Assembly: GCA_964543905.1 (NCBI GenBank)
Contig: CAZIZO010000009.1
Location: 64,524-128,523, forward strand
Source of the DNA: an uncultured Phycisphaeraceae bacterium
GTDB lineage: Bacteria; Planctomycetota; Phycisphaerae; Phycisphaerales; UBA1924
DNA: 64,000 nt
Direction: 5' to 3'
Shown here one piece after another: positions 1 to 64,000 of this stretch; the stretch's first letter is position 1, and every line of letters starts with the position of its first letter. A program made the position numbers and the translations under genes. The notes below the pieces were generated by a model that was not told the DNA's origin, did not search any database, and saw nothing but the letters and a program-made list of their open reading frames with translations.

Positions 1-127
1 GTTCTCGTCGCCGTTCACGCCGATTTCATGCCCACTTCTCGTTTCTGATATAGAATTGACCTCAACGAGATCGCGTGCACGTCCACGCGCCGCCATCACG
101 CGTGGCATCGTTCCGAGGAGAGAAGAA

Positions 128-895
128 ATGCAGAACTTGTCCCGCACCACGTTGTCGTCCATCGCGCTCGCGGCGACGGCGCTCGCGTGCGCCGCCCCGG
201 CGCGCGCCGACACCGCGTCCCTTGGCGCTTCCAAAGACAACACCCTCTACGAAACGCCCACCGGCTCCACCAGCAACGGCGCGGGCAACTTCCTCTTTGC
301 GGGTCGAAACTCCACCCCCACCAACAGCATCCGCCGCGGGCTGCTCGCCTTTGATCTCTCGTCCATCCCCGCGGGCTCCACCATCCATGCCGTGACCCTC
401 ACCCTGCATCAAGACTCTCCGCACCTGACTCCCGAATCCATTTCCATCCATCGTCTCCTCGAAGGATGGGGTGAAGGCACCAGTTCAGGCCTCGGCAGCG
501 GTGGACCCGCCACTCCGGGCGATGCCACCTGGCTCCACCGCGCGTTCAACACCCAGTTCTGGTCCACGCCCGGCGGTACCTTCGCTCCCGCCCCCTCGGC
601 CACCACCTCCGTCGGGGGCAACGGCTTCTACACCTGGTCCAGCCCTGCCTTGATCGCCGATGTCCAAGCCTTCGTGAACAACCCCAGCGGAAACTACGGT
701 TGGATCATCCTCGGCAACGAAGGTGCCGCGAGTTCCGCAAAGCGATTTCACACACGCGAAGAAACTGAGGCGTCGTTCCGACCGAACCTGACTATTGATT
801 ACACGCCTGTCCCCACACCAGGGGTGGTCGCTCTGGGGCTGGCGTGCGCAGGGGGTGTTTCTGTTCGTCGGGCCCGTGGTAAGGTCCGGCTCTAG
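128..895 (+). CDS. secreted DNTLYE-motif (DNRLRE-like) domain protein with PEP-CTERM-like C-terminal anchor
   Basis: Track ORF 56..895. GAGGAG lies about 8 nt before ATG128. Signal peptide MQNLSRTTLSSIALAATALACAAPARA. A ~190-aa domain (SKDNTLYE..IRRGLLAFDLS..HRLLEGWGEG..PGDATWLHR..VQAFVNNPSGNYGWIILGNE..AKRFHTRE) is paralogous to the N-terminus of the next gene. The protein ends PVPTPGVVALGLACAGGVSVRRARG, i.e. Pro-x-Pro, a hydrophobic helix and an Arg cluster, which is the PEP-CTERM-type layout. Confidence 0.7.
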   Translation: MQNLSRTTLSSIALAATALACAAPARADTASLGASKDNTLYETPTGSTSNGAGNFLFAGRNSTPTNSIRRGLLAFDLSSIPAGSTIHAVTLTLHQDSPHLTPESISIHRLLEGWGEGTSSGLGSGGPATPGDATWLHRAFNTQFWSTPGGTFAPAPSATTSVGGNGFYTWSSPALIADVQAFVNNPSGNYGWIILGNEGAASSAKRFHTREETEASFRPNLTIDYTPVPTPGVVALGLACAGGVSVRRARGKVRL

Positions 896-907
896 TGAGG
901 TGTTCTG

Positions 908-3556
908 ATGCGTCGGAAAAACCCGGTTCGTCCCCTGACCCGCTTCCTCCGCGGCTGGGCTGTTCTTCTCGCCTCTCTCGCGGCCGCGGGCTCGGTCTTC
1001 GCGCAGCCCGCCTCCGTCACCCTCCCCGCTTCCAAGGACAACACCCTCTACGACGAGATCGACGGCCTCATCAGCAACGGCAAGGGCCAGCACTTCTTCG
1101 TCGGGACCAATAACTCCGGCAACATCCGCCGCGGCGTTATCGCCTTCGACACGTCCATCATTCCCCCGGGCTCGACCGTCACCGCCGCCACGCTCCGTTT
1201 GAGCATGTCTCGAACCAGAGCCGGCAACCAGCAGGTCACCCTCCACCGCCTGACCACCGATTGGGGTGAGGGCGATTCCCGAGGTTTCGGCGAAGAGGGC
1301 GCGGGCAACGCCTCGGAACCGGGCGACGCCACGTGGATCCACCGCTTCTTCAACAACGTCTTCTGGACCACGCGCGGAGGGGACTTCGTCGCGACCCCCA
1401 GCGCCACCACCACCGTCGGGGGCACCGGCTTCTACAACTGGTCCGGGGCGGGCGTCGTCGCCAACGTTCAGGCCTGGGTCAACGACCCGTCCTCCAACTT
1501 CGGCTGGCTCCTCAAGACCAACGAACTCTCCAACCCCACGGCCAAGCGGTTCGATACACGCCAGAACCTCCTGTCCAACCTTCAGCCGTCCCTCTCGGTG
1601 ACCTACACGCCCCCTCCGACTGCCGGTGCCTGCTGCCTCCTCACCGGCGCCTGCGTCGTCACCACGAGCGAACTCTGCGCCGCACGGGGCGGGTCGTTCC
1701 GCGGCGCCGGCACCACCTGCACCCCCAACCCCTGCGCCCAGCCTACGGGCGCGTGCTGCCTTCCCAGCGGCCTCTGCACCGTCGTGACGCAGCCCCAATG
1801 CCTCGCCCAGTCCGGCGTCTACCAGGGCGACAGCGTCCCGTGTTCGGGTGTCTCTTGCCCGATCATCCTCACGCCCTTTGTCGATCCCCTGCCCATCCCG
1901 GGCGTGATGCAACCCACCACCGGCACGCCGGGCGACACCGCCCACTACGACATCGCCATCCGCGAGGTCTGGCAGCGATTCCACCGCGACCTTCCCGTCT
2001 CCCGCGTCTGGGGCTATCAGGGCACCTACCCCGCGAACACCATCGAGGCACGACGCGGGCGACCCGTCACCGTGACCTGGACCAACGACATCCGCGACGA
2101 GTTGGGCGACATCCGCACCACCCACTTCCTCAACGTCGATACCTGCCTCCACGGGCCCGACATGTTCGGCGACGCCCCGCTCACCGTCACCCATCTCCAC
2201 GGCGGCGTGGTCTCGCCCGGGAGCGACGGCCCGCCCGAGGAGGGCTTCCCACCCGGCGAATCCTCCCCGCTCTACACCTACCCCAACACCCAGCGCGCCG
2301 GCACGCTCTGGTTCCACGACCACGCCCTCGGCCTCACCCGCCTGAACGTCTACATGGGCCTCGCCGGGTTCTATCTCCTCCGAGACGACCAGGAACTCGC
2401 GCTCAACCTCCCGCGTGGACAATACGAGATTCCTCTCGCCATCCAGGACCGCTCCTTCAAGCCCGACGGCTCGCTCTCCTACCCCGACATGTGGCATGAA
2501 CACTTCTTCGGCGAGTTCGTCGTCGTCAATGGCAAGGTCTGGCCCTTCCTGGAAGTCGACCAGGGCAAGTACCGCTTCCGCCTGCTCAACGGCAGCGGCA
2601 GCCGCGCGTACACCTTGTCCCTCTCGACGGGCGCCCCCTTCTGGCAGATCGGGACCGACCTGGGGTTGCTCCCCGCGCCGGTCGCCCGCTTTGAGATCAC
2701 GCTCCTCCCGGGCGAACGGGCCGACGTCATCATGGACTTCGCCTCGCTCCCCGCGGGGACGGAGGTCATCCTCAACAACTCCGCGCCGGCCCCGTACCCG
2801 GGCAACCCGGGGGTGGGGGTCATTCCCAACGTGATGAAGTTCATCGTGCGCGGGCAGGCCGGGTTCACCGCGCCGCTGCCCACGACGCTGGTGCCCGTGC
2901 CGCGCATCCCGGAGGCCCACGCCTCGCGCACGCGCGACTTCGTGCTCCAGATGACGCCCATGCAGACCAACTGCGGGCCGATGAACATGTGGACCATCAA
3001 CGGGCTGGGGTGGGACGACATCACCGAGTATCCGCGTGCGGATTCCATCGAAATCTGGCGCTGGATCAACCGCTCGGGATTCTCGCACCCCATGCACATG
3101 CACCTGGTCTCGTTCCAGGTCCTGGATCGCCAGGATTTCGCGATCGTCAACAACCAGATCGTGCCGGTGGGCCCTCGCATCCCGCCCCTGCCCAATGAGG
3201 CTGGGTGGAAGGACACCGTGCACGCCACGCCCAACCAGATCACCCGCGTCATCACGCGCTTCGAGGGTGGATTCACCGGCACGTATCCCTACCACTGCCA
3301 CATCCTGGAACACGAGGACAACGAGATGATGCGCCAGTTCACCGTCGTCTGCCCCGCCGACTACGACGACGGCAGCGGGCTGGGCGTCCCCGACGGGGGG
3401 ATCACGATCGACGACCTGCTGTACTACCTCGACGTCTATTCGCAGGGGGCGATCGCCGCCGACCTCGACGACGGGAGCGGCACGGGCCTGCCCGACGGCG
3501 GCGTCACGATCGACGACCTGCTGTACTACCTCGTGCGCTACGCGGGCGGGTGCTGA
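908..3556 (+). CDS. multicopper oxidase (CotA/bilirubin-oxidase-like) with N-terminal DNTLYD domain, two 6-Cys modules and C-terminal tandem GC-dockerin-like module
   Basis: GAGGTG precedes ATG908, 12 nt after the upstream stop. Signal peptide MRRKNPVRPLTRFLRGWAVLLASLAAAGSVFAQ. Cu-site motifs are present: THLHGG, WFHDHA, HPMHMHL, HCHILEHEDNEMM. C-terminus: CPADYDDGSGLGVPDGGITIDDLLYYLDVYSQGAIAADLDDGSGTGLPDGGVTIDDLLYYLVRYAGGC-stop. Confidence 0.9.
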   Translation: MRRKNPVRPLTRFLRGWAVLLASLAAAGSVFAQPASVTLPASKDNTLYDEIDGLISNGKGQHFFVGTNNSGNIRRGVIAFDTSIIPPGSTVTAATLRLSMSRTRAGNQQVTLHRLTTDWGEGDSRGFGEEGAGNASEPGDATWIHRFFNNVFWTTRGGDFVATPSATTTVGGTGFYNWSGAGVVANVQAWVNDPSSNFGWLLKTNELSNPTAKRFDTRQNLLSNLQPSLSVTYTPPPTAGACCLLTGACVVTTSELCAARGGSFRGAGTTCTPNPCAQPTGACCLPSGLCTVVTQPQCLAQSGVYQGDSVPCSGVSCPIILTPFVDPLPIPGVMQPTTGTPGDTAHYDIAIREVWQRFHRDLPVSRVWGYQGTYPANTIEARRGRPVTVTWTNDIRDELGDIRTTHFLNVDTCLHGPDMFGDAPLTVTHLHGGVVSPGSDGPPEEGFPPGESSPLYTYPNTQRAGTLWFHDHALGLTRLNVYMGLAGFYLLRDDQELALNLPRGQYEIPLAIQDRSFKPDGSLSYPDMWHEHFFGEFVVVNGKVWPFLEVDQGKYRFRLLNGSGSRAYTLSLSTGAPFWQIGTDLGLLPAPVARFEITLLPGERADVIMDFASLPAGTEVILNNSAPAPYPGNPGVGVIPNVMKFIVRGQAGFTAPLPTTLVPVPRIPEAHASRTRDFVLQMTPMQTNCGPMNMWTINGLGWDDITEYPRADSIEIWRWINRSGFSHPMHMHLVSFQVLDRQDFAIVNNQIVPVGPRIPPLPNEAGWKDTVHATPNQITRVITRFEGGFTGTYPYHCHILEHEDNEMMRQFTVVCPADYDDGSGLGVPDGGITIDDLLYYLDVYSQGAIAADLDDGSGTGLPDGGVTIDDLLYYLVRYAGGC

Positions 3557-3559
3557 GCC

Positions 3560-4825
3560 TCACGTCGGCGCGATCACGCCCCCGAGACGATCCACGCGGG
3601 TACGGAGGCTGTCCAGCACGTTCATGAAGTTGATGTAGGAGTCGTAGGGGGATTCGTACGGGCTGAAGTACTGGTGCACATCGCCGTCGGCGAACCACTT
3701 GGTGCTCATGTAATACGCATGGTCGCTGGTGGTCAGGCGACGCCAGTCGAGGAGGATCGCGCGGGCGATCGCCTCGGCCTGACCTCCCGCGCGCAAGACC
3801 AGGTGCTTGATGGGCTTCTCGAGGGCGAAGAGTTCGGCGAGCGCATTCTGCTGCATCGCGTTGCCGCACCAGGCCGAGGTGTCCCGCTCGGTATCGGCCC
3901 ACGAGGTCGGGTTGGGGACGTCGAGCACGGCCCGGGTCTGGTGCTCGCGGGCCACCTCGCTGGGGGTGAGGAATCGCGTGCCGCGCTGGGCGAGGACGGC
4001 GCTCGGCAGGCCGGCGAGGAACTCGAAGATGCCCGTGTCGGACCACTGGTGCTCGCCGAAGGTCTCGAAGTCCATGAACAGGTTGACGACCTCGTCGGCC
4101 TTCTCGCGGGCGATCGCCTGGGCGAAGCCCTTGGGCGTGAGGGGCCAGCCCTCCCAGGCCCGATTCGAAAAGCGGAAGGCGATGTCGTCGCTGAGGCGGT
4201 AGTTCTTGGTCAGGAGCGCGAAGGGGCGTCCGTCGCGCCCGCGCACGTCGCCCGGTGGGCGATAGACCCACCCGGCCGATCGTCGTGCCAGTTCTCTCAC
4301 CGTGCCCTCGCAGAGCATCGCGTTGAACATTCCCTTGCCCGAGGCGTCCTGGAGGGCGGCGACCTGGCCGGCGATCGCGTTGCTGTAGAGCAGTTCGGTG
4401 TTGCGGAAGACGGTGGGGGTGTGCCCGAAGACGGCATGGACCTTGCGGACGTGCAGGCGCACCTGATCCTCGAACTCGGCGGGCGAGTAGAGGCTGGCCA
4501 GGGAGTGGTGGTACGTTTCGCCCAGGAGTTCGACGTGCCCGGTCGCCACGAGGGCGCGGAAACTCTCGAGCGCGTCTGGGGCGAAGGACTCCATCTGCTC
4601 CAGGGCCGTGCCCGAGAGGGAGAAGGCGATGCGGAACGCGCCGGCGTGACGGCGAACCTGCTCGAGGAGGACACGCGTCGCGGGGCGGTAGCACTTCTCG
4701 GCCACCTTTCGCATGATCTCGGCGTTCTTCGCGTCGTCGAAGTAGCGCTCGTCGGTGTCAAAGACGCTGTACCGGCGCAACCGGTGCGGCTGATGGACCT
4801 GGAAGTAGAAGCAGACGGCGGGCAT
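3560..4825 (-). CDS. glycoside hydrolase family 57-like protein (alpha-amylase/glucan-processing type)
   Basis: N-terminus MPAVCFYFQVHQPHRLRRYSVFD plus FMDFETFGEHQW, typical of GH57-type enzymes as I recall them. ATG start. Convergent with the MCO gene, 3 nt apart. Confidence 0.8.
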   Translation of the reverse strand: MPAVCFYFQVHQPHRLRRYSVFDTDERYFDDAKNAEIMRKVAEKCYRPATRVLLEQVRRHAGAFRIAFSLSGTALEQMESFAPDALESFRALVATGHVELLGETYHHSLASLYSPAEFEDQVRLHVRKVHAVFGHTPTVFRNTELLYSNAIAGQVAALQDASGKGMFNAMLCEGTVRELARRSAGWVYRPPGDVRGRDGRPFALLTKNYRLSDDIAFRFSNRAWEGWPLTPKGFAQAIAREKADEVVNLFMDFETFGEHQWSDTGIFEFLAGLPSAVLAQRGTRFLTPSEVAREHQTRAVLDVPNPTSWADTERDTSAWCGNAMQQNALAELFALEKPIKHLVLRAGGQAEAIARAILLDWRRLTTSDHAYYMSTKWFADGDVHQYFSPYESPYDSYINFMNVLDSLRTRVDRLGGVIAPT

Positions 4826-4900
4826 CGTAAGGCCAGAGCGTAGCGGCGATGATCGGGCGCGAGCAGCGTGCCGTCCGCCTGAGGAGGGACGGGGCGTCGC

Positions 4901-6025
4901 CTAACTCTTGACGAGGCTGGTCGAGGCGATGGCGATGGGGGCGAGCACGAGCACGGGCACAAAGGCCGAGATCATGGGGGGCAGGGCGGGAATGGGCGTC
5001 ATCGCGCCGAGCGTGCCGCCGACGAGGGTGGTGATCGCCACGGGCGAGCAGAGGAGCGCCTGGACGAGCATGTTGGAGGGCTCGCGCCGGAGGAAAAAGG
5101 GCGTGCAGATGACCAGCGCGAGGAGGTTGCACAGGACGAGCGAGGGACGGGACCAGCGGATCTGATCGAGGCGGTTGATGCGGGACTGCTCGGCCCCTTG
5201 CGCGCGGTAACTTCGCATCATCTCGGTGAGCCGGCCCGTGCTGAGGTTTTGCACGTACGCCTCGAAACGGCGGAGGGTGAGGGTGTCGGGGTCCAGGTCG
5301 GTCTCGATCGCCTCTTGCGGGCGGGTCACGAGCGCGCCCTTTTCCCGAAAGTCCGCTCGGCCCTCGGTCAGACGCCAGGCGCCGTTCTCCCAGCGTGCGG
5401 ACGTTGCCGTGATGCGTCGCGTGAGGAGCCCCTCGGCGTCGCGCTCCCAGACGTAGAGCCCGCGGAGTTCCTTCGTGTTGGGGTCGAAGTGGTCGGAATA
5501 AAAGACGCGACCCTTGGCGTCGGGAATGAGGCGGATCTGGAGGAGATCAATCTCGTGCTTTCCGGCATCGCCCTTGTCGCGCGTGAGGAGCGGGGCCAAT
5601 CGCGGGATGACCAGTTCGCGGTCGAGCACCTGGAGGAAACAGAGGGCGGCGGCGACGACCAGGATGGGACGGGCGACGTTCCAGAGGCTGATGCCGCCCG
5701 CGAGGCAGGCGACCAACTCCCGATGACGGGCCATCTGCGAGTGCGTGAAGCCCATCGCGCCCACAAGGACGAAGCCGAGGAGGTAGGAATAGAGCAGGAA
5801 CGCACGGGGCCACCAAAGGTCGAACATGAGGTACGACATCAGGCCCAAGCGTCGCAGCAGGCCCCACACGCCCGGAACCTTTCCCAACTGCTCGTTCGCG
5901 ATCCGGGCAAACTCGTCAAAGTTGAGCGAGAAATCGATCACCAGCACGAACGCGAACAAGATCGCGAAGAGCACGACCACGTTCACGAGGTACTGACGGG
6001 CGATGGTTCGAAAGAGAATCGACAT
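4901..6025 (-). CDS. LptF/LptG (YjgP/YjgQ) family permease
   Basis: MSILFRTIARQYLVNVVVLFAILFAFVLVIDF is the typical N-terminal TM segment. There is a large periplasmic loop and C-terminal TM helices. Same strand as lptB. The track start at 6058 is TTG; I prefer ATG at 6025. Confidence 0.75.
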   Translation of the reverse strand: MSILFRTIARQYLVNVVVLFAILFAFVLVIDFSLNFDEFARIANEQLGKVPGVWGLLRRLGLMSYLMFDLWWPRAFLLYSYLLGFVLVGAMGFTHSQMARHRELVACLAGGISLWNVARPILVVAAALCFLQVLDRELVIPRLAPLLTRDKGDAGKHEIDLLQIRLIPDAKGRVFYSDHFDPNTKELRGLYVWERDAEGLLTRRITATSARWENGAWRLTEGRADFREKGALVTRPQEAIETDLDPDTLTLRRFEAYVQNLSTGRLTEMMRSYRAQGAEQSRINRLDQIRWSRPSLVLCNLLALVICTPFFLRREPSNMLVQALLCSPVAITTLVGGTLGAMTPIPALPPMISAFVPVLVLAPIAIASTSLVKS

Positions 6026-6088
6026 GGGAAACCGAGGACCGTGCTCAAGACTCCGCAAGCAAGACGATGATCGAAGCGTCGGCGAAAA

Positions 6089-6787
6089 CTACTCCGGGCG
6101 AGTGGGCGGCGTGACGGCGCTCGGGTGCGGCGACCGGGGCGCGAACTTCCACCAGAGAAGTTCGGCGAGAGCATACGCGAAGGCGGCGGCGGCCACGACG
6201 TCGGACGTGAAATGGGCGCCGGTGAGGAGTCGCGTGAGGCCCGTGCCACACGCCGCGGGAACGAGCACCCACCGCACGCCCGGGTACAGGCGGGCGAGCA
6301 TGAACGCGGCGCCGAACGCGACGCCCGCGTGGCTGCTCACGGTGCCCAGGGGGGGCTTCACCGCGGCCATGGGCCAGTCGAAGGCGTACACGCCCAACTC
6401 GCCCGGGCGCTGGCGGCGAATAGCCAACTTGAGGAGTTCGGCGAGGAGCCCACCCAACCCGGACGAGAAGATGACCAGGAGTCCCCGGCGTGCCCAGTCG
6501 TCCGCGCGGCGCGCGCGATCCGCGAGCATGATCGCCGCCCCCGCGCCGATCCACAGGGGCCAATAGCCCAGTTGGCGGAGGGCCTGATACCAGTCCCGGC
6601 GCTCCATCGCGGCGCGAGCGGCGTCGTCGGCGACCTTGAGCCCCTTCCAGAGTTCGTGGTCGAGCATGGACGCGATGACCACCGCGCCCAGCCATGCCCC
6701 AGCGATCACCCAGCCACGCCGTGTCAACGGACCTCCATCGGCTTGCCTCGACCTCCGCCCTGCCGAGCATGCTTCAATCGAACTCAT
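6089..6787 (-). CDS. PAP2-family phosphatase (membrane)
   Basis: Motifs KLAIRRQRP ... SSHAGVAFGAAF ... TRLLTGAHFTSDV match the PAP2 signature KxxxxxxRP / PSGH / SRxxxxxHxxxD. The upstream part of track ORF 6089..7012 overlaps lptB, so the start is placed at ATG6787. The start is uncertain. Confidence 0.65.
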   Translation of the reverse strand: MSSIEACSAGRRSRQADGGPLTRRGWVIAGAWLGAVVIASMLDHELWKGLKVADDAARAAMERRDWYQALRQLGYWPLWIGAGAAIMLADRARRADDWARRGLLVIFSSGLGGLLAELLKLAIRRQRPGELGVYAFDWPMAAVKPPLGTVSSHAGVAFGAAFMLARLYPGVRWVLVPAACGTGLTRLLTGAHFTSDVVAAAAFAYALAELLWWKFAPRSPHPSAVTPPTRPE

Positions 6788-7526
6788 CCCCGCGGAAGAG
6801 CGTGCCGAGGTAGACATTCTTGACGCGCTCGTCGTTGATGAGTTCCTTGGGCGTGCCCTCGGCGAACTTCCTGCCCGAATCGATGATGTACGCTCGGTCA
6901 CACACGCGCAGCGTCTGCTGCACGTTGTGATCGGTGATGAGGAACGCGATGCCCTTCTGGGCAAGGCGGCGGATCTCGGCCTGGAGGTCCTCGACGGCGA
7001 TGGGGTCCACACCGGAAAACGGCTCGTCGAGCAGGATCAGTTTGGGGTCGGTGGCCAGGGCGCGGGCGATCTCGAGTTTGCGGCGCTCGCCGCCGGAGCA
7101 CGTACGGGCGGCGTGCTTCGCCTTGTGGGTGAGGTTGAACTGGGCGAGGAGCGCGGCGGCGCGGGCCTTGCGTTCGCCGGAGGTCATCGGACGGGTTTCG
7201 AGGATCGCGAGGATGTTGTCCTCGCACGAGAGGCGACCGAACACGCTGGGCTCCTGGCTGAGGTAGCCCATGCCTCGACGCGCCCGCTTGTACATCGGGA
7301 GGTCGCTGACGTCCTGTCCGTCGAAGAGGACGCGCGAGGCCTGCCCGTCGGTCGCCGGGTCGGGGTCGATCATCCCGATCGACATGCGGAAACTCGTGGT
7401 CTTGCCCGCGCCGTTGCGTCCCAGGAGGCCAACGACCTCGGCCTTTTCGACCGTGAACGAGACATCGTCCACGACGACTCGGCTCGCGTAGGTCTTTCGG
7501 AGTTTGCGGGTTTCCAGGAGGGGCAT
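6774..7526 (-). CDS. lptB: LPS export ABC transporter ATP-binding protein LptB
   Basis: Walker A GRNGAGKTTSF, ABC signature CSGGERRKLEIARAL, Walker B LILLDEPFSGVDP. Length and the C-terminal YLG motif are typical of LptB. Confidence 0.9.
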   Translation of the reverse strand: MPLLETRKLRKTYASRVVVDDVSFTVEKAEVVGLLGRNGAGKTTSFRMSIGMIDPDPATDGQASRVLFDGQDVSDLPMYKRARRGMGYLSQEPSVFGRLSCEDNILAILETRPMTSGERKARAAALLAQFNLTHKAKHAARTCSGGERRKLEIARALATDPKLILLDEPFSGVDPIAVEDLQAEIRRLAQKGIAFLITDHNVQQTLRVCDRAYIIDSGRKFAEGTPKELINDERVKNVYLGTLFRGDEFD

Positions 7527-7568
7527 CGAGGGCGGAGTGTAGGTTTCACGCCGCCCGAGTGCCCCGCG

Positions 7569-8012
7569 TCATTTCACGAAGCGGAAGCACATGGGATAGC
7601 GGTAATAGCGCCCCTCGTTGGCGGCGCGGCTCGCCATGATGCCCGCCACGAGCGTGAGGATGAACAAGAATGGCCAGCCCACCCACCAGGCGAGGGTGAG
7701 CGTGGGGAAGCCCAGGAGGAAGATCGCCACGGAGTAGATGACGTGGGTGATCTGGAAGTTGAGCGCTTCCTTCCCGTGGTCATCGATGAACTTGGACTGG
7801 TCGCGCTTGACGAGCCAGAGCACCAGGACGAGCGCGAGGGGGAACGGGAGAGCCAGCCCCGCGTTGAGGAAGAGCGACGTGAGCATGCCGCCCAAGTGCA
7901 TCCACATCGTGTAGGTGCGCTCATCGGCCGACGGATTCGCCGAATGCGACTCCAGCGGCACCCCGGGACCGGGACCGGCACCCAACGTCGAGTTGGTTCC
8001 CATCGCTTCCAT
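7569..8012 (-). CDS. DUF4870-like small membrane protein
   Basis: Four hydrophobic segments. WLVKRDQSKFIDDHGKEALNFQITHVIY resembles the DUF4870 core as I recall it. ATG start preceded by GGAAAG. Confidence 0.55.
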   Translation of the reverse strand: MEAMGTNSTLGAGPGPGVPLESHSANPSADERTYTMWMHLGGMLTSLFLNAGLALPFPLALVLVLWLVKRDQSKFIDDHGKEALNFQITHVIYSVAIFLLGFPTLTLAWWVGWPFLFILTLVAGIMASRAANEGRYYRYPMCFRFVK

Positions 8013-8106
8013 AGGTGATTCTTTCCGGGTTTCGCGCGCGGAGTTTCAAGGTTCTCACTATCCTCTCCCCACGACCCGCACAAACCCCAGCCCGCCCTCC
8101 CCGAGC

Positions 8107-9252
8107 ATGTCCAAAGCCACGTCGAATCGACTCTCGAAACTTGAGGCTATACGCGGCCTCGCCGCCGCGTATGTGGCGATCGGCCACCTCGCGATCGAGT
8201 ACTACGGCGTTCGCCAGCCGGCGATCTTTGCCCAGGGCGCGGTGATGCTGTTTTTTATCATGTCGGGGTTTGTCATCTGTTATTCGACCGGGAAGATCGA
8301 GCCCGGACAATCTCCGCGCGGGGGCTTCAAGGACTATTTCATCAAGCGGTTCCGGCGCATCTTCCCCCTGTTTGGGATGGCGATGGGCCTGGGCTACCTG
8401 GCCGATTCCTACGCCGCGGGCTCCTGGTTGCCCGTGGATCGACGCACGCTGCTGGGCAACCTCGCGATGCTGCAGGACGCGCTGCACTTTAAGCCCGGCG
8501 TCTACGTTGACACCTTCCACAACGGCCCGGCATGGTCGCTCAGTTATGAGTGGTGGTATTACATGATGTTCTTCCCGCTCCTGATCGCGCCCGTCGCGTG
8601 GCGGGTACGGAAGTACATCGTCTTCGCGCTCGCCGCCCTCGCCTTCGTGTCGTCCGCCCTCGTGATTCCCGACGTGAGGAACCTGCTGGGACTCGGCGCG
8701 TGGCAATCCTTCGGCTTTGCCAACTTCCTGCTGCTCTTCCCGGTGTGGTGGGCGGGCGTGGAGATGGCGCGGGAGTATCAGGAAACCACGCGGGTCACGA
8801 TCCTGCGTCAACTCCCCAGCGTCGTCGTCCTGTGGATCTTCACCTTCGCCTTCGCGGCGTGGTACGCCATGCCCCAGCACCACCTGTATGCCGACGTCGG
8901 GGGCGTGGAGCGCGAGATGAAGTTCGAGGCGGGGGAACTGAAGCACTTCGGCTTTGCCGCCGTGCTGCTCACGGGGGGTCTGCTGTGGAACGCGCTGGGC
9001 TGGCCGCTGTTCGACAAGACCGTCGGGGTCTTTGAGCGGCTGGCGCCGATCTCGTATGGCATCTACATCATCCACATGCCGGTGCTCTTCGCGCTCAAGG
9101 CCTCGCCGCTGCATGAATACCCGTGGCTCTTCGCGCCGGCGTTCCTCGTCGGGGTGGGGCTGCTGTCGTACCTCCTCGAAGTCGTGGTGCAGGGGTGGAT
9201 CAATTCGGCCACCAGACCGCTGCTCTCGCGCTCGGGCCCGCCCCGGGCGTAA
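8107..9252 (+). CDS. acyltransferase family 3 (O-acyltransferase) membrane protein
   Basis: MSKATSNRLSKLEAIRGLAAAYVAIGH is the characteristic N-terminus (R-x-x-x-LD/E-x-x-RG-x-A-A). About 10 TM helices. The track ORF start at 7915 overlaps the divergent gene, so ATG8107 is used. Confidence 0.8.
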   Translation: MSKATSNRLSKLEAIRGLAAAYVAIGHLAIEYYGVRQPAIFAQGAVMLFFIMSGFVICYSTGKIEPGQSPRGGFKDYFIKRFRRIFPLFGMAMGLGYLADSYAAGSWLPVDRRTLLGNLAMLQDALHFKPGVYVDTFHNGPAWSLSYEWWYYMMFFPLLIAPVAWRVRKYIVFALAALAFVSSALVIPDVRNLLGLGAWQSFGFANFLLLFPVWWAGVEMAREYQETTRVTILRQLPSVVVLWIFTFAFAAWYAMPQHHLYADVGGVEREMKFEAGELKHFGFAAVLLTGGLLWNALGWPLFDKTVGVFERLAPISYGIYIIHMPVLFALKASPLHEYPWLFAPAFLVGVGLLSYLLEVVVQGWINSATRPLLSRSGPPRA

Positions 9253-9341
9253 CGCATGAGGCCGAACTCAGGCAACCGCCGGGCGCGAATGACGTACGGT
9301 GCGAGTAAACTGCTTCACGTTCGCACAAACAGGGGAAGACC

Positions 9342-9512
9342 ATGCTCGTCACGATCCTCGGCGTCGTCCATCTCATCCTGTTCCTCATCGCCGCGTTCGA
9401 GATCCTCACCTCGGGCAAGTCGCTGGGGCAGAAGTTTCTGTGGCTGCTCCTCATTTTCCTTCTGCCGGTCGTTGGGCTCATCATTTACTATCTTGTCGGG
9501 CGTGGGAAGTAG
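9342..9512 (+). CDS. PLDc_N-type small membrane protein (56 aa)
   Basis: Not in the track because it is under 60 aa. My translation: MLVTILGVVHLILFLIAAFEILTSGKSLGQKFLWLLLIFLLPVVGLIIYYLVGRGK-stop. GGGGAAG lies 4-5 nt before the ATG. The two TM helices and LPVVGxIxYxxxGR motif are typical of the PLD N-terminal-domain family. Confidence 0.6.
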   Translation: MLVTILGVVHLILFLIAAFEILTSGKSLGQKFLWLLLIFLLPVVGLIIYYLVGRGK

Positions 9513-9551
9513 AGCCGCGGTCCTTCGCCGCCGCCACAGGAGCCACCGGTA

Positions 9552-10493
9552 CTATCGGAATCGATCGCGAATCTCCGAGGGCGTGAGGAGCACCACGCCC
9601 GTTTGCTGCGCGATGGCCCGCGCGGACTTGGTGAATCCCGAGGACGAGACGACCGCGGCGAGTTGCGCGCGATAGAAACTCTTGCCCGCATAGACCTCTT
9701 GCACGGCGGCGTTGCCCGCGGGCTGGGAGTACAACTTGCACTGCACCACGAGCACGACGCCGGCGCGGACCGCCCGCACGTCCACGCCCTGATCTCCCGC
9801 CTGTCCCGTGACCCGCGCGTCCCACCCCAACGCTCGGAGTTCGCTCGCGCACCATTCCTCAAACTCGTCCGGACTTTGGCACGACGCCGTGACCGCGCGC
9901 GAGTTGAACTCGGCCTCGTGCGCGACCACCTCGCGCTCGATCACCGCCCGGGCCACCGCCCGCACGACCTCGTTGGGATCGGCGTTGGGTGTCCGGCGTC
10001 GAACTCTCTTCATCAGCCTCCGAGCGGAGCGCTCATACTGCTTCGGGGAGACGGTCGCGCGCACGTGCGGCATCGCCACCCGCTCGATGAACATGTCCAC
10101 CTCGCGATCCCACGGCTCGAAATCCAGCACACCGTACTTGTCCGGCACGAGTCTGGATCGCTTCTCCAACGCCAGCGTGTGCACGTGCTTTTCTACGATC
10201 GAACGAACAGCCGCGTACGTGGGGTCGTCGTCGGGCACGTCGATGCTCATCCGCACCTTGCCGTCGGCATCTACGGACGATTTTGGCGATCTCTCTCGCG
10301 CGATCCGTCCCGACGCGTAGAACAACCCGATGCAGAGCACGCCCAGCACCGCACCGCCGACGAGCATCGGGACACGATCCGCCGGCGTGCCCGACGCCGC
10401 GCTCGCGAACAGCCCGATCGATGCCAGCCCGACCACGACGGCCAGTACGCCGAGCGCCACCGCCGACGAGATTCGAACGATCGCTCGGAACAT
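9552..10493 (-). CDS. membrane-anchored restriction-endonuclease-like (Mrr_cat) protein
   Basis: Two N-terminal TM helices. The C-terminus LRALGWDARVTGQAGDQGVDVRAVRAGVVLVVQCKLY carries the PD-(D/E)xK Mrr-type catalytic core (D..D..QxK). Confidence 0.75.
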   Translation of the reverse strand: MFRAIVRISSAVALGVLAVVVGLASIGLFASAASGTPADRVPMLVGGAVLGVLCIGLFYASGRIARERSPKSSVDADGKVRMSIDVPDDDPTYAAVRSIVEKHVHTLALEKRSRLVPDKYGVLDFEPWDREVDMFIERVAMPHVRATVSPKQYERSARRLMKRVRRRTPNADPNEVVRAVARAVIEREVVAHEAEFNSRAVTASCQSPDEFEEWCASELRALGWDARVTGQAGDQGVDVRAVRAGVVLVVQCKLYSQPAGNAAVQEVYAGKSFYRAQLAAVVSSSGFTKSARAIAQQTGVVLLTPSEIRDRFR

Positions 10494-10560
10494 GCCGCGA
10501 GGCCCCCATTGCGAAGCCCGTCACGCCAACGAGGAAGCGGCACCGCCGCCAGCACTCGCC

Positions 10561-11688
10561 TCAGTTGCCGAAGAGGTTCTTCTCGCCGAAGTAGCCCTTT
10601 TCCTCGAAGTATTTGAGGGCTTCGTCGGTGCTGGCGAAGACCTTGGTGGCGGTCTCGGTGATGAAGGGCGAGGGTGATTTTTTGGGCTTCCACACCACGT
10701 ACACCTCCTTGGTGTGTTCGAAGGCGTGGTGGAGTTCGCGTTCGACGCCGCTGGAGAGGCCCGGGATGCCGCCGGGCAGTTCGGGGATGTAACTGACGAT
10801 CATGTCGGCCTGATCGACCAACTTGAAGTCTCGCATGTAGATCTGCCCGTCGATGTCGCCGGCGATGTCGAGCACCTCGCGCACGCGGACCTTGATGGGC
10901 TGGTTGTTCTTCGTCACCGCGCCGCCGAAGAGGTGCGGGGCGACCTCGAGGAACTCGCGGCCCTCGCGCGCGGCGACGAGCGCGCGCTCCAGGAGGAGTT
11001 TCTCGTCCACGTCGCCGGGATCGAAGGTGATGAAGTGGTCCGACAACGCCGAGCGGAACGCGTCGATCTCGGCGAGGACGTCGGGCATGTCCACGACGTG
11101 GCTCATCGGAAAACTCGGGTAGACCTTGCGCATGTGGGGGCGGCAGAGGAGGCGAAAGCACGTCCGCGTCGTCATCGTGTGCCGACCGCGCGAGAGGATG
11201 TAGAACTTGCTGTTGGGGATCGCCTTGCTCATGAGTTCGGTGGCCAGGATCTCCTCCTCGCGCCAGACCATGCAGTCCTTGAGCGTGGCGTCGATCTCGT
11301 GGTCCTGGTGGAGGCGGTGGTGGACGACCTCGATGTTGTCCACCAGGCAGATGAAGACGTCGGGGGCCAGTTTCTGGACCTGGTCGTAGTCGAAGGCGCT
11401 GAACAGGCCGTGCCGCCAGCGGAAGGTGGCGTGGGTGTTGACGATCAGGTTCTTCTGATCCCGCATGTCGGCGATGATGTCCTTGAAGGCGGCCCGGCGG
11501 AGCGAATCGAGACGGCTGATGGGCAGGTCGAGGATGCGCCCGGGGCGCACGTCGCGGGCCTCCTTGTACATCATGTCACCGACGTGGGCGACGGGAACGC
11601 TCTCGCCCTGCTGCCCCGCAAAGCGGGCGACGCCGTCGAGATAAGGCTTTTTGTCCATGCCGACCTGGCCGGTGATGATGGCTCGCAT
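10561..11688 (-). CDS. two-domain protein: P-loop-kinase-like N-terminal half fused to nucleoside 2-deoxyribosyltransferase-like C-terminal half
   Basis: Start placed at MRAIITGQVGMDKK (degenerate G-x-x-G-x-x-K loop). C-terminal segment ADMIVSYIPELPGGIPGLSSGVERELHHAFEHTKEVYVVW resembles the NDT-fold 'D/S-x-G-x-x-x-E' core. The function assignment is weak. Confidence 0.5.
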   Translation of the reverse strand: MRAIITGQVGMDKKPYLDGVARFAGQQGESVPVAHVGDMMYKEARDVRPGRILDLPISRLDSLRRAAFKDIIADMRDQKNLIVNTHATFRWRHGLFSAFDYDQVQKLAPDVFICLVDNIEVVHHRLHQDHEIDATLKDCMVWREEEILATELMSKAIPNSKFYILSRGRHTMTTRTCFRLLCRPHMRKVYPSFPMSHVVDMPDVLAEIDAFRSALSDHFITFDPGDVDEKLLLERALVAAREGREFLEVAPHLFGGAVTKNNQPIKVRVREVLDIAGDIDGQIYMRDFKLVDQADMIVSYIPELPGGIPGLSSGVERELHHAFEHTKEVYVVWKPKKSPSPFITETATKVFASTDEALKYFEEKGYFGEKNLFGN

Positions 11689-11833
11689 AAGGGGAAGATG
11701 GTAGGGGCGGCACCCCCATCGACGTCCGCGGGCAATGAACCATCGCGGGAGATCGCCCGCGCGCGGTCGGCCCCAAAAAAATGCCCCGGCTGGGAGCCGG
11801 GGCGTGCGTGACCTCGAGTCGAGCGGAAAAACC

Positions 11834-13312
11834 TTAGCCCATGTGCTTGATGACTTCCGTCGCAAACTCGGAGCACTTGACCTTCTTCACGGAGGTGTCG
11901 CCCTCGGCCTTCATGAGGCGCTCGAAGTCGTAGGTCACGGTCTTGGCGCTGATGGCGCCGTCCATGCCCTTGATGATGAGGTCGGCGGCCTTGGACCAGT
12001 CGGCGTCGCCACCGCTGCCCATGTACCGGAGCATCATCTCGCCCGACAGGATGACCGAGCCGGGGTTGACCTGGTCGAGGTTGGCGTACTTGGGGGCCGT
12101 CCCGTGCGTCGCCTCGAAGATGGCGTGCCCGGTGACGTAGTTGATGTTGGCGCCGGGGGCGATGCCGATGCCGCCGATCTGGGCGGCGAGGGCGTCGGAG
12201 AGGTAATCGCCATTCAGGTTCATGCAGGCGATGACGTCGAAGTCCTTGGGACGGGTGAGCACTTGCTGGAGCGTGATGTCGGCGATGGTGTCCTTGATGA
12301 GGAGCATCTTCTTCCACTTGCCGTCCCCGTGGCTGGACCAGATGGCGTTCATGACGCCGTCCACCTCGGCGACGATGTCGGCCTTCTGCTTGGGGGTCAT
12401 CATGTCGTAGCCGGGGTCGACCAACTTGGCGTTCCCCTCAGACGAGAGGCCCGGGTTGGCCTCGCGGTTGCCGAGGATCCAGGATTCACGCTCGGTGACG
12501 ATCTGGTTCCGGAAGAACTGGGTGGCGACCTTGTAGCCCCAGTCCTTGAAGGCCCCCTCGGTGAACTTCATGATGTTGCCCTTGTGCACGAGCGTGACGC
12601 TCTTGCGTTTCTCCTTGAGGGCGTAGGTGATGGCGCTGTGGACAAGGCGTTCGGTGCCCAGGGCGCTGACGGGCTTGAACCCGATCCCGACCATGACGGG
12701 GTTCTCCCGCTTCGCCATGCCGATACCTTCGAGCATCTTCTGCCAGTCGTCGCCGGCCTTCTTGGTGCCGAAGCGGATCTTGGCAAAGTCCTTGGGGAAG
12801 TTCTGCTGCATGAAATCGAGGACCTTCTGCGACTCGGGGCTGCCGGCGAGCATCTCGATGCCCGCGTAGATGTCCTCGGTGTTCTCGCGGAAGATGACCA
12901 TGTCGCAGTCCTGCGGGCGTTTGACCGGGCTGGGCACCCCCTTGAACCAGCGGACGGGCCGCAGGCAGACATAGAGATCGAGCATCTGACGCAGGGCGAC
13001 GTTGAGGGAGCGGATGCCGCCCCCGATGGGTGTCGTGAGCGGACCCTTGATGCCCACGAGGTACTGACGGAAGTCCGTGAGCGTCTGGTCGGGGAGCCAG
13101 TTGCCGGTCTTGTTGAAGGCCTTCTCGCCCGCCAGCGTCTCGTGCCAGTGAATCTTCTTCTTGCCACCCGAGGCCTTCTCGACGGCGGCATCCATCACAC
13201 GCACCGAGGCCCGCCAGATGTCGGGCCCGGTCCCATCACCCTCGATGAAGGGGATGATGGGGTCGTTGGGGACGTTCAACTTGCCATGGGACATCGTGAT
13301 CGACGAGGGCAT
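11834..13312 (-). CDS. icd: NADP-dependent isocitrate dehydrogenase
   Basis: [43 protein letters not shown] and [26 protein letters not shown] are classic Icd motifs. GGAG lies 6 nt before ATG13312. Confidence 0.9.
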
Positions 13313-13575
13313 GTGGGGCTCCAAGATGCCATTTGGTGGAGTGCCAAAGGGCCAACGGGGAAACAAGAACGTCGCTCGCGCGGAGCGGGAAAGGAGGATA
13401 GGTGGCGACGGGGCCGGATTGCACGAGTTTCGGACGTGAAACACCGTGTCCGGCGCCCGCGGACCCAGCATGCGCCCGCCTTCTCAACTTTGAGAAATCC
13501 AAGCCCAGAATCCCCTTGGGGCCGATCTCGGATGGCGGTAGGATGCTCACGGATCGTCATGTGCAGGAGCGAACG

Positions 13576-15942
13576 ATGAACGGCATGCGTGGAATCACAC
13601 TGGCTCTCGCAGCGCTCGTCCCGGCGTGGACGGCATCCGGCACGTGGTCGATCGTCCTCGTGGACACGCGCACCGGCGAGGTTGCGGCCGCCTCCGCCAC
13701 CTGCCTCGCCGAACTGGACCTGCAAGCCCTCACCCCCGTCATGCTGGCGGGTGTGGGGGCATGCACGGCTCAGTCCTTCGGTGACACGAGTCAGGTCAAC
13801 CGCACGCTTGTCCGCGATCGCCTCGCGGAGGGCGTCGCGCCCACGGCTCTCCTGACCGCTCTTGCCGCCTTCGACGGCGGTTCGCACCAGACCCGTCAGT
13901 ACGGCATCGTCGACGTGCAGGGTCGCACCGCCACGTTCACCGGCACCGGCGCCAACGCCTGGGCGGGGGGACGCACCGGCACGTTTCAATACTCCTACGC
14001 GGGCAGGACAGGGACGATCGCCTACGCGGTGCAGGGCAACATTCTGACCGGCGCGCCGGTGGTCGATCGCGCGGTCGAGGCGATCCTCTCGACCCCGGGC
14101 GATGTCGCCGCAAGGGTCATGGCCGGGATGGAAGCGGCTCGCGTCATGGGCGGCGACGGTCGCTGCTCGTGCTCCACCGGGCCCACCTCCTGCGGCTCGC
14201 CGCCGCCCTCGTTCACCAAGTCATCCCACATCGCGTACATGCTCATCTCCCGCCCGGGGGACGCCGACGGTGGGCACGGCGTCTATCGCACGCCCGCCAC
14301 CACCACCGCCGTCTACGCGATCGACGCGACGGGGGACGGCAAGCCCGAACTCTTCGCCACGCCGACCACCGGCCCCAACGTGCAGGCGTTCCTCAACCAA
14401 TCGCCCGCCTCGCGCGTGGCGCCCACCTTCTCCTCGGGCGCGTCGGTGAACATGGGCAGCGGAGCGCAAAGCATCGCCTTGGCCGACGTCACGGGCGATG
14501 GCCGACCCGACCTCCTGAGCGCCAACCTTCAGGGCAATCTCATCGGGATCCGCCCCGGACAATCCAACTTCACCTTCGGCGCGTTCTCCAGCCTCAACAC
14601 CGCCACCGGGCCCCGCTCGATCGTCGTCGCGCAACTCGACGGTCTGCACGGGCCCGACCTCGCCTACGGCACGCAGACGCCTCCCGCCGTCGCCGTGCGC
14701 CTCAGCACCGGCCCGGGCACCTTCGCCCCCCCTGCCGAGATCGCCTTCGGGCTTGTCCCGCGCCATCTCTTCGCCCGCGACGTCGATCGCGACGGGTTCG
14801 TCGATCTGGTCGTTCTTCCCACAGGCTATGACCAGCCCGTCGTGCTTCGCGGACGCGGCGACGGCACCTTCGCGTCGCCTCCCGCGCTCGCGACGACACC
14901 GACCGAGATCTCCGCCGCCGCCCTGGACGACGTGGACGGAGACGGGGACGCCGACCTCGTGGGGGTGCTCACCGGCGCCGCGCCGGGCCTCCGCGTGTAT
15001 ATCAACGCCGGGGGCACGTTCACGCCCTCGCCCGTCCTGCTGACGTCCTCGCCTCCCTTTTCCGACGTCGCGATCGGGGACGTCCAAGGCGATGGACACG
15101 CCGATGTGCTCACCGTCAATCGCACCACGCTCTTTCGCGTCTATTCCGGCGATTCGACGGGCACGTTCGCGCCCGGCCCCTCTTTCAACGCGGGCTGGGC
15201 ACTCGGGCGGGTGACGCTTGCCGACCTCGACGCCGACGGTGATCTGGATGCCGCCTTCAACAACGTGAGCAACGGATACGTCATCACCGCGATCAACCGC
15301 GGAGAGGGGCGATTCGATTCTGGACGCGGCTCGGCCTTCGGCGACTACTTCATGTCGCACAACGTCGCCGACACCAGCGAAGGCGATCCCGACCCCGTCC
15401 TGACGCTGCGGGAGATGTACGACGCCTGGAGAGTGGCCCTGGTCGGTCGCGTGGATGCCGTGCAGTCGCTGGTGATCACCCCGTCGCTCCTTCCCCTCGG
15501 AGAGTCGCGCACCATCCGCCTGATGCTGCGGGACTGGCGCGCGCTCCCGGCGCCGCACGCCGGCGTGCCGATGGTCGAGGTGATCGACGGCGCGGGGCGG
15601 GCGACGCTGGGGGCCGTGACGCGCCTGGGCGCGGGCGTCTTCGAGATCGCCATCCGCGGAGAGTCCTCGGGCGCACTGCGTCTGCGGATCACCGTGCGCG
15701 ATGGCGAAGACGCCGTGCGCCTCGTTCCCGATGCCACGCTGATCGTCGGCGCGTGGTGCGTGGCGGACGTTGACGCCAACGGAGGGGTCACGATCGATGA
15801 TCTGCTCGCCTACCTCGCCGCCTATGGCGCGGGCGACTTGGCCGCCGACGTTGATGATGGGAGCCGCGCGGGCCAGCGCGATGCCGGGATCACGCCGGAT
15901 GACCTGGAGTACTTCCTGGAACGGTTTGAGGGTGGGTGCTGA
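13576..15942 (+). CDS. secreted DUF1028-like (Ntn-hydrolase-type) + FG-GAP/VCBS repeat protein with GC-dockerin-like C-terminus
   Basis: Signal peptide MNGMRGITLALAALVPAWTASG, followed by TWSIVLVDTRTGEVAAASATC (DUF1028-like start). Repeated TGDGKPELF, VTGDGRPDLLSA, VDRDGFVDLVV, DVDGDGDADLVGV, VQGDGHADVL, DLDADGDLDAAF are FG-GAP-type Ca loops. Ends CVADVDANGGVTIDDLLAYLAAYGAGDLAADVDDGSRAGQRDAGITPDDLEYFLERFEGGC-stop. Confidence 0.85.
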   Translation: MNGMRGITLALAALVPAWTASGTWSIVLVDTRTGEVAAASATCLAELDLQALTPVMLAGVGACTAQSFGDTSQVNRTLVRDRLAEGVAPTALLTALAAFDGGSHQTRQYGIVDVQGRTATFTGTGANAWAGGRTGTFQYSYAGRTGTIAYAVQGNILTGAPVVDRAVEAILSTPGDVAARVMAGMEAARVMGGDGRCSCSTGPTSCGSPPPSFTKSSHIAYMLISRPGDADGGHGVYRTPATTTAVYAIDATGDGKPELFATPTTGPNVQAFLNQSPASRVAPTFSSGASVNMGSGAQSIALADVTGDGRPDLLSANLQGNLIGIRPGQSNFTFGAFSSLNTATGPRSIVVAQLDGLHGPDLAYGTQTPPAVAVRLSTGPGTFAPPAEIAFGLVPRHLFARDVDRDGFVDLVVLPTGYDQPVVLRGRGDGTFASPPALATTPTEISAAALDDVDGDGDADLVGVLTGAAPGLRVYINAGGTFTPSPVLLTSSPPFSDVAIGDVQGDGHADVLTVNRTTLFRVYSGDSTGTFAPGPSFNAGWALGRVTLADLDADGDLDAAFNNVSNGYVITAINRGEGRFDSGRGSAFGDYFMSHNVADTSEGDPDPVLTLREMYDAWRVALVGRVDAVQSLVITPSLLPLGESRTIRLMLRDWRALPAPHAGVPMVEVIDGAGRATLGAVTRLGAGVFEIAIRGESSGALRLRITVRDGEDAVRLVPDATLIVGAWCVADVDANGGVTIDDLLAYLAAYGAGDLAADVDDGSRAGQRDAGITPDDLEYFLERFEGGC

Positions 15943-15950
15943 CGGGTGGC

Positions 15951-17414
15951 TTACAGCAGCGTCCCCCGGAGGATCATCATGGCCGACGTGAAGTAGATGA
16001 TGATCCCCGTCACGTCCACCAGAGTCGCGACAAAGGGAGTCGAACTCCCCGCCGGGTCGAGTTTGCACTTTTTGAGCAGGAAGGGCAGCATGGCGCCCAT
16101 GATCGAGCCCCACAGGACCACGCCCACCAGGCTCACCGCGATCGCCACCCCCAGCACGGTGTAGTGGCTTTGGACCGTGAAATCGAGCATGCGATTGCCC
16201 GTTTCCGGGTCGATCACGGGCTCGTGTGTGATCGGATCGACCTTGTCCTCGACCCACCAGCCCATCCAGCCCCAGAGGTTGATGCGGAAAAGTCCGATGG
16301 CCCCGATCATCAGGCCCAGGATGCCCGCGACCGCGAGTTCTCGACGCAGCACCCGCCACCAGTCGGAGATCTGGATCTCCCCCAGGGCGAGCGCACGGAT
16401 GACCAGCGTGGACGCCTGCGAACCCGAGTTTCCTCCGGAGGAAATGATCGCGGGAACAAACGCGGCAAGGACGGCCGCCTTCTTGATCTGATCATCAAAG
16501 TAGACCAGCGTGTTGCTCGTGAGCAGTTCGGAGAGAAAGAGCAGGGCCAGCCAGGGCGCACGCTTGCGCACCAGCCACGCCACGCTCGCCCGGTCGAAGG
16601 GCTCTTCGAGGGTGCCGACCGCACCCATCTTCTGCATGTCCTCCGTCGCCGCCTGGCGCGCCACGTCCACCACGTCGTCGATCGTCACGATCCCCACCAG
16701 GATGCCGCGGGAATCCACGACCGGCAGCGCCGTCCGGTCGTACTTCGCCATCATCTCGACGGCATCGCTCTGCGGCTGATCGGCCCGGAGGACCTGGAAC
16801 GAACGATTCATCAAACTCTCGATCGTCGTGCCCAGCGGCGAGAGCAGGATCGCCCGCAATCGAATGTCGTCGATCAGCGTGCCCAGGTCGTCCACGACGT
16901 ACACCACGTTGAGCGTCTCGGCGTCCTTCCCGTACTGCCGGATGTACTCGAGCGTCTTCTCGATCGTCCATTCCGGTCGAACGCGGATGTAGTCGGGCGT
17001 CATCAGGCGACCCACCGTGCCCGGCGGGTAGCCCAGGATCGCCTGCGTGACCTTCCGCTCCTCGGGAGAGAGCGCCGCGACGATGCGCTGCGCGACCTCG
17101 TGCGGCAGTTCATCCAGCAGCCTCGCCCGGTCGTCGGCGCTCATCGATTCCACCACCCGGACCGAGCCCTCGGCCCCGAGTTTCTGGATCAGTTCTTCCT
17201 GCTTCTCCGGCGAGAGATACGAAAAGACATCGCCCGCATCGTTCCGCTGGAGAAAGCGAAATCCCAACGCCGCCTCGTCGGGAGAGAGTTCGGCCAGGAT
17301 GTCGGCCACGTCCGCCGCCGGCAGGAAGTGCATGCACTCGCGCAGTTCTCCCCACTGCGACTGCTGGATCAGTTCGCGGACCTCGGGCTCAAGGAGTTTG
17401 GCGGTTGGATTCAT
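15951..17414 (-). CDS. mgtE: magnesium transporter MgtE
   Basis: MgtE N-domain, tandem CBS region (IDDIRLRAILL.., VVDSRGILVGIVTIDDVVDV) and C-terminal TM domain with SSGGNSGSQAST. The track start at 17438 is GTG; ATG17414 is the alternative used here. Confidence 0.9.
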   Translation of the reverse strand: MNPTAKLLEPEVRELIQQSQWGELRECMHFLPAADVADILAELSPDEAALGFRFLQRNDAGDVFSYLSPEKQEELIQKLGAEGSVRVVESMSADDRARLLDELPHEVAQRIVAALSPEERKVTQAILGYPPGTVGRLMTPDYIRVRPEWTIEKTLEYIRQYGKDAETLNVVYVVDDLGTLIDDIRLRAILLSPLGTTIESLMNRSFQVLRADQPQSDAVEMMAKYDRTALPVVDSRGILVGIVTIDDVVDVARQAATEDMQKMGAVGTLEEPFDRASVAWLVRKRAPWLALLFLSELLTSNTLVYFDDQIKKAAVLAAFVPAIISSGGNSGSQASTLVIRALALGEIQISDWWRVLRRELAVAGILGLMIGAIGLFRINLWGWMGWWVEDKVDPITHEPVIDPETGNRMLDFTVQSHYTVLGVAIAVSLVGVVLWGSIMGAMLPFLLKKCKLDPAGSSTPFVATLVDVTGIIIYFTSAMMILRGTLL

Positions 17415-17501
17415 GCTCGCGCGGGCCTTCGCCCGCACGTAGTCTAATCCCCAGCGCCCTTTCCCGGAAGCCCGACCCTGAAAATCCGCACGATCGTGCC
17501 G

Positions 17502-17966
17502 CTACGCCGCCTTCTCGTGCCAGCGCGGCGCCCGCACCCCCGAGGGCGTGTTCGGCGCCTCCAGCCAATCCTCGGCCTTGCGAAATCGCAGTTCGGTCGG
17601 CATGGTCTTGCGATACCCGAGCAGACGGATGACCTCGAGCACATCCGTCCACGTCGGGTAATGCTTGTTGTTCGCCTTCTTGAACTCGTCGATCGCCACC
17701 AGGAACAAGAACTGCTCCTTGGTCATGTGGCCCTCTTCCGCCGACTTGGTAAAGTCGCTCAGACGCCGCCCGGGTCCACGCCGACGTGAAAACTCAGAAC
17801 CTTCTCCCGATGCGTGCGAAGGATCACGCAGCGCGCGACGATCCGGAATGGTCCGGCGATCGACCACCGAGTCCGGAGGCGGGCCGCCGGCACGCCGGGG
17901 CTCGCCGTTCGAACTCAACCCTCCCTCGGGCCTGATCGGGCTGCACTTTTCGTGATCGTCGGACAT
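17502..17966 (-). CDS. hypothetical protein
   Basis: ORF with ATG17966 preceded by GGGGGAA. The N-terminal 80 aa are low-complexity with only moderate GC3. An internal start at ATG17726 (GGAAGAGG upstream) would give a 74-aa protein, MTKEQFLFLVAIDEFKKANNKHYPTWTDVLEVIRLLGYRK... No recognisable family. Confidence 0.4.
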   Translation of the reverse strand: MSDDHEKCSPIRPEGGLSSNGEPRRAGGPPPDSVVDRRTIPDRRALRDPSHASGEGSEFSRRRGPGRRLSDFTKSAEEGHMTKEQFLFLVAIDEFKKANNKHYPTWTDVLEVIRLLGYRKTMPTELRFRKAEDWLEAPNTPSGVRAPRWHEKAA

Positions 17967-18068
17967 TGGATTTCCCCCAGGTCGCCCCTCGGGCGATCGG
18001 AGGAGCGCCCACCGCGCCCCCGGGAACAGGGGGACTCACGGCGACCACTCACCAACGCCAGGGACGAC

Positions 18069-18422
<354 letters not shown>

Positions 18423-18754
18423 CAAGCCACCCACCACTGCTGTCACTCCCAAGCACGCTCGATCAAGACCCGAGCGTATTGCTCCGCCCGACCACGGGCG
18501 ATCAAGACACTTCCAAGCGTCCCTTCCGAGCGCGGGAGGATATCGGTTCCACACGCCGGGTCCAGTGATCCGCACCATGGACTTGCAACCAAATCCGTCC
18601 GAAACACATGCCTCGCCACGCTCGCGTCCGATGCTAGAGAACTCCGCCGACCGACGCGTTCCCGCGCCGATGGGCGGTACAGTACAGGATTCCTCGCCGG
18701 TGTCAACCGGCGTCCACCCGCATCCACCCCGCCCCTCGTCCACCCGAGCCCCGC

Positions 18755-19327
18755 ATGAGTTCCGATACATCGCACGCCGCCAGAGAGGGGTTTCAACCTC
18801 ACGCGCTCCTCGCCGCCGTCGCCTTCCCGGGCGCTGGGCACATGATCCTCGGCGAGGTGAAGCGCGGGGTCTATGCCGCCGTCGGCGTGCTCGGGCTCTT
18901 CCTCGGCGGCATCTTCCTGGGAGGGATCGACGTCATTGATTCAAAGGAAGATCGCGTCTGGTTCCTCGGGCAAGCCTGCGTCGGGCCCCTCGCCTTCGGC
19001 GTCGATTACCTGCACCAAAACCACTTCAAGGTCCGCGATCCCGTCTCCGGGCGCCTCCGCTCCGCACGTCCCGATGAAGGGCGTGGACCCGACGGCACAC
19101 CGCAGCGTCTCGAAATCGCCCCCGCCCCCAACACGCCCGCCGTTCCAACTCAACCCCCCAATCGCAAGTCCATCGGCAAGGTCAACGAACTTGGCACGCT
19201 CTTTGCCGCCATTGCCGGCATGATGAACCTCATCGTCATCATCGACGCCTCCTACCCCTCCAAGAGACCGGCACCGTCCCAAAGCCCCAACCCCGCCCCC
19301 AGCCTCCGACCGGAGGGCTCGGCATGA
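18755..19327 (+). CDS. hypothetical membrane protein
   Basis: ATG18755. Two TM segments near the N-terminus (ALLAAVAFPGAGHMILGE, GVYAAVGVLGLFLGGIFLGGI) and one at the C-terminus. The stop overlaps the next start (ATGA). Confidence 0.55.
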   Translation: MSSDTSHAAREGFQPHALLAAVAFPGAGHMILGEVKRGVYAAVGVLGLFLGGIFLGGIDVIDSKEDRVWFLGQACVGPLAFGVDYLHQNHFKVRDPVSGRLRSARPDEGRGPDGTPQRLEIAPAPNTPAVPTQPPNRKSIGKVNELGTLFAAIAGMMNLIVIIDASYPSKRPAPSQSPNPAPSLRPEGSA

Positions 19328-19578
19328 TGTCCTCCCTCCTCGCGTATCGCCCGTTCATCGATCCCATCGACGCGCACGGGTGGTGGTTCCTCCTCCTCCT
19401 GCCCATGGCGTTCTTTGTCGCACTCGCGTACAAGTCCGTTCGCGTCGCCGATCTCAAGGACCTTTGGAGAAACACCCTCGTCATGAGCGCCCAGATCACG
19501 CTCGCCATGATCGGCCTGGGGTTCGCGTTTTATCTGTTCGTCGAGCATCTCCTTCCGATCATCGTGCCCCGGTCGTGA
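19324..19578 (+). CDS. hypothetical small membrane protein (84 aa)
   Basis: ATGA overlap with the upstream gene. Two clear TM helices (WWFLLLLPMAFFVALAY, ITLAMIGLGFAFYLFV). Confidence 0.5.
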   Translation: MMSSLLAYRPFIDPIDAHGWWFLLLLPMAFFVALAYKSVRVADLKDLWRNTLVMSAQITLAMIGLGFAFYLFVEHLLPIIVPRS

Positions 19579-19590
19579 ACGAATCGCCCC

Positions 19591-19998
19591 TCACCCACCG
19601 CAACGCCCCTCGCGGCATCTGGGCGTCCTCCACGACCACCTTCGTCGATTCTTCGCGAACCACGCGTACCCGCGATCACACAACCACTTGAGCCCGGGCC
19701 AGCCCGTGGGCGCCACCACCCACCCCCAGCCGACCGCGCGATACGCGCGCCGGATCACCTCCATCCCGCGCACCACCGTCCCGTCGGCCAGCACCCCGTG
19801 CACCTGCGTCCTCACCTCCTCGGGATCGAGTCCGAACGTCGCGGCTTCAAATCCCCTCGCCGTCATGTCCACCCACCCGATCCGATTCCCTTCGCGATCC
19901 AACCCGCGAAGCAAGTTCGCCTGCGCCACGCAGGTCGGGCAACGCCCGTCATAGAGAATCGTGATCCGCGGCCTGTCCCTCAAGGCAGCCCCCCTCAC
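19591..19998 (-). CDS. thiol-disulfide oxidoreductase DCC family (DUF393) protein
   Basis: ILYDGRCPTCVAQANLL carries the DCC-family CxxC motif. GTG start overlapping the gpsA stop (GTGA). Confidence 0.7.
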   Translation of the reverse strand: MRGAALRDRPRITILYDGRCPTCVAQANLLRGLDREGNRIGWVDMTARGFEAATFGLDPEEVRTQVHGVLADGTVVRGMEVIRRAYRAVGWGWVVAPTGWPGLKWLCDRGYAWFAKNRRRWSWRTPRCREGRCGG

Positions 19999-21125
19999 CC
20001 CACCCGCTCCGCCTTCTGCTCCCGGTTCATCAACTGCCCGATCGCCTCGATCGGGTCCACGCCCTCAAAGAGCACGGCATGCACCGAGGACGTGATCGGC
20101 ATCTCCACCCGGTATTTTCGCGCCAAGGCCAGGACCGCCTTGGTCGTCGCCACACCCTCGATCACGTGGGGTGTTCGTGTCAGATAGGACTCGAGCGCCT
20201 CGCCCCGCCCCAGGGCCTCGCCGCACGAACGATTGCGTCCCTCGGGGCTGAAGCAGGTCGTCGCCAGGTCCCCGACCCCGGCAACCCCGAAGAACGTCTC
20301 GGGAGCCGCACCCATCGCCAGCCCCAGCCGAGCGATCTCCGCGAGCCCGCGCGCGAGCAGCGCGCTCTTCGCGTTGTTGCCGGCCTGCAATCCGTCCAGC
20401 ACGCCCGCCGCGATCGCGATGACATTCTTGACCGCGCCGGCCAACTCCACGCCCAGCACGTCCGGGTTGGTGTAGATCCGCAGCCAACTCGTGCTGAACA
20501 GACGCTGGATCTCCTTGGCAAAGCCCGGATCATCGCTCGCCGCGATCATCGCCGCCGGCAAGCACCGCGCCAGTTCCGGCGCGATCGTCGGCCCCGAGAG
20601 CGTCCCGATCCGTCTCGGCTTCCCGTCCGGATTATCCCGCCCCGTCCGCCGCAGCACGTCCGTGATGATCTGCGTCGGTCGCAGCAGCGTCGCGATCTCG
20701 ATCCCCTTCGCCACGCTCACCACCCCCGCGCCGGGCGGAACGTGCGGCGCCAGCCGCTCCCATGTCTCCCGCATGTGCTGCACCGGGATTGCCGAGACGA
20801 TCATCGTCGCGTCGCGCAGCGCGTCGGCATCGCTCAACTCCACCTTCACGTCATCACTCAGAACGAACCCTTCGAGTCGGATCGACCTGCGCGTCTGCGC
20901 CACCCGTCCAACTTCCTCCGGGCTGTGCCCCCACATCGAGACCCGCACCCCCTTGGTCGCAGGCGAACCCTCGAACCGCTTGTCGCCCCCTTGCTCGTTC
21001 GTCGTCAAGAGCCCCGCGCAGACCAAGCCCATCTGTCCTAATCCGAGCACCGTCACCTTCGGCAACGAGAGGCGATCGTCGCCCCGTCGATCTTGACCCC
21101 TACTTGGCGGCTTGGTTCGGGACAT
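19995..21125 (-). CDS. gpsA: NAD(P)H-dependent glycerol-3-phosphate dehydrogenase
   Basis: VTVLGLGQMGLVCAGLL (Rossmann fold), SVAKGIE, GPTIAPELA, VELAGAVKNVIAIAAG, GDLATTC and SRNRSCGEALGRG are canonical GpsA motifs. ATG21125 chosen within the longer ORF. Confidence 0.9.
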   Translation of the reverse strand: MSRTKPPSRGQDRRGDDRLSLPKVTVLGLGQMGLVCAGLLTTNEQGGDKRFEGSPATKGVRVSMWGHSPEEVGRVAQTRRSIRLEGFVLSDDVKVELSDADALRDATMIVSAIPVQHMRETWERLAPHVPPGAGVVSVAKGIEIATLLRPTQIITDVLRRTGRDNPDGKPRRIGTLSGPTIAPELARCLPAAMIAASDDPGFAKEIQRLFSTSWLRIYTNPDVLGVELAGAVKNVIAIAAGVLDGLQAGNNAKSALLARGLAEIARLGLAMGAAPETFFGVAGVGDLATTCFSPEGRNRSCGEALGRGEALESYLTRTPHVIEGVATTKAVLALARKYRVEMPITSSVHAVLFEGVDPIEAIGQLMNREQKAERVG

Positions 21126-21367
21126 GTCCGTGGGTGCTCCCCTTCGACCTCGCGAGTCTGGGTCCAGTTCGGGTGAACCGCTCCGGTCAACCCATCGTAC
21201 TGTAAGGCTGTCCCGGGCCCGGCAGTTGAATCTTGCGCGCCGCAGCCGGGCTAGGCTTGGCCCCTCGGCATTCGCCGTTCGCCCTTGGTCAAGCCGGAGG
21301 GCACGCCGGATTCTTTCCGCGCCTGTTCTGTCCTCGACCGCATCCCGTTCCAGGTGGATCAACTCCT

Positions 21368-23434
21368 ATGGCTCACGATCACCAGCACGACCACAGCCAC
21401 GCCCACGACCAGATCGCGCTCGGCGGCGATGCGCAGTGCTGCTCCCACCACGAGGTCAAGATCGACCGCTGGATCTTCCTCTGCCTCATCGGCGGGCTCC
21501 TCGTCGCGGTCACCACCGTCGCGAGTTGGTTGAAACTCCTCCCGAACGAGACGGCCCAACTCCCGGCCATGCTCGGCGCGGTCCTGCTTTCCATCCCGCT
21601 CTTCATCGCCGCCGGCAAAGAAGTCTGGACCGCCCGCTTCTCCAGTTCCACCCTCGCCGCCATCGCCATCATCGCCGCCATCGCCACGGGTGAATACGTC
21701 CCCGCGGGCTGGCTCGCCTTCATCCTCGTGGTCTTCGGCCTGCTCGTTCGCCGGTCGGCCTCCGGCGCCCAACGCGCCATCCAGGAACTCGTGCAACTCA
21801 CCCCCGACGTGGCCCGCGTCATCGAGAACGGCAACGAGCGCACCGTTTCCCTTGCCGACATCCGCGTCGGGATGACCGTCCGCGTCCGTCCCGGTGAAAA
21901 TCTGCCCGTCGACGGGAAGGTCGTTGTCGGGCGATCCACCATCAACCAGGCCTCGCTCACGGGCGAAGCCGCCCCCGTCGAGGTCACCCAGGGCGATCAG
22001 GTCTATGCCGGCACGACCAACCTGACCGGCGGCATCGACATCATGGTGACGCAGATCGGCGCGGACACGACCATCGGGAAGGTCACACAACTCATCCGCC
22101 AGGCCGAATCCAGCCGCACCCCGCGCCAACTCCTGATCGAGCAGGTCTCCCAGTTCTTCGTGCCGCTCGTCCTCAGCATCGCGGGCCTCGTGTGGTTCCT
22201 CATGAGCCAATCGGAAGACCCCGCGACCAGGGCCCGCGCCGCGGTCACCGCCGTCACCGTGCTCGTCGTCGCGTGCCCCTCGGCGCTGCTCCTGGCCTCC
22301 CCGTCGGCGATGCTCGCCGCCTTCGCCGCCGCCGCGCGGCTCGGGATCCTCATCAAGCAGCCCTCCTTCCTCGAAGCGTCCGCCAACGTCACCGCCGTCG
22401 TCCTCGACAAGACGGGCACGCTCACGACCGGCAAGTTCCAGGTCACCAAACTCGCCCCCGCCACGGGCGTGGACGGCGCCGACCTCCTCCGCGCCGCCGC
22501 CAACGGCGAGCAGCACTCCAACCACCCCCTCGCGCAATCCATCCTCACCACCGCCAAGGCCGCTCGCATCACCATCGACGGCAGCAACGACTACCAAGAG
22601 ATCCACGGCCGGGGCGTCAAGGCCAAGACCACGATGGGCGAAATCTGCGTCGGGCGCTCGAGTTGGCTCTTGGAAATGAGCCCCGCCATCAAGCCCGAGT
22701 TGGACGAGGTCGAATCCAAGATCGAGGGCATGACCGGCGTCCACGTCATGCGGAACGGGCAATACCTCGGCGCCGTCGGGCTTGAAGACACCACCCGCGC
22801 CAACGCCAAGAGCGTCATCAACAAACTCCGCGAACTCGGCGTCCGCAACATCGCCATGTTCACGGGCGACCGCCTCAGCGTCGCGAAACGCGTTGGCGCC
22901 GCCATCGGCGTGGACGCCATCGAGGCCGAGTGCCACCCCGAGGAGAAGCACGAGCAGATCCAGGGCCTCGTCAAGGCCGGCTACCGCACCATGATGGTGG
23001 GCGACGGCATCAACGACGGCCCCTCCCTCGCCGCCGCCGACGTCGGCATCGCCATGGGCCTCCACGGGTCCGACATCGCCGCCAACTCCGCCGGCGTGGC
23101 GCTCATGAACGACGACCTCTCCCGCGTCCCCTTCCTCATCCAACTCGCTCGGCGTACCCGCGGCATCATCGGGCAGAACATCATCCTCTCCATCCTGATC
23201 GCGGTGCTCGGGCTGGTCCTCGCCGCCACCGGCACCCTCAGCAAGGCCGCCGAGTTCGCCCTGCCCCTCGCCGCCCTCTACCACTTCGTCGGGGACATCG
23301 TCGTGCTCGCGAACAGTTTCCGCCTCTTCCGCTTTGGCGAGGACTTTGCCGAGGCCGAGAAGCCCCAGGAGGGGCCCACCATCCGTCGTCGGGCCGCGAG
23401 CGTTCGCGGGCTCACCGCCGCCCAGCCCGCGTGA
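21368..23434 (+). CDS. heavy-metal-translocating P1B-type ATPase (His-rich N-terminus, CPS transmembrane motif)
   Basis: MAHDHQHDHSHAHDQIALGGDAQCCSHH N-terminus. SLTGEA, ACPSALLLASPSA, DKTGTLT, HPLA, MVGDGINDGPSLAAADVGIAMG. Confidence 0.9.
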   Translation: MAHDHQHDHSHAHDQIALGGDAQCCSHHEVKIDRWIFLCLIGGLLVAVTTVASWLKLLPNETAQLPAMLGAVLLSIPLFIAAGKEVWTARFSSSTLAAIAIIAAIATGEYVPAGWLAFILVVFGLLVRRSASGAQRAIQELVQLTPDVARVIENGNERTVSLADIRVGMTVRVRPGENLPVDGKVVVGRSTINQASLTGEAAPVEVTQGDQVYAGTTNLTGGIDIMVTQIGADTTIGKVTQLIRQAESSRTPRQLLIEQVSQFFVPLVLSIAGLVWFLMSQSEDPATRARAAVTAVTVLVVACPSALLLASPSAMLAAFAAAARLGILIKQPSFLEASANVTAVVLDKTGTLTTGKFQVTKLAPATGVDGADLLRAAANGEQHSNHPLAQSILTTAKAARITIDGSNDYQEIHGRGVKAKTTMGEICVGRSSWLLEMSPAIKPELDEVESKIEGMTGVHVMRNGQYLGAVGLEDTTRANAKSVINKLRELGVRNIAMFTGDRLSVAKRVGAAIGVDAIEAECHPEEKHEQIQGLVKAGYRTMMVGDGINDGPSLAAADVGIAMGLHGSDIAANSAGVALMNDDLSRVPFLIQLARRTRGIIGQNIILSILIAVLGLVLAATGTLSKAAEFALPLAALYHFVGDIVVLANSFRLFRFGEDFAEAEKPQEGPTIRRRAASVRGLTAAQPA

Positions 23435-23467
23435 CCACCCGCCTTCTCCACCACGCACCACCTCCAC

Positions 23468-23494
23468 GCCGCTCCGCCCGGGAGCGGCGTTTTC
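23468..23494 (+). terminator. intrinsic terminator after the ATPase gene
   Basis: GCCGCTCC-gcccg-GGAGCGGC followed by GTTTTCG, 34 nt after the stop. Confidence 0.7.
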
Positions 23495-23530
23495 GTTCGG
23501 GACGGCGTGACCATCTCAAACCGAACGCGT

Positions 23531-23568
23531 TCAAAAGAGCAACCCCGGCCGGGAGGGACCGGCCGGGG
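23531..23568 (-). terminator. orphan intrinsic-terminator-like hairpin (minus strand)
   Basis: CCCCGGCCGG-gaggga-CCGGCCGGGG. On the minus strand the hairpin is followed by TTGCTCTTTTGA. There is no annotated minus-strand gene upstream of it. Confidence 0.45.
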
Positions 23569-24029
23569 CGCCTACGGGACCGCAAGGCTCACCCCTCTTG
23601 ACCTTCCTTGACTCCTCTCCCCCCGGGGAAAGAGAATCTCGGAAAGCGCGGTCCCGGGGTTGGTGTGGGCACAAGATGTGGGAGGTGCCTTTGGGTTGCA
23701 ACGCGGCCCAGCACGCCGCCTCACGCGCCCTCGACGCCGTTTTGCGCAGGGTGTTCACACTACCGAGGACAGTCGCTGACGTGCTCGTCCCCCACATCCG
23801 CGCAACACCCTCCTGCTATCATGCAACTCGTCCCCGCACCGGGGCGAATACCCCATCGCAAGGTCGGCGTGTCACTCGACCCCGTCTTTGCTCGCATGGT
23901 CATGTGTGCCGACGACCATGACCCGTCGGCGTGGTTCTTCCCAACCTCTCGTTGGTTCCCCCGAGGCCTCACACCCGCCAGTGATGCCGCGCCATCCTCT
24001 CATTTGGCGGATCAGTATCGGAGACGATC

Positions 24030-25334
24030 ATGAGTCTGCGCCGTTTCGTCGTTGCGTCGATGTTCACTTCGCTGCTCGTGTCCGTGGCGGGCGCCGCTCC
24101 CGCCACCTTTGCCGAACTTGAACTCCCATCCGGCGGTTGGACCGATCTCGAGGTCCTTGCCGTCTCCGGCGACGGGCGAGTCCTCGCCGGCAACCTCTAC
24201 GACGCCTCCAACACGCCCCACGCCTACCGCTGGACGCGCACTACGGGATTCCAGATCGCCCCAACACCCTTCCGAGCCTCGGCCCTCTCTCGAAACGGTG
24301 CGGCCGTGCTCGGCTCGCGCCAAGTTCCGGGCTCCTCGGGCTCCTTCTCCGGATTTGCCGTTCGATGGGTCGGCAACCAGGTTACAGACATCGTCGGCCC
24401 TTCCGCCAACACCGTGTGGACCCCCACCGCCACCAACGCCGACGGCACCATCGCGACGCTCACCGGACTGCTCGTCAGCCCCTTCAGCACCACGCGCGTC
24501 GGGCACATCTGGGCCGCCAACCCGCCTGCCAATCTGGTCCAACCCGCACCCGAATGGACCGTCTACGACCTGGCCGACGATGCCAGCGTCCTCGTGGGGC
24601 AGTCCGCCCCGTCTTCCATCTTCGGCGGCAATTCGAACCTCTATCGCCCCTACCAGCGCGACGTGCTCGGCACGGTGATGACGGACCTCCGCGCCCCGTC
24701 GGGCGTCGAGGCCGAAGGCGAGGCCACGCGGATCTCGGGCGACGGCTCCACCATCGTCGGTCGCCTGACCGAGGGCAACTCCCTCGAACCTCGACGCGCG
24801 TTCATGTGGACCGCCGCGGGCGGGACACAGTATCTTTCGAGCGCCCTGGGCAACGACGCCTCCGTCTTCCCCCGAGGCATCTCTTACCGCGGCGACCTCA
24901 TCGTGGGTGAAGAGCACGACGGACCCAACTTCAGCGTCGCGCTGATCTGGCGCGGCTTCGGCGCCGAGGAACTCATCGGCGTGCTCCGCCAGCAAGGCGC
25001 CGAGATCCCCGACCCCGCCGGCCTCGATCGCGCCCAGGCCATCAGCGCCGACGGGCTCACCATCATCGGGCAAGGCCATCTCAACTTCGGGCACCGGTTC
25101 TGGTTCATCGCCACCCTCGCCACACCTTGCGACGCCGATCAAGACGACGGCTCAGGCCTGGGCTTCCCCGACGGCGGGGTCACCACCGACGACCTCCTTT
25201 TCTACCTCACCCAGTTCGAGACCGGGCGTGAACGCGCCGACCTCGACGACGGCTCCGGGACCGGCACCCGCGACGGCGGCGTCTCGATCGACGATCTGCT
25301 CTACTTCCTCATCCGCTTCGAGGCCGGCTGCTGA
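24030..25334 (+). CDS. secreted repeat (propeller-like) protein with GC-dockerin-like C-terminus
   Basis: Signal peptide MSLRRFVVASMFTSLLVSVAGAAPA. Seven spaced S-x-D/N-G-x-x-hydrophobic-x-G units (VSGDGRVLAG, LSRNGAAVLG, TNADGTIATLTG, LADDASVLVG, ISGDGSTIVG, ISYRGDLIVG, ISADGLTIIG). Ends CDADQDDGSGLGFPDGGVTTDDLLFYLTQFETGRERADLDDGSGTGTRDGGVSIDDLLYFLIRFEAGC-stop. Confidence 0.85.
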   Translation: MSLRRFVVASMFTSLLVSVAGAAPATFAELELPSGGWTDLEVLAVSGDGRVLAGNLYDASNTPHAYRWTRTTGFQIAPTPFRASALSRNGAAVLGSRQVPGSSGSFSGFAVRWVGNQVTDIVGPSANTVWTPTATNADGTIATLTGLLVSPFSTTRVGHIWAANPPANLVQPAPEWTVYDLADDASVLVGQSAPSSIFGGNSNLYRPYQRDVLGTVMTDLRAPSGVEAEGEATRISGDGSTIVGRLTEGNSLEPRRAFMWTAAGGTQYLSSALGNDASVFPRGISYRGDLIVGEEHDGPNFSVALIWRGFGAEELIGVLRQQGAEIPDPAGLDRAQAISADGLTIIGQGHLNFGHRFWFIATLATPCDADQDDGSGLGFPDGGVTTDDLLFYLTQFETGRERADLDDGSGTGTRDGGVSIDDLLYFLIRFEAGC

Positions 25335-25427
25335 TCCCCACGCCTTCATTCCATCACGCACCCGCACGCACCACCCTGGTGCGTGCTGCTCGTTGGGGCG
25401 TCGGGGCTCGCCCGACCTCGAGCGCGA

Positions 25428-27122
25428 TCATGTGAACGTCTTTCGGAGCCGCGCCGTCGGTATCCCGATCTGATCCCGATATTTCGCCACCGTCCGTCGG
25501 GCGATCTCGATCCCACGCTTCTTCAGTTCCTCCACCAGCGTCTCATCGCTCAGCGGCGACGACTTGTCCTCCGCGTCGATGATCTCCTTCAACGCAACCT
25601 TGATCGCGTCCCACGCCATCGATTCGCTCTCGCCATCCTCGCCCGTCGTCTGCAATCCGCCCGAAAAGAACTTGCGCAGCGGCACGATGCCCCGCGGGGT
25701 CGCCAGATGCTTCTCCGCCACCGCCCGGCTCACCGTCGCCACGTGGATCCCCAACTGCTCCGCCACCTGCGTCATCGGCAAGGGCTTGAGCGCCTGCGGC
25801 CCGTAGTCGAAGAAGTCCCGTTGCGCGTCCACCACCGCCCGCACGACCCGCAGCAGCGTCCGCTTGCGCTGCTCCACCGCCTCGATCAGCCACTGCGCGT
25901 TCCCCAGGTTCGTCTTGATGAAGTCCCGGTCCTTGCGCTCCATCCCCTTGTCCTTCGCCAGCCGCGCGTACTCCTCGTTGATCCGAAGGTTCGGGATGCT
26001 CCGATCGTTCAGGTACGCGATGTACCGATCCTGGTCGCCGTCGTACTCCACGATCGCGTCCGGGATGATCGGCTTCGCGTCGTCGCTCACCAGCCGCCGA
26101 CCCGGCGCGAGGCTCAGCCGACGCATCAGCGTCATCGCCTCCTTGATCTCGCCCATCGAAAGCCCGGTCTTCTCCGCCACCCGGGGCAGTCGATTCTGCA
26201 AGAGATCGTCGAGATGGTGCTCGACGAGCGTGCGGGCCGCGACCAGCGTCGCCCGAGGCCACCCGAGGTCCTGCGACTCGTCCTCCAACGCGTCCAACTG
26301 CAGCAACAGGCACTCGCGGGGTGTCCGCGCCGCCACGCCCGCGGGTTCGAGGAGCAACTGCACCGCGCTCAGCGCTTCCTGGAGTTGCTCGATCGTCGGC
26401 CTCGTGGGAAACACGATCGACCCCGCCGGCGCCGTCGCCGGGTCCCCCACCACCGCCCGCTCCGCGATCGTCTCGAGGGGTGTGCGCAGATAGCCATCAT
26501 CATCGAGGAACGAGATGAGCAACTCGCCCAGCGGGCGCAAGTCCTCTCGGACTTCCGTCAACGCCCACTGCCCACGCAGTTGATCGACGAGCGACGCCGC
26601 CCGCGCGGGAGTCGCCGCCATCGCCTCCGATTTCGCGTCCGTCCCACCTTCGTAGCGCTCGCGAGGCTGATACTCCTGCTCGCCGGCACGCTCGCGCGAG
26701 TAGTCCGACGCCGAAAACTCGTTCTCCGCCGCGTCCGGGTTCGTATCTTCGAACGAGTCCAAACGCTCGAAATCGTCCTTCGCCGACCCGCTGTCCACAT
26801 CGACCGGCGCTTCATCACCTTCCACGGACTCGTTCAGCAGCGCCCCCTCGCCCGACTCTTCGCCCTCGCTCCCTTCCCCCGCATCCGCGTCGTCAAAGCC
26901 CTCATCATCCGTATCCCCCTCGCCCGCCGTCTCGGCCGTCGGGGCCTCGGCGTTCGGATCGCCCTCCACCAACTCCAGCGTCGCGTTGCTCTCCAGTTCC
27001 TGCTCGATCCGCTCCTCCAACTCCGCGAGCGGCATCTGCAGGATCTCCATCGACTGGATCATCCGGGGGGCCAGCCTCATCTGCTGGCCTAACTTCATGT
27101 GTTGCGACGTCTCAAAGCGCAT
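25428..27122 (-). CDS. rpoN: RNA polymerase sigma-54 factor
   Basis: N-terminal MKLGQQMRLAPRMIQSMEILQMP (region I), acidic region II, and a C-terminal RpoN box ARRTVAKYRDQIGIP. ATG27098 (MKLGQQ) is an alternative start. Confidence 0.9.
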   Translation of the reverse strand: MRFETSQHMKLGQQMRLAPRMIQSMEILQMPLAELEERIEQELESNATLELVEGDPNAEAPTAETAGEGDTDDEGFDDADAGEGSEGEESGEGALLNESVEGDEAPVDVDSGSAKDDFERLDSFEDTNPDAAENEFSASDYSRERAGEQEYQPRERYEGGTDAKSEAMAATPARAASLVDQLRGQWALTEVREDLRPLGELLISFLDDDGYLRTPLETIAERAVVGDPATAPAGSIVFPTRPTIEQLQEALSAVQLLLEPAGVAARTPRECLLLQLDALEDESQDLGWPRATLVAARTLVEHHLDDLLQNRLPRVAEKTGLSMGEIKEAMTLMRRLSLAPGRRLVSDDAKPIIPDAIVEYDGDQDRYIAYLNDRSIPNLRINEEYARLAKDKGMERKDRDFIKTNLGNAQWLIEAVEQRKRTLLRVVRAVVDAQRDFFDYGPQALKPLPMTQVAEQLGIHVATVSRAVAEKHLATPRGIVPLRKFFSGGLQTTGEDGESESMAWDAIKVALKEIIDAEDKSSPLSDETLVEELKKRGIEIARRTVAKYRDQIGIPTARLRKTFT

Positions 27123-27134
27123 GGTGTTCGGTGC

Positions 27135-27818
27135 CTACGGGACTCCCTGACGACCAACAATGGCATCGGCCAAGACCGCCTTGTTGGCGTATTCCAACTG
27201 CGATCCGCTCGGCAATCCACGTGCCAGCCGCGTTATCTTGACCATCATACTCCGAAGTTCCTGCGCCAAATACAGTTGGGTCCCGTCCCCCTCCAGGTTC
27301 GGATTCATACCCAAAATAACTTCTCGGACTTGAACGCCCCCGGGGTTCCTGCTCGCGTCCTTCACCCGCGCCAGCAAGTCCCCAATCGTGAGTTCCGCCG
27401 GACCAATCCCATCCAGCGGGCTGAGTCGCCCCATCAGGACGTGATACAGCCCCTTGTACATCCCGGTCTGCTCCAACGCGATCAGGTCCTTCGGCTGCTC
27501 TACCACCAGGATCGTCGAACGATCGCGCTCCTCGTCGCCGCAAATCACGCACACGTCGGCGTCCGACAAGTTCGAGCACACCGTGCAGTGCCGGACCGTC
27601 TTCTTCATGTTCGAGATCGCGCCCGCCAGCGCCAGCGCGGTCGGAGCCTCGGCCTTGAGCAGGAAAAACGCCAGACGCTCCGCCGATCGTCGACCGATGC
27701 CCGGCAACTTCGCCAACTCGTCGATGAGCAGGTCCACGGCCCTCGGGTACGCGTGCGAACGCTTCGTCGGCATCGACCCGCCCTCGCCCTCCGCCGAACT
27801 CTTCTGCTCGCTCGCCAT
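27135..27818 (-). CDS. recR: recombination protein RecR
   Basis: LIDELAKLPGIGRRSAERLAFFLL (HhH), zinc finger CTVCSNLSDADVCVIC, Toprim segment ILVVEQPKDLIALE. Confidence 0.9.
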   Translation of the reverse strand: MASEQKSSAEGEGGSMPTKRSHAYPRAVDLLIDELAKLPGIGRRSAERLAFFLLKAEAPTALALAGAISNMKKTVRHCTVCSNLSDADVCVICGDEERDRSTILVVEQPKDLIALEQTGMYKGLYHVLMGRLSPLDGIGPAELTIGDLLARVKDASRNPGGVQVREVILGMNPNLEGDGTQLYLAQELRSMMVKITRLARGLPSGSQLEYANKAVLADAIVGRQGVP

Positions 27819-27866
27819 GGTTGATCCTACGCGAGGGGCGCCTCGCTCCTCGTATCATCCGCCCCG

Positions 27867-29471
27867 ATGCGGGTCCTCCCCATCCATCCACCGCGCGTCC
27901 TGCCCATGCCCGTCCAGGCCGCCGCCGTTCTCCTCGCCTGCATCCTCCTGTTCTGGGTCGGCCTGGGCTCCTCGGGCTTCAATCAGAGCGAGGGCTTCCG
28001 CGTCTTCCCCGCGTACGACATGCTCGACTCGGGCGACTGGGTCGTCCCGCGCCTCTTTGGGCAGGCCTACCTCAGGAAGCCCCCGGGCGTCCCGTGGACC
28101 ATCGCCTGCTTCTCCGAACTCCTCGACCGCACCGAGTTCGCCGCCCGCGCCACTTCGGCGTTGGCCATGACGCTCTCGTGCCTGATGACCCTCGTCGCGT
28201 CCTGGCGATGGTTCGGCCCGCGCTTCTCCCTCCTCGCCGCCCTCGCCCACGCGCTCACGCCCCTCTTCTGGTACTCCGCCCGCAGCGCTGAGATCGAGGC
28301 GATCAACAACCTCTTCACACAACTCGGTGTCTTCGCCCTCCTCGACGCGATCCTCGTTCCTCGCCCCAGCCGACTTTCCCGCGCCCTCGCCGCCTTCGGG
28401 ATCGCGCTCGGCACCGCCGGCCTCCTCCTCTCCAAGGGACCAGCCAGCCTGCCCTGCGTGGGTGCCGCGCTCCTCGCCGGCGCCTTCGTCCAACGTCGAT
28501 TCGCCGCGGCGTTCAAACCCTCCGCGCTCGGCGCCATCCTCGTTGGCTGCGTGCCTTTCTGCTGGTGGCTCTTTCTTGCCACGATGCGCTCCAAGGGCCT
28601 CGATCCCGTCACCCAAACTCCGGGGAGATTCCTTTGGGACCCCAAGCACCTGCTCGAAACGCTGCTCCTGGTGCCCCGAGCATGGGCGAGCGCCCTGCCC
28701 TGGAGCGCCGTCCTCCTCGTGCCGCTGCTGACTCGCCCACGCCGCGAGCAGGAACTGGGAGGAGGGGTTGCCTTGACGCCCCCCTCCTCGACAGAGCACA
28801 GGGGTGTGTTCAATCGCCCGAACGCCGAACCCGACCACCTCGCCAAGGCCCTCACCCTCACCACACTCCTCGCCCTCCTCATCTACACCCTGTCCGGCAT
28901 CCACAACGTCCGCTACACCATGCCCGCGCTTACGTTCTTCTTTCCAGTGGTCGCCTGGTTCTGGTCACGAACCCTCGACCTCCACGCGCCCACCCTCGCC
29001 CTCGCTCCGACGCGTGCCGCACGAGCCTGGCAAGTCGCGCCCATCCTCGTGCTCGCGATCACCGCGTGCGTGTGGCTGCCGATGGAAGAGGCCAGGCGAG
29101 ATCGGAATAGCGGTCGAGAGGTCGGACGCCGGCTGGCGGAGGCCTTACCCGACGGCGCGCGGGTCTGGGGCGACCTCATCTTCGACACACGTCCGGAGGT
29201 CTTCTATTACGCCGGTCAGCATGCGGCCGAACGTGGCAAGCAACTGGCGTTCCTTTGGATTCCCGATCAAGGCCCCGACGCGCGTCCTTCGCCAGGGGCC
29301 CCCTTCTGGGCCGTCCGCACCGACGATCGAGATGAGTTCAACAAGGAGTTTCAGGTGATGTCCGGGCGAGGGTGGCTGGCGGGTTGGGACCCCGTCTTCC
29401 ACGGCGAGATCCAACGAGGACGATTCACGTTCACGGTTTATAAGCAGCGTGAAGCACACAACGGTCGTTGA
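27867..29471 (+). CDS. glycosyltransferase family 39 (ArnT/PMT_2-like) membrane protein
   Basis: About 11 TM helices. The first-loop segment EGFRVFPAYDMLDSGDWVVPRLFGQAYLRKPPG is typical of ArnT-type lipid-linked sugar transferases. Confidence 0.75.
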   Translation: MRVLPIHPPRVLPMPVQAAAVLLACILLFWVGLGSSGFNQSEGFRVFPAYDMLDSGDWVVPRLFGQAYLRKPPGVPWTIACFSELLDRTEFAARATSALAMTLSCLMTLVASWRWFGPRFSLLAALAHALTPLFWYSARSAEIEAINNLFTQLGVFALLDAILVPRPSRLSRALAAFGIALGTAGLLLSKGPASLPCVGAALLAGAFVQRRFAAAFKPSALGAILVGCVPFCWWLFLATMRSKGLDPVTQTPGRFLWDPKHLLETLLLVPRAWASALPWSAVLLVPLLTRPRREQELGGGVALTPPSSTEHRGVFNRPNAEPDHLAKALTLTTLLALLIYTLSGIHNVRYTMPALTFFFPVVAWFWSRTLDLHAPTLALAPTRAARAWQVAPILVLAITACVWLPMEEARRDRNSGREVGRRLAEALPDGARVWGDLIFDTRPEVFYYAGQHAAERGKQLAFLWIPDQGPDARPSPGAPFWAVRTDDRDEFNKEFQVMSGRGWLAGWDPVFHGEIQRGRFTFTVYKQREAHNGR

Positions 29472-29633
29472 GTTCTCGGACTTCTAATCGATCTTCATTA
29501 AAGTCCCATCACGCTTAGAACGCGCAAAATCACGTTTGTGGATAAGTCTTCCTGACCGCTTTGTGGTAGTCTCTGCGCCCCGCCCGCATGTGGCGACAAG
29601 TGAGCGTCGCTCGCCTGCCCGGTGAGCGACCGT

Positions 29634-29680
29634 GGCAGCAGCCTTCTTGAGGGAGAGAGAGAGGGCTGCTGTCGTTTTTG
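29634..29680 (+). terminator. intrinsic terminator
   Basis: GGCAGCAGCC-(20 nt loop)-GGCTGCTGTC followed by GTTTTTG, 163 nt downstream of the GT39 stop. Confidence 0.6.
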
Positions 29681-29707
29681 GGGTTCATCACATCCGAGTC
29701 CGCGCAT

Positions 29708-29732
29708 CAAAAAACGCGGCGAGCGCCGCGTT
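29708..29732 (-). terminator. intrinsic terminator after the RRM-protein gene
   Basis: Minus strand reads AACGCGGCG-ctc-GCCGCGTT TTTTGAT, about 35 nt after the stop at 29765. Confidence 0.7.
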
Positions 29733-29764
29733 GGAGAGATCTGAGTACGGAGGAACGACGGGAC

Positions 29765-30145
29765 CTACCACCCGCCGCCGTCACCGCCGCCGCCGGATTC
29801 GCGACGCCACCCCCCACCACCGCCACCGCCCCCGCCACTCCGGTACCCGCCCCGACTACCGCCCCCCCGGCTGGCGCCGAAACCGCCGCCGCTCCGCTGC
29901 TCCCGCGGCTTCGCCTCATTGACAATCAGTTTTCGTCCACCCAAGTCAAACCCGCTGAGGGCCGCGATCGCCGCGTTCCCTTCCTCGGCGTTGGCCATCT
30001 CCACGAAGCCGAAGCCGCGCGATCGACCGGTCTCCCGATCCATGACCACGGAGGCGCGTTGAACTTGGCCGTGCTGGGCGAACAGTTGCTCGAGTTCCGC
30101 ATCGGTGGTGCTGTACGGAAGGTTGCCGACGTAAATATTGATCAT
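29765..30145 (-). CDS. RNA-binding protein (RRM domain) with Gly/Arg-rich tail
   Basis: MINIYVGNLPYS (RNP2) and RGFGFVEM (RNP1). C-terminal GGGFGASRGGGSRGGYRSGGGGGGGGGW. Confidence 0.85.
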   Translation of the reverse strand: MINIYVGNLPYSTTDAELEQLFAQHGQVQRASVVMDRETGRSRGFGFVEMANAEEGNAAIAALSGFDLGGRKLIVNEAKPREQRSGGGFGASRGGGSRGGYRSGGGGGGGGGWRRESGGGGDGGGW

Positions 30146-30514
30146 CCAACATCCAGACCTTTGCCCGAGTTCAACCCACAATCCATGAACCACCGCCGAG
30201 ACTCAGGCCAGATTCGACTCGGTCCAGACTCCGCCGCGCGCCCGGAGGTGACGCGGCATTGACATAGCCTACCAAATTTGCCGCGAAATCGGGTCGCACA
30301 CAGGCCAAGGACCGGTGAAATCGTGTGAAAAACATGTTGATAACCAGGAATGTCCGTTTGCGGATACGTGCCGCGTAGTGTAGACAGGGGTTTTTTTAGT
30401 CCTATAACCAAAAAGCGTTTGACGTAAGTTGTGATCTGAGCGTCAGATGGAACTGTTTCGCTCGACGACGCAAACCCGGCGATCGCGACGGGGTAAGTTA
30501 CCCAGTTTGCCAGA

Positions 30515-30544
30515 TTCATCCCTATTTCATCGCTTTTTTAGAAT
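30515..30544 (+). promoter_or_regulatory. candidate sigma-70-type promoter (TTCATC-18 nt-TAGAAT)
   Basis: AT-rich island in otherwise GC-rich DNA. The -10-like TAGAAT at 30539-30544 has a weak -35. Promoter consensus for this lineage is not known to me. Confidence 0.25.
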
Positions 30545-30646
30545 CACTCACAATTCTACTCGCACAAACTCTGTATCTTCCGCCGACTACGACGCCCTAC
30601 GGCCGCAGCACCAGACCAAGCCGCCATTCGCATGGCGAAGACCGAG

Positions 30647-30763
30647 CCTCTTTCTCCTCGAGCGGGCACGGGTGCGCGAGAGTGCGCCCGCGCCCAATAG
30701 GTTGGTCCGAAGGTCCTCTTTCTCCTCGAGCGGACACGGGCGCGCGAGAGCGTGCCCGTGCCC
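30647..30763 (+). repeat. tandem 49-nt direct repeat (30647-30695 and 30715-30763), each with a CU-rich head and a 14-bp GC hairpin
   Basis: R1 is cctctttctcctcgagcgggcacgggtgcgcgagagtgcgcccgcgccc. R2 is cctctttctcctcgagcggacacgggcgcgcgagagcgtgcccgtgccc. They match at 44 of 49 positions, and 4 of the 5 differences fall at paired stem positions and keep or improve pairing. Confidence 0.8.
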
Positions 30764-30770
30764 ATTTTTG
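30732..30770 (+). terminator. intrinsic-terminator-like hairpin (second repeat copy + ATTTTTGG)
   Basis: GGACACGGGCGCGC-gaga-GCGTGCCCGTGCCC followed by ATTTTTGG, about 80 nt upstream of the epimerase ATG in a divergent intergenic region. Confidence 0.5.
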
Positions 30771-30848
30771 GGTTGAGCAATCGTTGTCGATGGATTTCCG
30801 GGAGACCTCGGGGAGACTCGTCGAATCTCGGTATGATTCGTGCCACCC

Positions 30849-31862
30849 ATGAAACTCCCGCCCGATCGAGTCTCGAGCCTTCGTCCCTTCTATGAGGGGC
30901 GGGGCGTGTGCGTGACGGGCGGAGCGGGCTTTATTGGCGGGCACTTGATCGATGCGCTGTATTCCTTCGGCGCACGGATCCGCGTCATCGACGACCTCTC
31001 CAACTCCACGCCGCAGCATCTGGATACGCTCATCGATGCGGAGCCCGAGCGCGTGCGGTTTCACCACGCGTCCGTGCTCGACGACGACGCGCTCACGGAC
31101 GCGATGCAGGAGTGCCAAACGGTCTTTCACCTGGCCGCCGTGGGTTCGGTTCCAAGATCCATCGAACACCCGCAGCGCTCGTGGTCGGTCAACGCGACGG
31201 GAACGCTGCGCGTGCTGGAAGCGGCCAAGCGAGCGAAGGCCCACCGCGTGGTCTATGCCGCCTCGTCGTCGGCCTATGGCGAGCAACCCGAACTGCCGAA
31301 AGTCGAAACGCAGGTGCCCCAGCCACTCTCGCCGTACGCCGCGAGCAAGTTGGCCGCCGAGCATCTGTGCCACGTGTGGGCCCATTGCTACGGACTGTCG
31401 ACGGCGTCGCTGCGCTATTTCAACGTCTTCGGCCCGCGCCAGCCCTCCGATTCTCCCTACTCCGCGGTGGTTGCCGCGTTCGCACGCCGCCTGCTCACGG
31501 GCGAGGCGCCCATCATCTTGGGGGACGGCACGCAGTCGCGCGACTTCACCTTCGTCAGCAACGCCGTCCTCGCGACCCTTCTTGCCGGCGCGACCTCGCG
31601 CCCGCTGAAGGGGGAAGTCATCAATGTAGGGACCGGGCGGAGGACCACGGTCTCGGACCTCGCGGTGCTGATGTCGCAGGCGTGTGGCGTGCCGCACATC
31701 CGCCCGGTACACCAGGCAGGTCGGGCGGGCGACGTGAAGCACTCGCTCGCCGACATCGGGCGCGCGAGGCAACTGCTGACGTATGAACCCTTTGCGAAAC
31801 TGGAAGATGGGCTGACCGAGACCGTTGAGTGGTACAAGCGTGCGTTTGCCTCGACGGGCTGA
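30849..31862 (+). CDS. NAD-dependent nucleotide-sugar epimerase/dehydratase (SDR family)
   Basis: VTGGAGFIGGHLIDAL (Rossmann fold), AASSSAYG, YAASKLAAE (YxxxK). The track start at 30840 is GTG; ATG30849 is used. Confidence 0.85.
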   Translation: MKLPPDRVSSLRPFYEGRGVCVTGGAGFIGGHLIDALYSFGARIRVIDDLSNSTPQHLDTLIDAEPERVRFHHASVLDDDALTDAMQECQTVFHLAAVGSVPRSIEHPQRSWSVNATGTLRVLEAAKRAKAHRVVYAASSSAYGEQPELPKVETQVPQPLSPYAASKLAAEHLCHVWAHCYGLSTASLRYFNVFGPRQPSDSPYSAVVAAFARRLLTGEAPIILGDGTQSRDFTFVSNAVLATLLAGATSRPLKGEVINVGTGRRTTVSDLAVLMSQACGVPHIRPVHQAGRAGDVKHSLADIGRARQLLTYEPFAKLEDGLTETVEWYKRAFASTG

Positions 31863-31870
31863 GACCACCG

Positions 31871-32074
31871 ATGTTCCGATCCTTCTTCCACACCCTCGGC
31901 GGGCTGTACCAACTCTTCAGGCTTGGCGTCGTGACGCGATTCCGCTTCAAAGGGCCGTACTGGACGTGGCGCCTACACACGGCCTTCGGCAGGGGCTACC
32001 CCGCGACCAAGGGCGAACTCGTCCGAAGCATTCTCGATTACGGCCGCTGGATGCACCGCATGCGAGGGCTGTAG
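31871..32074 (+). CDS. hypothetical small protein (67 aa)
   Basis: ATG 8 nt after the epimerase stop. High GC3. MFRSFFHTLGGLYQLFRLGVVTRFRFKGPYWTWRLHTAFGRGYP... No family recognised. Confidence 0.35.
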   Translation: MFRSFFHTLGGLYQLFRLGVVTRFRFKGPYWTWRLHTAFGRGYPATKGELVRSILDYGRWMHRMRGL

Positions 32075-32165
32075 AAATCCGCCCTGATAGGCCGATGGTT
32101 GGGTGTCATCCTTGCGCCCTACATTACTTGACCCGCCCGAGGGCGGCGATGAACCGGAGGTCTCC

Positions 32166-32480
32166 ATGGCAGATCAATCTCAAGGCAACTCGTCGTTCGC
32201 AAAGGCATTCATCCCGGGTCTTATCATCGGGCTCGTGGTGGGCGGAACCGTCGGGGCGCTTTGGGTGCCGATGCTCGAAGCCAAGAACAGCGGGGCCGAC
32301 GTCGTCTCGCCCAAAGGCACCAGCACGAAGACGGGTGCGTCGCAGCAGCCCGAGCGCACGCCCTCGCCGCGCCCGGAAGCCGCCCCTCAGGACCCACCCA
32401 AGGGCGCCGTTTCGACGGAATCGCCCGAGAAGGACGTCGAGAAGAAGCCCGAGGAGCCCGCGAAGGCTCCTCCCAAGTGA
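32166..32480 (+). CDS. hypothetical single-pass membrane protein with Pro/Lys/Glu-rich tail
   Basis: GGAGG lies 6 nt before ATG32166. TM segment FIPGLIIGLVVGGTVGALWVPML followed by a low-complexity tail. Confidence 0.5.
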   Translation: MADQSQGNSSFAKAFIPGLIIGLVVGGTVGALWVPMLEAKNSGADVVSPKGTSTKTGASQQPERTPSPRPEAAPQDPPKGAVSTESPEKDVEKKPEEPAKAPPK

Positions 32481-32589
32481 TGAGTCCGCAAGTTTGGTTT
32501 CGGGACCGCATACCCGCGAAGTCCCTTTCGACGGACGGCCCACGGCCCTGGCGTTCGGCTCATAGAATCGAGCACGGAGGCCGTCTCAC

Positions 32590-34962
32590 ATGCGTCTGTG
32601 CCTTGTTTCACGTGAAGTTCGCCCGTTTGTCGGCGGTGGGATCGCCACCTACATCGCGGAGATGGCCAACGCGCTGGTGGCGGCTGGGCACGAGGTCCAC
32701 ATCCTCACCGCGCCCCAAGAAAACTTGCAGCGTCGCGGCGAGGAGGCCATGCCGGGCGTCACCTTCCACGCCGTCCGGATCGATCAGGGCAAGTCGGCGC
32801 TCCCGGGCGCGTTCTACGCCGAGGCCACGCAGTATGCCTTCGCTGTGCTCGAAGCGCTACGGCCGTTGCACGAGCGATTGAAGTTCGACGGGATCGAGTT
32901 TCCCGAGTATCGCGGGGAGGGGTACTGGTGCTTCCGCGCCAAGCGCACGTTGGGCGACTTCGGCGACGCGCTGCTCTCGGTCCGCCTGCACTCGCCGCAT
33001 TACTTGTGTCTCGAGGTGGATCGCCAGCACATCTGCGGCCTCGACCACGCGCACATCGAGCACATGGAGAAGAGCAGCGTGGCGGAGGCGGACCTTGTCC
33101 TCGCCGCCAGCCACGCGATGATGGAACGCATGCTGGGGGACGTGGGGGACGCGATGCCCGCGGAGGCGGTGGTGCCCCGAGAGATTGTGCGCTTGCCGAT
33201 GGACTTTGGCGCGCTCGAGCGGACGCTGGGTCACACCCCAACCCAGAGCGAGGGGCCTCATGGGAGGGCTTCGACCCGAGACTCCCCGTTGGCCAGCATC
33301 CTTTATTTCGGACGCTTGCAAGTGTGCAAGGGGGCGCAGGACCTTGTGCAGGCCTCGCTCCGAGCCTTCGCGCGCGGGCTCGATGCTCGCGTGACCTTCA
33401 TCGGCGGGGACACGCACACCGGCCCCTTCGGCCGCTCCATGCGAGAGTATCTGGAGCGTCAATCCACGGGGGAAGATGCTCGATTCCAATCTCGCTTCAA
33501 GTTCGCCGGGCCGCGTGAGCGCCACGAACTCGGCGAGGCGATCCGCGGGGCGACGATGTGCGTCTTTCCCTCGCTCTGGGAGTCGTATTCCTACGCCTGC
33601 GTGGAAGCGATGGCTTTGGGCGCCCCGGTGATCGTCAGCGACGCCGGGAGCCTGAGCGAGATCGTCGAGCACGAGGTTTCGGGGATCATCTATCCCGCGG
33701 GCGACGTGGCGGCGCTGGAGCGCGCGATCATGAGGCTGGCGGGTGACGCCGACCTGCGCGCCTGGTTGGGCGAGCAGGCCAAGGCCCGTGCCCACGCCCT
33801 GAGCGAGGCGGGCGTCGTCGTGGCGTCGCTCGAGCGAGCCATCGAGCGAGCCCGGCCGCTCGCCGCCGAGCGGGCGCGACGATCGCACGACGCGACCTCG
33901 CGCGGGGCAAGGCCGAGCACCGCGGCGTGCACCGCGGCGCCCCATGCACCGCCCGTCACGGTCATCATCCCCTTCTACAACCTCGCACGCACGCTCCCGG
34001 ACACGCTCGAATCGTTGCAGCGGCAGACCTTCCGCGACTTTGACACCCTCATCATCGACGACGGCTCGAGCGACCCGGCCTCGGTCGCCTACCTGCAACA
34101 CCTTCGCCAGCAGGGCTTGCGGGTGCTTCGGAAGTCGAACGGCGGGCTGGGCTCGGCCCGCAACTTGGGCTTCCACGAGGCGCTCTCCGAGTTCGTGGTG
34201 CCGCTGGATGCCGACGACATCGCCCATCCGCAGTTTGTCGAGAAACTCTACAAGGCGATCCGGCACGACGACGGACTGGCGGCGGTGAGTTGCATGTTCG
34301 AAAGTTTCTACGACAAGCCCGGGGAGGGCGTCTCCGGCTACGCACCCCTCGCGATCGACCCGGACCTCCTGCTCTACCACAACATCGCCGGCCCCGGGGC
34401 CGCCAGCATCCTCCATCGCGACACGGTTTTGAGTGTTGGGGGCTACGACGAGTGGCTGACCTCGTTCGAGGACTGGGACCTCTGGTGCACCCTCGCGGGG
34501 CATGGCTATCGGGGAAAGGCGATCCCCGAGTTCCTCCTCTATTACCGTCTCCGTCCCGACTCGCTCATTCGGAGCGAGGCGCCGCGGCGCTGGCACGCGC
34601 TCAAGGCGTACGTCATCGCGAAGCACAAGCACCTCGCGGACGACCCCTCGATCGTGCTCCGCATGCAACTCGCCGAAACCTACCAGGCGAAGGACCAGGT
34701 CCTCGCGCTCGAGCGAGAGATCATCAACCTGCGATCGCAGATCGCGTCGCTCGGCGGCACCGCGCCCGCGCACGACGCACGGCCCATGCAGACCATCGAC
34801 CCCGGAGCCGTGCACTTCGAGGCCAAGCGCATCATCCAGGAAAACCTGCGCTATCGCCTCGCCGACTCGATCAACAACACGCTCAAAAGCATGGGCGTGC
34901 ACAAAGCGATGAAGCAGGGGGCGAAGAAGGCGATCGAGATCGTGCGAAAACCGAAGAGATAG
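32590..34962 (+). CDS. bifunctional glycosyltransferase (N-terminal GT4/group-1, C-terminal GT2) with C-terminal coiled-coil
   Basis: MRLCLVSREVRPFVGGGIATYIAEMANALVAAGHEV and FPSLWESYSYACVEAMALGAPVIVSDAGSLSEIVEH (E-x7-E) indicate GT4. VTVIIPFYNLARTLPDTLESLQRQTFRDFDTLIIDDGSSD ... LDADD indicates GT2. Confidence 0.85.
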   Translation: MRLCLVSREVRPFVGGGIATYIAEMANALVAAGHEVHILTAPQENLQRRGEEAMPGVTFHAVRIDQGKSALPGAFYAEATQYAFAVLEALRPLHERLKFDGIEFPEYRGEGYWCFRAKRTLGDFGDALLSVRLHSPHYLCLEVDRQHICGLDHAHIEHMEKSSVAEADLVLAASHAMMERMLGDVGDAMPAEAVVPREIVRLPMDFGALERTLGHTPTQSEGPHGRASTRDSPLASILYFGRLQVCKGAQDLVQASLRAFARGLDARVTFIGGDTHTGPFGRSMREYLERQSTGEDARFQSRFKFAGPRERHELGEAIRGATMCVFPSLWESYSYACVEAMALGAPVIVSDAGSLSEIVEHEVSGIIYPAGDVAALERAIMRLAGDADLRAWLGEQAKARAHALSEAGVVVASLERAIERARPLAAERARRSHDATSRGARPSTAACTAAPHAPPVTVIIPFYNLARTLPDTLESLQRQTFRDFDTLIIDDGSSDPASVAYLQHLRQQGLRVLRKSNGGLGSARNLGFHEALSEFVVPLDADDIAHPQFVEKLYKAIRHDDGLAAVSCMFESFYDKPGEGVSGYAPLAIDPDLLLYHNIAGPGAASILHRDTVLSVGGYDEWLTSFEDWDLWCTLAGHGYRGKAIPEFLLYYRLRPDSLIRSEAPRRWHALKAYVIAKHKHLADDPSIVLRMQLAETYQAKDQVLALEREIINLRSQIASLGGTAPAHDARPMQTIDPGAVHFEAKRIIQENLRYRLADSINNTLKSMGVHKAMKQGAKKAIEIVRKPKR

Positions 34963-35107
34963 CGTCTGACGCACGAGGGCCGATCGAGGCGAGTCCGCGA
35001 GCGTGCGCGGGCCATCCGCCGCGTCCGAGGGATCTCGACGATCTCGAACACCAGCGGCGCCCACCCCCACGCCCGTGGTTGAGGTTCAAGGAGCCCTATC
35101 GTCCCGC

Positions 35108-36256
35108 ATGTCCGGGGTGATCCGCGGAACCTGTCACGCCCTCTTCGCGCACGACCTCGCGCTCGCGATCAACCTCGACGAGGCCGAACGCATCCTCGCC
35201 CCGCGCCCGGAGAGCACCGAGCAGCGCGAGGGCATTCGCGGCACGCGGCGTTCGCCCAGGTACTTCCAGTTCAAGCCCAGCCCGCTGCGGATCACCACCA
35301 CGGCCTCGCCCATGGTCATCGGGACGCTCAAGACCGCCCACGCCGTCGATGCGGTGCTCTACGACTTTGGTGCCGTCTCGATCACCTACTCCATCCCGTT
35401 CGAGTGTCCGCTGGAGGACCTGCTGCACCTCAGCAACGCGCTCTACGACAACGCGACCCTTCTCGCCGACGCCCGCACGCGAGCGGAGCGGCTGGCCCAG
35501 ACGATCGCCTCGGCCTTGAAGCGTCCCCACCTTTCGCCGCTCGTCGAAGACTACGTCATCTTCCACTTTGAACTGCCCGACGCGCCAACCGAGGGGAGTG
35601 ACACGCGGCATGCGCCCTCGGCGTTCATCGAACGCCATCGTGCCCTGCTGGCGCGGATCCTGCGTGCCGAGTCCGGCCAACTCTCGCCCCAAGAGATCGA
35701 CGAGTCGACCTCGAGCCGGACCTCCTATGGACCGACGGACGCCGCGATCGTCGACTGGAACGGCGCGATCCTGCTCGATCCCGATCCGCAGGACGCGCAC
35801 ATGGCGTTGGAGTTTGCCAACGTCGAACTGCTGGAGATGCGGCACCTCGACGATCGCCTCGACGCGGCGCTCGACGAGGCGTACGACGTGCTCGAACGTG
35901 ACGCGCGAGTCAAGGACTCGACCCGCTGGCGCCCGTTTACGAGGCCCTTCACCGCCAACTTGCGCCGCGTGAGCCAACTCCAGATGGAATCCGCCCTGCT
36001 GTTCGAGGGCGTGAACAACGCGATCAAACTGCTGGGGGATCAATACCTCGCCCGCGTGTACAGGCACGCCGCGCAGCGCCTCCACCTGCCCGAATGGGAC
36101 GCGAGCATCCTGCGCAAACTCGCGACGCTCGAGAGCATCTACGAGAAACTCTCCGACCGCCAGACCAACCGGCGCATGGAGACTCTGGAGTGGATCATCA
36201 TCGCGCTGATCGCGTTCGAGATCGTGATGTCCGTGATCGACCGGGTGCGGGGTTAG
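35108..36256 (+). CDS. hypothetical protein, possibly RMD1/DUF155-like, with C-terminal TM helix
   Basis: VLYDFGAVSITYSIPF and the terminal RRMETLEWIIIALIAFEIVMSVI helix resemble DUF155 architecture. The assignment is weak. Confidence 0.5.
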   Translation: MSGVIRGTCHALFAHDLALAINLDEAERILAPRPESTEQREGIRGTRRSPRYFQFKPSPLRITTTASPMVIGTLKTAHAVDAVLYDFGAVSITYSIPFECPLEDLLHLSNALYDNATLLADARTRAERLAQTIASALKRPHLSPLVEDYVIFHFELPDAPTEGSDTRHAPSAFIERHRALLARILRAESGQLSPQEIDESTSSRTSYGPTDAAIVDWNGAILLDPDPQDAHMALEFANVELLEMRHLDDRLDAALDEAYDVLERDARVKDSTRWRPFTRPFTANLRRVSQLQMESALLFEGVNNAIKLLGDQYLARVYRHAAQRLHLPEWDASILRKLATLESIYEKLSDRQTNRRMETLEWIIIALIAFEIVMSVIDRVRG

Positions 36257-36308
36257 CCCGCACCAAGGCGAACAGCCCCGTGCGCGTGCGCGGGGCTTGT
36301 CGGGTCGA

Positions 36309-37916
36309 TCAGCCTTTCTTGTGCCGGCGTGGCCCGGTCCAGACACGCGTCTTGTTGCGAGGCCCGCGGCTCACGGGCCCGCCACCGCGTTGAGGGTGCC
36401 CGCCCGGAGCGGATCGCTCGGACTGCGGGCGATTGGGGCGAGACGAGTGCCCCTGACCTTGCCCGTGCGATCGATGCTCGCCACGATCCTGCGCGTGTGC
36501 AGACCTGTGTCCGGAACGCTGGGCGTGGTGGTCACGATCATCACGATGCGATGGTCCGCGCTGGTCTGGGTGCGGCCGCTGCGGCCTTTGCCCATGCCCG
36601 CCACCGGTCGCCCCGCGGTGGTGCGAGCCTCCGTGATTCGAGTTGGTCCGCTGGTCCGCGGGCTCCATGCTCAGGTCGGCCTCGGTCCATCGTCGGCGCT
36701 GGGGAATCGGCTCGCCCGCGTCGTCGCGTGGCTCGTGCGGCATCACGATGCTGGTCGCGGAATCTGGGAGCGCGGGCAACTGCGTAATCGCGGGGATCTT
36801 CTTGCCCGTCAACTTCTCGATGTCGCGGAGGTAGGCACGCTCTTCCCCGTCGCAGAAGGAGATCGCCACACCCGTCGCCCCGGCGCGGCCCGTGCGACCG
36901 ATGCGGTGCACGTAGGCCTCGGGCTCGTTGGGCAGATCGAAGTTGAAGACGTGCGTGATGCCGTCCACGTCGAGCCCGCGGGCCGCGACGTCGGTCGCCA
37001 CCAGCACGCGGCTTCGCCCCGTGCGGAAGGCGGCGAGCGCCCGCTCCCGCTGGTTCTGAGCCTTGTTGCCGTGGATCGCCTGGCTGGTGATGCCCGAGCG
37101 CTCGAGGCGGCGACCGAGTTTGTCGGCCCCGTGCTTGGTTCGGGTGAAGACGACGGCACGCTGCACGTTGCCCTCGTGGATCAGGTGCTCCAAGAGCGCC
37201 ATCTTCTTGATGCGCGGCACCATGTACACCGACTGCTCGATGAGCGGGACCGCGGACGCGACGGGCGTCACCGAGACCCGCACCGGGTCCTTCAGGAGCG
37301 ACTCGGCGAGCCTCACGATTTCTCTCGGCATCGTCGCGGAAAAGAGCAGCGTCTGACGGCCCGCCGGAATCTGCGACGCGATCCGCCGGATGGGATTGAT
37401 AAAGCCCATGTCGAGCATGCGGTCGGATTCGTCGAGGACGAGCACGCGAACGCTCTGCAGGTGCACCAGCCCCTGCTCCATGAGGTCGATGAGCCGACCG
37501 GGCGTCGCGACCAGAACGTCTACGCCGCGCTGGATGGCCTTTACCTGGTGGAACTGCTTGACCCCACCGTAGATCACCGCGTGGCGCAGCCCGGCGTGCC
37601 GACCGTAGGTCGAAAAACTCTCCCCGATCTGCGTCGCGAGTTCGCGCGTGGGGCACACGATGAGCGCCCGGACCATCGCCGTGCCTCGCTTGGTCTTATC
37701 AACCTCTTCGGTCATGAGGCGGTGGATGATGGGCAGCGCGAACGCCGCGGTCTTCCCCGTGCCCGTCTGCGCACAGCCAAGCACATCGCGCCCGCTCAGG
37801 ATGGGTGGAATGGACTGCGCCTGGATCGGCGTCGGGGTGTCATAGCCCTCTTCGTGCAGGGCGGTCAGGATCGAGTTGGAAAGCCCGAGGGACGAGAACG
37901 GAACAGAATTCGACAA
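36309..37916 (-). CDS. DEAD-box ATP-dependent RNA helicase (RhlE-like) with His/Arg-rich tail
   Basis: Q-motif [32 protein letters not shown] (DEAD-type motif II with the third residue S), [25 protein letters not shown]. Proposed TTG start at 37916, 9 nt after GAAGGAG. The only in-frame ATG is far upstream at 38120. Confidence 0.85.
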
Positions 37917-38168
37917 AGCGAGAGACTCCTTCGCGGGCGCGGCATGACCGCGCGGCGAGATGTTTCGGGCGTTTCTTGAGGACCAACGTAGGTTCAAGTC
38001 CGGCCGTACTGGGGTGGAGCGAACCGCACGCTCGCTCACGCGAGGGTGGTCGCCGCCAGCAGATTCCCAGAACGATTCCGCCCGATCGAGACGGGCAAAG
38101 CACGCTGAGGCCACCGGCAAGTGCCGAATGATAGGCGCACCGGCGGGTTCGCGAGCATCGAACGGGTC

Positions 38169-39251
38169 TCAAAGTTCCCGGACGATCCCCGAGCCCTTCT
38201 TGACCTCGCCCACGACGTAGACCTTCTCCCCGAGTTTTTCGAGTTTCTCTTGGATCGACTCGGCGAACGCGGGCCGGACGATCACGCAGTACCCGAGTCC
38301 CAGATTGAACACGCGACGCATCTCGCCCTCGCTGATCTTGCCGTGACGCTGCAAGAACTCAAAGACTGCCGGCACCTCCCACGACTTCGTGTTGACCACC
38401 GCGTCGAGGGTGGGCGGCAACGCGCGGCAGAGATTACCCGAGAGCCCGCTCCCGGTGATGTGCGCCATCCCGCTGATGACGTTCTTCACCCGGTACTTCC
38501 GCTGCAACTTGACGATGGGCGGCGCGTAGAGCCGCGTGGGTGTCAAGAGCACCTCCCCCAGCGTTTTCTCCGCATCGAGGTCGCGGTACACCTTGCCGAG
38601 GTCCAGTTTCGCCGTTTCGACGACCTTGCGCACCAGCGTGTAGCCGTTGCTGTGGACGCCGTCCGACGCCAGGCCCAGCACGACATCACCGATCTGCACG
38701 CGCGTGGGCTTGGTCGCCCGCTTGAGTTCGACGACTCCAACGCAGAAGCCCGCGAGGTCGAAGTCGCCCTTGCGATACAGGTCGGGCATGTTCGCCGTCT
38801 CACCGCCGATCAGGGCGCACTCGCACCTCGCGCACGCGTCGGCGATGCCCTTCATCACGTCGTACAGGAACTTCGTGTCCACCTCGGGCGTCGCGATGTA
38901 ATCCAGGAAGAACAAGGGCTCGGCCCCCTGCACGACGAGGTCGTTCACGTTCATCGCCACCAGATCGATCCCGATCGTGTCGAACTTCCTCATCTCCGCC
39001 GCGAGTTTGATCTTGGTTCCCACGCCATCGCAGCACGCGACCAGGACGGGGTCCTTGTAGTTTCGTCGGAAGAGTTTGTGGTTGAAGTCGAGTCGAAAGA
39101 GCCCGGCAAACCCGCCCGGGTTGTCGATCACGCGATCCGTGTACGTCCGCCGCAGCAGCGACCCGAGCGACTCGGTGAACGCGTCCTTCTTGTCGATATC
39201 GACTCCCGAGTCGGCGTAGGTCAGCCCGTTGGTCTTGCTGGCGGTCGGCAT
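38169..39251 (-). CDS. purM: phosphoribosylformylglycinamidine cyclo-ligase (AIR synthetase)
   Basis: LTYADSGVDIDKKD, GGFAGLF, DGVGTK, DLVAMNVNDL, GGETA, SDGVHSNGY. Confidence 0.9.
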   Translation of the reverse strand: MPTASKTNGLTYADSGVDIDKKDAFTESLGSLLRRTYTDRVIDNPGGFAGLFRLDFNHKLFRRNYKDPVLVACCDGVGTKIKLAAEMRKFDTIGIDLVAMNVNDLVVQGAEPLFFLDYIATPEVDTKFLYDVMKGIADACARCECALIGGETANMPDLYRKGDFDLAGFCVGVVELKRATKPTRVQIGDVVLGLASDGVHSNGYTLVRKVVETAKLDLGKVYRDLDAEKTLGEVLLTPTRLYAPPIVKLQRKYRVKNVISGMAHITGSGLSGNLCRALPPTLDAVVNTKSWEVPAVFEFLQRHGKISEGEMRRVFNLGLGYCVIVRPAFAESIQEKLEKLGEKVYVVGEVKKGSGIVREL

Positions 39252-39315
39252 CCCAGAGGATAGTGCGGGTTCTCCGCCCCGAGCCTCCCGCACAGCCCCA
39301 TCCCTATCCTTCTGC

Positions 39316-39933
39316 ATGCGAACGGCGCTCGCGATCATCACCCTGTCCTGGCTCACCCTCGCCGGGTGCGTCAACTCGAACGCACGCACCACCGTCGGCG
39401 AGAGCGTGATCCTCCCGGCGTTCACCGAGGCCGGCGTCAACCCGCGCGGGCTCCCCCCCACCTCCGCCCCCTCGCTCGACGGGATGGATCGGAGCCACTG
39501 GTCCCGCCAGGTCTTCCTCGTGCCCGTCGATGGTCCTCAATATCGCCCCCTCTACGCCACCCAACTCACCCAGCACAACGACACGGTCCGACAGCGCCTC
39601 GAGTTTCCCTCGCCCACGAGCGCTCTCGAACTCTCGCGCACGTCGCAGGGCGAGCAGATCGGCGACGCCGCCTCCTCCGCCGGATATGCCCTCTGGGACC
39701 TGCTCGCCATGGTCCCGCGCATGTGCATGACCTCCCCCTGGAGTGGCCCGCAGCGCGGCGACGTGCAGTCGTACTGGCGAGCACCGGTCACGGAGGCCCG
39801 GGCAACCTCCACGCCCACGAGCGACCTCGACCCGCCCGCCCATGGCATGCCCGGCAGCGGCTACACCGAATCCGGAGCGCCCGCCAGCAAAATGACCGAC
39901 CCGGCCGCCGCCTACGACCGCGCGCCCCGGTGA
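39316..39933 (+). CDS. hypothetical lipoprotein
   Basis: MRTALAIITLSWLTLAGCVNS contains a lipobox (L-A-G-C). No family recognised. Confidence 0.55.
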   Translation: MRTALAIITLSWLTLAGCVNSNARTTVGESVILPAFTEAGVNPRGLPPTSAPSLDGMDRSHWSRQVFLVPVDGPQYRPLYATQLTQHNDTVRQRLEFPSPTSALELSRTSQGEQIGDAASSAGYALWDLLAMVPRMCMTSPWSGPQRGDVQSYWRAPVTEARATSTPTSDLDPPAHGMPGSGYTESGAPASKMTDPAAAYDRAPR

Positions 39934-39956
39934 GCGATCCTGCTCGGCATGAGAAC

Positions 39957-40448
39957 TCAACTCTTCATGTTGACATATTGAAGCGGTACGGGCAGGTTCG
40001 CCCCGTTCAGCAGTTTGATCACGGCCTGCAAGTCGTCGATCTGTTTTCCCGTCACACGCAGTTCGTCCCCTTGGATCGACGCCTGCACCTTCATCTTCGT
40101 GTCCTTGATCATCTTGACGATGTTCTTCGCCACGTCCTGCTCGATGCCGTCCTGGATCTTCGCCTCGACCTTGATCCGCCCCGCGACGGTCGGCTCCTGC
40201 TCGCCCCAGGCAAAAGTCTTGAGGCTGAGGCCGCGACGCGAGGCCGCCGTATCGAACATCTCGATGATGCCCCGGACCTTGGTCCCATCGTCGCTCACGA
40301 TCTTCAGTTTCTTCTCCTTCGGGTCCACGTGCAGTTCGACGTGCACGCCCCGATAATCAAAGCGTGCGGCGATCGCCTTCTTGGTGTTGTTGATCGCGTT
40401 GTCGAGTTCGGCAAAGTTGACTCGGGAGACGATATCGAATGAAGGCAT
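39957..40448 (-). CDS. yajQ: YajQ-family (UPF0234) nucleotide/c-di-GMP-binding protein
   Basis: MPSFDIVSRVNFAELDNAINNTKKAIAARFDYRG and 163 aa, typical of YajQ. Confidence 0.85.
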   Translation of the reverse strand: MPSFDIVSRVNFAELDNAINNTKKAIAARFDYRGVHVELHVDPKEKKLKIVSDDGTKVRGIIEMFDTAASRRGLSLKTFAWGEQEPTVAGRIKVEAKIQDGIEQDVAKNIVKMIKDTKMKVQASIQGDELRVTGKQIDDLQAVIKLLNGANLPVPLQYVNMKS

Positions 40449-40590
40449 GGGGTGGTCCTGTCAGGTCTGGAGGTGATGGAAAAGAATAGCGCCGTGGTTC
40501 CCGATCGCGCGCAGGCTCACCGCCGCTCCACAACTCCATCCCCCATGAACCCCGGGTAACATACTTCTCCGAAGGGCGTTCGCGGCGCTG

Positions 40591-41148
40591 GTGTCGATGT
40601 GGAAGCAGGACACGGGAGGTGACGCAGCGATGTTCAAAGATACCGCACTTGAAGCGACGGTCCTCGACGCACGCGGGCGCGAAGTTCCACTCGTGCCCCA
40701 CAACGTCCAACTGCACCTCGCCCGAGACACGGAAATGGGTCGTCGCCTCAGGGCTTCGTCCACCTTGCCGAAGGAGAAGCCCACAGGTTCCGAAATCCGA
40801 CGCGGCATCGGCTATGGAATCCTTGCGATCCCGCTCCTGCTCGTCGGGGCCCTCGCCCCGGCCTCTATGGCGTTCTCGCTTAAGTGGCCCCTGTGGCTCA
40901 TGCTCCTCGCCGCCATCCCCTTGAGCGTCATCCCGGCGCTCGTCACCCTCTTTGTCGCGCGCCGAGCCGCCGGGCAACGCATCGCGCGGGTTTATGCGCA
41001 TGCGGGCTATTGCGGATCGTGTGCGCACGACCTGCACGCCATCCACGCCGAAGCCGACGGATGCACCGTCTGCCCCGAGTGCGGCGCGGCATGGCGCGTC
41101 GGCGCCGAGCAACAAGCGCCGATCGCGTCCGCCGCTCCGATGGGGTAG
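40591..41148 (+). CDS. hypothetical membrane protein with C-terminal zinc-ribbon-like CxxC...CxxC
   Basis: Two TM helices, then CGSCAHDL...CTVCPECG. GTG40591 or ATG40597 start. Confidence 0.45.
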   Translation: MSMWKQDTGGDAAMFKDTALEATVLDARGREVPLVPHNVQLHLARDTEMGRRLRASSTLPKEKPTGSEIRRGIGYGILAIPLLLVGALAPASMAFSLKWPLWLMLLAAIPLSVIPALVTLFVARRAAGQRIARVYAHAGYCGSCAHDLHAIHAEADGCTVCPECGAAWRVGAEQQAPIASAAPMG

Positions 41149-41197
41149 TGTTGCCACGCCTTCTTCGACCCCACGTCACCCGCCCAACTTGGGCACT

Positions 41198-41635
41198 TCA
41201 CCTCGGGAGCGCGTCCAGGAAGTCTCGGAGAATCGCCGCCGCCGCGATCGCGTCTCGACGCTCCTTCTTTTGCTTGTGCGTCAGCCCCGATTGCGCCATC
41301 TGCCAATCGGCGTCCGCGGTCGACAGCCGCTCGTCCTGGAAGTGCAGCGTTCGCCTCGTGGCGTCCGCAATCCTCGCGCCGAACGCACGGACCATCAGCG
41401 CTCGAGGGCCTTCACGCCCATCCATATTGAACGGCAGCCCCACTACCAACTCGCCCGGAGAGCGTTCCCCGAGATGCTCGCGGGTCGCGCGAACAAGGGC
41501 CTCGAGCAGCGCGTGTCCCTCTCGATCACGCAATGGAACGTGCAGGACGTCCACCGGCGCGGCAAGCCGAGTCTCGGAATCGCCCATCGCGAGTCCCGTT
41601 CGCTTCTCGCCAAGATCGATGCAGAGGTAGCGCAT
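41198..41635 (-). CDS. ruvX: Holliday junction resolvase-like protein RuvX (YqgF)
   Basis: MRYLCIDLGEKRTGLAMGD, VVGLPFNMDG, DERLSTADA. Confidence 0.85.
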   Translation of the reverse strand: MRYLCIDLGEKRTGLAMGDSETRLAAPVDVLHVPLRDREGHALLEALVRATREHLGERSPGELVVGLPFNMDGREGPRALMVRAFGARIADATRRTLHFQDERLSTADADWQMAQSGLTHKQKKERRDAIAAAAILRDFLDALPR

Positions 41636-41749
41636 GCGCGTGCGTCAATCCTACATCGACCAGCGAGCCCGCGAAGGCCCGTTCCCGGCCCTCGCCGACT
41701 CCCCCGGCACGATCCGGGCGACGACCTTCGAAGCCCGATCGACGCAGGC

Positions 41750-43462
41750 TCAGCAGCCCGCATCAAAGCGCGTCAGGTAGTACAACAGGTCGTCGATCGT
41801 GATCCCGCCGTCGGGGGTCGCGGTGGCGGTCCCGTCGTCGATGTCGGCCGTGATCTCGCCCGCCGCAAAGCGATCGAGATAGAACAGGAGGTCGTCGATC
41901 GTGATCCCGCCGTCGGGCGTGCCGGTGTTGGTGCCGTCGTCGAAGTCGGCGACGCAGCCGACGCGGGCGCTGAAGAGACCGTGGGTGTTGTCGGTGAACA
42001 CGAGTTTGAAGACGAGTTCACCACCCGAGGTCCACTGCCCCAGACCCGACTCGGTGGAATCGTGCTCAAAGACGATGGAGCGAATGATCTTGTCGCCCCC
42101 TTCCGGAACGTGGAAGGATTGCCCAGCGCGCGCGATGGCACGCACGGTCCCCGCCCGGTCGGCGGCAAAGAGTGCCATCGATCGCGCGGGCGTGACGTCC
42201 GCGCCGCGCAGATGGGCCGTGAACGCGATCCGACCCGAGCGGCTGGCGCGAGGCTCGCCCAAGATGTTGTAGACCGTGCCGGGGGCCTGGTCCGCGGCCT
42301 GGTCGCCCCGACGGACGATGCGGCGAGGCGAAACGGCTCCCGGATCGAGCACGAAGACGCCCGCGTTGTTCTCGCTTGTCACGTGGCCTGTGAGGTACGC
42401 GAGGAACGCGATGCCGCCACGGGGCATCAGCGAGAGCCGCCTCGCAAAGGACGCGAAGAAGACGCCGGGCATGTCGGGAACGGGGTCTTGGGCCCGCACG
42501 ACGGGCACGGGACCGGAGCCCGTGTCTATGCAAAGCACCTGATCAAACGGGCCACCGAACGAGGGAGCGACCCGTGCGAAGAAGGCGATGGTGCCCGCGT
42601 CGATGATGAGCGGCTCACCCGAGAGTTCGGCCCAGGTGCGCCCGGGGTCGTTGGGAACAGGTGCGCCGGTCAGGGCCACCTGGCTGAGCGTTCCGAAGCG
42701 ATCGGTGAACAGCCCCAAGGCGTAGTTCGTCGGAGCGGGGGCGGAACCCACGCCCGCCTCGGAGCGAAACACGACCTTGCCGAGATCGTTGAGCGAAGGC
42801 GAGCCGAGGGAGCGCAGGCGAGAATCGGGCGGAAGATTGGGCCCCGGCGCGGGCGTGGCGGTGCTGTAGACGGTCGAGCCCGGAACGATCTGGATCGCCG
42901 TTCCTGTGGACCACGCCGAGCGTCCGGATGGCGAGAGTGGGACCAACCCCGGCAACGTCTGCTGATTGATCGCGTCGCGTGCCACCAGCCCGAGCGACGT
43001 CGATTCGACAAACAGAGCCACGTTGGTCTGCTCGGTCGAAGGGGGCGTTCCCTCCACCACGACGCCCGAAAGGGCGATGTTCTTGGCCCAGTTGAAGGCG
43101 GCGGTGGGGATGGCACGGAGCGTGCCGTTGGGCATGCCGGGGGCCGGGTCGCCCTCGCGAGCGAGGAGGGCGAACGAGCCGCCGCGGTTGGACCACAGCG
43201 AACCGTCATTCGCGAACGTGACATCCGTGCCCGCGAGGCGAGCCCAGAAAAGAATGCGGCCGTCTTCGGCGATCCGCGGGTCGGAAACGGCTTCAAACGT
43301 CAGCGACGTGCCGGGCGCGGCCTGCCCAGAGAGGGCAATCGTGGTGTATCGGATTTGACGGGCAAGCGACGGCGTCGCAAGGCACGCGGCAAGCAGGGCG
43401 GGTGCCAGGAACCGGGCGAGGGGGATCGGACGACGTTGCGCAGGATGAACGGCCTGAGTCAT
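41750..43462 (-). CDS. secreted xxGxxAF-repeat protein with GC-dockerin-like C-terminus
   Basis: Signal peptide MTQAVHPAQRRPIPLARFLAPALLAACLATPSLA (alternative ATG at 43498). Repeated units AEDGRILFWARL, LNDLGKVVFRSE, IDAGTIAFFARV, PRGGIAFLAYL, SRSGRIAFTAHL. Ends CVADFDDGTNTGTPDGGITIDDLLFYLDRFAAGEITADIDDGTATATPDGGITIDDLLYYLTRFDAGC-stop. Confidence 0.85.
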   Translation of the reverse strand: MTQAVHPAQRRPIPLARFLAPALLAACLATPSLARQIRYTTIALSGQAAPGTSLTFEAVSDPRIAEDGRILFWARLAGTDVTFANDGSLWSNRGGSFALLAREGDPAPGMPNGTLRAIPTAAFNWAKNIALSGVVVEGTPPSTEQTNVALFVESTSLGLVARDAINQQTLPGLVPLSPSGRSAWSTGTAIQIVPGSTVYSTATPAPGPNLPPDSRLRSLGSPSLNDLGKVVFRSEAGVGSAPAPTNYALGLFTDRFGTLSQVALTGAPVPNDPGRTWAELSGEPLIIDAGTIAFFARVAPSFGGPFDQVLCIDTGSGPVPVVRAQDPVPDMPGVFFASFARRLSLMPRGGIAFLAYLTGHVTSENNAGVFVLDPGAVSPRRIVRRGDQAADQAPGTVYNILGEPRASRSGRIAFTAHLRGADVTPARSMALFAADRAGTVRAIARAGQSFHVPEGGDKIIRSIVFEHDSTESGLGQWTSGGELVFKLVFTDNTHGLFSARVGCVADFDDGTNTGTPDGGITIDDLLFYLDRFAAGEITADIDDGTATATPDGGITIDDLLYYLTRFDAGC

Positions 43463-43720
43463 GTTCGAGCCCCTGTGGAGGCGGCGTGTGAACGACATCC
43501 GTGTGCCGCGGCCGTCGCCGAACCAACCCGCGAGCCTCACCGCGGTATCGGCAGCATCACCCCACGCCCCCTTGCCATCGTGTCCTACCACCCGATCCCG
43601 CGCGGGTTGCACGTGAAAGACGAAAAATCCTGTCGGGGCTGCAACTCCCAGATGTCACGCGTGTATGCCCCAACGACGCGGCAGATTGACCTGCCGATGG
43701 TCCTGCACAGGGGTTTTCTC

Positions 43721-44737
43721 ATGACGTGTACTCGATGCGGCTCCGCCGGTCGTCCTGCCTTTGCCCTCTTGGACCTGCTGACGCTGCTGGCGCTCGCGAC
43801 GATCGTCGTGGCCCTGCTGAGCGTCATGGGCACGCGCTCGCGCCATCTGGGACAACTGGGCGAGTCGATGGCGAATCTCAAGTTCTACGCGTCCGGGTCG
43901 CAGAGTTATGCGGCGGACTACGCCGATCGATTCTGGTCGTTCTCGTGGAGACCCAACAACGTGCCCGCGGACGCGGACCCCGATCTGAGGGCGTCCGCGC
44001 TCGGGAGTGACACGGCCGCCGCCGCCGCGCAGGCGATCCAGGTCCTGCGTCGCCGCGCCAATCGTCCGGACATCCAGATCGTGACCAACTGGATCCCGCA
44101 CATCTTGTACAGCCACCTGGTGCTGGCCGAACACATGGACGCGGAGTTGCCCGCGCGATTCGCTGTTTCGCCCGGGGATCGCGAGCGGCTCCGCTGGGCG
44201 AACGACCCCGCCGGATTTGATCGGGGGATCTACACGCCCAACCCGGGCACGGGAGAGACCGCCAAGCGATGGCCCTACTCCAGCAGTTACGAACTCGGCC
44301 CGGCGTTCTCCGGGCCGGATAGCGGCCAGAACGCGATTACGCAGTCGAATCAATCGAGTATCTATGTCGTTCCCTCCACGCCCAACGTGCTCGGCACGCG
44401 GCTGCTGAGCGAGGTCGTTCACCCCTCCCACAAAGCGATGGTTTGGGAGCAGTATTCTCGGTACCACGCGCCGCGGGCCGCGTTTTTCATGTACACCGAG
44501 GCACGGTGCCCCATCCTGTTCGTCGATGGCAGCGTTCGCCCAAGGCTGACCCAGCAGGGAAACCGCGGATGGAACCCGGCGCAGCCCACGTCCACCTTCC
44601 CCATCACCATGACCCACACGACCATGGCGTGGGAGAGCGGGGCGAGCCTCCCAACGACGACGGTGCAAGGCAACTACCGATACACCCGGCAAGGCCTCCG
44701 CGGGCGAGACTTCGACGGCGCCGAAGTCATGCCGTAA
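43721..44737 (+). CDS. pseudopilin-like protein (degenerate prepilin N-terminal helix, DUF1559-like C-terminus)
   Basis: Only the last ~339 codons of spurious track ORF 40952..44737. The N-terminus GRPAFALLDLLTLLALATIVVALLSV resembles the G-FTLIELLVV pilin helix. The C-terminal ..ILFVDGSVRP resembles the DUF1559 '...DGSV' end. ATG43697 is an alternative start. Confidence 0.55.
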   Translation: MTCTRCGSAGRPAFALLDLLTLLALATIVVALLSVMGTRSRHLGQLGESMANLKFYASGSQSYAADYADRFWSFSWRPNNVPADADPDLRASALGSDTAAAAAQAIQVLRRRANRPDIQIVTNWIPHILYSHLVLAEHMDAELPARFAVSPGDRERLRWANDPAGFDRGIYTPNPGTGETAKRWPYSSSYELGPAFSGPDSGQNAITQSNQSSIYVVPSTPNVLGTRLLSEVVHPSHKAMVWEQYSRYHAPRAAFFMYTEARCPILFVDGSVRPRLTQQGNRGWNPAQPTSTFPITMTHTTMAWESGASLPTTTVQGNYRYTRQGLRGRDFDGAEVMP

Positions 44738-44738
44738 C

Positions 44739-47114
44739 TCAGCAGCCGCCTTCGTACCGCTGGAGGAAGTACAGGAGGTCCTCGATCGTGACCCCGCCGT
44801 CGGGCGTGCCGGTGGCGCTCCCGTCGTCCAGGTCCGCCCGCGCCGTCCCAAGGTCGAAGATGAATAGGTAATAGAGCAGGTCTTCGATCGTGACCCCGCC
44901 ATCGGGAAGCCCGGCGCCGCCGCCATCGTCCAGATCGGCCGGGCAGGCGATCTCCACACGCGCCGCGAGGCTTCGGACGCTGCCACACGCGTTGGTCACC
45001 ACCACGTCGTACGACCCCGAATCACTCGCCATTGCCGGGTTGAGGATCAAGGTCATGGTGTGGGAGCCCGACACGTGCCCGCCATCGGTGAGCGGGATTC
45101 CATTTCGTCGCCAGACATAGGTCACGGGCTCCTCGGATCGCGCCGTGACGTGAAGTTCGCGGGCCGCTCCGACCAGGGAACGCCCCGAGGCCGGACTGCT
45201 CGTGATCTCCGGCGCTCCGGATCGAAGCGTCCAGACCTGGTCGAGGACCCGATCCGGGTCCGCACCGCCGATCATGATCGCCTGCCCGCGCAACTCATCG
45301 AACACAAACCCGGCGCCAAAGCGCGGCGTCGGGGGCAGGTCCGAGATGGGGCTCCAATCGTCGCCGACCAACTCCCACGCGTCGTCGATCGGCTGATTGT
45401 CGGCGATGAGGCCGCCGATCAGCACCAGACGATTCCGGGCGGAGTCAAAGACCAACCCATGCTCGTCACGCGGCGCGGGGACATCACCATCGAAATGCAT
45501 CGGCGTCCAGGCGTTTCCATCCCACGCCCACGCGTCGTTGGCATACCCGATCCCATTCGCAAAGCCACCGAAGAGCACGACCTGCCCGCGGATCGGATCA
45601 AAGGCCATGGCGGCGTGCACGCGCGGCGCGGGACGCAGCGGGGGTGACTTGAGGGTCCATGTTATCCCATTCCACACCCACGTCTCGTCGCTTCGTCCGC
45701 TGGCATCCTCACCCCCAAAGAGCACCGCCTGGCGTCGCACGGGGTCATAGGCCAACGCGGGCGCACGCCGGGGCGAGGGTCCCACCTGCGACGCCAGGGT
45801 CCATCGCGAGCCATCCCACTCCCAGGTCTCGCCACTCAATAATGAGTTATTCTGCCCACCGAAGTGGATGGCCACGTTCCGCGTGGAATCGAAGCACATC
45901 GCCGCCCGCTCCACGACGCCCGGACGCTCGCCCGGCGGGGCTGGTTTCTGCTCCCAGTTCGACCCGTTCCATTCCCAGGTGTCGTTGAGAAGCCCGCCCG
46001 TTCCTCGCCCCCCCACGACGATCGTGACCCCACGAGCGGAGTCGTACGCGACGCCCGGGTACACGCGATGCGGAGGCACCACGCGCGTCCCACGCGAGGT
46101 CCACTCGATCCCATCCCAAATCCATGTCCCGCTGAAGTGGGTATCCGGGGGCGTCATCGTGCGCCCCCCAAACATAAGTGTTTGCCGCGCACGCTCGTCG
46201 TACGCCGCGGACACGAACGCGCGAGCGCTCGGAATCTCCGCTGGAGGCCCCGGGATCCACTCGTTGCCGTTGTACTCCCACGTGTCCATCAACGGCGACG
46301 CGCCCACGCCTAGCCCGCCAAACAGGACCACGCGCCGCCGGGCCCGGTCATACGCCATGGCATGCGAGTGTCGCCCTGGGGGCGTGCCGGCCCCCGTCGC
46401 CCGAAGCGACCACGCCGCGCCGTCCCATTCCCAAGTATCACTCTGATACCCCGCGGACCCGAACAGCCCGCCAAAGAGCACGACGACCCCGCGCTGCGCG
46501 TCAAACGCCATGCCCGCGCCGGATCGCGCCGAGATCGGGCCGTTCCCGATGATTGTCCACTGACTCCCATCCCACGTCCGCGTCTCGTTGGAGGTCCCTC
46601 CTCCACTCGTCGATCCACCGAACACGACCACGTTGCGCCGCACTTCGTCGTACGCCATCGCCATGCGCCGCCGCGCGGGCGTCGAGAACGGCGTGAGGTC
46701 CACCCACGCTTGCCCGTCCCATTCCCACAGATCGGCGAGCGTCACCCCCATCGATGTCCGCCCCCCAAACAGGACGACGCGTCCGCGATCTCGATCAAAG
46801 GCCACCCCCGCCTCGCTCCGCGCCGGAGGTCGAACCAACCCTTGAGCCACCACCGACCAGCGCCCGTCGCTCCACTGCCACAGGTCCGGGTAGGTCCCAC
46901 GCCCGTTCGTTGCGTTCGCGCCCCCCAACATCAACACACGCGAACGTGCCGAGTCGTACGTCATCGCGTACGAGGCACGCGCATCGGGGCGAGGCGACTC
47001 GGCGTACCGTGGCTCGCACGTCGGCTGCGCGCTCGCAACTCCTCCCGCGAGCATCCAGAGCACCGCCGGAGCCCGAGCACCATTCCATCTGCGAATCGGC
47101 GGCGTGCTCAGCAT
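44739..47114 (-). CDS. secreted Kelch-repeat beta-propeller protein + Ig-like domain + GC-dockerin-like C-terminus
   Basis: GGAAAGGTGAAGGGG precedes ATG47114. Signal peptide MLSTPPIRRWNGARAPAVLWMLAGGVASAQ. About a dozen ~50-aa repeats (W-x-W-D/N-G-xx-W ... R-xx-H/A-x-M/A-x-Y/F-D-xx-R-xx-V-L-F-G-G). One Ig-like domain (YVWRRNGIPLTDGG..SGSYDVVVTNACGS). Ends CPADLDDGGGAGLPDGGVTIEDLLYYLFIFDLGTARADLDDGSATGTPDGGVTIEDLLYFLQRYEGGC-stop. Confidence 0.85.
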   Translation of the reverse strand: MLSTPPIRRWNGARAPAVLWMLAGGVASAQPTCEPRYAESPRPDARASYAMTYDSARSRVLMLGGANATNGRGTYPDLWQWSDGRWSVVAQGLVRPPARSEAGVAFDRDRGRVVLFGGRTSMGVTLADLWEWDGQAWVDLTPFSTPARRRMAMAYDEVRRNVVVFGGSTSGGGTSNETRTWDGSQWTIIGNGPISARSGAGMAFDAQRGVVVLFGGLFGSAGYQSDTWEWDGAAWSLRATGAGTPPGRHSHAMAYDRARRRVVLFGGLGVGASPLMDTWEYNGNEWIPGPPAEIPSARAFVSAAYDERARQTLMFGGRTMTPPDTHFSGTWIWDGIEWTSRGTRVVPPHRVYPGVAYDSARGVTIVVGGRGTGGLLNDTWEWNGSNWEQKPAPPGERPGVVERAAMCFDSTRNVAIHFGGQNNSLLSGETWEWDGSRWTLASQVGPSPRRAPALAYDPVRRQAVLFGGEDASGRSDETWVWNGITWTLKSPPLRPAPRVHAAMAFDPIRGQVVLFGGFANGIGYANDAWAWDGNAWTPMHFDGDVPAPRDEHGLVFDSARNRLVLIGGLIADNQPIDDAWELVGDDWSPISDLPPTPRFGAGFVFDELRGQAIMIGGADPDRVLDQVWTLRSGAPEITSSPASGRSLVGAARELHVTARSEEPVTYVWRRNGIPLTDGGHVSGSHTMTLILNPAMASDSGSYDVVVTNACGSVRSLAARVEIACPADLDDGGGAGLPDGGVTIEDLLYYLFIFDLGTARADLDDGSATGTPDGGVTIEDLLYFLQRYEGGC

Positions 47115-47278
47115 CCCCTTCACCTTTCCGTGGTCCCCCCACGAGTCTGCCAGAATCCGAGAGCGTATCTCCATATGCCCTCCAACACAAGTCGCCTCGT
47201 GACCAAACACGACACCGCGCCCTCACGACGAGCGCCCACTTTCGCCTCGTGTCCAAACCAACAGTTCGGCGCCGTCCG

Positions 47279-47309
47279 AAAAAAAAGCCCGCGCTCATGA
47301 GCGCGGGCT
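47279..47309 (-). terminator. intrinsic terminator after Kelch gene 47335..49725
   Basis: Minus strand reads GCCCGCGCTC-at-GAGCGCGGGC followed by TTTTTTTT. Confidence 0.85.
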
Positions 47310-47334
47310 GGTACCAATCCTGATGAAACTGAAC

Positions 47335-49725
47335 TTAACAACCCGCGTCGTACCGGACCAGGTAATACAGCAGGTCGTCGATCGTCACGCCGCCATCGGG
47401 AACGCCCGTGCTGCTGCCGTCGTCGATATCGGCACCGGCGTTGCCCGCACGCCAGAGTTGGATGTAGTAGAGCAAGTCGTCGATCGTGACACCGCCGTCG
47501 GGCGTTCCGGTGCCCGTGCCATCGTCGTAATCGGCGACGCACCCGATCACGAGTTGGGCCGCGGTGCTGGGCGATGAACCGCACGAGTTGGTCGCGACGC
47601 AGCGATACATCCCGGCCTCCGCCGCGGTGATGTTCGACACGGTCAGCGTGTTGGTCAGCACGCCCGAATATGGACCGCCGTCGGAGATGTTGACCCCGTC
47701 CTTCTGCCACTGGTACGCGATCGGCGTGACCCCGGCGCAGAAGGCGCTGAACGTCACCGACTGCCCCGCTCCCGTCGATCGTCCGACGGGCTGCGTCTGG
47801 AAGGACGGCGCACCGGTCTCGAGCCAACGCCCGTCGGTGATGTATCGGGTCGGGTCCAAGCCACCGAAGGCGAAGGTCACGCCTCGCGTCTCCTCGAAGA
47901 CCTGCCCGTGCCCCTGCCGCGCACCAAGATTCGGCGTGGCGTTCAACTGGAGCCAGTTGGCGCCGTCAAACTCCCACGTCTCGCTGCTCCGGCCCGCGAG
48001 GGTAAACCCGCCCGTCATCACGACCTTGCCGCGTGCCGCATCGAACGACATCGCGGCCTCATCGCGAGCCGACGGGCCCGAGACCGACAGTTGGGTCCAC
48101 ACGGTCCCGTTCCAGACCCACGTGTCGCTCGTCAAGCCCACCACGTTGTCCGACCCGCCGAACAGCACGACGTTGCCGCGGACGGCGTCATACGTCATGG
48201 CCGCGTGGACGCGCGGCGTCGGCCCCGTCGTCGCCTTCAAGGTCCAGGCCGTCCCGTTCCACTCCCAGGTGTCCTGTACAAACCCGACGCCGCCCGCGCC
48301 CTCGTCGCCGCCGAAGAGGACGACGACGTCGCGTGCCGAGTCGTAGGCCATCACGTGCGCCCGACGTGGCGACGGGCCGGGGCCACCCATCATGGACCAG
48401 TTCGACCCGTCAAAGAGCCACGTCTCCCCGCTGAAGAACGCACCGTTCTGACCGCCGAACAGGACCACCTTGCCCGAGCCTCGGTGGAAGGCGGCGGCGG
48501 AACGCTCACGCGCCGCGGGCGACGTGGCGGGCGAGAGGCTCGTCCACGTCTCGCCGTTGAAGACCCAGGTATCACCCAGCAGCCCGCTGCCGTTCTTCCC
48601 GCCGAAGAGCACGGTATTGCCCCGGGTCGAGTCGTGCGCCATGACGGGATAGATTCGCGCGGAAGGTGTGGAGCGATCGTTGCGGAGCGACCACTCGTTG
48701 CCATCGAACCAGCGCAGATCGGAGAAGAACTGCACGCCCGAGCCATCGATCGTGACGCCGCCAAAGACGAGCGACACGCCGCGCACGAGGTCATACGACA
48801 TGTTGTGGAAGCCGCGCCCCACCAACCCCGGGGCGGTCAACTGCACCCATTGCGTGCCCGTCCATTCCCAGGTGTCATCGAAGAAGGTGGTGAAATCGAA
48901 CCCGCCGGACATGTAGACCGTGTTGGCGATGCGGTCGTACGTCATGCCGTGGACAAATCGGGCGGGGGGATCGTTGGGCCCACCCCCGGCGGAAACTTGC
49001 GTCCAGTTGGTGCCGTTCCAGGTCCAGGTGTCGTTCGTCACGGTACTGCCATCGGAGCCGCCAAAGAGCACGATGGTATTGCTCCTCGCGTCGAAGGTCA
49101 TCGCGGGGTTCCGGCGTGCCGACGGCGCGTTGGCCGGGGTGAGCAGGGTCCACGTCGTCCCGTCCCATGCCCAGGTTTCATTCAGATAGGCGCCCGTCGC
49201 GTCGCGTCCACCAAAGAGAATCGTCTGGCGACGAACCGGGTCATACGCCAGGCCATACAGGCGACGAGGCGAAGGCGACGTCGCGGGCGTCCGTTGGGCC
49301 CAGTTGGTGCCGTCGAACTCCCACGTATCGCCAAAGACCGTGCCGTCATAGCCGCCAAACATCACCATCATGCGACGATCGGAATCGAAGGAGAGGCACA
49401 TGTCGTCGCGGTGCGAGGGCGACGGGCCCGTCAGAGCGACTTGTGTCCAGCGCGTGCTGTCGAACTCCCAGGTGTCGCCGTACATCCGCCCCAGCGTGCC
49501 GTCCACGCCCCCGAAGAGGACATACTTCCCGCGCACGTGGTCATAGGCGCCGCCGAACGAGCCGCGCCCCACGGGACGCTTGGGGGTCTCCGCCCAACCC
49601 GGCGCGGGACACTGGGCCAGCACGGACGTGGGCAAAGCCATCACGCCCGCGCACGCCACGAGAGCGGCAGCAGGGGTGACACGAAGGGCGGCGCGAGCCC
49701 GGACCGAACGGATTTTGAACGACAT
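47335..49725 (-). CDS. secreted Kelch-repeat beta-propeller protein + Ig-like domain + GC-dockerin-like C-terminus (paralog of 44739..47114)
   Basis: GAGGAG lies 7 nt before ATG49725. Signal peptide MSFKIRSVRARAALRVTPAAALVACAGVMALPTSVLAQ. Same repeat signature as its neighbour. Ig-like YQWQKDGVNISDGG..AGMYRCVATNSCGS. Ends CVADYDDGTGTGTPDGGVTIDDLLYYIQLWRAGNAGADIDDGSSTGVPDGGVTIDDLLYYLVRYDAGC-stop. Confidence 0.85.
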   Translation of the reverse strand: MSFKIRSVRARAALRVTPAAALVACAGVMALPTSVLAQCPAPGWAETPKRPVGRGSFGGAYDHVRGKYVLFGGVDGTLGRMYGDTWEFDSTRWTQVALTGPSPSHRDDMCLSFDSDRRMMVMFGGYDGTVFGDTWEFDGTNWAQRTPATSPSPRRLYGLAYDPVRRQTILFGGRDATGAYLNETWAWDGTTWTLLTPANAPSARRNPAMTFDARSNTIVLFGGSDGSTVTNDTWTWNGTNWTQVSAGGGPNDPPARFVHGMTYDRIANTVYMSGGFDFTTFFDDTWEWTGTQWVQLTAPGLVGRGFHNMSYDLVRGVSLVFGGVTIDGSGVQFFSDLRWFDGNEWSLRNDRSTPSARIYPVMAHDSTRGNTVLFGGKNGSGLLGDTWVFNGETWTSLSPATSPAARERSAAAFHRGSGKVVLFGGQNGAFFSGETWLFDGSNWSMMGGPGPSPRRAHVMAYDSARDVVVLFGGDEGAGGVGFVQDTWEWNGTAWTLKATTGPTPRVHAAMTYDAVRGNVVLFGGSDNVVGLTSDTWVWNGTVWTQLSVSGPSARDEAAMSFDAARGKVVMTGGFTLAGRSSETWEFDGANWLQLNATPNLGARQGHGQVFEETRGVTFAFGGLDPTRYITDGRWLETGAPSFQTQPVGRSTGAGQSVTFSAFCAGVTPIAYQWQKDGVNISDGGPYSGVLTNTLTVSNITAAEAGMYRCVATNSCGSSPSTAAQLVIGCVADYDDGTGTGTPDGGVTIDDLLYYIQLWRAGNAGADIDDGSSTGVPDGGVTIDDLLYYLVRYDAGC

Positions 49726-49967
49726 GATGCAGGTCTCCTCAGTGCTTCTCCCCAGCGACGAGCGCGCCGCGGGATGACTCATTCCCCCAATCGGAAGATA
49801 ACACGCGAAACGATCGCGGCAACTCAAAAAAGGACTTTGAAGCAACTTCGCCACAACGCGCACCCGTCACAATCGCGCACGCGTCGAGTTATTGGCCACC
49901 GCATTCCCCCACGACTGGCACGCTCGCCCGGTTTGATGCATGAGAGCAAAATCAGCCTTGCCGAAAG

Positions 49968-49997
49968 TAAAAAAGGCTGGGCAACATTGCCCAGCCT
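49968..49997 (-). terminator. intrinsic terminator after gene 50028..53315
   Basis: Minus strand reads GGCTGGGCAA-tg-TTGCCCAGCC followed by TTTTTTAC. Confidence 0.8.
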
Positions 49998-50027
49998 CAC
50001 ATAACTATATCGAGACGTTCCGCTGGT

Positions 50028-53000
50028 TTAGCAGCCCAGTTCAAACCGGACCAGGAAGTAGAGAAGATCGTCGATCGTCACGCCGCCGTCAACCGTCCCG
50101 GTCCCGCTCCCGTCGTCCACGTCGGCGCCCGGATCGCCATTCTCAAAGATGGCGAGGTAGTACAAGAGATCGTCGATCGTCGTGCCGCCGTCGGGCGTGC
50201 CCGTGCCGCTCCCGTCGTCCACGTCGGTGATGCAGCCGGTGTTGACCGTCAGGGCGACGGCATCGCTCGTCACGCTGCCGCAGTCGTTCGTGACCACAAC
50301 GTCGTACGACCCCGCATCACCCGCGCCGGCGGGGCTGATGGTCAAGGTGTTGGTGTCCGCACCCGAGATGCTCCCGCCATTCGTGAGATTCACCGTGTCC
50401 TTCCGCCAAACGTACGAGATCGAGGGCGACCCGGAGACCGCGACGCTGAAGACGGCCGACGCGCCCGCGTTCACCGTCTGCGCCGTCGGTGGCGTCGTGA
50501 TGGACGGGCCGCTGTTCACCACGAGCGCGACCTGGTTGCTCGTGACGCTCCCGCACGTGTTGGTGACGACGCAGTCGTAGTTCCCAGCGTCCGCGAGGGT
50601 GATGTTGCTCAGGCCCAGCGACGCGCCGGTGGCGCCCAGGATGTTGGAGCCGTTGAGCCGCCATTGATAGGTGGGGGCGGGGATGCCCGAGGCGACGACG
50701 AACAACGTGTACTCATCACCAAGGCATCGAGACGCCCCAACGGGGTGCGTGGTGATGGAGGGTGCCGTGTTGAGGGTCAGGGTGGCGGCGGTGCTCGTGG
50801 AACTCCCGCACGAGTTCGTGACGACGCAGTCATAGTTCCCCACATCACCCGCCCCGATGGAGGGAATGTTGAAGGTGGCGCTCGTCGCTCCCCCGATGTT
50901 GACGGCGTTCTTGCGCCACTGGAACGTCGGGGTCGGCGTGCCCGAGGCGGCCACGCTGAACGACGCCGACGCCCCTTCGCAGCGCGAGAGGCTGACCGGA
51001 TTCGAGGTGACCGAGGGCGGGACGTTCACCGTCAGCGTGGCGACATTGCTCGGCACGCTGCCGCACGAGTTCGTCACGACGCAGTCGTAGTTGCCCTGAT
51101 CGCCGGACGAGACCGACGCGATCGAGTAGGTCGCATTGGTGGCGCCGGGGATGTCGATCCCGTTCTTCCGCCACTGGAGCGTGGGCGTGGGGGAGCCCGA
51201 GAAGGCGATGGTGAAGGAGGCCGACGCGCCGGTGCAGCGCGTGAGCGAGGACGGTTGCGTGGTCACCCCGGGGCCCGTGCTGACGCCCAGCGTGGCGAAG
51301 TTGCTCGTGAGATTGCCGCAGGCATTGGTGACGACGCAGGTGTAGTTGCCGGCATCGCCCGCAACAACACCCGTGATCGTCAGGTTGGGCGTGGTGGCGC
51401 CCGAGATGGAGCCGCCATCCACGAGGTTGGTAAACCCGCGACGCCATTGGTACGTCGGCGAGCCCGTCGCCACCACCGAGAAGGAGGCGTTCCCGCCCAC
51501 GCAGGCCGACGTGCTCACCGGGTTCTGGGTGAACCCCGGCGCCGCATTGACGGTGAGCGTCGCGTTGTTGGAGGTGACGCTCCCGCAGGTATTGGTGATG
51601 ACACAGTTGTAGTCGGACGCGGCGTCGCCCGCGACGACGCCCGTGATGGTGAGCGTCGGGGAGGTGGCGCCCGAGATGGTCCCGCCGTTGGTCAGGTTCG
51701 TCGTCCCGCGACGCCACTGGAACGAGGGCGTCGTGCCGGACGCGGCGACCGTGAGCGAGGCGTTGCCGCCCTCGCACGCGGACGTGCTCGATGGCTGGGT
51801 TGTGATCGAGGGCGCGGTGCAGCCCCCGGCCGTCGCCGAGAGCGTGAGGGTGTAGATCTGCGTCTGCGTCGGCGTGTTGTTGTCCGAGACGCGGATGAAG
51901 TAGTTCCCGATCGTGGACAACGCGAAGTTGGTGATCGACTCGGCGCCCCCGAGGCCGTTGGCGTTCGCGGTGGCGAGCACCGTCGTGCCGTTGGACGCGT
52001 AGAGCGTGAGCACCAGGTCGGCCTGATTCAGCGCGTCCACGTTGTTCCCGCTCGCGCACGAGCCGTCCGCGTTCTGGGGGCTGCTGTCATAGGTCGAGCC
52101 CAAGGGGGTGACGGTCGCGGTCAGGTTGATCGTGCCCGCCGTGGTGAAGCGGAACCAATCCTGGTCCCCATCGACGCTGATCGCCGTGAGCGCGCCGTTG
52201 CTGATGGCCGGCGCGGGCACGGTGCTCGGGTTGAGGCTGCCCCCCGCCAGGAGGTTCCCCAAGATCGTGGCCGTGGCGCTCGTGTTGTTGGATTCGTAGG
52301 CGTCGCCGTAGTAGCGCTGCCCCGCGCGCAGGTCGTCCTGCTGCGGGCCATCGAACGAGGTGTTGATGAAGGGCTCCATCAACTGGTTCGAGTTGCTCGA
52401 ACAGACATGCTGGAATCCCAGCCCGTGCCCGTGCTCGTGCATGACCACATCGCGGAGGAAGCGATAGGAGTTGGTGCTCGATTGCCAGTTCTCCGACATG
52501 TCGAGAACCATGTCGCCCGTCGAGGGGAAGTAGTTGTACGCGAGCACGCCGTTGACCCCGTCGAGCGTCCGCCCGCCGATGCGGCAGTCGCCTCGCGCCC
52601 CCGCGGCCCCGGCGCTGGTCAAGAATGTCGCGCCGTCGTCCCAGTCGTTCCCGCCCACCGTGACGCGGGTGTACGACGTGCCCGTCAACGCCGCCCAACG
52701 ATCAAAGCACGCCTGGAACTGGGCGATCCACGTCGCTCGCCCACCCAGCGCGGCGAACTTCGAGTCCATCTGGGCGAAGAGATTGCTCGGGGCCGCCGCG
52801 CTCGTCAAGCCGGGTTCGGCGGGGATCGACGTCCCGTCCGGGATAAAACTCCACGTCAGCGCCCGAGGGGTGCCCACCGTGCCCGACCATCGCGTCCCCA
52901 GGTTGTAGCCCGGATCGAGGAACTGCAGCATCGCGCGATTGACGGCCGCCATGACCTCGGGCTTGGGCGGCTCCGTCTCCGAGAAGCACATCATCGGCGG

Positions 53001-53315
53001 GTCGTACAGGAATCCGGGCCGAAACTCGACCTGATCCATGAGCCGATTCATCACCGCCACGACCTCCGGCGCCGCGAACGGCCCGGTCATGTCCCATGCC
53101 TGTTCAAAACTCCCTGCGTAGACCGCGCGGAGCAGCATCTGCTCCACCTGGATCGACCCCCGCAACGATGACCTCTCGGAATCCGTGGTCTCGACCGCAC
53201 CCGCCACCGACGAAAGCCCAACCGCGGGCAGGATCGCCGCGGCGACGAGAGACAAACGCCCACCCAGCCGGCGAGCAAACGAGCGGCGTGACGACGACAA
53301 GTTCTTGGTGTGCAT
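50028..53315 (-). CDS. secreted metzincin (matrixin-like) zinc protease + PPC domain + six Ig-like domains + GC-dockerin-like C-terminus
   Basis: Signal peptide MHTKNLSSSRRSFARRLGGRLSLVAAAILPAVGLSSVAGA. Zinc site VVMHEHGHGLGFQHV (HExxHxxGxxH). PPC-like region YGDAYESNNT..DQDWFRF..YTLTLS. Six ~85-92-aa Ig-like repeats (..C..ASF.V.ASG.P.P.YQWRKN......A...L.I......D.G.Y.CVVTN.CGS.TS..A.L.V). Ends CITDVDDGSGTGTPDGGTTIDDLLYYLAIFENGDPGADVDDGSGTGTVDGGVTIDDLLYFLVRFELGC-stop. Confidence 0.9.
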   Translation of the reverse strand: MHTKNLSSSRRSFARRLGGRLSLVAAAILPAVGLSSVAGAVETTDSERSSLRGSIQVEQMLLRAVYAGSFEQAWDMTGPFAAPEVVAVMNRLMDQVEFRPGFLYDPPMMCFSETEPPKPEVMAAVNRAMLQFLDPGYNLGTRWSGTVGTPRALTWSFIPDGTSIPAEPGLTSAAAPSNLFAQMDSKFAALGGRATWIAQFQACFDRWAALTGTSYTRVTVGGNDWDDGATFLTSAGAAGARGDCRIGGRTLDGVNGVLAYNYFPSTGDMVLDMSENWQSSTNSYRFLRDVVMHEHGHGLGFQHVCSSNSNQLMEPFINTSFDGPQQDDLRAGQRYYGDAYESNNTSATATILGNLLAGGSLNPSTVPAPAISNGALTAISVDGDQDWFRFTTAGTINLTATVTPLGSTYDSSPQNADGSCASGNNVDALNQADLVLTLYASNGTTVLATANANGLGGAESITNFALSTIGNYFIRVSDNNTPTQTQIYTLTLSATAGGCTAPSITTQPSSTSACEGGNASLTVAASGTTPSFQWRRGTTNLTNGGTISGATSPTLTITGVVAGDAASDYNCVITNTCGSVTSNNATLTVNAAPGFTQNPVSTSACVGGNASFSVVATGSPTYQWRRGFTNLVDGGSISGATTPNLTITGVVAGDAGNYTCVVTNACGNLTSNFATLGVSTGPGVTTQPSSLTRCTGASASFTIAFSGSPTPTLQWRKNGIDIPGATNATYSIASVSSGDQGNYDCVVTNSCGSVPSNVATLTVNVPPSVTSNPVSLSRCEGASASFSVAASGTPTPTFQWRKNAVNIGGATSATFNIPSIGAGDVGNYDCVVTNSCGSSTSTAATLTLNTAPSITTHPVGASRCLGDEYTLFVVASGIPAPTYQWRLNGSNILGATGASLGLSNITLADAGNYDCVVTNTCGSVTSNQVALVVNSGPSITTPPTAQTVNAGASAVFSVAVSGSPSISYVWRKDTVNLTNGGSISGADTNTLTISPAGAGDAGSYDVVVTNDCGSVTSDAVALTVNTGCITDVDDGSGTGTPDGGTTIDDLLYYLAIFENGDPGADVDDGSGTGTVDGGVTIDDLLYFLVRFELGC
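50235..51825 (-). repeat. six tandem ~255-275-nt coding repeats (Ig-like domains)
   Basis: The periodicity is visible in the protein. It also shows in the antisense track ORFs, which repeat ..TLPQ/HxLVTTQS about every 260 nt (50857, 51136, 51346, 51643). Boundaries are approximate. Confidence 0.8.
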
Positions 53316-53538
53316 GCGTGCTTCCGTAACAAGGCCCCGACAGGAGCCCGAACTCAACCGACTCCCCTTCAACAGAACTCCCATACCGCGAGCGGGATTG
53401 CATGGATCGCAAGCCCGAGAATACGCGGGCGTCCTCCATCTCTCCTGCTGTTGCTGCAATCTACGTCAAGAGGGACAACCTGAAAACCCTATTCGGAGGA
53501 GATTGACGCCCCCATCCACAAAACCCAAGAAAGCAACG

Positions 53539-53574
53539 AAAAAGCGGACACGAAGTGATGCACTTCGTGTCCGC
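53539..53574 (-). terminator. intrinsic terminator after gene 53636..56701
   Basis: Minus strand reads GCGGACACGAAGTG-cat-CACTTCGTGTCCGC (a perfect 14-bp stem) followed by TTTTTCG. Confidence 0.85.
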
Positions 53575-53635
53575 GGGCGCTCCAAACAGACTTCAAACCT
53601 GAGGTTTACATGAAGATTGATTTATTGAGACTCAT

Positions 53636-56600
53636 TTAGCAGCCGAGTTCGAACCGTTGGAGGTAGTAGAGGAGGTCGTCGATGGTGACGCCGCCATCGG
53701 GCGTGCCCGTGGCCGAGCCATCGTCCACGTCGGCGGCGAGGTCGCCGTTCTCGAAGATGTAGAGGTAGTAGAGCAGGTCGTCGATGGTCACGCCGCCGTC
53801 GGGGATGCCGGTGAAGGACCCGTCGTCCACGTCCGCGACGCATGGACCAACGTATCCGACGCGGAAGGACTCCACGGTGTCCCACACACACGTCGGATCG
53901 CTGTTGCAGGTCCCCTCGACGATCAGGCGGTAGCGGTGGTCCGGGTCCGGAGCGGTGTAGTGGAGGTTGATCATCTGCGTGGTGGCCTCACCCGCCGAGA
54001 GCGAGATCGAGAACTGGACCGGGTCGCCCGGAGGAAGGCCGTTGAGGCTGATCACCTCGGTGTCGGGCTCGTCGTCCGGGGTGAGCACGCGAACGCGGAT
54101 GTTGCGAGTCTCGGCGGAGGGGCCCGTGTTCGTGATCGTGATCGGGAGGTCCAGCCCGGGGCTGGGCACCGCGATGAGCGTGCTCAGGTTCGTCGGAATC
54201 TGGTTGCACAAGTTCGTGTTATCGACGACCTTGCCCTGTGCCGAGAGTTGATCGCCCGTGACGTTATTCTGCACGGCGAAGGTGTAGCACCCGGTCAGCC
54301 CGACGCCAAAGAGCCCCGCCGGGCGGGTGATGACCACGGGGAACGTGAAGCAACCGCCCGGGTTGATCACGGGGGTGATGCCCGTGGAGGGTGAGAAGGT
54401 GGTGGGCCCCACGACGGAGCAGCCCGGGCCGACACCGTCGCCCATCAGGTTCCACGAGTACGTCGCGGGCGATGTGGTGTAGTTGCAGATGGTGAGATTC
54501 GCGGTGACCGTGGTCTGCCCCGGGACACAGAACGACGAGATGGGAGCGGAAACGGCGTTCTTGCACTTCCCCGAAACGCCCGCGGCATAGACGCGCTGGA
54601 TTTCAGCGGTGGAGAGGGCGGCCCGGTGGAACTCAACCTCGTCGATCCCGCCGGAGAAGAAGGAGGAAGCCGGATTGGAGGAGGCGCCCACGCGGAAGGG
54701 CGAACCCGGCGTGCTGTGGTTGCCCGCGCCGGCGCCGACGGTGATCGTCGGGGAGGCCACGCCGTTGACGTACATCGTCAGGGTCGGCACCGGCGTGGGA
54801 CGATAGACGGTGGCGACGTGGACCCAGGTGTTGGCGGGCACAGCGAGGCCCGAGTTGTAGTTGGCGAAGGTGACGCCGTTGCCCAGTTGCGTCAAGAGCG
54901 TGCCGTTCGAGAGGAAGAACAGGTAGCCGAGTGAGGGGATGATGTTGGAGGCGGCGCGCTTGTCGGCGATGACACGCACGCCGTTCGCGCCGGTGTGGTT
55001 GATCCACGCGTCGATGGTGAAGGCGCCGGCGCCGGGGTTGATCCCGGCATAGTCGGGAACCTGGACGTAGTCGTTGACCCCGTCGAAGGTCCGGGAGTTA
55101 TCGACCTGCACGCCCAAGGTGTGCGCGACGCCGTTGAGGTCGGTGCCGGGGAAGGCTGGGGCGCGGATGTTGGCGGCGGTGATCCCCGCGGGCTCATCAA
55201 AGGGGAGCCACAAGGTCATGCGGCTCGGCGCGGAGGTGCAGCCGCAGGTGTGGGTGCAGATGTCGCGCATGTTCGGGTCACGCGGAGTGAAGATGACATC
55301 CAACGCCACATACGGGCTTTGATCCGCTCGCACCATCTGGATCGGATTGAACGGGTCTCGCGCCGCTTGCTGGGGGATGACGCGCTCGTCGCACACCTGG
55401 ACCGCCGGATTGGCGCTCACGGTCGAGAGGAGCGTGTTGGTCTTGCTGGTCCAGAAATCGCGCCCGAGTCCAAAGTGGTTGCGGGCATCGGCGGCGACGA
55501 ACACCCCCCCGTCGGCGGCGGGAATGGCTTCGTGGGCCAGTTCGGTCGTCGTCGGGAAGTTGGAGTTGAAGAAGCGGACTTCATTGGTAATGACGCCCGA
55601 GTTGCTCACCCGCATCAGCGCGCCGTTCGTTGGACCGCCCGCGCTGGAGGCCTCCCGTCCCGCGAAGACAAAGCCCCCAAAGGGATGGGCACGGGCGGAC
55701 TGGCTCTCCCAGAACGTCGGGGTGGTCAGCATCCAGAGGGGAACGCCGTTGGCGTCGGTGCGCACGACGTGCGAGCCGCGGTTGTTGCTCTGGAGATCGC
55801 GCCAAGGACCGGTGAAGACATAGCCGCCCGGGAAGGTCATGCCGTTCGCGCTGACGGGCGGGGCCAGGTCCATCCCTTCCCCCAGGAACTGCTCGCTCAA
55901 GGGTTGCGTCTGCAGGTAGACGTTGGACCAGCGGAGCGGGCCGCAGGCGTTGGACGTTTGGGTCCGCAGGGCGAGAAGTTCGATCGGGCCCACGTCACCA
56001 CGGCGGGTCCATCCGACGACGGTGAACGTGCCGTCGGGATTCTGACGAACATCGTTGAAACTGGTGTACGCCGATGGCCCCCATCGAGCGTCGGTCCAGA
56101 CGCACCCCGACACCTGATTTCCGTTCGCATCCGTGGTGATCAACACCCCCCCGCGGATCCCGCCCTGAGGCGGATTGCTGCGCCGGCCGATGAGCACCCA
56201 TCCCCCTTGTGCGCCGGCGAGTTCGCGCGTCACGCTCTGCCCGTCCGTCGAGAAACCATCACCCTGATACACGTGTGCCCACATGACCGCGCCCGAGGCG
56301 GCGTTGACCTTCATCAGGAAGATCTCGTGCCCGGGGATGGGGCTGGGGCGCATCTCCCCCGCCACGACGTAGTTGCCGTCCTTCGCAACACGAACGCTGT
56401 GGGCCTCGAGTTGCCCGTTCGGGAACGGGTTTGAGTAGTGACGAACCCATTGGCGATTACCGCACTTGTCGAGTTTCTCGAGCATGATGTCGCGGGCGGT
56501 GACGGCATTGAGGGCGACACCGGCGGCGATCGTCCCGCCGTCGGGCGTGCGCTCGGTGCTCGTGGCCCATTCGTCGTTCTGCGTAAAGGTGAGTTCCTGA

Positions 56601-56701
56601 TACGAGAGAGGGGGCGCGGCCGACGCCGGAAGGCCGGCAAGGGAGACCAGCAGGCCGGCGCCGAACAGGCCGGCGGCATGTGCAACACGACGAGTACGCA
56701 T
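53636..56701 (-). CDS. secreted large protein: N-terminal propeller-like region, LamG/concanavalin-like domain, beta-sandwich region, GC-dockerin-like C-terminus
   Basis: GGGAGGA precedes ATG56701. Signal peptide MRTRRVAHAAGLFGAGLLVSLAGLPASAAP. LamG-like segment FDGVNDYVQVPDY..GAFTIDAWI..VIADKR..GYLFFLSNGTL..WVHVATVY..LTMYVNGV..GGIDEVEFH. Ends CVADVDDGSFTGIPDGGVTIDDLLYYLYIFENGDLAADVDDGSATGTPDGGVTIDDLLYYLQRFELGC-stop. Confidence 0.85.
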   Translation of the reverse strand: MRTRRVAHAAGLFGAGLLVSLAGLPASAAPPLSYQELTFTQNDEWATSTERTPDGGTIAAGVALNAVTARDIMLEKLDKCGNRQWVRHYSNPFPNGQLEAHSVRVAKDGNYVVAGEMRPSPIPGHEIFLMKVNAASGAVMWAHVYQGDGFSTDGQSVTRELAGAQGGWVLIGRRSNPPQGGIRGGVLITTDANGNQVSGCVWTDARWGPSAYTSFNDVRQNPDGTFTVVGWTRRGDVGPIELLALRTQTSNACGPLRWSNVYLQTQPLSEQFLGEGMDLAPPVSANGMTFPGGYVFTGPWRDLQSNNRGSHVVRTDANGVPLWMLTTPTFWESQSARAHPFGGFVFAGREASSAGGPTNGALMRVSNSGVITNEVRFFNSNFPTTTELAHEAIPAADGGVFVAADARNHFGLGRDFWTSKTNTLLSTVSANPAVQVCDERVIPQQAARDPFNPIQMVRADQSPYVALDVIFTPRDPNMRDICTHTCGCTSAPSRMTLWLPFDEPAGITAANIRAPAFPGTDLNGVAHTLGVQVDNSRTFDGVNDYVQVPDYAGINPGAGAFTIDAWINHTGANGVRVIADKRAASNIIPSLGYLFFLSNGTLLTQLGNGVTFANYNSGLAVPANTWVHVATVYRPTPVPTLTMYVNGVASPTITVGAGAGNHSTPGSPFRVGASSNPASSFFSGGIDEVEFHRAALSTAEIQRVYAAGVSGKCKNAVSAPISSFCVPGQTTVTANLTICNYTTSPATYSWNLMGDGVGPGCSVVGPTTFSPSTGITPVINPGGCFTFPVVITRPAGLFGVGLTGCYTFAVQNNVTGDQLSAQGKVVDNTNLCNQIPTNLSTLIAVPSPGLDLPITITNTGPSAETRNIRVRVLTPDDEPDTEVISLNGLPPGDPVQFSISLSAGEATTQMINLHYTAPDPDHRYRLIVEGTCNSDPTCVWDTVESFRVGYVGPCVADVDDGSFTGIPDGGVTIDDLLYYLYIFENGDLAADVDDGSATGTPDGGVTIDDLLYYLQRFELGC

Positions 56702-57048
56702 CTTCAAATCCTCCCAACGCGAGCGTGTCTGGCGCTCGATTCCAGTCCTCACGTCCCGCGTGATCGCTCGCGCAGGACAGCACACAACGGGCGGCAAGCC
56801 CGAGGAACGCGGTTCCACTGGTCGATGGGTGCACCCACGAAGGCCACGCTTCAACCCTTGTTCTCCTCGGAGAACAGCCTATTCGACCATCTCGGCGACC
56901 CCGTGTCAAGGCGACTGTGAGGGTGGCCGACACAGGGACAGCGTGGGGGGCGGGGCGATCTTGCAGACCTTGCAGCCGAATTTCGCCCTCGGCACAAAAA
57001 ATGTTGGGCGACGTGCCCGGGGAAACCCAAGGGCGCCCGTCTTCTCGA

Positions 57049-57609
57049 TCAACGCGCCGACAATCCCTTGACGATCTCGTGGGCTTGGCGAAGGTGGAGC
57101 GCCTGGTGGAAGGGGGCGAACGTGGCCCAGATGCGCGACGAGAGCGGACCAAACCAAGGATGCACATGCGTTTGCCGACCCTCCCGCAACGCCCGGGGAT
57201 CGGCGAGTGCTCGCTCGAGGTCGGCGATCGAGGCATCCAGATCGCGGAGCGCGGCCTCGGGTTGTGCGTCGGGCGCGGGCTTGTAGTTCGCGATCGCGAC
57301 CACGAGGGGCGACGGTCGATCCCGGGCGAGATCGGTCAGGACCTTGGCAAGGTCTCGGTTCACGCGCGCCAGGTGTTCCGCGACCATCGCGAGGGAGTAG
57401 TTGGTTGAACTCTCCTCCAACCCACGCAAACGCTTGATCTGCACGCGCGTGGTCGCGTGGGGGCCGGCCCGGTCGATCAAGCCGATCAGTTCACCCTGCT
57501 GCAGGCGACACAGCCTGGCCGATTCCTCGGGCGGATTCGCGATCGCCCATCGGCGGATGATGAGCCGGGCTATGAATCGCTCGAGCGCTGGAATTCCGGT
57601 CGGCGGCAT
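57049..57609 (-). CDS. hypothetical protein, DinB-superfamily/DUF1569-like
   Basis: MVAEHLARVN ... HVHPWFGPLSSRIWATFAPFHQALHLRQAHEI resembles the His-containing helices of DinB-fold proteins. The assignment is weak. Confidence 0.45.
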   Translation of the reverse strand: MPPTGIPALERFIARLIIRRWAIANPPEESARLCRLQQGELIGLIDRAGPHATTRVQIKRLRGLEESSTNYSLAMVAEHLARVNRDLAKVLTDLARDRPSPLVVAIANYKPAPDAQPEAALRDLDASIADLERALADPRALREGRQTHVHPWFGPLSSRIWATFAPFHQALHLRQAHEIVKGLSAR

Positions 57610-57663
57610 GCGCCGAGATTCGCCCGCATCCTCGCGGTGGATTCGGGCCTGGTCTCGTGAGGA

Positions 57664-58350
57664 TCAAGCAAAGGGATCGGGCTCACCCAGTTTCGCGCAG
57701 ACTTTGGAGATCGCGGCGCGAAGCGTCCGGCACTCGGCCTCAAGTTCGGCGACTCGGCCTTCCAGACCCCGGGCACCAGACGGTGCCGCCGAAGGATTGG
57801 GGTCCAGGCGCTCGTCCTCGACGTCACCCCCGCGTGACACATGATCGAGCGGATGGAGCGTCGGGCAGAGGAGTTGCACCCATCGTCGCGCACGCTGCCC
57901 CGGCGCGGCCGCAATCTCCTTCACCATGGGCTCCGGGCGTTCGCCGAGGGCGCGGAGGGTGGCCTCCACGGATTCAAGGGACGCGAGGGGCGCCATGCGG
58001 CTGGCGCGGCTGCGCAGTTCGCCCGCGGATTGAGGCCCACGCAGCATGAGTTCGGCCAAGAGCACCAACTCCTCGGTGTTGACGCCCAGCGTTTCACGGG
58101 CCACATGACGGTACTTCGCCACGCGGCTGTCGCTGAGCATCGCCTCGCGAACAATGTTCTTGCGCCGGAGTTGGTCGACCGCGTCAAAGACACGGTCTTC
58201 ATCGAAGTTCGTGACGGGATCGCGCCCGCTCGTCTGGTTGCAGCCCCGCATCAGCCCATTCAGCGTCATCGGGTATTGCGCCGGGGTCGTCTGGGCCTTT
58301 TCGATCAGGGTGCCGAGCACTCGGCATTCGTCGGGCGAAAGCGAGATCAT
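57664..58350 (-). CDS. YceH-like DUF480 (UPF0502) protein
   Basis: MISLSPDECRVLGTLIEKAQTTPAQYPMTLNGLMRGCNQTSGRDPV aligns closely with the N-terminus of E. coli YceH as I recall it. Confidence 0.8.
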   Translation of the reverse strand: MISLSPDECRVLGTLIEKAQTTPAQYPMTLNGLMRGCNQTSGRDPVTNFDEDRVFDAVDQLRRKNIVREAMLSDSRVAKYRHVARETLGVNTEELVLLAELMLRGPQSAGELRSRASRMAPLASLESVEATLRALGERPEPMVKEIAAAPGQRARRWVQLLCPTLHPLDHVSRGGDVEDERLDPNPSAAPSGARGLEGRVAELEAECRTLRAAISKVCAKLGEPDPFA

Positions 58351-58492
58351 GGGCGAAGAGTACGTGAACACCACCCCGCACGGGGGTGTGGAGTTGAACA
58401 CGCGTCGCGCCTAAACTCACCCCCTTCTCCGCCGGGCGGTGGTTCGTACTTTGGGCGGGGGATTTCAGTCTTTTTTCCGAAGGATACCGGCC

Positions 58493-59047
58493 ATGAAGGC
58501 GACCGATCTGCGCAAGGGTCTAGGTGCGAAAATCGACGGGCGTTTGTACTTCCTGACGGCGGTGGAACACCGCACGCCCGGAAACCTCCGCGCGTTCGTG
58601 CAGATCACGGCCAAGGACGTGCTCAAGGGCAACACGATCGAGCGCCGCCTCGGTTCGGGCGATGACCTGGAAGTCGTCGATCTCGACAACCGCGAGATGG
58701 AGTACTTGTACTCCGATTCGACGGGCGCGACGTTTATGGACGCCGAAACCTTCGACCAGGTCGTCATGCCGAAGGAAGTGCTGGGCGACGGGCTCCTCTA
58801 CCTCGTCCCCAACACCAAGTGCAACGTCCTGATGTACGACGGCAACCCGGTGACGCTCGACCTGCCCGGCTCCGTCGTGCTCAAGATCGTCGATTGCCCG
58901 CCCGAAGTCAAGGGCGCGACGGTGACGAACCAGATGAAGGACGCGGAACTGGAAACCGGGCTCAAGACCCGTGTGCCCGGGTTCATCAAAGTGGGCGAGA
59001 TGGTCCGCGTGAACACCGCGGACGGCTCCTACCAGAGCCGGGCCTGA
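58493..59047 (+). CDS. efp: elongation factor P
   Basis: MKATDLRKGLGAKIDGRLYFLTAVEHRTPGNLRAFVQ, 184 aa, three-domain length. AAGGA upstream of ATG58493. Confidence 0.9.
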   Translation: MKATDLRKGLGAKIDGRLYFLTAVEHRTPGNLRAFVQITAKDVLKGNTIERRLGSGDDLEVVDLDNREMEYLYSDSTGATFMDAETFDQVVMPKEVLGDGLLYLVPNTKCNVLMYDGNPVTLDLPGSVVLKIVDCPPEVKGATVTNQMKDAELETGLKTRVPGFIKVGEMVRVNTADGSYQSRA

Positions 59048-59100
59048 TCGACGAACGGGCCGCTCGCGCATTCCTCTGAACCCCCATGAAGTTCTCCGCC

Positions 59101-59137
59101 GCGGCACGCTCGTGAGGGGCGTGCCGCTATCTTCTGT
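59101..59137 (+). terminator. possible weak terminator/attenuator between efp and aroK
   Basis: GCGGCACGC-(9 nt)-GCGTGCCGC followed by TATCTTCTGTG (a poor U-tract). It ends 3 nt before the aroK ATG. Confidence 0.3.
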
Positions 59138-59139
59138 GC

Positions 59140-59673
59140 ATGCGCGTGATCCTGATGGGACTTCGCGGGTGCGGAAAGACGACGGTGGGACGTGAACTCG
59201 CCCGGCGCTTCGGCGTGCCCTTCATCGACCTCGACGAGGTCACGCCACGGGTGCTCGGGTGCGCAACGGCGGGCGAGGCGCTGCGAAGCCTGGGCGAGAA
59301 AGCCTTCCGAGCCGGAGAGGCACAGGCGCTCCGCGACGTGCTCGCCCGCGCTCCGGCGGCGTACATCTTGGCGCTCGGTGGCGGCACCCCCACCGCACCC
59401 GGCGCCGTGCACATGCTGCAAGGTGAGGCGTGCCGCCCACGATCCTGCCTTGTGTACCTGCACGCGCCGCCCGCGACGCTGCGGGATCGTCTCCAAGGCG
59501 AGAACCCGATCGATCGACCCAGCCTGACCGGGCGGCCCGCCTTGGACGAGATCGACGAAATCTATGCCGCACGCGACGGGCTCTACCGCTCCATCGCGAG
59601 CACGCTTGTGGAGGTCGGGGATCAATCCCCCGCGGAGGTCTGCGACGAACTTACATCGCGAGTCGGTGCATGA
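59140..59673 (+). CDS. aroK: shikimate kinase
   Basis: MRVILMGLRGCGKTTVGRELARRFGVPFIDLD (Walker A plus the D of shikimate binding), LGGG, about 177 aa. Confidence 0.85.
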   Translation: MRVILMGLRGCGKTTVGRELARRFGVPFIDLDEVTPRVLGCATAGEALRSLGEKAFRAGEAQALRDVLARAPAAYILALGGGTPTAPGAVHMLQGEACRPRSCLVYLHAPPATLRDRLQGENPIDRPSLTGRPALDEIDEIYAARDGLYRSIASTLVEVGDQSPAEVCDELTSRVGA

Positions 59674-61195
59674 GGGACGCCGTCGCCCCATAGACGCTGT
59701 CGAAGGTCTCCCGCAGTCGGTGGTACGCTCCGACCGACGCGGGGTCCGGCTCACGCGTCTCGCCCTCCCGAAGGGTGGCGCGGCAGGCCTCCCCCACACC
59801 CTTCCACAGGCCCATCCCGACTCCGGCGAGCAGCGCGGCACCAAAGGCGGACCCCTCGTTCGAGAGGAGCGTCGCGACGGGCGAGCCATAGACGTCGGCC
59901 TGGAGTTGGCGCCAGAAGGGCGATTGGTTCCCGCCGCCGCTCAGGCGGATGCGCGAAATCGGGACCTTCAGCGAACGCACGATGTCGAGAATCTGGGCCA
60001 TGGTGAACGTGACGCCCTCGACGACGCTCCGGACGAGGTGGGCGCGGGTATGGCGCGAGGTCAGACCGATCCACGCCCCGCGGGCGCGCGGGTCGGGGTG
60101 CGGGCAACGTTCGCCGGTCAAGTAGGGGAGAAAGACGAGGCCTTCGCAGCCTGGAGGGACGGCAGCCGCCTCGTCCAGCAGCGTCCCGAAGGGCACCTGC
60201 GGGGCGAGGGCTTCGCGAGCCCATTCCAGACTGCCGCCGGCGCTCAGCGTGCACCCGGTGATGCTCCAATGCCCGGGCGCGTCGCTCGTGCCATCGGCGG
60301 CACAGAAGGCTTGCGTACGTCCGCAGGCCTGGGACGACGCCAGGTCTGGGGCGTGGCGTGGTGCATGGGCGTAGATGACGCCGCTCGTTCCAAGCATCGC
60401 CATCGCGAGACCGGGTTCAACAACACCGGTCCCGACGGCGCCGGTCTGGTTGTCGCCCGAGCCAATGACCACTGGAATCCCGGGACGCAAGGACATCTCG
60501 CGGGAGGCAAAGGTCGTGAGGTGTCCCACGATGGTCGCGGATTCCAGGACGCGAGGGAGGATCGCGGGGTCGAGGTCCAACGCTTCCAGTGCGCGGGGGC
60601 TCCACGCCCTCGACGCGGGATCAAGCAGGAGCGTACCCGCGCCATCGCCCACGTCGGTCGCCAGTTCGCCCGTGAGTTGGAGGGCGATGTAGTCCTTGGG
60701 CATGCAGAACTTCGCCACGCGGACGAAAACCTCCGGCGCGTGCTCGCGGACCCACAGGAGTTTCGGGAGTGTGAGGCCCGGGAGCGCGGCGTTGCCCACG
60801 GCCTCAACGACCGCGCGCTGACCCCCGAAGGCCTGTTCGATCGTGCGGCACTGCGCCTCGGTGCGCTGGTCATTCCACAGCAGAGCGGGGTGCAAGGCCT
60901 CCACGCAGCGATCCCTGGCGCCGCGCAGGGCGGCGTCATCCAGGAGCACCAGGCCGTGCATCTGCCCGCTCAACCCGATCGCCCGGACCTCGCTTGACGA
61001 TCCGGGCACTTGGGCGAGCACCGACGCGATCGCCGAACGCGCCGACCCCCACCAGTCGGCGGCGCGTTGCTGCGACCAACCCGGGCGAGGCTGATCCAGC
61101 GGATGGTCCGCCCGCCCCACCGCGAGGACGACGCCCTGTGCATCAAGGAGGACCGCCTTGGAGGAAGAGGTGCCGATGTCGAGACCGAGGAGCAT
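59651..61195 (-). CDS. xylB: xylulokinase / FGGY-family carbohydrate kinase
   Basis: MLLGLDIGTSSSKAVLLD, GLSGQMHGLVLLD, GSGDNQTGAVGTG, GGGNQSPFWRQLQADV. The 3' end overlaps aroK convergently by 23 nt. Confidence 0.85.
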   Translation of the reverse strand: MLLGLDIGTSSSKAVLLDAQGVVLAVGRADHPLDQPRPGWSQQRAADWWGSARSAIASVLAQVPGSSSEVRAIGLSGQMHGLVLLDDAALRGARDRCVEALHPALLWNDQRTEAQCRTIEQAFGGQRAVVEAVGNAALPGLTLPKLLWVREHAPEVFVRVAKFCMPKDYIALQLTGELATDVGDGAGTLLLDPASRAWSPRALEALDLDPAILPRVLESATIVGHLTTFASREMSLRPGIPVVIGSGDNQTGAVGTGVVEPGLAMAMLGTSGVIYAHAPRHAPDLASSQACGRTQAFCAADGTSDAPGHWSITGCTLSAGGSLEWAREALAPQVPFGTLLDEAAAVPPGCEGLVFLPYLTGERCPHPDPRARGAWIGLTSRHTRAHLVRSVVEGVTFTMAQILDIVRSLKVPISRIRLSGGGNQSPFWRQLQADVYGSPVATLLSNEGSAFGAALLAGVGMGLWKGVGEACRATLREGETREPDPASVGAYHRLRETFDSVYGATASLMHRLAM

Positions 61196-61588
61196 GCCCC
61201 ATCATTCGCTCGCCATCGATCACCCCGACGGGCGACGCATGCGCTCGCCTGTGAACACGAACATTGTTCAAACAAAGAGCAATCGGTGGATTGCCTCGTA
61301 CAGACCTTGTCGGGCCAGAACCGCCGAACTAGTGGCGTCCGGTACAAAAAGCAACAAGGCGGCACGACCTGGAGGGGGGGTAGGCCGTTGCCGCCCGTTG
61401 CACAGAGCAGCCGCGCGAGGGGGGTCGCTGCGGCGCTCCAGAAGGAGGCTCAAAAGATGTGGGCGAGATGAACGGTCCCGCCTACCACTAGTTTACCGCC
61501 CCCAAAGCAAGATCGCAAGTGGAAAAATGGGCGATCGCGAAAGGAAATCTCCCCATCCAAACCCCGGGCGCGGGAGGCGGAGCCCCGG

Positions 61589-62473
61589 CTACTCGGCGAT
61601 CCCCGGCGACTCGGCGACCAACGCCGCCGCACCCCTCGCCGCATGGAAATCATCTCGACCCGCGATCAGACTCCAGCCCGGGCGGGCCAGCGAAGTCAGT
61701 TGATCGCACACGAGTGAGTGAATGTGGGCAACCCGTTCGCCCAGACGCACGCCCAGCCCCCCAAGCAGGCGAACGTGATCCGGGCGATAGACCGCATGGG
61801 CAATTCGCAGCGCCCGAGCCAACGCGCGGAGGGGCGGATCGTTTGGGTTGAGCCTCATTGCGAATCCACTGAGATCGTCGCCATAGCGGCGACGCAAGGC
61901 GGCGGCACCCAGGTACGCCTCCAGCGCTCCACGCCCTCCATCCGGGCCAATCGGCGTGTCGCCGCACTCCCCTTCGAGGGAGACATCCCACTGCCCCATG
62001 TGACCGGAACTCCGCCCGCTGACGCGAAGCAGATGCCCGTCGTCGAGCACCGCGGCCCCCACGCCCGTGCCGATCGAGATCGCGAGCAGGCGTCCCCTCA
62101 ACCGCTCACTCTTCCACACGTCATAGGCCGCCGCGTGCGCGTCGGTCGAGACCCGCACACCGGCACGAAGCCCGAGGCTTTCCTCTACGAGATCGTCGAG
62201 CGGGATGCCGACGATGCCCGGAACATGTGCCGACTGCGCGACGCTCATGGTCACGTCATCCCACGCCCCCGGAGCGCAGAGCCCAACCGCACACCCATGG
62301 ACATCCATCCCGGAGCACGCCGATCGGACCGCCTCGATCAGCCGCCCACGCCCTGGGCGGTCGTAGGCCTCGCTTTTGCCGCTCGCGATCATCTTCTCCC
62401 CGGACATCAGCACGGCCTTGACGGAGGTCCCGCCGATGTCGATGCCTAAAACGAGCCCGCTCGGAAGGGTCAA
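61589..62473 (-). CDS. ROK-family sugar kinase (glucokinase-like, no N-terminal HTH)
   Basis: LGIDIGGTSVKAVL, AISIGTGVGAAVL. Proposed TTG start at 62473 overlapping the upstream stop (TTGA). The longer track ORF would overlap the upstream gene by 165 nt. Confidence 0.7.
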   Translation of the reverse strand: MTLPSGLVLGIDIGGTSVKAVLMSGEKMIASGKSEAYDRPGRGRLIEAVRSACSGMDVHGCAVGLCAPGAWDDVTMSVAQSAHVPGIVGIPLDDLVEESLGLRAGVRVSTDAHAAAYDVWKSERLRGRLLAISIGTGVGAAVLDDGHLLRVSGRSSGHMGQWDVSLEGECGDTPIGPDGGRGALEAYLGAAALRRRYGDDLSGFAMRLNPNDPPLRALARALRIAHAVYRPDHVRLLGGLGVRLGERVAHIHSLVCDQLTSLARPGWSLIAGRDDFHAARGAAALVAESPGIAE

Positions 62474-63492
62474 TGGTGAGCCCCCAGCATGTGCTGCAGG
62501 ACCGAGGGCCGCTCGGCCGATCGGGTCGTGGCGCTCAGGAGCGCGGCGTGCGCGATTGCGAGGACGCCACGTTGGTCTCGCCCGGCGCGGGCCGACAGAG
62601 CAGGGTCGAGGATCCTCACCACCGCGTCGGCCCACTCCACCACGCCCGCGGAAATCGCGCCCTCGTTCAGCCCCGAAGGAGTGGCCAGGCGGTCGTAGCG
62701 TCGCCCGCGCGCATCAAGCCACTCGATACCACGATCGTCGATGGTCAGCCGTGCCGACTCCCCCACAAACACAGCCTGGAGCGCCCACTCTCCGCATTGG
62801 TCGCTCACGAGCAAGGTGGCCGCCCGCCCGTCCGCAAATCGGAGGTTGAGGGTCATCGATCCACTCAACCCGGTGAGCGATTCGCCCGGGGCGTCGGTTG
62901 GCCTCGGCGCCCCGGGTCCCACGTACGCCGCATCGACCGTTTCGGGATCGCCGAACGATGCGCGGAGCATGTCAATCCCCGCGAAGAGCAAGGCACCAAG
63001 CGTGGCCTGATCACGATGTGAAACCACCTGGAACGCACCCGCACGAACGCCACCGAACGTCGCGAGCGGCTCATGCGCCTCCCGAAGCGCACGCGCGTCT
63101 CGACCGGCCGGAATGAGCACGGGCGTCGTCGGACGGATCGAGGCACCCTCCGACCAGGCCGAGGAGGCGTACGTGAGCAGATTGCCGGGGATCGGATCGG
63201 ACGCCACGACCTTCACGCCGCGATCGAACGCTTCGCCGACGGCCGCCGCGTCCCCCTCACCTCGTCCGAAGTCGCCGGCGCGCGCGATCCACAGGCACTC
63301 GCACGCCCCCGACGCCAGGGCTGCCCGCAGGTCATCCGCCGTCGGACACCCCAACGCGCTCGACACCGCGCCCGACTGCGGCGGGTTGGGGCTCCCCGCA
63401 CCCACGATCTCCAGCCCTGCCGCCCGCGCCACGGCGCGGACAAAGCCCACCTGCGAAGGCTCGAGCCACACGATCGTCCGGCGTCCTGCCAT
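62470..63492 (-). CDS. hypothetical protein, possibly Gfo/Idh/MocA-like oxidoreductase fold
   Basis: 340 aa with good GC3. N-terminal RTIVWLEPSQVGFVRAVARAAGLEIVGAGS is loosely Rossmann-like. No firm motif. Confidence 0.45.
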   Translation of the reverse strand: MAGRRTIVWLEPSQVGFVRAVARAAGLEIVGAGSPNPPQSGAVSSALGCPTADDLRAALASGACECLWIARAGDFGRGEGDAAAVGEAFDRGVKVVASDPIPGNLLTYASSAWSEGASIRPTTPVLIPAGRDARALREAHEPLATFGGVRAGAFQVVSHRDQATLGALLFAGIDMLRASFGDPETVDAAYVGPGAPRPTDAPGESLTGLSGSMTLNLRFADGRAATLLVSDQCGEWALQAVFVGESARLTIDDRGIEWLDARGRRYDRLATPSGLNEGAISAGVVEWADAVVRILDPALSARAGRDQRGVLAIAHAALLSATTRSAERPSVLQHMLGAHH

Positions 63493-63579
63493 GCGCCATC
63501 GTACGGTGGAACCGACTCACGCGATGGACGACCGCCTTGGACGCAAGGGCCACGGCGCCCGCCCCTACGCTCGTGGCGT

Positions 63580-64000
63580 ATGTCCCTTCGCCCACCCATC
63601 GACCGCCGATTCGATGCCGTCATTAGCGACATCGACGGCTGCCTCGGCCCCGAATCCCACGCGCCGGTGGATGCGCACGCGCTCGCCAGGTTGGCGGAGT
63701 ACAACCACGCGGCGCACGAACGAGCCGATCGCCCGGTGGTGACGCTGTGCTCGGGTCGCCCCCAGCCCTATGCCGAGGCGATCTGTCGGGTGATCGCGAA
63801 CACGACGCTGCCGTGCGTGTGCGAGATGGGCGTGTGGCTCTATGACCCCAAGGCGAATCGGTACCTGCGTGACGAGCGGATCACCACGGAGCAACTGGAC
63901 GGCGTGCGCGCCTGCCAGCGATGGGTGGAGGGCGACCTTGGGCCCAGAGGCGTCGTGATCCAGCCGGGCAAGACGGCCTCGATCTCGCTGTGGCACCCGG
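63580..64000 (+). CDS. HAD-superfamily hydrolase (5' partial, runs off the window)
   Basis: Not in the track because there is no stop in the window. My translation: MSLRPPIDRRFDAVISDIDGCLGPESHAPVD...VVTLCSGRPQPY..., open to nt 64000. DIDGCL matches HAD motif I (DxDx[TV]) and LCSGR matches motif II. Confidence 0.55.
   Translation, partial: MSLRPPIDRRFDAVISDIDGCLGPESHAPVDAHALARLAEYNHAAHERADRPVVTLCSGRPQPYAEAICRVIANTTLPCVCEMGVWLYDPKANRYLRDERITTEQLDGVRACQRWVEGDLGPRGVVIQPGKTASISLWHP

Follow-up and report, generated by a model that had tools for sequence, protein, structure and literature searches.

A GC-type dockerin module ends eight proteins of an uncultured Phycisphaeraceae bacterium and may dock them on a shared envelope receptor

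Eight signal-peptide-bearing proteins encoded in a 64,000-nucleotide stretch of DNA from an uncultured Phycisphaeraceae bacterium (the window) end in the same duplicated, cysteine-bracketed module, which is, with near certainty from its sequence, a member of the catalogued NCBIfam family NF041540, 'GC-type dockerin domain-anchored protein' (dockerin_GC). As to what the module does, we lean slightly towards a mechanism in which proteins exported by Sec carry it as a plug, folded around calcium loops and closed into a ring by a Cys1–Cys68 bond, that docks on a shared envelope receptor.

All eight proteins matched NF041540 at 49.0-72.9 bits (E 6e-13 to 2e-20), above its curated cutoff of 29 bits, and positions 1-67 of the 67-position profile were covered in every one; scores so far above the cutoff, over the whole profile, exclude chance. 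The initial annotation had tentatively suggested this RefSeq name and proposed running NCBIfam on the modules; the name proved correct, and the full-length matches mean that the tag is already catalogued, although our literature search found the name in no paper. A hidden Markov model built from the eight modules, searched against six frames of the window, returned exactly eight hits, with E from 1e-27 to 3e-38, and no other below E=1; the search returned only the copies already reported, so none had been missed. The proteins that carry them are:

ORF1, 908..3556 (+): signal peptide, DNRLRE domain, Cys-rich region, multicopper oxidase and GC module at 3350-3556 (NF041540, 71.6 bits)
ORF2, 13576..15942 (+): DUF1028, FG-GAP repeats and a 61-aa GC module at 15757-15942 (NF041540, 49 bits); start probably Met59 or Met62 of the frame from 13402
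ORF3, 24030..25334 (+): signal peptide, HAF-like repeat passenger and GC module at 25128-25334
ORF4, 41750..43462 (-): start probably Met51; DUF7453 / NxxGxxAF 'choice-of-anchor' repeats and GC module at 41750-41956
ORF5, 44739..47114 (-): start probably Met33; Kelch propellers, Ig I-set domain and GC module at 44739-44945
ORF6, 47335..49725 (-): identical to database protein P0155, with start Met47; Kelch propellers, Ig I-set domain and GC module at 47335-47541
ORF7, 50028..53315 (-): start probably Met49; Peptidase_M10, six Ig domains and GC module at 50028-50234
ORF8, 53636..56701 (-): identical to database protein P0129, with start Met52; Laminin_G_3, unassigned regions and GC module at 53636-53842

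The module coordinates first given all translate as claimed: seven span 68 aa from Cys to Cys, that of ORF2 spans 61 aa, and all eight end in G-C-stop. Signal peptides, too, are visible on all eight by inspection, an internal ATG being followed by a basic n-region (containing SRRSFARRL in ORF7), a hydrophobic core and an AxA-like site, and the starts of ORF6 and ORF8 agree with independent gene calls in a public protein collection. The passengers had been described as unrelated; Pfam and NCBIfam assignments bear this out except that ORF5 is a paralogue of ORF6 (about 42-44% identity) and that ORF5, ORF6 and ORF7 have in common an Ig domain directly ahead of the module.

The module is just as strictly terminal elsewhere. 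Our genome search returned 67 loci from four Phycisphaeraceae/Phycisphaerales MAGs, to which the window's housekeeping genes show about 70-75% DNA identity; named homologues of a gene neighbouring the GC ORFs likewise come from Phycisphaerales, and the family thus occurs within the Phycisphaerae lineage, as had been suggested. In 1.1 Mb of these related genomes there are 140 full copies, of which 139 are directly followed by a stop codon and 139 have GC as their last two residues. The position is terminal in 114 of 115 database copies, and among the 2,142 representative clusters the module ends at the protein's last residue in all 150 listed. Each related Phycisphaeraceae genome has at least 50-83 copies. 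The initial annotation had taken the module for a C-terminal tag that serves in sorting or anchoring, and suggested checking whether copies elsewhere are C-terminal and end in GC; its strict position, its GC ending and its many unrelated cargos sustain that reading.

Over 253 unique modules, which upheld the essentials of the consensus first proposed, C1, D4, D15, D22, G33, D38, D40, G42, D49, D56, G67 and C68 are invariant. Each repeat has six conserved acidic residues and a loop of pattern D1-x-D3-[7-residue Gly-rich insert]-D5-G-G-V-T-I-D-D12. Loop 1 of ORF2, DVDANGGVTIDD, is exactly a canonical 12-residue EF-hand-type loop, with acidic or amide residues at the ligand positions 1, 3, 5 and 12 and no insert; all the other loops are this canonical loop with a conserved 7-residue insert between positions 3 and 5. 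Helix residues are conserved as well (Y25/Y26, Y59/F60, R63 and F64), and G33 and G67 are equivalent helix caps. The two repeats are 76% identical, with no sign of recent gene conversion between them, and across unrelated cargos conservation exceeds 90% at many positions; together, these levels of identity and conservation argue for a common receptor.

AlphaFold2 modelled the modules of ORF8 and ORF2 confidently (pLDDT 97.6 and 96.0, respectively) as loop-helix, short linker helix and loop-helix, with neither entering helices nor strands; the helices span residues 20-31 and 54-65 in the ORF8 module and 13-24 and 47-58 in that of ORF2. The ORF2 module superposed on the R. flavefaciens dockerin 5LXV_B with TM 0.61/0.58 and an RMSD of 2.4 A over 61 columns (33% identity, Foldseek probability 0.85), and on 2OZN_B with TM 0.53, although Foldseek E-values for so short a query are poor, at 0.58 at best. 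The insert-bearing module superposed less well (5K39_B, TM 0.51, RMSD 6.1 A). PDB sequences retrieved by the module profile were dockerins only, with marginal scores (X-dockerins 4WI0_B, E=0.006, and 4U3S_B, E=0.01). By these predictions the module has a real dockerin fold, and the duplicated loop-plus-helix architecture noted at first sight is confirmed both by the models and by superposition on a solved dockerin.

The likeness to dockerins stands at the level of structure and fails at that of sequence. Pfam Dockerin_1 (PF00404) matched none of the isolated modules at E<=10, a failure that we attribute to the 7-residue Gly-rich insert in each putative calcium loop, and hhalign of the module profile against the type I dockerins of CelS and CelD gave non-significant probabilities of 0.2-0.3. 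Kinship with dockerins is thus structural and remote, and the case for transferring cohesin binding by homology is weak. We also compared the module with calmodulin-type EF-hand pairs and rejected that assignment: entering helices are missing, and calmodulin and centrin gave TM values of about 0.3 with RMSDs of 9-14 A. Pfam EF-hand models reached only E 0.04-0.13, in loop 1 of ORF2 alone.

Most cargo is adhesin-like (Ig, Kelch, lectin and lamin-tail domains), with few polysaccharide-degrading enzymes. We found no cohesin among the approximately 45 genes of the window, by Pfam and NCBIfam, nor among the families, 25 in number, that are most frequent in 87 module-bearing representatives; ten small PEP-CTERM-like neighbours included neither a cohesin nor another candidate receptor. 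The window likewise holds no sortase, exosortase or other processing enzyme that these models detect, so that what had been concluded by eye holds at the Pfam/NCBIfam level.

Some of the same passengers carry a different tail, the example in the window being:

PEP-CTERM-like protein, 128..895 (+): signal peptide, DNRLRE domain and a tail of VPTPG, a hydrophobic stretch and RRARGK

This neighbouring paralogue, encoded where the window begins, was overlooked in the initial annotation. Its DNRLRE domain and the N-terminal domain of ORF1 share 48% identity (E=7e-69), and the presence of this protein shows that a second C-terminal tag system coexists with the GC module. The HAF-like passenger of ORF3 also occurs with a PEP-CTERM-like tail, in L049, where the two are collinear up to the junction; LTD passengers are likewise found with either tag, and the repeats of ORF4 are of a curated 'choice-of-anchor' type. 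That the same cargo types bear a PEP-CTERM-like tail instead argues for an anchoring role. The GC module is not itself a PEP-CTERM signal: it is acidic, lacks a hydrophobic helix and ends in GC.

Such interchange with another sorting signal, strict C-terminal placement and the variety of cargos would also suit a secretion signal, read by an outer-membrane translocation system such as the type II/pseudopilin machinery, which is expanded in these bacteria, and perhaps then removed, as the C-terminal domain of type IX secretion cargo is. GBD_T9SS_assoc, a domain associated with T9SS cargo, is found in 4 of 87 members; related loci repeatedly contain prepilin-type genes, and a pseudopilin-like gene lies within the five-gene GC cluster:

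Pseudopilin-like gene, 43721..44737 (+): prepilin N-terminus, DUF1559-type family, on the strand opposite to the surrounding GC genes

This family is generically abundant in these genomes (160 homologues at E<=0.001), so adjacency means little; the 1.1 Mb of related loci contain no counterpart of the embedded gene, which is probably unrelated to the tag. Moreover, the predicted fold belongs to a module known for docking proteins to one another, and we found no translocon or peptidase gene linked to the tag. We therefore consider a secretion signal unlikely, though the best placed of the alternatives.

We wondered what the invariant cysteines contribute to a docking module. Repeat 1 leads to repeat 2 through three residues ahead of the conserved A-D, and a hypothetical C68-C1 bond would link repeat 2 back to repeat 1, likewise through exactly three residues. 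This symmetry and the invariance of C1 and C68 argue for a ring-closing disulfide, which would be a covalent version of the dockerin 'clasp'. A third Cys at position 14 in about 5% of modules counts against this disulfide, as do variants with a single repeat.

Alternatively, the free C-terminal Cys could be the functional group, linked covalently (by an intermolecular disulfide, a thioester or a lipid) to a receptor or the envelope, with the fold serving only to present it. The terminal Cys is indeed invariant and never followed by any residue, and the single-repeat variants, which occur in related loci and span about 33 aa from one Cys to the other, keep both cysteines even though an equivalent internal bond is geometrically unlikely in them. 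However, the N-terminal Cys is equally invariant, the three-residue symmetry suits an internal bond, and some proteins have only these two cysteines: ORF3 is one, and 23 of 267 near-complete members lack Cys outside the module. We found no candidate transferase linked to these genes, and we know of no precedent for such terminal-Cys chemistry on a dockerin fold. This chemistry is accordingly improbable as the module's main function.

We give equally little credence to modules pairing with one another, through F-hand repeats and perhaps intermolecular disulfides, into a cross-linked coat that needs no separate receptor. EF-hand-type motifs normally come in pairs. One-, two- and three-repeat versions of the module occur, a lone repeat probably needs a partner repeat for stability, and 76% identity between repeats makes swapping plausible; in dockerins, two truncated single-repeat units bind one cohesin together (PMC12270676). 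Against this, AlphaFold2 confidently predicts a closed monomer for the two-repeat module, and single-repeat forms are a minority of roughly 5-10%. Least probable of all is a module with no partner, acting as a calcium-triggered folding or stabilising cap (unfolded until export, like RTX repeats) or as a shield against C-terminal proteolysis: the acidic residues of each repeat would imply calcium binding and our receptor search of the window, the module-bearing proteins and the PEP-CTERM-like neighbours came up empty, but helix conservation exceeds what fold and loops should need, the interchange with PEP-CTERM-like tails points to localisation, and dozens of unrelated folds would not all require one chaperone-like cap.

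In the docking mechanism that we favour, the N-terminal signal peptides would direct tagged proteins to the Sec pathway. Once outside the cytoplasm, each repeat would bind calcium through its EF-hand-type loop, after which the Cys1-Cys68 disulfide would close the module into a pseudo-twofold ring. So folded, it could serve as a shared plug by which dozens of different proteins, among them Ig-, Kelch- and lectin-type adhesins, peptidases and an oxidase, are held on one conserved receptor of the cell envelope, presumably the architectural role that a PEP-CTERM-like tail plays on other proteins of the same genomes. A bolder version, which we regard as doubtful, would make this an undescribed, large and cohesin-independent display system of Phycisphaerales: a disulfide-locked, calcium-dependent plug on more than 50 proteins per genome, with a receptor of a new kind (a protein or an envelope glycan), in which single-repeat forms are disulfide-linked dimers of the same fold.

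In this little-studied lineage of planctomycetes a very large fraction of the secreted proteins bears the tag, and its scale, at least 50-83 proteins in each genome and over 2,000 public sequence clusters, is comparable to that of the largest cellulosomes. Identifying the receptor would explain how the surface of these bacteria is organised and could provide protein engineers with a small docking pair stabilised by a disulfide. Our finding re-identifies a curated family, of which the window proteins differ in nothing; NF041540 is an annotation model only, with no described receptor or mechanism, and the mechanism is the part that goes beyond what is catalogued.

Among known systems, dockerins (PF00404; CelS 1DAQ, 5LXV_B, C. 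perfringens NagH 2OZN_B and the X-dockerins 4WI0/5K39) are closest: they too have about 60-70 residues, a tandem loop-plus-helix unit (the F-hand) that lacks entering helices, a C-terminal place on diverse secreted cargos and high internal twofold symmetry. Unlike them, the GC module has a 7-residue insert, D-G-S-G-T-G-T/P, in each loop, no linker ahead of it, and an invariant Cys pair where dockerins have a non-covalent clasp. Such a terminus-to-terminus clasp is a general dockerin feature, and its mutation in ScaADoc lowered both stability and cohesin binding (PMC3821032). The one-repeat GC variants of related loci parallel the naturally truncated, single-repeat group-2 dockerins of R. flavefaciens, which are functional, two such units binding one cohesin simultaneously, but differ from them in keeping both bracketing cysteines (PMC12270676).

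PEP-CTERM/exosortase fills the same architectural slot on DNRLRE, HAF-like and LTD cargo in the same genomes; PEP-CTERM is a short, Pro-rich motif, then a transmembrane helix and a basic cluster, processed by exosortase, whereas the GC module is a soluble, folded, acidic domain. The T9SS C-terminal domain, a beta-sandwich, is cut off and a lipopolysaccharide anchor takes its place. Like the GC module, that domain (Por_Secre_tail) is a folded C-terminal domain found on many unrelated secreted proteins in one lineage; we rejected the GC module as a member, as it is predicted to consist of helices and loops with no strands, rather than a beta-sandwich of about 80-100 residues. Within Phycisphaerae, the 'planctosome' hypothesis for Nemodlikiaceae, as set out by Andrei et al. 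2019 (PMC6461901), proposes a cohesin-dockerin surface assembly of non-cellulolytic enzymes, mainly peptidases. Standard CAZy/dbCAN models detected its dockerins, of which the rows listed there give 0-6 per genome; the GC type, in contrast, escapes the canonical Pfam dockerin model and numbers at least 50-83 per genome.

All eight open reading frames singled out in the initial annotation (ORF1-ORF8, the last five forming one cluster) are real: in 8/8 translations the Cys-bracketed C-terminal GC module is followed directly by a stop codon, and GC3 frame bias favours these frames as genes in a window whose G+C content is 64-69% throughout. From Cys to Cys, seven of the modules span 68 residues and the one at 15757-15942 spans 61. 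An HMM built from the eight modules recovered exactly those eight from all six frames of the window (E 1e-27 to 3e-38), with no further copy below E=1; the original observation is confirmed. No tRNA or Rfam features were found in the window.

GC-module proteins of the window and their passengers (Pfam/NCBIfam)
908-3556 (+), ORF1: DNRLRE domain and multicopper oxidase
13576-15942 (+), ORF2: DUF1028 and FG-GAP repeats
24030-25334 (+), ORF3: HAF-like repeat protein
41750-43462 (-), ORF4: DUF7453 / 'choice-of-anchor' NxxGxxAF repeats
44739-47114 (-), ORF5: Kelch propeller and Ig domain
47335-49725 (-), ORF6: Kelch propeller and Ig domain
50028-53315 (-), ORF7: matrixin-type peptidase and six Ig domains
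53636-56701 (-), ORF8: Laminin_G_3 domain

Every one of these proteins is matched by the NCBIfam model NF041540 ('dockerin_GC, GC-type dockerin domain-anchored protein'), with the entire 67-position profile covered at 49-73 bits (curated cutoff, 29 bits); this confirms the RefSeq name put forward in the initial annotation and shows the tag to be a curated, named family. The eight are NF041540 members and display all three family features tested. A search of roughly 8 million papers for the exact family name found no use of it, so the GC-type dockerin seems to exist solely as a model for annotation. As a curated domain the family offers little novelty; what keeps it of interest is the receptor question and the scale of the system.

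The passengers, first described as unrelated, do belong to diverse families, but 'eight unrelated' was a slight overstatement because ORF5 is a paralogue of ORF6. Modules begin directly after the final strand of the passenger, with no linker. Putative signal peptides, running from a basic N-terminus through a hydrophobic stretch to an AxA-like motif, can be read after an internal ATG in 8/8, as had been proposed, and the starts of ORF6 (Met47) and ORF8 (Met52) match independent public gene calls (P0155 and P0129, respectively). A rival reading takes the module itself for a secretion signal, possibly cleaved.

Several passengers have further features. The n-region of ORF7 (53315-53170, -) reads SRRSFARRL, which resembles a twin-arginine motif, and the N-terminus of ORF4 (43462-43380, -) has L-A-A-C in its hydrophobic region, a possible lipobox. 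Within the Ig repeats of ORF7 (50235-51700, -) a third conserved Cys lies in N-x-C-G-S, six residues past the canonical second Cys; this Cys of Ig I-set domains recurs in the final Ig domains of ORF5 and ORF6, and is the only one kept in the domain that precedes the module of ORF5 and of ORF7. ORF1 has two copies of a Cys-rich pattern, CC-x5-C-x7-C-x13-C-x4-C, without a family match between its DNRLRE domain and its multicopper oxidase (residues ~242-317; 1630-1860, +).

Scanning species-representative genomes yielded 67 module-bearing loci (1.1 Mb), nearly all of them in a pair of uncultured Phycisphaeraceae MAGs; two loci belong to Phycisphaerales MAGs. Exact-sequence look-ups placed ORF3 in only two Logan assemblies (SRR33014876 and SRR8109493) and gave no match for ORF1, P0129 or P0155. 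Among the full-length copies in this 1.1 Mb, 140/140 start with Cys, 139/140 end in GC and 139/140 run directly into a stop codon, bearing out the placement and ending seen in the window. Sampled regions alone give the two MAGs at least 83 and at least 50 distinct module proteins, at densities of up to five per 20 kb. With the module as query, a word-indexed search gave homologues only as fragments of <120 aa; full-length architectures came from searching 1.84 billion representative proteins exhaustively, which found 2,142 clusters at E<=1e-3 (1,355 at E<=1e-10), and in all 150 clusters listed of the 2,142 the module extends to the final residue of the protein.

Two-repeat modules dominate; Cys-bracketed one-repeat modules and three-repeat forms (P0121, a public database protein) also occur.

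One-repeat GC modules in loci from related MAGs (each ~33 aa, ending GC-stop)
L023:3913-6345 (+)
L023:9530-12130 (+)
L037:4409-6385 (+)
L038:1346-2380 (-)
L040:1418-2953 (+)

Such single-repeat modules might need intermolecular pairing, which touches on the rival proposal that modules pair homotypically into a coat; functional single-repeat dockerins have a precedent (PMC12270676).

Among 253 unique 68-residue modules, C1, D4, D15, D22, G33, D38, D40, G42, D49, D56, G67 and C68 are invariant and many other positions are >90% conserved; the two loop-plus-helix repeats share 76% identity. Gene conversion was ruled out as the source of module similarity (codon identity at conserved residues 0.62 versus 0.50 expected; DNA identity among the window copies 67-76%), and the similarity is kept by selection on the protein rather than by recent conversion. 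Housekeeping genes of the window share ~70-75% DNA identity with the MAG loci, so the window comes from a related, Phycisphaeraceae-like organism.

Loop 1 of ORF2, D-V-D-A-N-G-G-V-T-I-D-D, is a textbook 12-residue loop; all other loops extend it between positions 3 and 5 by a conserved, Gly-rich insert of seven residues, giving D-x-D-[D-G-S-G-T-G-T/P]-D-G-G-V-T-I-D-D. This insert explains both the difference between 68 and 61 residues and the failure of the canonical dockerin HMM: Pfam Dockerin_1 gave no match at E<=10 for any isolated module, ruling out canonical membership by sequence, and weak Pfam EF-hand matches were confined to the first loop of ORF2. A profile of 90 modules against all PDB sequences retrieved dockerins only, at marginal significance (X-dockerins 4WI0_B and 4U3S_B, E 0.006-0.01). 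Kinship to the type I dockerins CelS and CelD was not significant by hhalign, which aligned only DGGVTIDDL with DGRVNSTDL (the CelS query was 100% identical to 2MTE/1DAQ).

The initial description of the module as dockerin-like thus barely holds by sequence, but it stands by structure. AlphaFold2 models of two modules were very confident (pLDDT 97.6 and 96.0), with a predicted layout of loop-helix, short linker helix and loop-helix in which entering helices are absent; this is the arrangement of a dockerin F-hand, not of a calmodulin EF-hand. The standard 68-residue module matched type II dockerins loosely (5K39_B, TM 0.51, RMSD 6.1 A). A better fit had been expected beforehand for the ORF2 variant, which has no insert in its first loop, and this was borne out: its top match was the R. 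flavefaciens dockerin 5LXV_B (TM 0.61/0.58, RMSD 2.4 A), superposed over all 61 columns at 33% identity with probability 0.85, followed by the C. perfringens NagH dockerin 2OZN_B (TM 0.53), while dozens of calmodulin-type matches reached only ~TM 0.3. Judged by its predicted structure, then, the module is a dockerin.

The spacing of the repeats suggests a role for the bracketing cysteines. Repeat 1 is connected to repeat 2 by three residues (34-36) ahead of a conserved A-D, and a Cys68-Cys1 bond would lead from repeat 2 back to repeat 1 over another three residues (C68, C1 and V2, ahead of A3-D4); because these joins match, the bond would make the module a closed, pseudo-twofold ring. From this symmetry we infer a Cys1-Cys68 disulfide. 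Passengers devoid of cysteine would fit an internal bond: the module's two are the only cysteines in ORF3, and 23/267 near-complete members have none outside the module pair. Passenger cysteine parity (137 even, 130 odd) is uninformative on disulfide partners. The rival to this disulfide is covalent chemistry at the terminal Cys; as to the terminus itself, the Gly of the final 'GC' is the same helix-capping residue that ends repeat 1 and not terminus-specific, because G33 and G67 are both 100% conserved. About 5% of the 253 unique modules (for example, P0121) have a third Cys at position 14, in the loop-1 insert, and hence an odd cysteine number.

A Pfam census of 87 full-length module-bearing representatives comprised mostly binding folds (Ig I-set, 12; Kelch, 5; DUF7453, lamin-tail domain and GBD_T9SS_assoc, 4 each; also C-type lectin and LamG) and a small number of enzymes (multicopper oxidase, M10 and M12 peptidases, GSDH and a beta-lactamase). 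The same genomes use an alternative tail, [VI]-P-[AT]-P-G followed by a hydrophobic stretch and RRRR, on 17 proteins in the sampled loci; in 8/10 of those tested the Pfam PEP-CTERM model aligned in full at the extreme C-terminus, below threshold. The HAF-repeat protein of MAG locus L049 is collinear with ORF3 as far as the junction, where a PEP-CTERM-like tail takes the place of the GC module, and the lamin-tail domain is found with either tag. Directly upstream of ORF1 lies a gene overlooked in the initial annotation.

128-895 (+): putative signal peptide, DNRLRE domain and PEP-CTERM-like tail

Its C-terminus, VPTPGVVALGLACAGGVSVRRARGKVRL, reads VPTPG-hydrophobic-RRARGK, and its DNRLRE domain shares 48% identity with that at the N-terminus of ORF1 (E=7e-69), making the two genes tandem paralogues with unlike C-terminal tags; the tail implies an exosortase-type system encoded at another site of the genome. 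The two tags are interchangeable on the same cargo types (HAF, lamin-tail and DNRLRE), which argues that the module sets localisation or anchoring and adds nothing to catalysis. This is the strongest evidence here for the interpretation first offered, a sorting or anchoring tag rather than a catalytic domain, which is supported. Fourteen MAG-locus ORFs (L053:5042-7292(-), L013:6420-8265(+) and 12 others) encode small proteins, mostly of 210-290 aa, with PEP-CTERM-like tails; some lie in tandem arrays adjoining GC-module genes, and for most of the passenger domains Pfam gives no match.

As in the initial inspection, no cohesin, sortase or exosortase was found among the ~45 window genes scanned, nor any cohesin among the 25 most frequent families of the census. 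The genes around the module proteins serve housekeeping and envelope or glycan functions (GH57, LptF/G, ABC ATPase, isocitrate dehydrogenase, MgtE, P-type ATPase, sigma-54, RecR, PMT_2 glycosyltransferase, epimerase, GT4-GT2 fusion, DEAD helicase, RuvX, EF-P, shikimate kinase, FGGY kinase and ROK protein). Clustering 795 ORFs from the 67 related loci and the window gave no receptor candidate among neighbours; recurrent families were generic (prepilin-type and, assigned by eye, ABC exporter-like and protein kinase-like). The small PEP-CTERM-like proteins were ruled out as cohesins, the ten scanned containing LTD, PPC, DUF4397 or no recognised domain, and no cohesin. Also ruled out as receptor was one gene within the cluster.

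43721-44737 (+): 338 aa, between ORF4 and ORF5, on the strand opposite to the cluster; pseudopilin-like N_methyl/DUF1559 family

Its own sequence has no Pfam or NCBIfam match and is absent from the GC3 gene call; its homologues combine DUF1559 with the N-methylation motif of prepilins, and in Phycisphaerales they go under the name 'type II secretion system protein'. Elsewhere in the window, a glycan-related run (27867-36256, +) holds a PMT_2-type glycosyltransferase, an NAD-dependent epimerase/dehydratase, a 790-aa GT4-GT2 fusion and a 417-aa protein without a family match. At 9552-11865 (-) a Mrr-type restriction endonuclease domain protein (Mrr_cat and NA-iREase1) adjoins an AAA_17 ATPase, and may form with it a small defence-type pair amid housekeeping genes.

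The best-supported sequence of events would begin with export via the Sec pathway, after which both F-hand loops would fold on calcium, the Cys1-Cys68 disulfide would close the ring and the module would dock onto a single conserved envelope receptor, a GC route parallel to the PEP-CTERM-like route of other proteins. Of this picture, family identity, terminal position, fold, conservation, breadth of cargo and the exchange of tags are demonstrated, and calcium binding, the disulfide, docking and location inferred. The remaining rival shares the calcium-dependent folding and dispenses with the partner, making the module a folding cap; against it stands the interchange of tags, which favours a role in localisation.

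Compared with classical dockerins, the GC module fails the sequence model, has inserts in its loops and has no known cohesin. Slutzki et al. (PMC3821032) found an N-to-C terminal 'intramolecular clasp' in every intact dockerin structure examined, and mutating the clasp of ScaADoc lowered stability and weakened cohesin binding. Where that clasp is non-covalent, the GC module has a Cys pair, and by analogy would be a covalent form of it. The 'planctosome' idea for another Phycisphaerae family, itself hypothetical, concerns canonical dockerins that dbCAN identified, with 0-6 per genome in the table rows shown (PMC6461901). What the GC module has in common with classical dockerins is the fold and the architectural role.

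Follow-up and report, generated by a model that had tools for sequence, protein, structure and literature searches.

Planctomycete cell surfaces are poorly understood. Of the display systems that resemble the one considered here, cellulosomes are found in cellulolytic Firmicutes and employ type I/II dockerins (PF00404), a duplicated loop-helix (F-hand) at the C terminus of secreted cargo proteins that have many paralogues per genome. A dockerin-based system that is not cellulosomal has been proposed for a member of the Phycisphaerae. This hypothetical "planctosome" of Nemodlikiaceae displays peptidases and binding modules, and the model relies on canonical cohesin/dockerin Pfam modules in a few proteins, with a named anchoring protein (Andrei et al. 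2019, PMC6461901). The C-terminal module studied here is itself already catalogued as the GC-type dockerin (NF041540). A literature search returned no paper using the name "GC-type dockerin," and the family is defined by sequence alone.

We analyzed a 64-kb window (64,000 nucleotides) of a Phycisphaeraceae (Planctomycetota) chromosome that holds eight GC-dockerin genes, five of which lie at 41750-56701. These five and the three further genes are plain members of NF041540, with no difference from it. The locus is genuine but unremarkable within a known family, and as its module has been catalogued before, it brings no new category. The module resembles cellulosomal dockerins in the features given above, its loop-helix architecture being a predicted one, and is remotely homologous to them via intermediate tails, but its loops are about 7 residues longer, it is bracketed by cysteines, and it has no Dockerin_1 match. 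Unlike in cellulosomes, no cohesin or scaffoldin was found in 35 window proteins or in related loci, the cargo (Kelch, M10, LamG, multicopper oxidase) is not carbohydrate-active, and the host belongs to an aerobic-type planctomycete lineage. Compared to the planctosome, the GC system has a variant module, no known cohesin and a far larger cargo set, with at least 69 and at least 76 GC genes per genome in two Phycisphaeraceae metagenome-assembled genomes. Proteins of PEP-CTERM/exosortase systems are comparable in that homologues of gene 1 bear PEP-CTERM where gene 1 bears the GC module. The latter has no PEP motif, transmembrane helix or Arg-rich tail and is modeled as a folded 68-residue domain. 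We favor, with moderate confidence, the reading that the locus is a tandem array of a kind typical for the lineage, made up of separately transcribed secreted-protein genes whose products would be held at the envelope by docking.

Five GC-tailed genes in an interrupted array

The preliminary description had reported five minus-strand open reading frames in this region, all ending in a GC dockerin, and an ORF check together with NF041540 confirmed both the gene ends and the tails. The profile matches the last 68 residues of each product over positions 1-67 of 67, with scores of 63.9 to 73 bits against a curated cut-off of 29 bits. The start codons chosen give products of 570, 796, 1095 and 1021 aa for genes 1, 3, 4 and 5, identical to the gene calls on record. 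All five N termini are signal-peptide-like, as is visible in the translations.

Gene 1 (41750-43462; 570 aa) encodes a DUF7453/NxxGxxAF "choice-of-anchor" repeat cargo (TIGR05002, 146 bits; PF24251, 196 bits) with the GC module at 41753-41956 (70.6 bits). Gene 2 (44739-47114; 791 aa) encodes a Kelch propeller protein with some 12 repeats, a single Ig I-set domain and a GC module at 44742-44945 (69.5 bits). Kelch repeats and an Ig I-set domain also make up gene 3 (47335-49725; 796 aa), which ends in a GC module at 47338-47541 (73.0 bits). Genes 2 and 3 are 42% identical over their full length and are the only paralogous cargo pair among the five. Gene 4 (50028-53315; 1095 aa) encodes an M10 matrixin (Peptidase_M10, 50.9 bits) with an intact zinc motif, HEHGHGLGFQH, followed by six I-set domains (237.6 bits) and a GC module at 50031-50234 (63.9 bits). 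In gene 5 (53636-56701; 1021 aa), an N-terminal region of about 500 aa without family assignment precedes a lectin-like LamG domain (Laminin_G_3, 85.2 bits) and a C-terminal region with the GC module at 53639-53842 (71.5 bits). A 100% identical protein of 1021 aa is on record.

The five genes had been described as a cluster. All are indeed present within 15 kb, but gene 1 is split from genes 2 to 5 by a gene on the plus strand (43721-44737), so the five are not contiguous. Three further GC genes lie elsewhere in the window, all on the plus strand. They encode a multicopper-oxidase cargo (908-3556; module 3350-3553), a DUF1028 and FG-GAP cargo (13576-15942; module 15778-15939, 68 bits) and a cargo without family match (24027-25334; module 25128-25331). 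Their NF041540 scores fall in the same range of 64-73 bits, and their modules likewise sit at the very C terminus with Gly-Cys as the end. A mobile island was excluded by the uniform G+C content, the housekeeping flanks and the absence of tRNA genes from the window. Recent gene conversion among the GC modules was excluded as well, as their DNA identity is about 81% and the synonymous differences are scattered.

Sequence affinities of the GC module

In an AlphaFold model (pLDDT 97.5), the module consists of two helices (residues 20-31 and 54-65), each preceded by a loop of about 19 residues. The top Foldseek matches of this model were dockerins, with weak scores against solved dockerins (E 1.9-3, TM 0.46-0.50), and a profile search of the PDB with the GC module was non-significant. 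Pfam Dockerin_1 (PF00404) matched neither the full proteins (E <= 0.01) nor the isolated modules (E <= 10). The connection to dockerins runs through a transitive link. Using hhalign, the GC module aligned with the C-terminal tails of DUF7453 homologues with a probability of 96.7% (E 3.6e-10) and a 7-residue insertion per loop in the GC module; Dockerin_1 matched seven of eight of those tails (best E 1.3e-7), and the intermediates themselves end in GC. Dockerin ancestry is also favored by the module of the gene at 13576-15942, a hybrid in which the first loop is of the canonical 12-residue kind and the second is expanded. The GC module is best seen as a derived, loop-expanded dockerin with two predicted loop-helix (F-hand-like) repeats and loops about 7 residues longer.

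The position of the module is strictly terminal. In the five genes the stop codon directly follows the final Gly-Cys, and in nearly all of 176 copies from the window and its relatives the module abuts the stop codon. It reaches the last residue in all 150 of the best matches among 2115 library clusters, and 160 of 166 distinct related copies end in Gly-Cys. The first and last residues of the module are both cysteines, retained even in single-repeat module variants, and these would probably form a disulfide after export.

Gene 1 belongs to a "choice-of-anchor" family, and the DUF7453 homologues end variously in the GC module, Dockerin_1 or PEP-CTERM. Likewise, orthologues of gene 5 end in Cys-rich, short-loop dockerin-like modules. 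Alternative anchors at the same position in homologous cargo indirectly support an anchoring or display role. The surface display that had been proposed for the locus finds indirect backing in the canonical dockerin or PEP-CTERM tails of homologous cargo, but no receptor was found among the window proteins scanned or in related loci.

The same observations could be taken to mean that the module serves as a signal for sorting or secretion at the C terminus, which an outer-membrane translocon or a processing enzyme cleaves or attaches covalently through the terminal Cys, as in T9SS or PEP-CTERM/exosortase systems. Such a signal would agree with the strictly terminal position, the nearly invariant Gly-Cys end and the use of the PEP-CTERM slot in homologous cargo, as well as with dozens of substrates per genome, as in sorting systems, and the absence of a cohesin partner from the window proteins and related loci. 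We nevertheless regard it as unlikely. The module shares ancestry with dockerins, whose role is binding, and lacks the transmembrane helix and basic tail of the PEP-CTERM type. No NCBIfam or Pfam match to a PEP-CTERM or T9SS sorting domain was obtained, the termini reading ...RFExGC without a hydrophobic helix. Moreover, cysteines at both of its ends are easier to reconcile with an internal disulfide than with a free site for attachment, and no sortase-like gene recurs beside the arrays in related loci.

Terminators, spacers and leaders

Genes 2 to 5 have the appearance of separate transcription units. After genes 3, 4 and 5, strong terminators had been predicted, and these rank first to third among the 18 terminator-like sites that a scan of the region detected, versus 9.0 +/- 3.5 in shuffled sequence. 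All three are on the minus strand: that of gene 5 (53574-53544) has a 14-bp stem (-26.1 kcal/mol; z = -8.1), that of gene 4 (49998-49973) an 11-bp stem (-21.3 kcal/mol; z = -5.0), and that of gene 3 (47309-47286) a 10-bp stem with a T-run (-20.5 kcal/mol; z = -4.1). They are kept in two relatives, with changes confined to loop bases. The scan found no terminator for genes 1 and 2, and the gene 1 transcript may read through into ruvX.

The spacers upstream of genes 2 to 5 measure 220 to 350 nt. Those of genes 2 (47115-47334), 3 (49726-50027) and 4 (53316-53635) hold the terminators of genes 3, 4 and 5, respectively, together with the Shine-Dalgarno-like strings GGAAAGGTGAAGGGG, GAGGAG and GGAAG; the spacer of gene 5 (56702-57048) holds GGGAGGA. 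These strings had been noted before and are indeed present, 6 to 9 nt 5' of the ATGs and conserved in two relatives. The 165- to 350-nt untranslated upstream regions of the preliminary description do exist as stretches of DNA, but they are intergenic spacers, of which a part or all may be transcribed. In an operon, spacers are short or missing and no terminators stand between the genes, whereas here hairpin-plus-U terminators separate genes 5 and 4, 4 and 3, and 3 and 2. Independent units in place of an operon are supported by the conserved terminators and long spacers for genes 2 to 5, but not in full, as genes 1 and 2 are without a terminator of their own.

The leaders of genes 3 to 5 are 89 to 92% identical to those of the relatives, versus 62 to 79% for third codon positions in the genes that flank them. 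A block at 49652-49882 in the gene 3 leader region shows an identity of at least 98% to two relatives, and the promoter-proximal 200 nt or so of the gene 5 spacer are about 97% identical in one relative (L074). The conserved leaders folded no better than shuffled sequences (z = +0.4 and +1.0). A shared promoter or operator in the leaders had been anticipated, and the searches did not reveal one: alignment of the five upstream regions yielded no conserved block, k-mer enrichment in 128 GC-gene upstream regions recovered just the preceding GC-module coding sequence and T-runs, and a scan for the sigma-54 consensus gave about as many sites as chance would, none of them upstream of the genes. A sigma-70 scan of the region found no site, a search of the window for known RNA elements returned no Rfam family and no tRNA, and a 21-mer taken from the leader of gene 3 had two matches in a metagenome scan, both unrelated. 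The spacer between gene 1 and ruvX appeared structured in the window (z = -3.8) and was rejected, as L073 does not share the structure (z = -0.8).

Gene order and GC arrays in relatives

Gene order is identical in two close relatives at 86 to 89% nucleotide identity, and at this identity the housekeeping flanks are collinear too, so the shared order is expected by descent alone. At 35 to 39% protein identity the order is lost, and M10, Kelch and LamG homologues occur in other contexts. The DUF480 protein of the flank, used as query in a genome scan, found no relatives. Conservation of the locus as a unit, checked by synteny, consequently fails beyond the two close relatives.

Among adjacent GC gene pairs in the relatives, 67 of 74 are co-oriented, with a median spacer of 160 nt. 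A terminator follows 31 of 167 GC genes versus 41 of 607 other ORFs (p = 1.6e-5). Long spacers and own terminators are general features of genes of this class. Throughout the related genomes, GC genes form co-oriented arrays whose cargo is arbitrary, and such arrays are the norm in this lineage.

These comparisons bear on the earlier suggestion that the five genes form one co-regulated toolkit for binding and degradation, like the cargo islands of cellulosomes. The common gene order in two relatives, the constrained leaders of genes 3 to 5 and a cargo that includes a protease and putative binders would suit such a toolkit, but the collinearity extends to the housekeeping flanks, and synteny is lost in distant relatives, where the cargo homologues are relocated. 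In addition, the set is broken up by an unrelated gene on the opposite strand, no motif is common to the leaders, only one pair of genes is paralogous, and GC arrays of arbitrary cargo are found all over the lineage. The results do not support a coherent toolkit locus, and we consider this reading quite improbable.

Proposed display mechanism and search for a receptor

Our preferred account, which we judge to be somewhat better than an even bet, combines separate transcription units, exported cargo and a dockerin-derived tail docking on a shared envelope receptor. Each of genes 2 to 5 would have its own promoter and leader, and genes 3 to 5 their own intrinsic terminators, giving monocistronic transcripts. 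The N-terminal signal peptide would direct Sec export across the cytoplasmic membrane, after which the GC module would fold, probably with Ca2+ and a terminal disulfide, and dock non-covalently onto a shared putative receptor of the cell envelope. Many different binding or degrading cargoes could thereby be displayed at the surface. Most likely, the array would have grown by accretion and by duplication in place, the latter giving genes 2 and 3, and not as a co-regulated pathway.

A profile search for Cohesin gave no match in the 35 window proteins scanned. To look for a receptor, we clustered 650 non-GC ORFs from 69 related loci (about 1.1 Mb), and no candidate neighbor family recurred; the top recurrent neighbors of GC genes were ABC ATPases, followed by other generic families. 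Since no cohesin-like receptor was found, the comparison with the cellulosome stays an analogy. It is very unlikely that the module is instead a Ca2+-binding adhesive tail without a dedicated protein receptor, which would adhere to polysaccharide of the envelope or matrix, or else to further GC modules, and build a loose extracellular protein layer: the loops are Asp/Gly-rich, no cohesin-like neighbor was found in related loci, and non-cellulosomal dockerin-like modules without an obvious partner have reportedly been described by Peer et al., but the helix faces (LLYYL, RFE) are highly conserved across the 2115 clusters, which suggests one specific partner surface.

An extended form of the docking account is more tentative. 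It would posit a large display system that works without a canonical cohesin, in which at least 70 cargoes per genome are carried by loop-expanded, disulfide-stapled dockerins on a new type of receptor, and unusually conserved leaders (e.g., 49652-49882, at least 98% across three species-level relatives) are bound by a dedicated regulator that controls cargo genes individually. We see this as possible, with the balance against it.

About 1400 to 2100 protein clusters, with dozens of members per genome, share one common tail, and this points to a general route of envelope attachment. The system offers several testable handles: a dockerin derivative with 7-residue loop insertions and terminal cysteines, exchange of the GC tail for a canonical dockerin or PEP-CTERM where the cargo is the same, and GC genes that are typically self-contained, with own terminators and constrained leaders.

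A conserved gene on the opposite strand

The plus-strand gene between genes 1 and 2 (43721-44737; 338 to 361 aa) is convergent with gene 2, their stop codons lying 1 nt apart. It is also called in relatives, with 93% amino acid identity in L073, and, as a coding sequence should, it varies more at third codon positions than over its whole length. The product, for which a family search returned no match, looks pilin-like by eye.

Five GC-dockerin genes and their cargo

Five minus-strand open reading frames (genes 1 to 5: 41750-43462, 44739-47114, 47335-49725, 50028-53315 and 53636-56701) were present as described in the preliminary description; G+C content is about 66% across the whole window. 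From the start codons chosen there, the products comprise 570, 791, 796, 1095 and 1021 amino acids, and recorded gene products are identical to those of genes 1, 3, 4 and 5. NCBIfam NF041540 ("GC-type dockerin domain-anchored protein") matched the last 68 residues of all five at 63.9 to 73.0 bits (cut-off, 29 bits), which confirms the GC module claimed for each. The final Gly-Cys directly precedes the stop codon in every case. The five genes are plain members of this family, and a literature search found no paper using the family name.

Domain matches in genes 2 to 5 agreed with the cargo first proposed: two Kelch proteins, a protease with an Ig stalk and a LamG protein. Genes 2 and 3 each encode about 12 Kelch repeats and one Ig I-set domain, gene 4 encodes an M10 matrixin with an intact zinc motif (HEHGHGLGFQH) and six I-set Ig domains, and gene 5 contains Laminin_G_3. 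Gene 1 matched the family DUF7453/TIGR05002, "choice-of-anchor NxxGxxAF repeat." Read by eye, all five N-termini resemble Sec signal peptides: each has a basic segment, a hydrophobic segment and an ending of the Ala-X-Ala type. Paralogy was confined to genes 2 and 3, which are 42% identical along their entire length. The GC module of genes 2, 3 and 4 is immediately preceded by an I-set Ig domain bearing the motif Y-x-C-V-x-T-N-x-C-G-S (44946-45200, 47542-47800 and 50235-50500, minus strand), and the same junction occurs in unrelated fragments, such as P0029. This recurrence suggests that Ig domain and tail may form a mobile cassette.

Kinship of the GC module with dockerins

The seven clear GC modules of the window have a per-column identity of 79%. 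Their consensus is C-x-A-D-x-D-D-G-S-G-T-G-x-P-D-G-G-V-T-I-D-D-L-L-Y-Y-L-x-x-F-x-x-G, followed by a second repeat ending in R-F-E-x-G-C. The AlphaFold model (86-sequence alignment; pLDDT 97.5) has helices at residues 20-31 and 54-65, each preceded by a loop of about 19 residues. Pfam Dockerin_1 did not match the module even at an E value of ≤10. A profile search of the PDB gave only a weak match to a scaffoldin dockerin (E = 0.78), and the top two Foldseek matches in the PDB were type II dockerins, also weak (E 1.9-3; TM 0.46-0.50). Seven of eight C-terminal tails of DUF7453 homologues matched Dockerin_1 (best E, 1.3e-7), and the GC profile aligned to these tails with both repeats in register (96.7% probability; E 3.6e-10); relative to them, the GC loops are longer by an insertion of 7 residues (G-S-x-T-G-T-P). 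These alignments argue strongly for a transitive link of the GC module to Dockerin_1. The GC genes are homologous to canonical dockerins, yet they fall outside that family by the Pfam criterion. A hybrid module at 15778-15939, in the GC-dockerin gene 13576-15942 (+), has a first loop of the canonical 12-residue length (DVDANGGVTIDD) and an expanded second loop, and thus resembles a natural intermediate in an origin of the GC type by loop insertion.

Among 166 distinct related modules, 160 have the GC ending, and the first-position Cys is kept even in single-repeat variants. We infer that a disulfide may join the two ends of the module. The module was found in 2115 of 1.84 billion library cluster representatives (1356 at E ≤ 1e-10); in the best 150 of these matches, its end was always the last residue of the protein.

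Anchor swapping and a model for docking

The "choice-of-anchor" annotation of the gene 1 cargo family agrees with our homologue search, which returned four kinds of C-terminal end: the GC module (P0121 and P0122), a short-loop Cys...GC dockerin-like tail (P0123, P0124, P0139 and P0141), a Pfam Dockerin_1 tail (P0144 and P0148) and, most commonly, a PEP-CTERM-like tail. The gene 5 orthologues P0171-P0173 (loci L075 and L076; 35-39% identity) likewise have short-loop, Cys-rich dockerin-like tails, e.g., CAGDYNQDGVVDFFDYLDFVAAFD...EEGCP, instead of a GC module. In L075, the orthologue lies two genes from ruvX, like the array in the window. Because homologues of genes 1 and 5 end in recognised envelope-anchoring or sorting signals, the GC module fills the slot of such signals. 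This anchor swapping supports display better than any other observation, but indirectly.

In the best-supported model, every gene would be its own transcription unit and its product would be exported by Sec; the GC tail, probably a loop-expanded, disulfide-closed and Ca2+-binding dockerin derivative, would dock the cargo onto a common receptor in the cell envelope. No Cohesin match turned up among the 35 window proteins scanned, nor did any gene family recur next to the arrays of related loci as a candidate receptor. A similar idea is the "planctosome," a hypothetical system put forward for a different lineage of Phycisphaerae (PMC6461901). Alternatively, the tail could be a sorting or attachment signal processed at its terminal Cys, a reading compatible with the PEP-CTERM-like endings; the Dockerin_1 link points to docking. 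The tail might also act as an adhesive without a receptor.

Terminators, the opposite-strand gene and surroundings

The three terminators claimed initially ranked as the top three terminator-like sites between 41 and 58 kb, with folding energies of -20.5, -21.3 and -26.1 kcal/mol that no shuffle equalled. The quoted Shine-Dalgarno strings are also present. The five-gene cluster stood in part: four co-oriented genes lie together, and gene 1 is split off by a plus-strand gene at 43721-44737 (361 amino acids if it starts at 43652), convergent with gene 2. The array is therefore four co-oriented genes plus one. The stop codons of gene 2 and the opposite-strand gene are 1 nt apart, so their transcripts must converge without a terminator; there is no room for one after gene 2. 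Nor was a terminator found between gene 1 and ruvX. The opposite-strand gene was called in independent assemblies and is 93% identical in amino acids in L073, a contig of a close relative; its conservation is lower at third codon positions than gene-wide, as coding sequence predicts. It had no Pfam or NCBIfam match, and its ends, GRPAFALLDLLTLLALATIVVALL (N-terminus) and CPILFVDGSVRPRL (C-terminal), resemble those of planctomycete prepilin-type/H-X9-DG (DUF1559-like) proteins. The spacer between gene 1 and ruvX (41640-41749, minus strand) folds at -63.9 kcal/mol (z = -3.8) without a U-tract; we rejected it as a conserved structure, given an unremarkable L073 equivalent (z = -0.8) and sequence conservation of only 71%.

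The window holds eight GC-dockerin genes in all. The three outside the five-gene range encode a multicopper oxidase (908-3556, +), a DUF1028/FG-GAP protein (13576-15942, +) and cargo without family assignment (24027-25334, +). An rpoN (sigma-54) gene at 25428-27122 (-) is convergent with the last of these; a scan for the sigma-54 promoter consensus found no site upstream of genes 1 to 5. A mobile island was ruled out by the housekeeping flanks (ruvX, yajQ, purM and rhlE at one end; at the other, a DinB-like gene, DUF480, efp and aroK) and by tRNA and Rfam searches, which found nothing.

GC-dockerin genes across the lineage

A scan with the module alignment, in which each species was represented by one genome, gave 219 matching stretches, the best 80 of which all lie in three MAGs, two from Phycisphaeraceae and one from Phycisphaerales. 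We located 176 modules in 69 loci, in arrays that span 10-14 kb and include as many as seven co-oriented genes; the two best-sampled MAGs have no fewer than 76 and 69 distinct GC genes, respectively. Adjacent GC genes were co-oriented in 67 of 74 pairs, versus 400 of 679 other neighbours, and a strong hairpin plus T-run followed 31 of 167 GC genes versus 41 of 607 other ORFs (p = 1.6e-5); these counts are approximate, owing to crude ORF calls and a few overlapping loci. Tandem spacers had a median of 160 nt, and 75% were at least 100 nt. For this gene class, five genes within 15 kb that have terminators of their own are thus the norm. The original finding is real, accurately described and above chance, and the locus is an ordinary instance of a catalogued family known from sequence. 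A modest upside lies in the constrained leaders and the putative receptor of the GC tails.

Constrained leaders and fast-evolving cargo

Two metagenomic contigs of close relatives, L073 and L074, are collinear with 41011-59200 at 86-89% nucleotide identity and have the same gene order, opposite-strand gene included. The genes are thus clustered in close relatives, as proposed; this is weak evidence because the housekeeping flanks are equally collinear. In more distant relatives, M10, Kelch and LamG homologues occur in other contexts.

The pattern of constraint is more informative than synteny. For the spacers that precede genes 5, 4 and 3, identity to L073/L074 is 89-92%, against only 62-79% at third codon positions of the neighbouring GC genes; the spacer upstream of gene 1 and the gene 1/ruvX spacer reach 71-73%. 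Identity to each relative is 98% or more in the block 49652-49882 (-), which comprises the gene 3 leader and first codons, compared with 72-79% at flanking coding third positions; few stretches of the 18-kb comparison are as well conserved. All substitutions in the terminators fall in the loops, and the stems are unchanged. The leaders had no Rfam match and folded no better than shuffles, 49652-49882 included; promoter or operator DNA, or a sequence-specific RNA site, is the more likely source of constraint. The motif sought among the leaders was absent. The toolkit proposed in the preliminary description, taken as a co-regulated set of the five genes, is an unlikely alternative.

Evolution is faster in the cargo regions than in the flanking genes: protein identity is 77.5% for gene 5, versus 95-97.5% for EF-P and YajQ. 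The gene 5 cargo (53636-56701, compared with L074 10001-13072) is the fastest-evolving part of the region, at 77.5% amino acid and 62% third-position identity, and the gene 5 GC module and leader are nearly unchanged, a combination that fits a diversifying surface-exposed protein.
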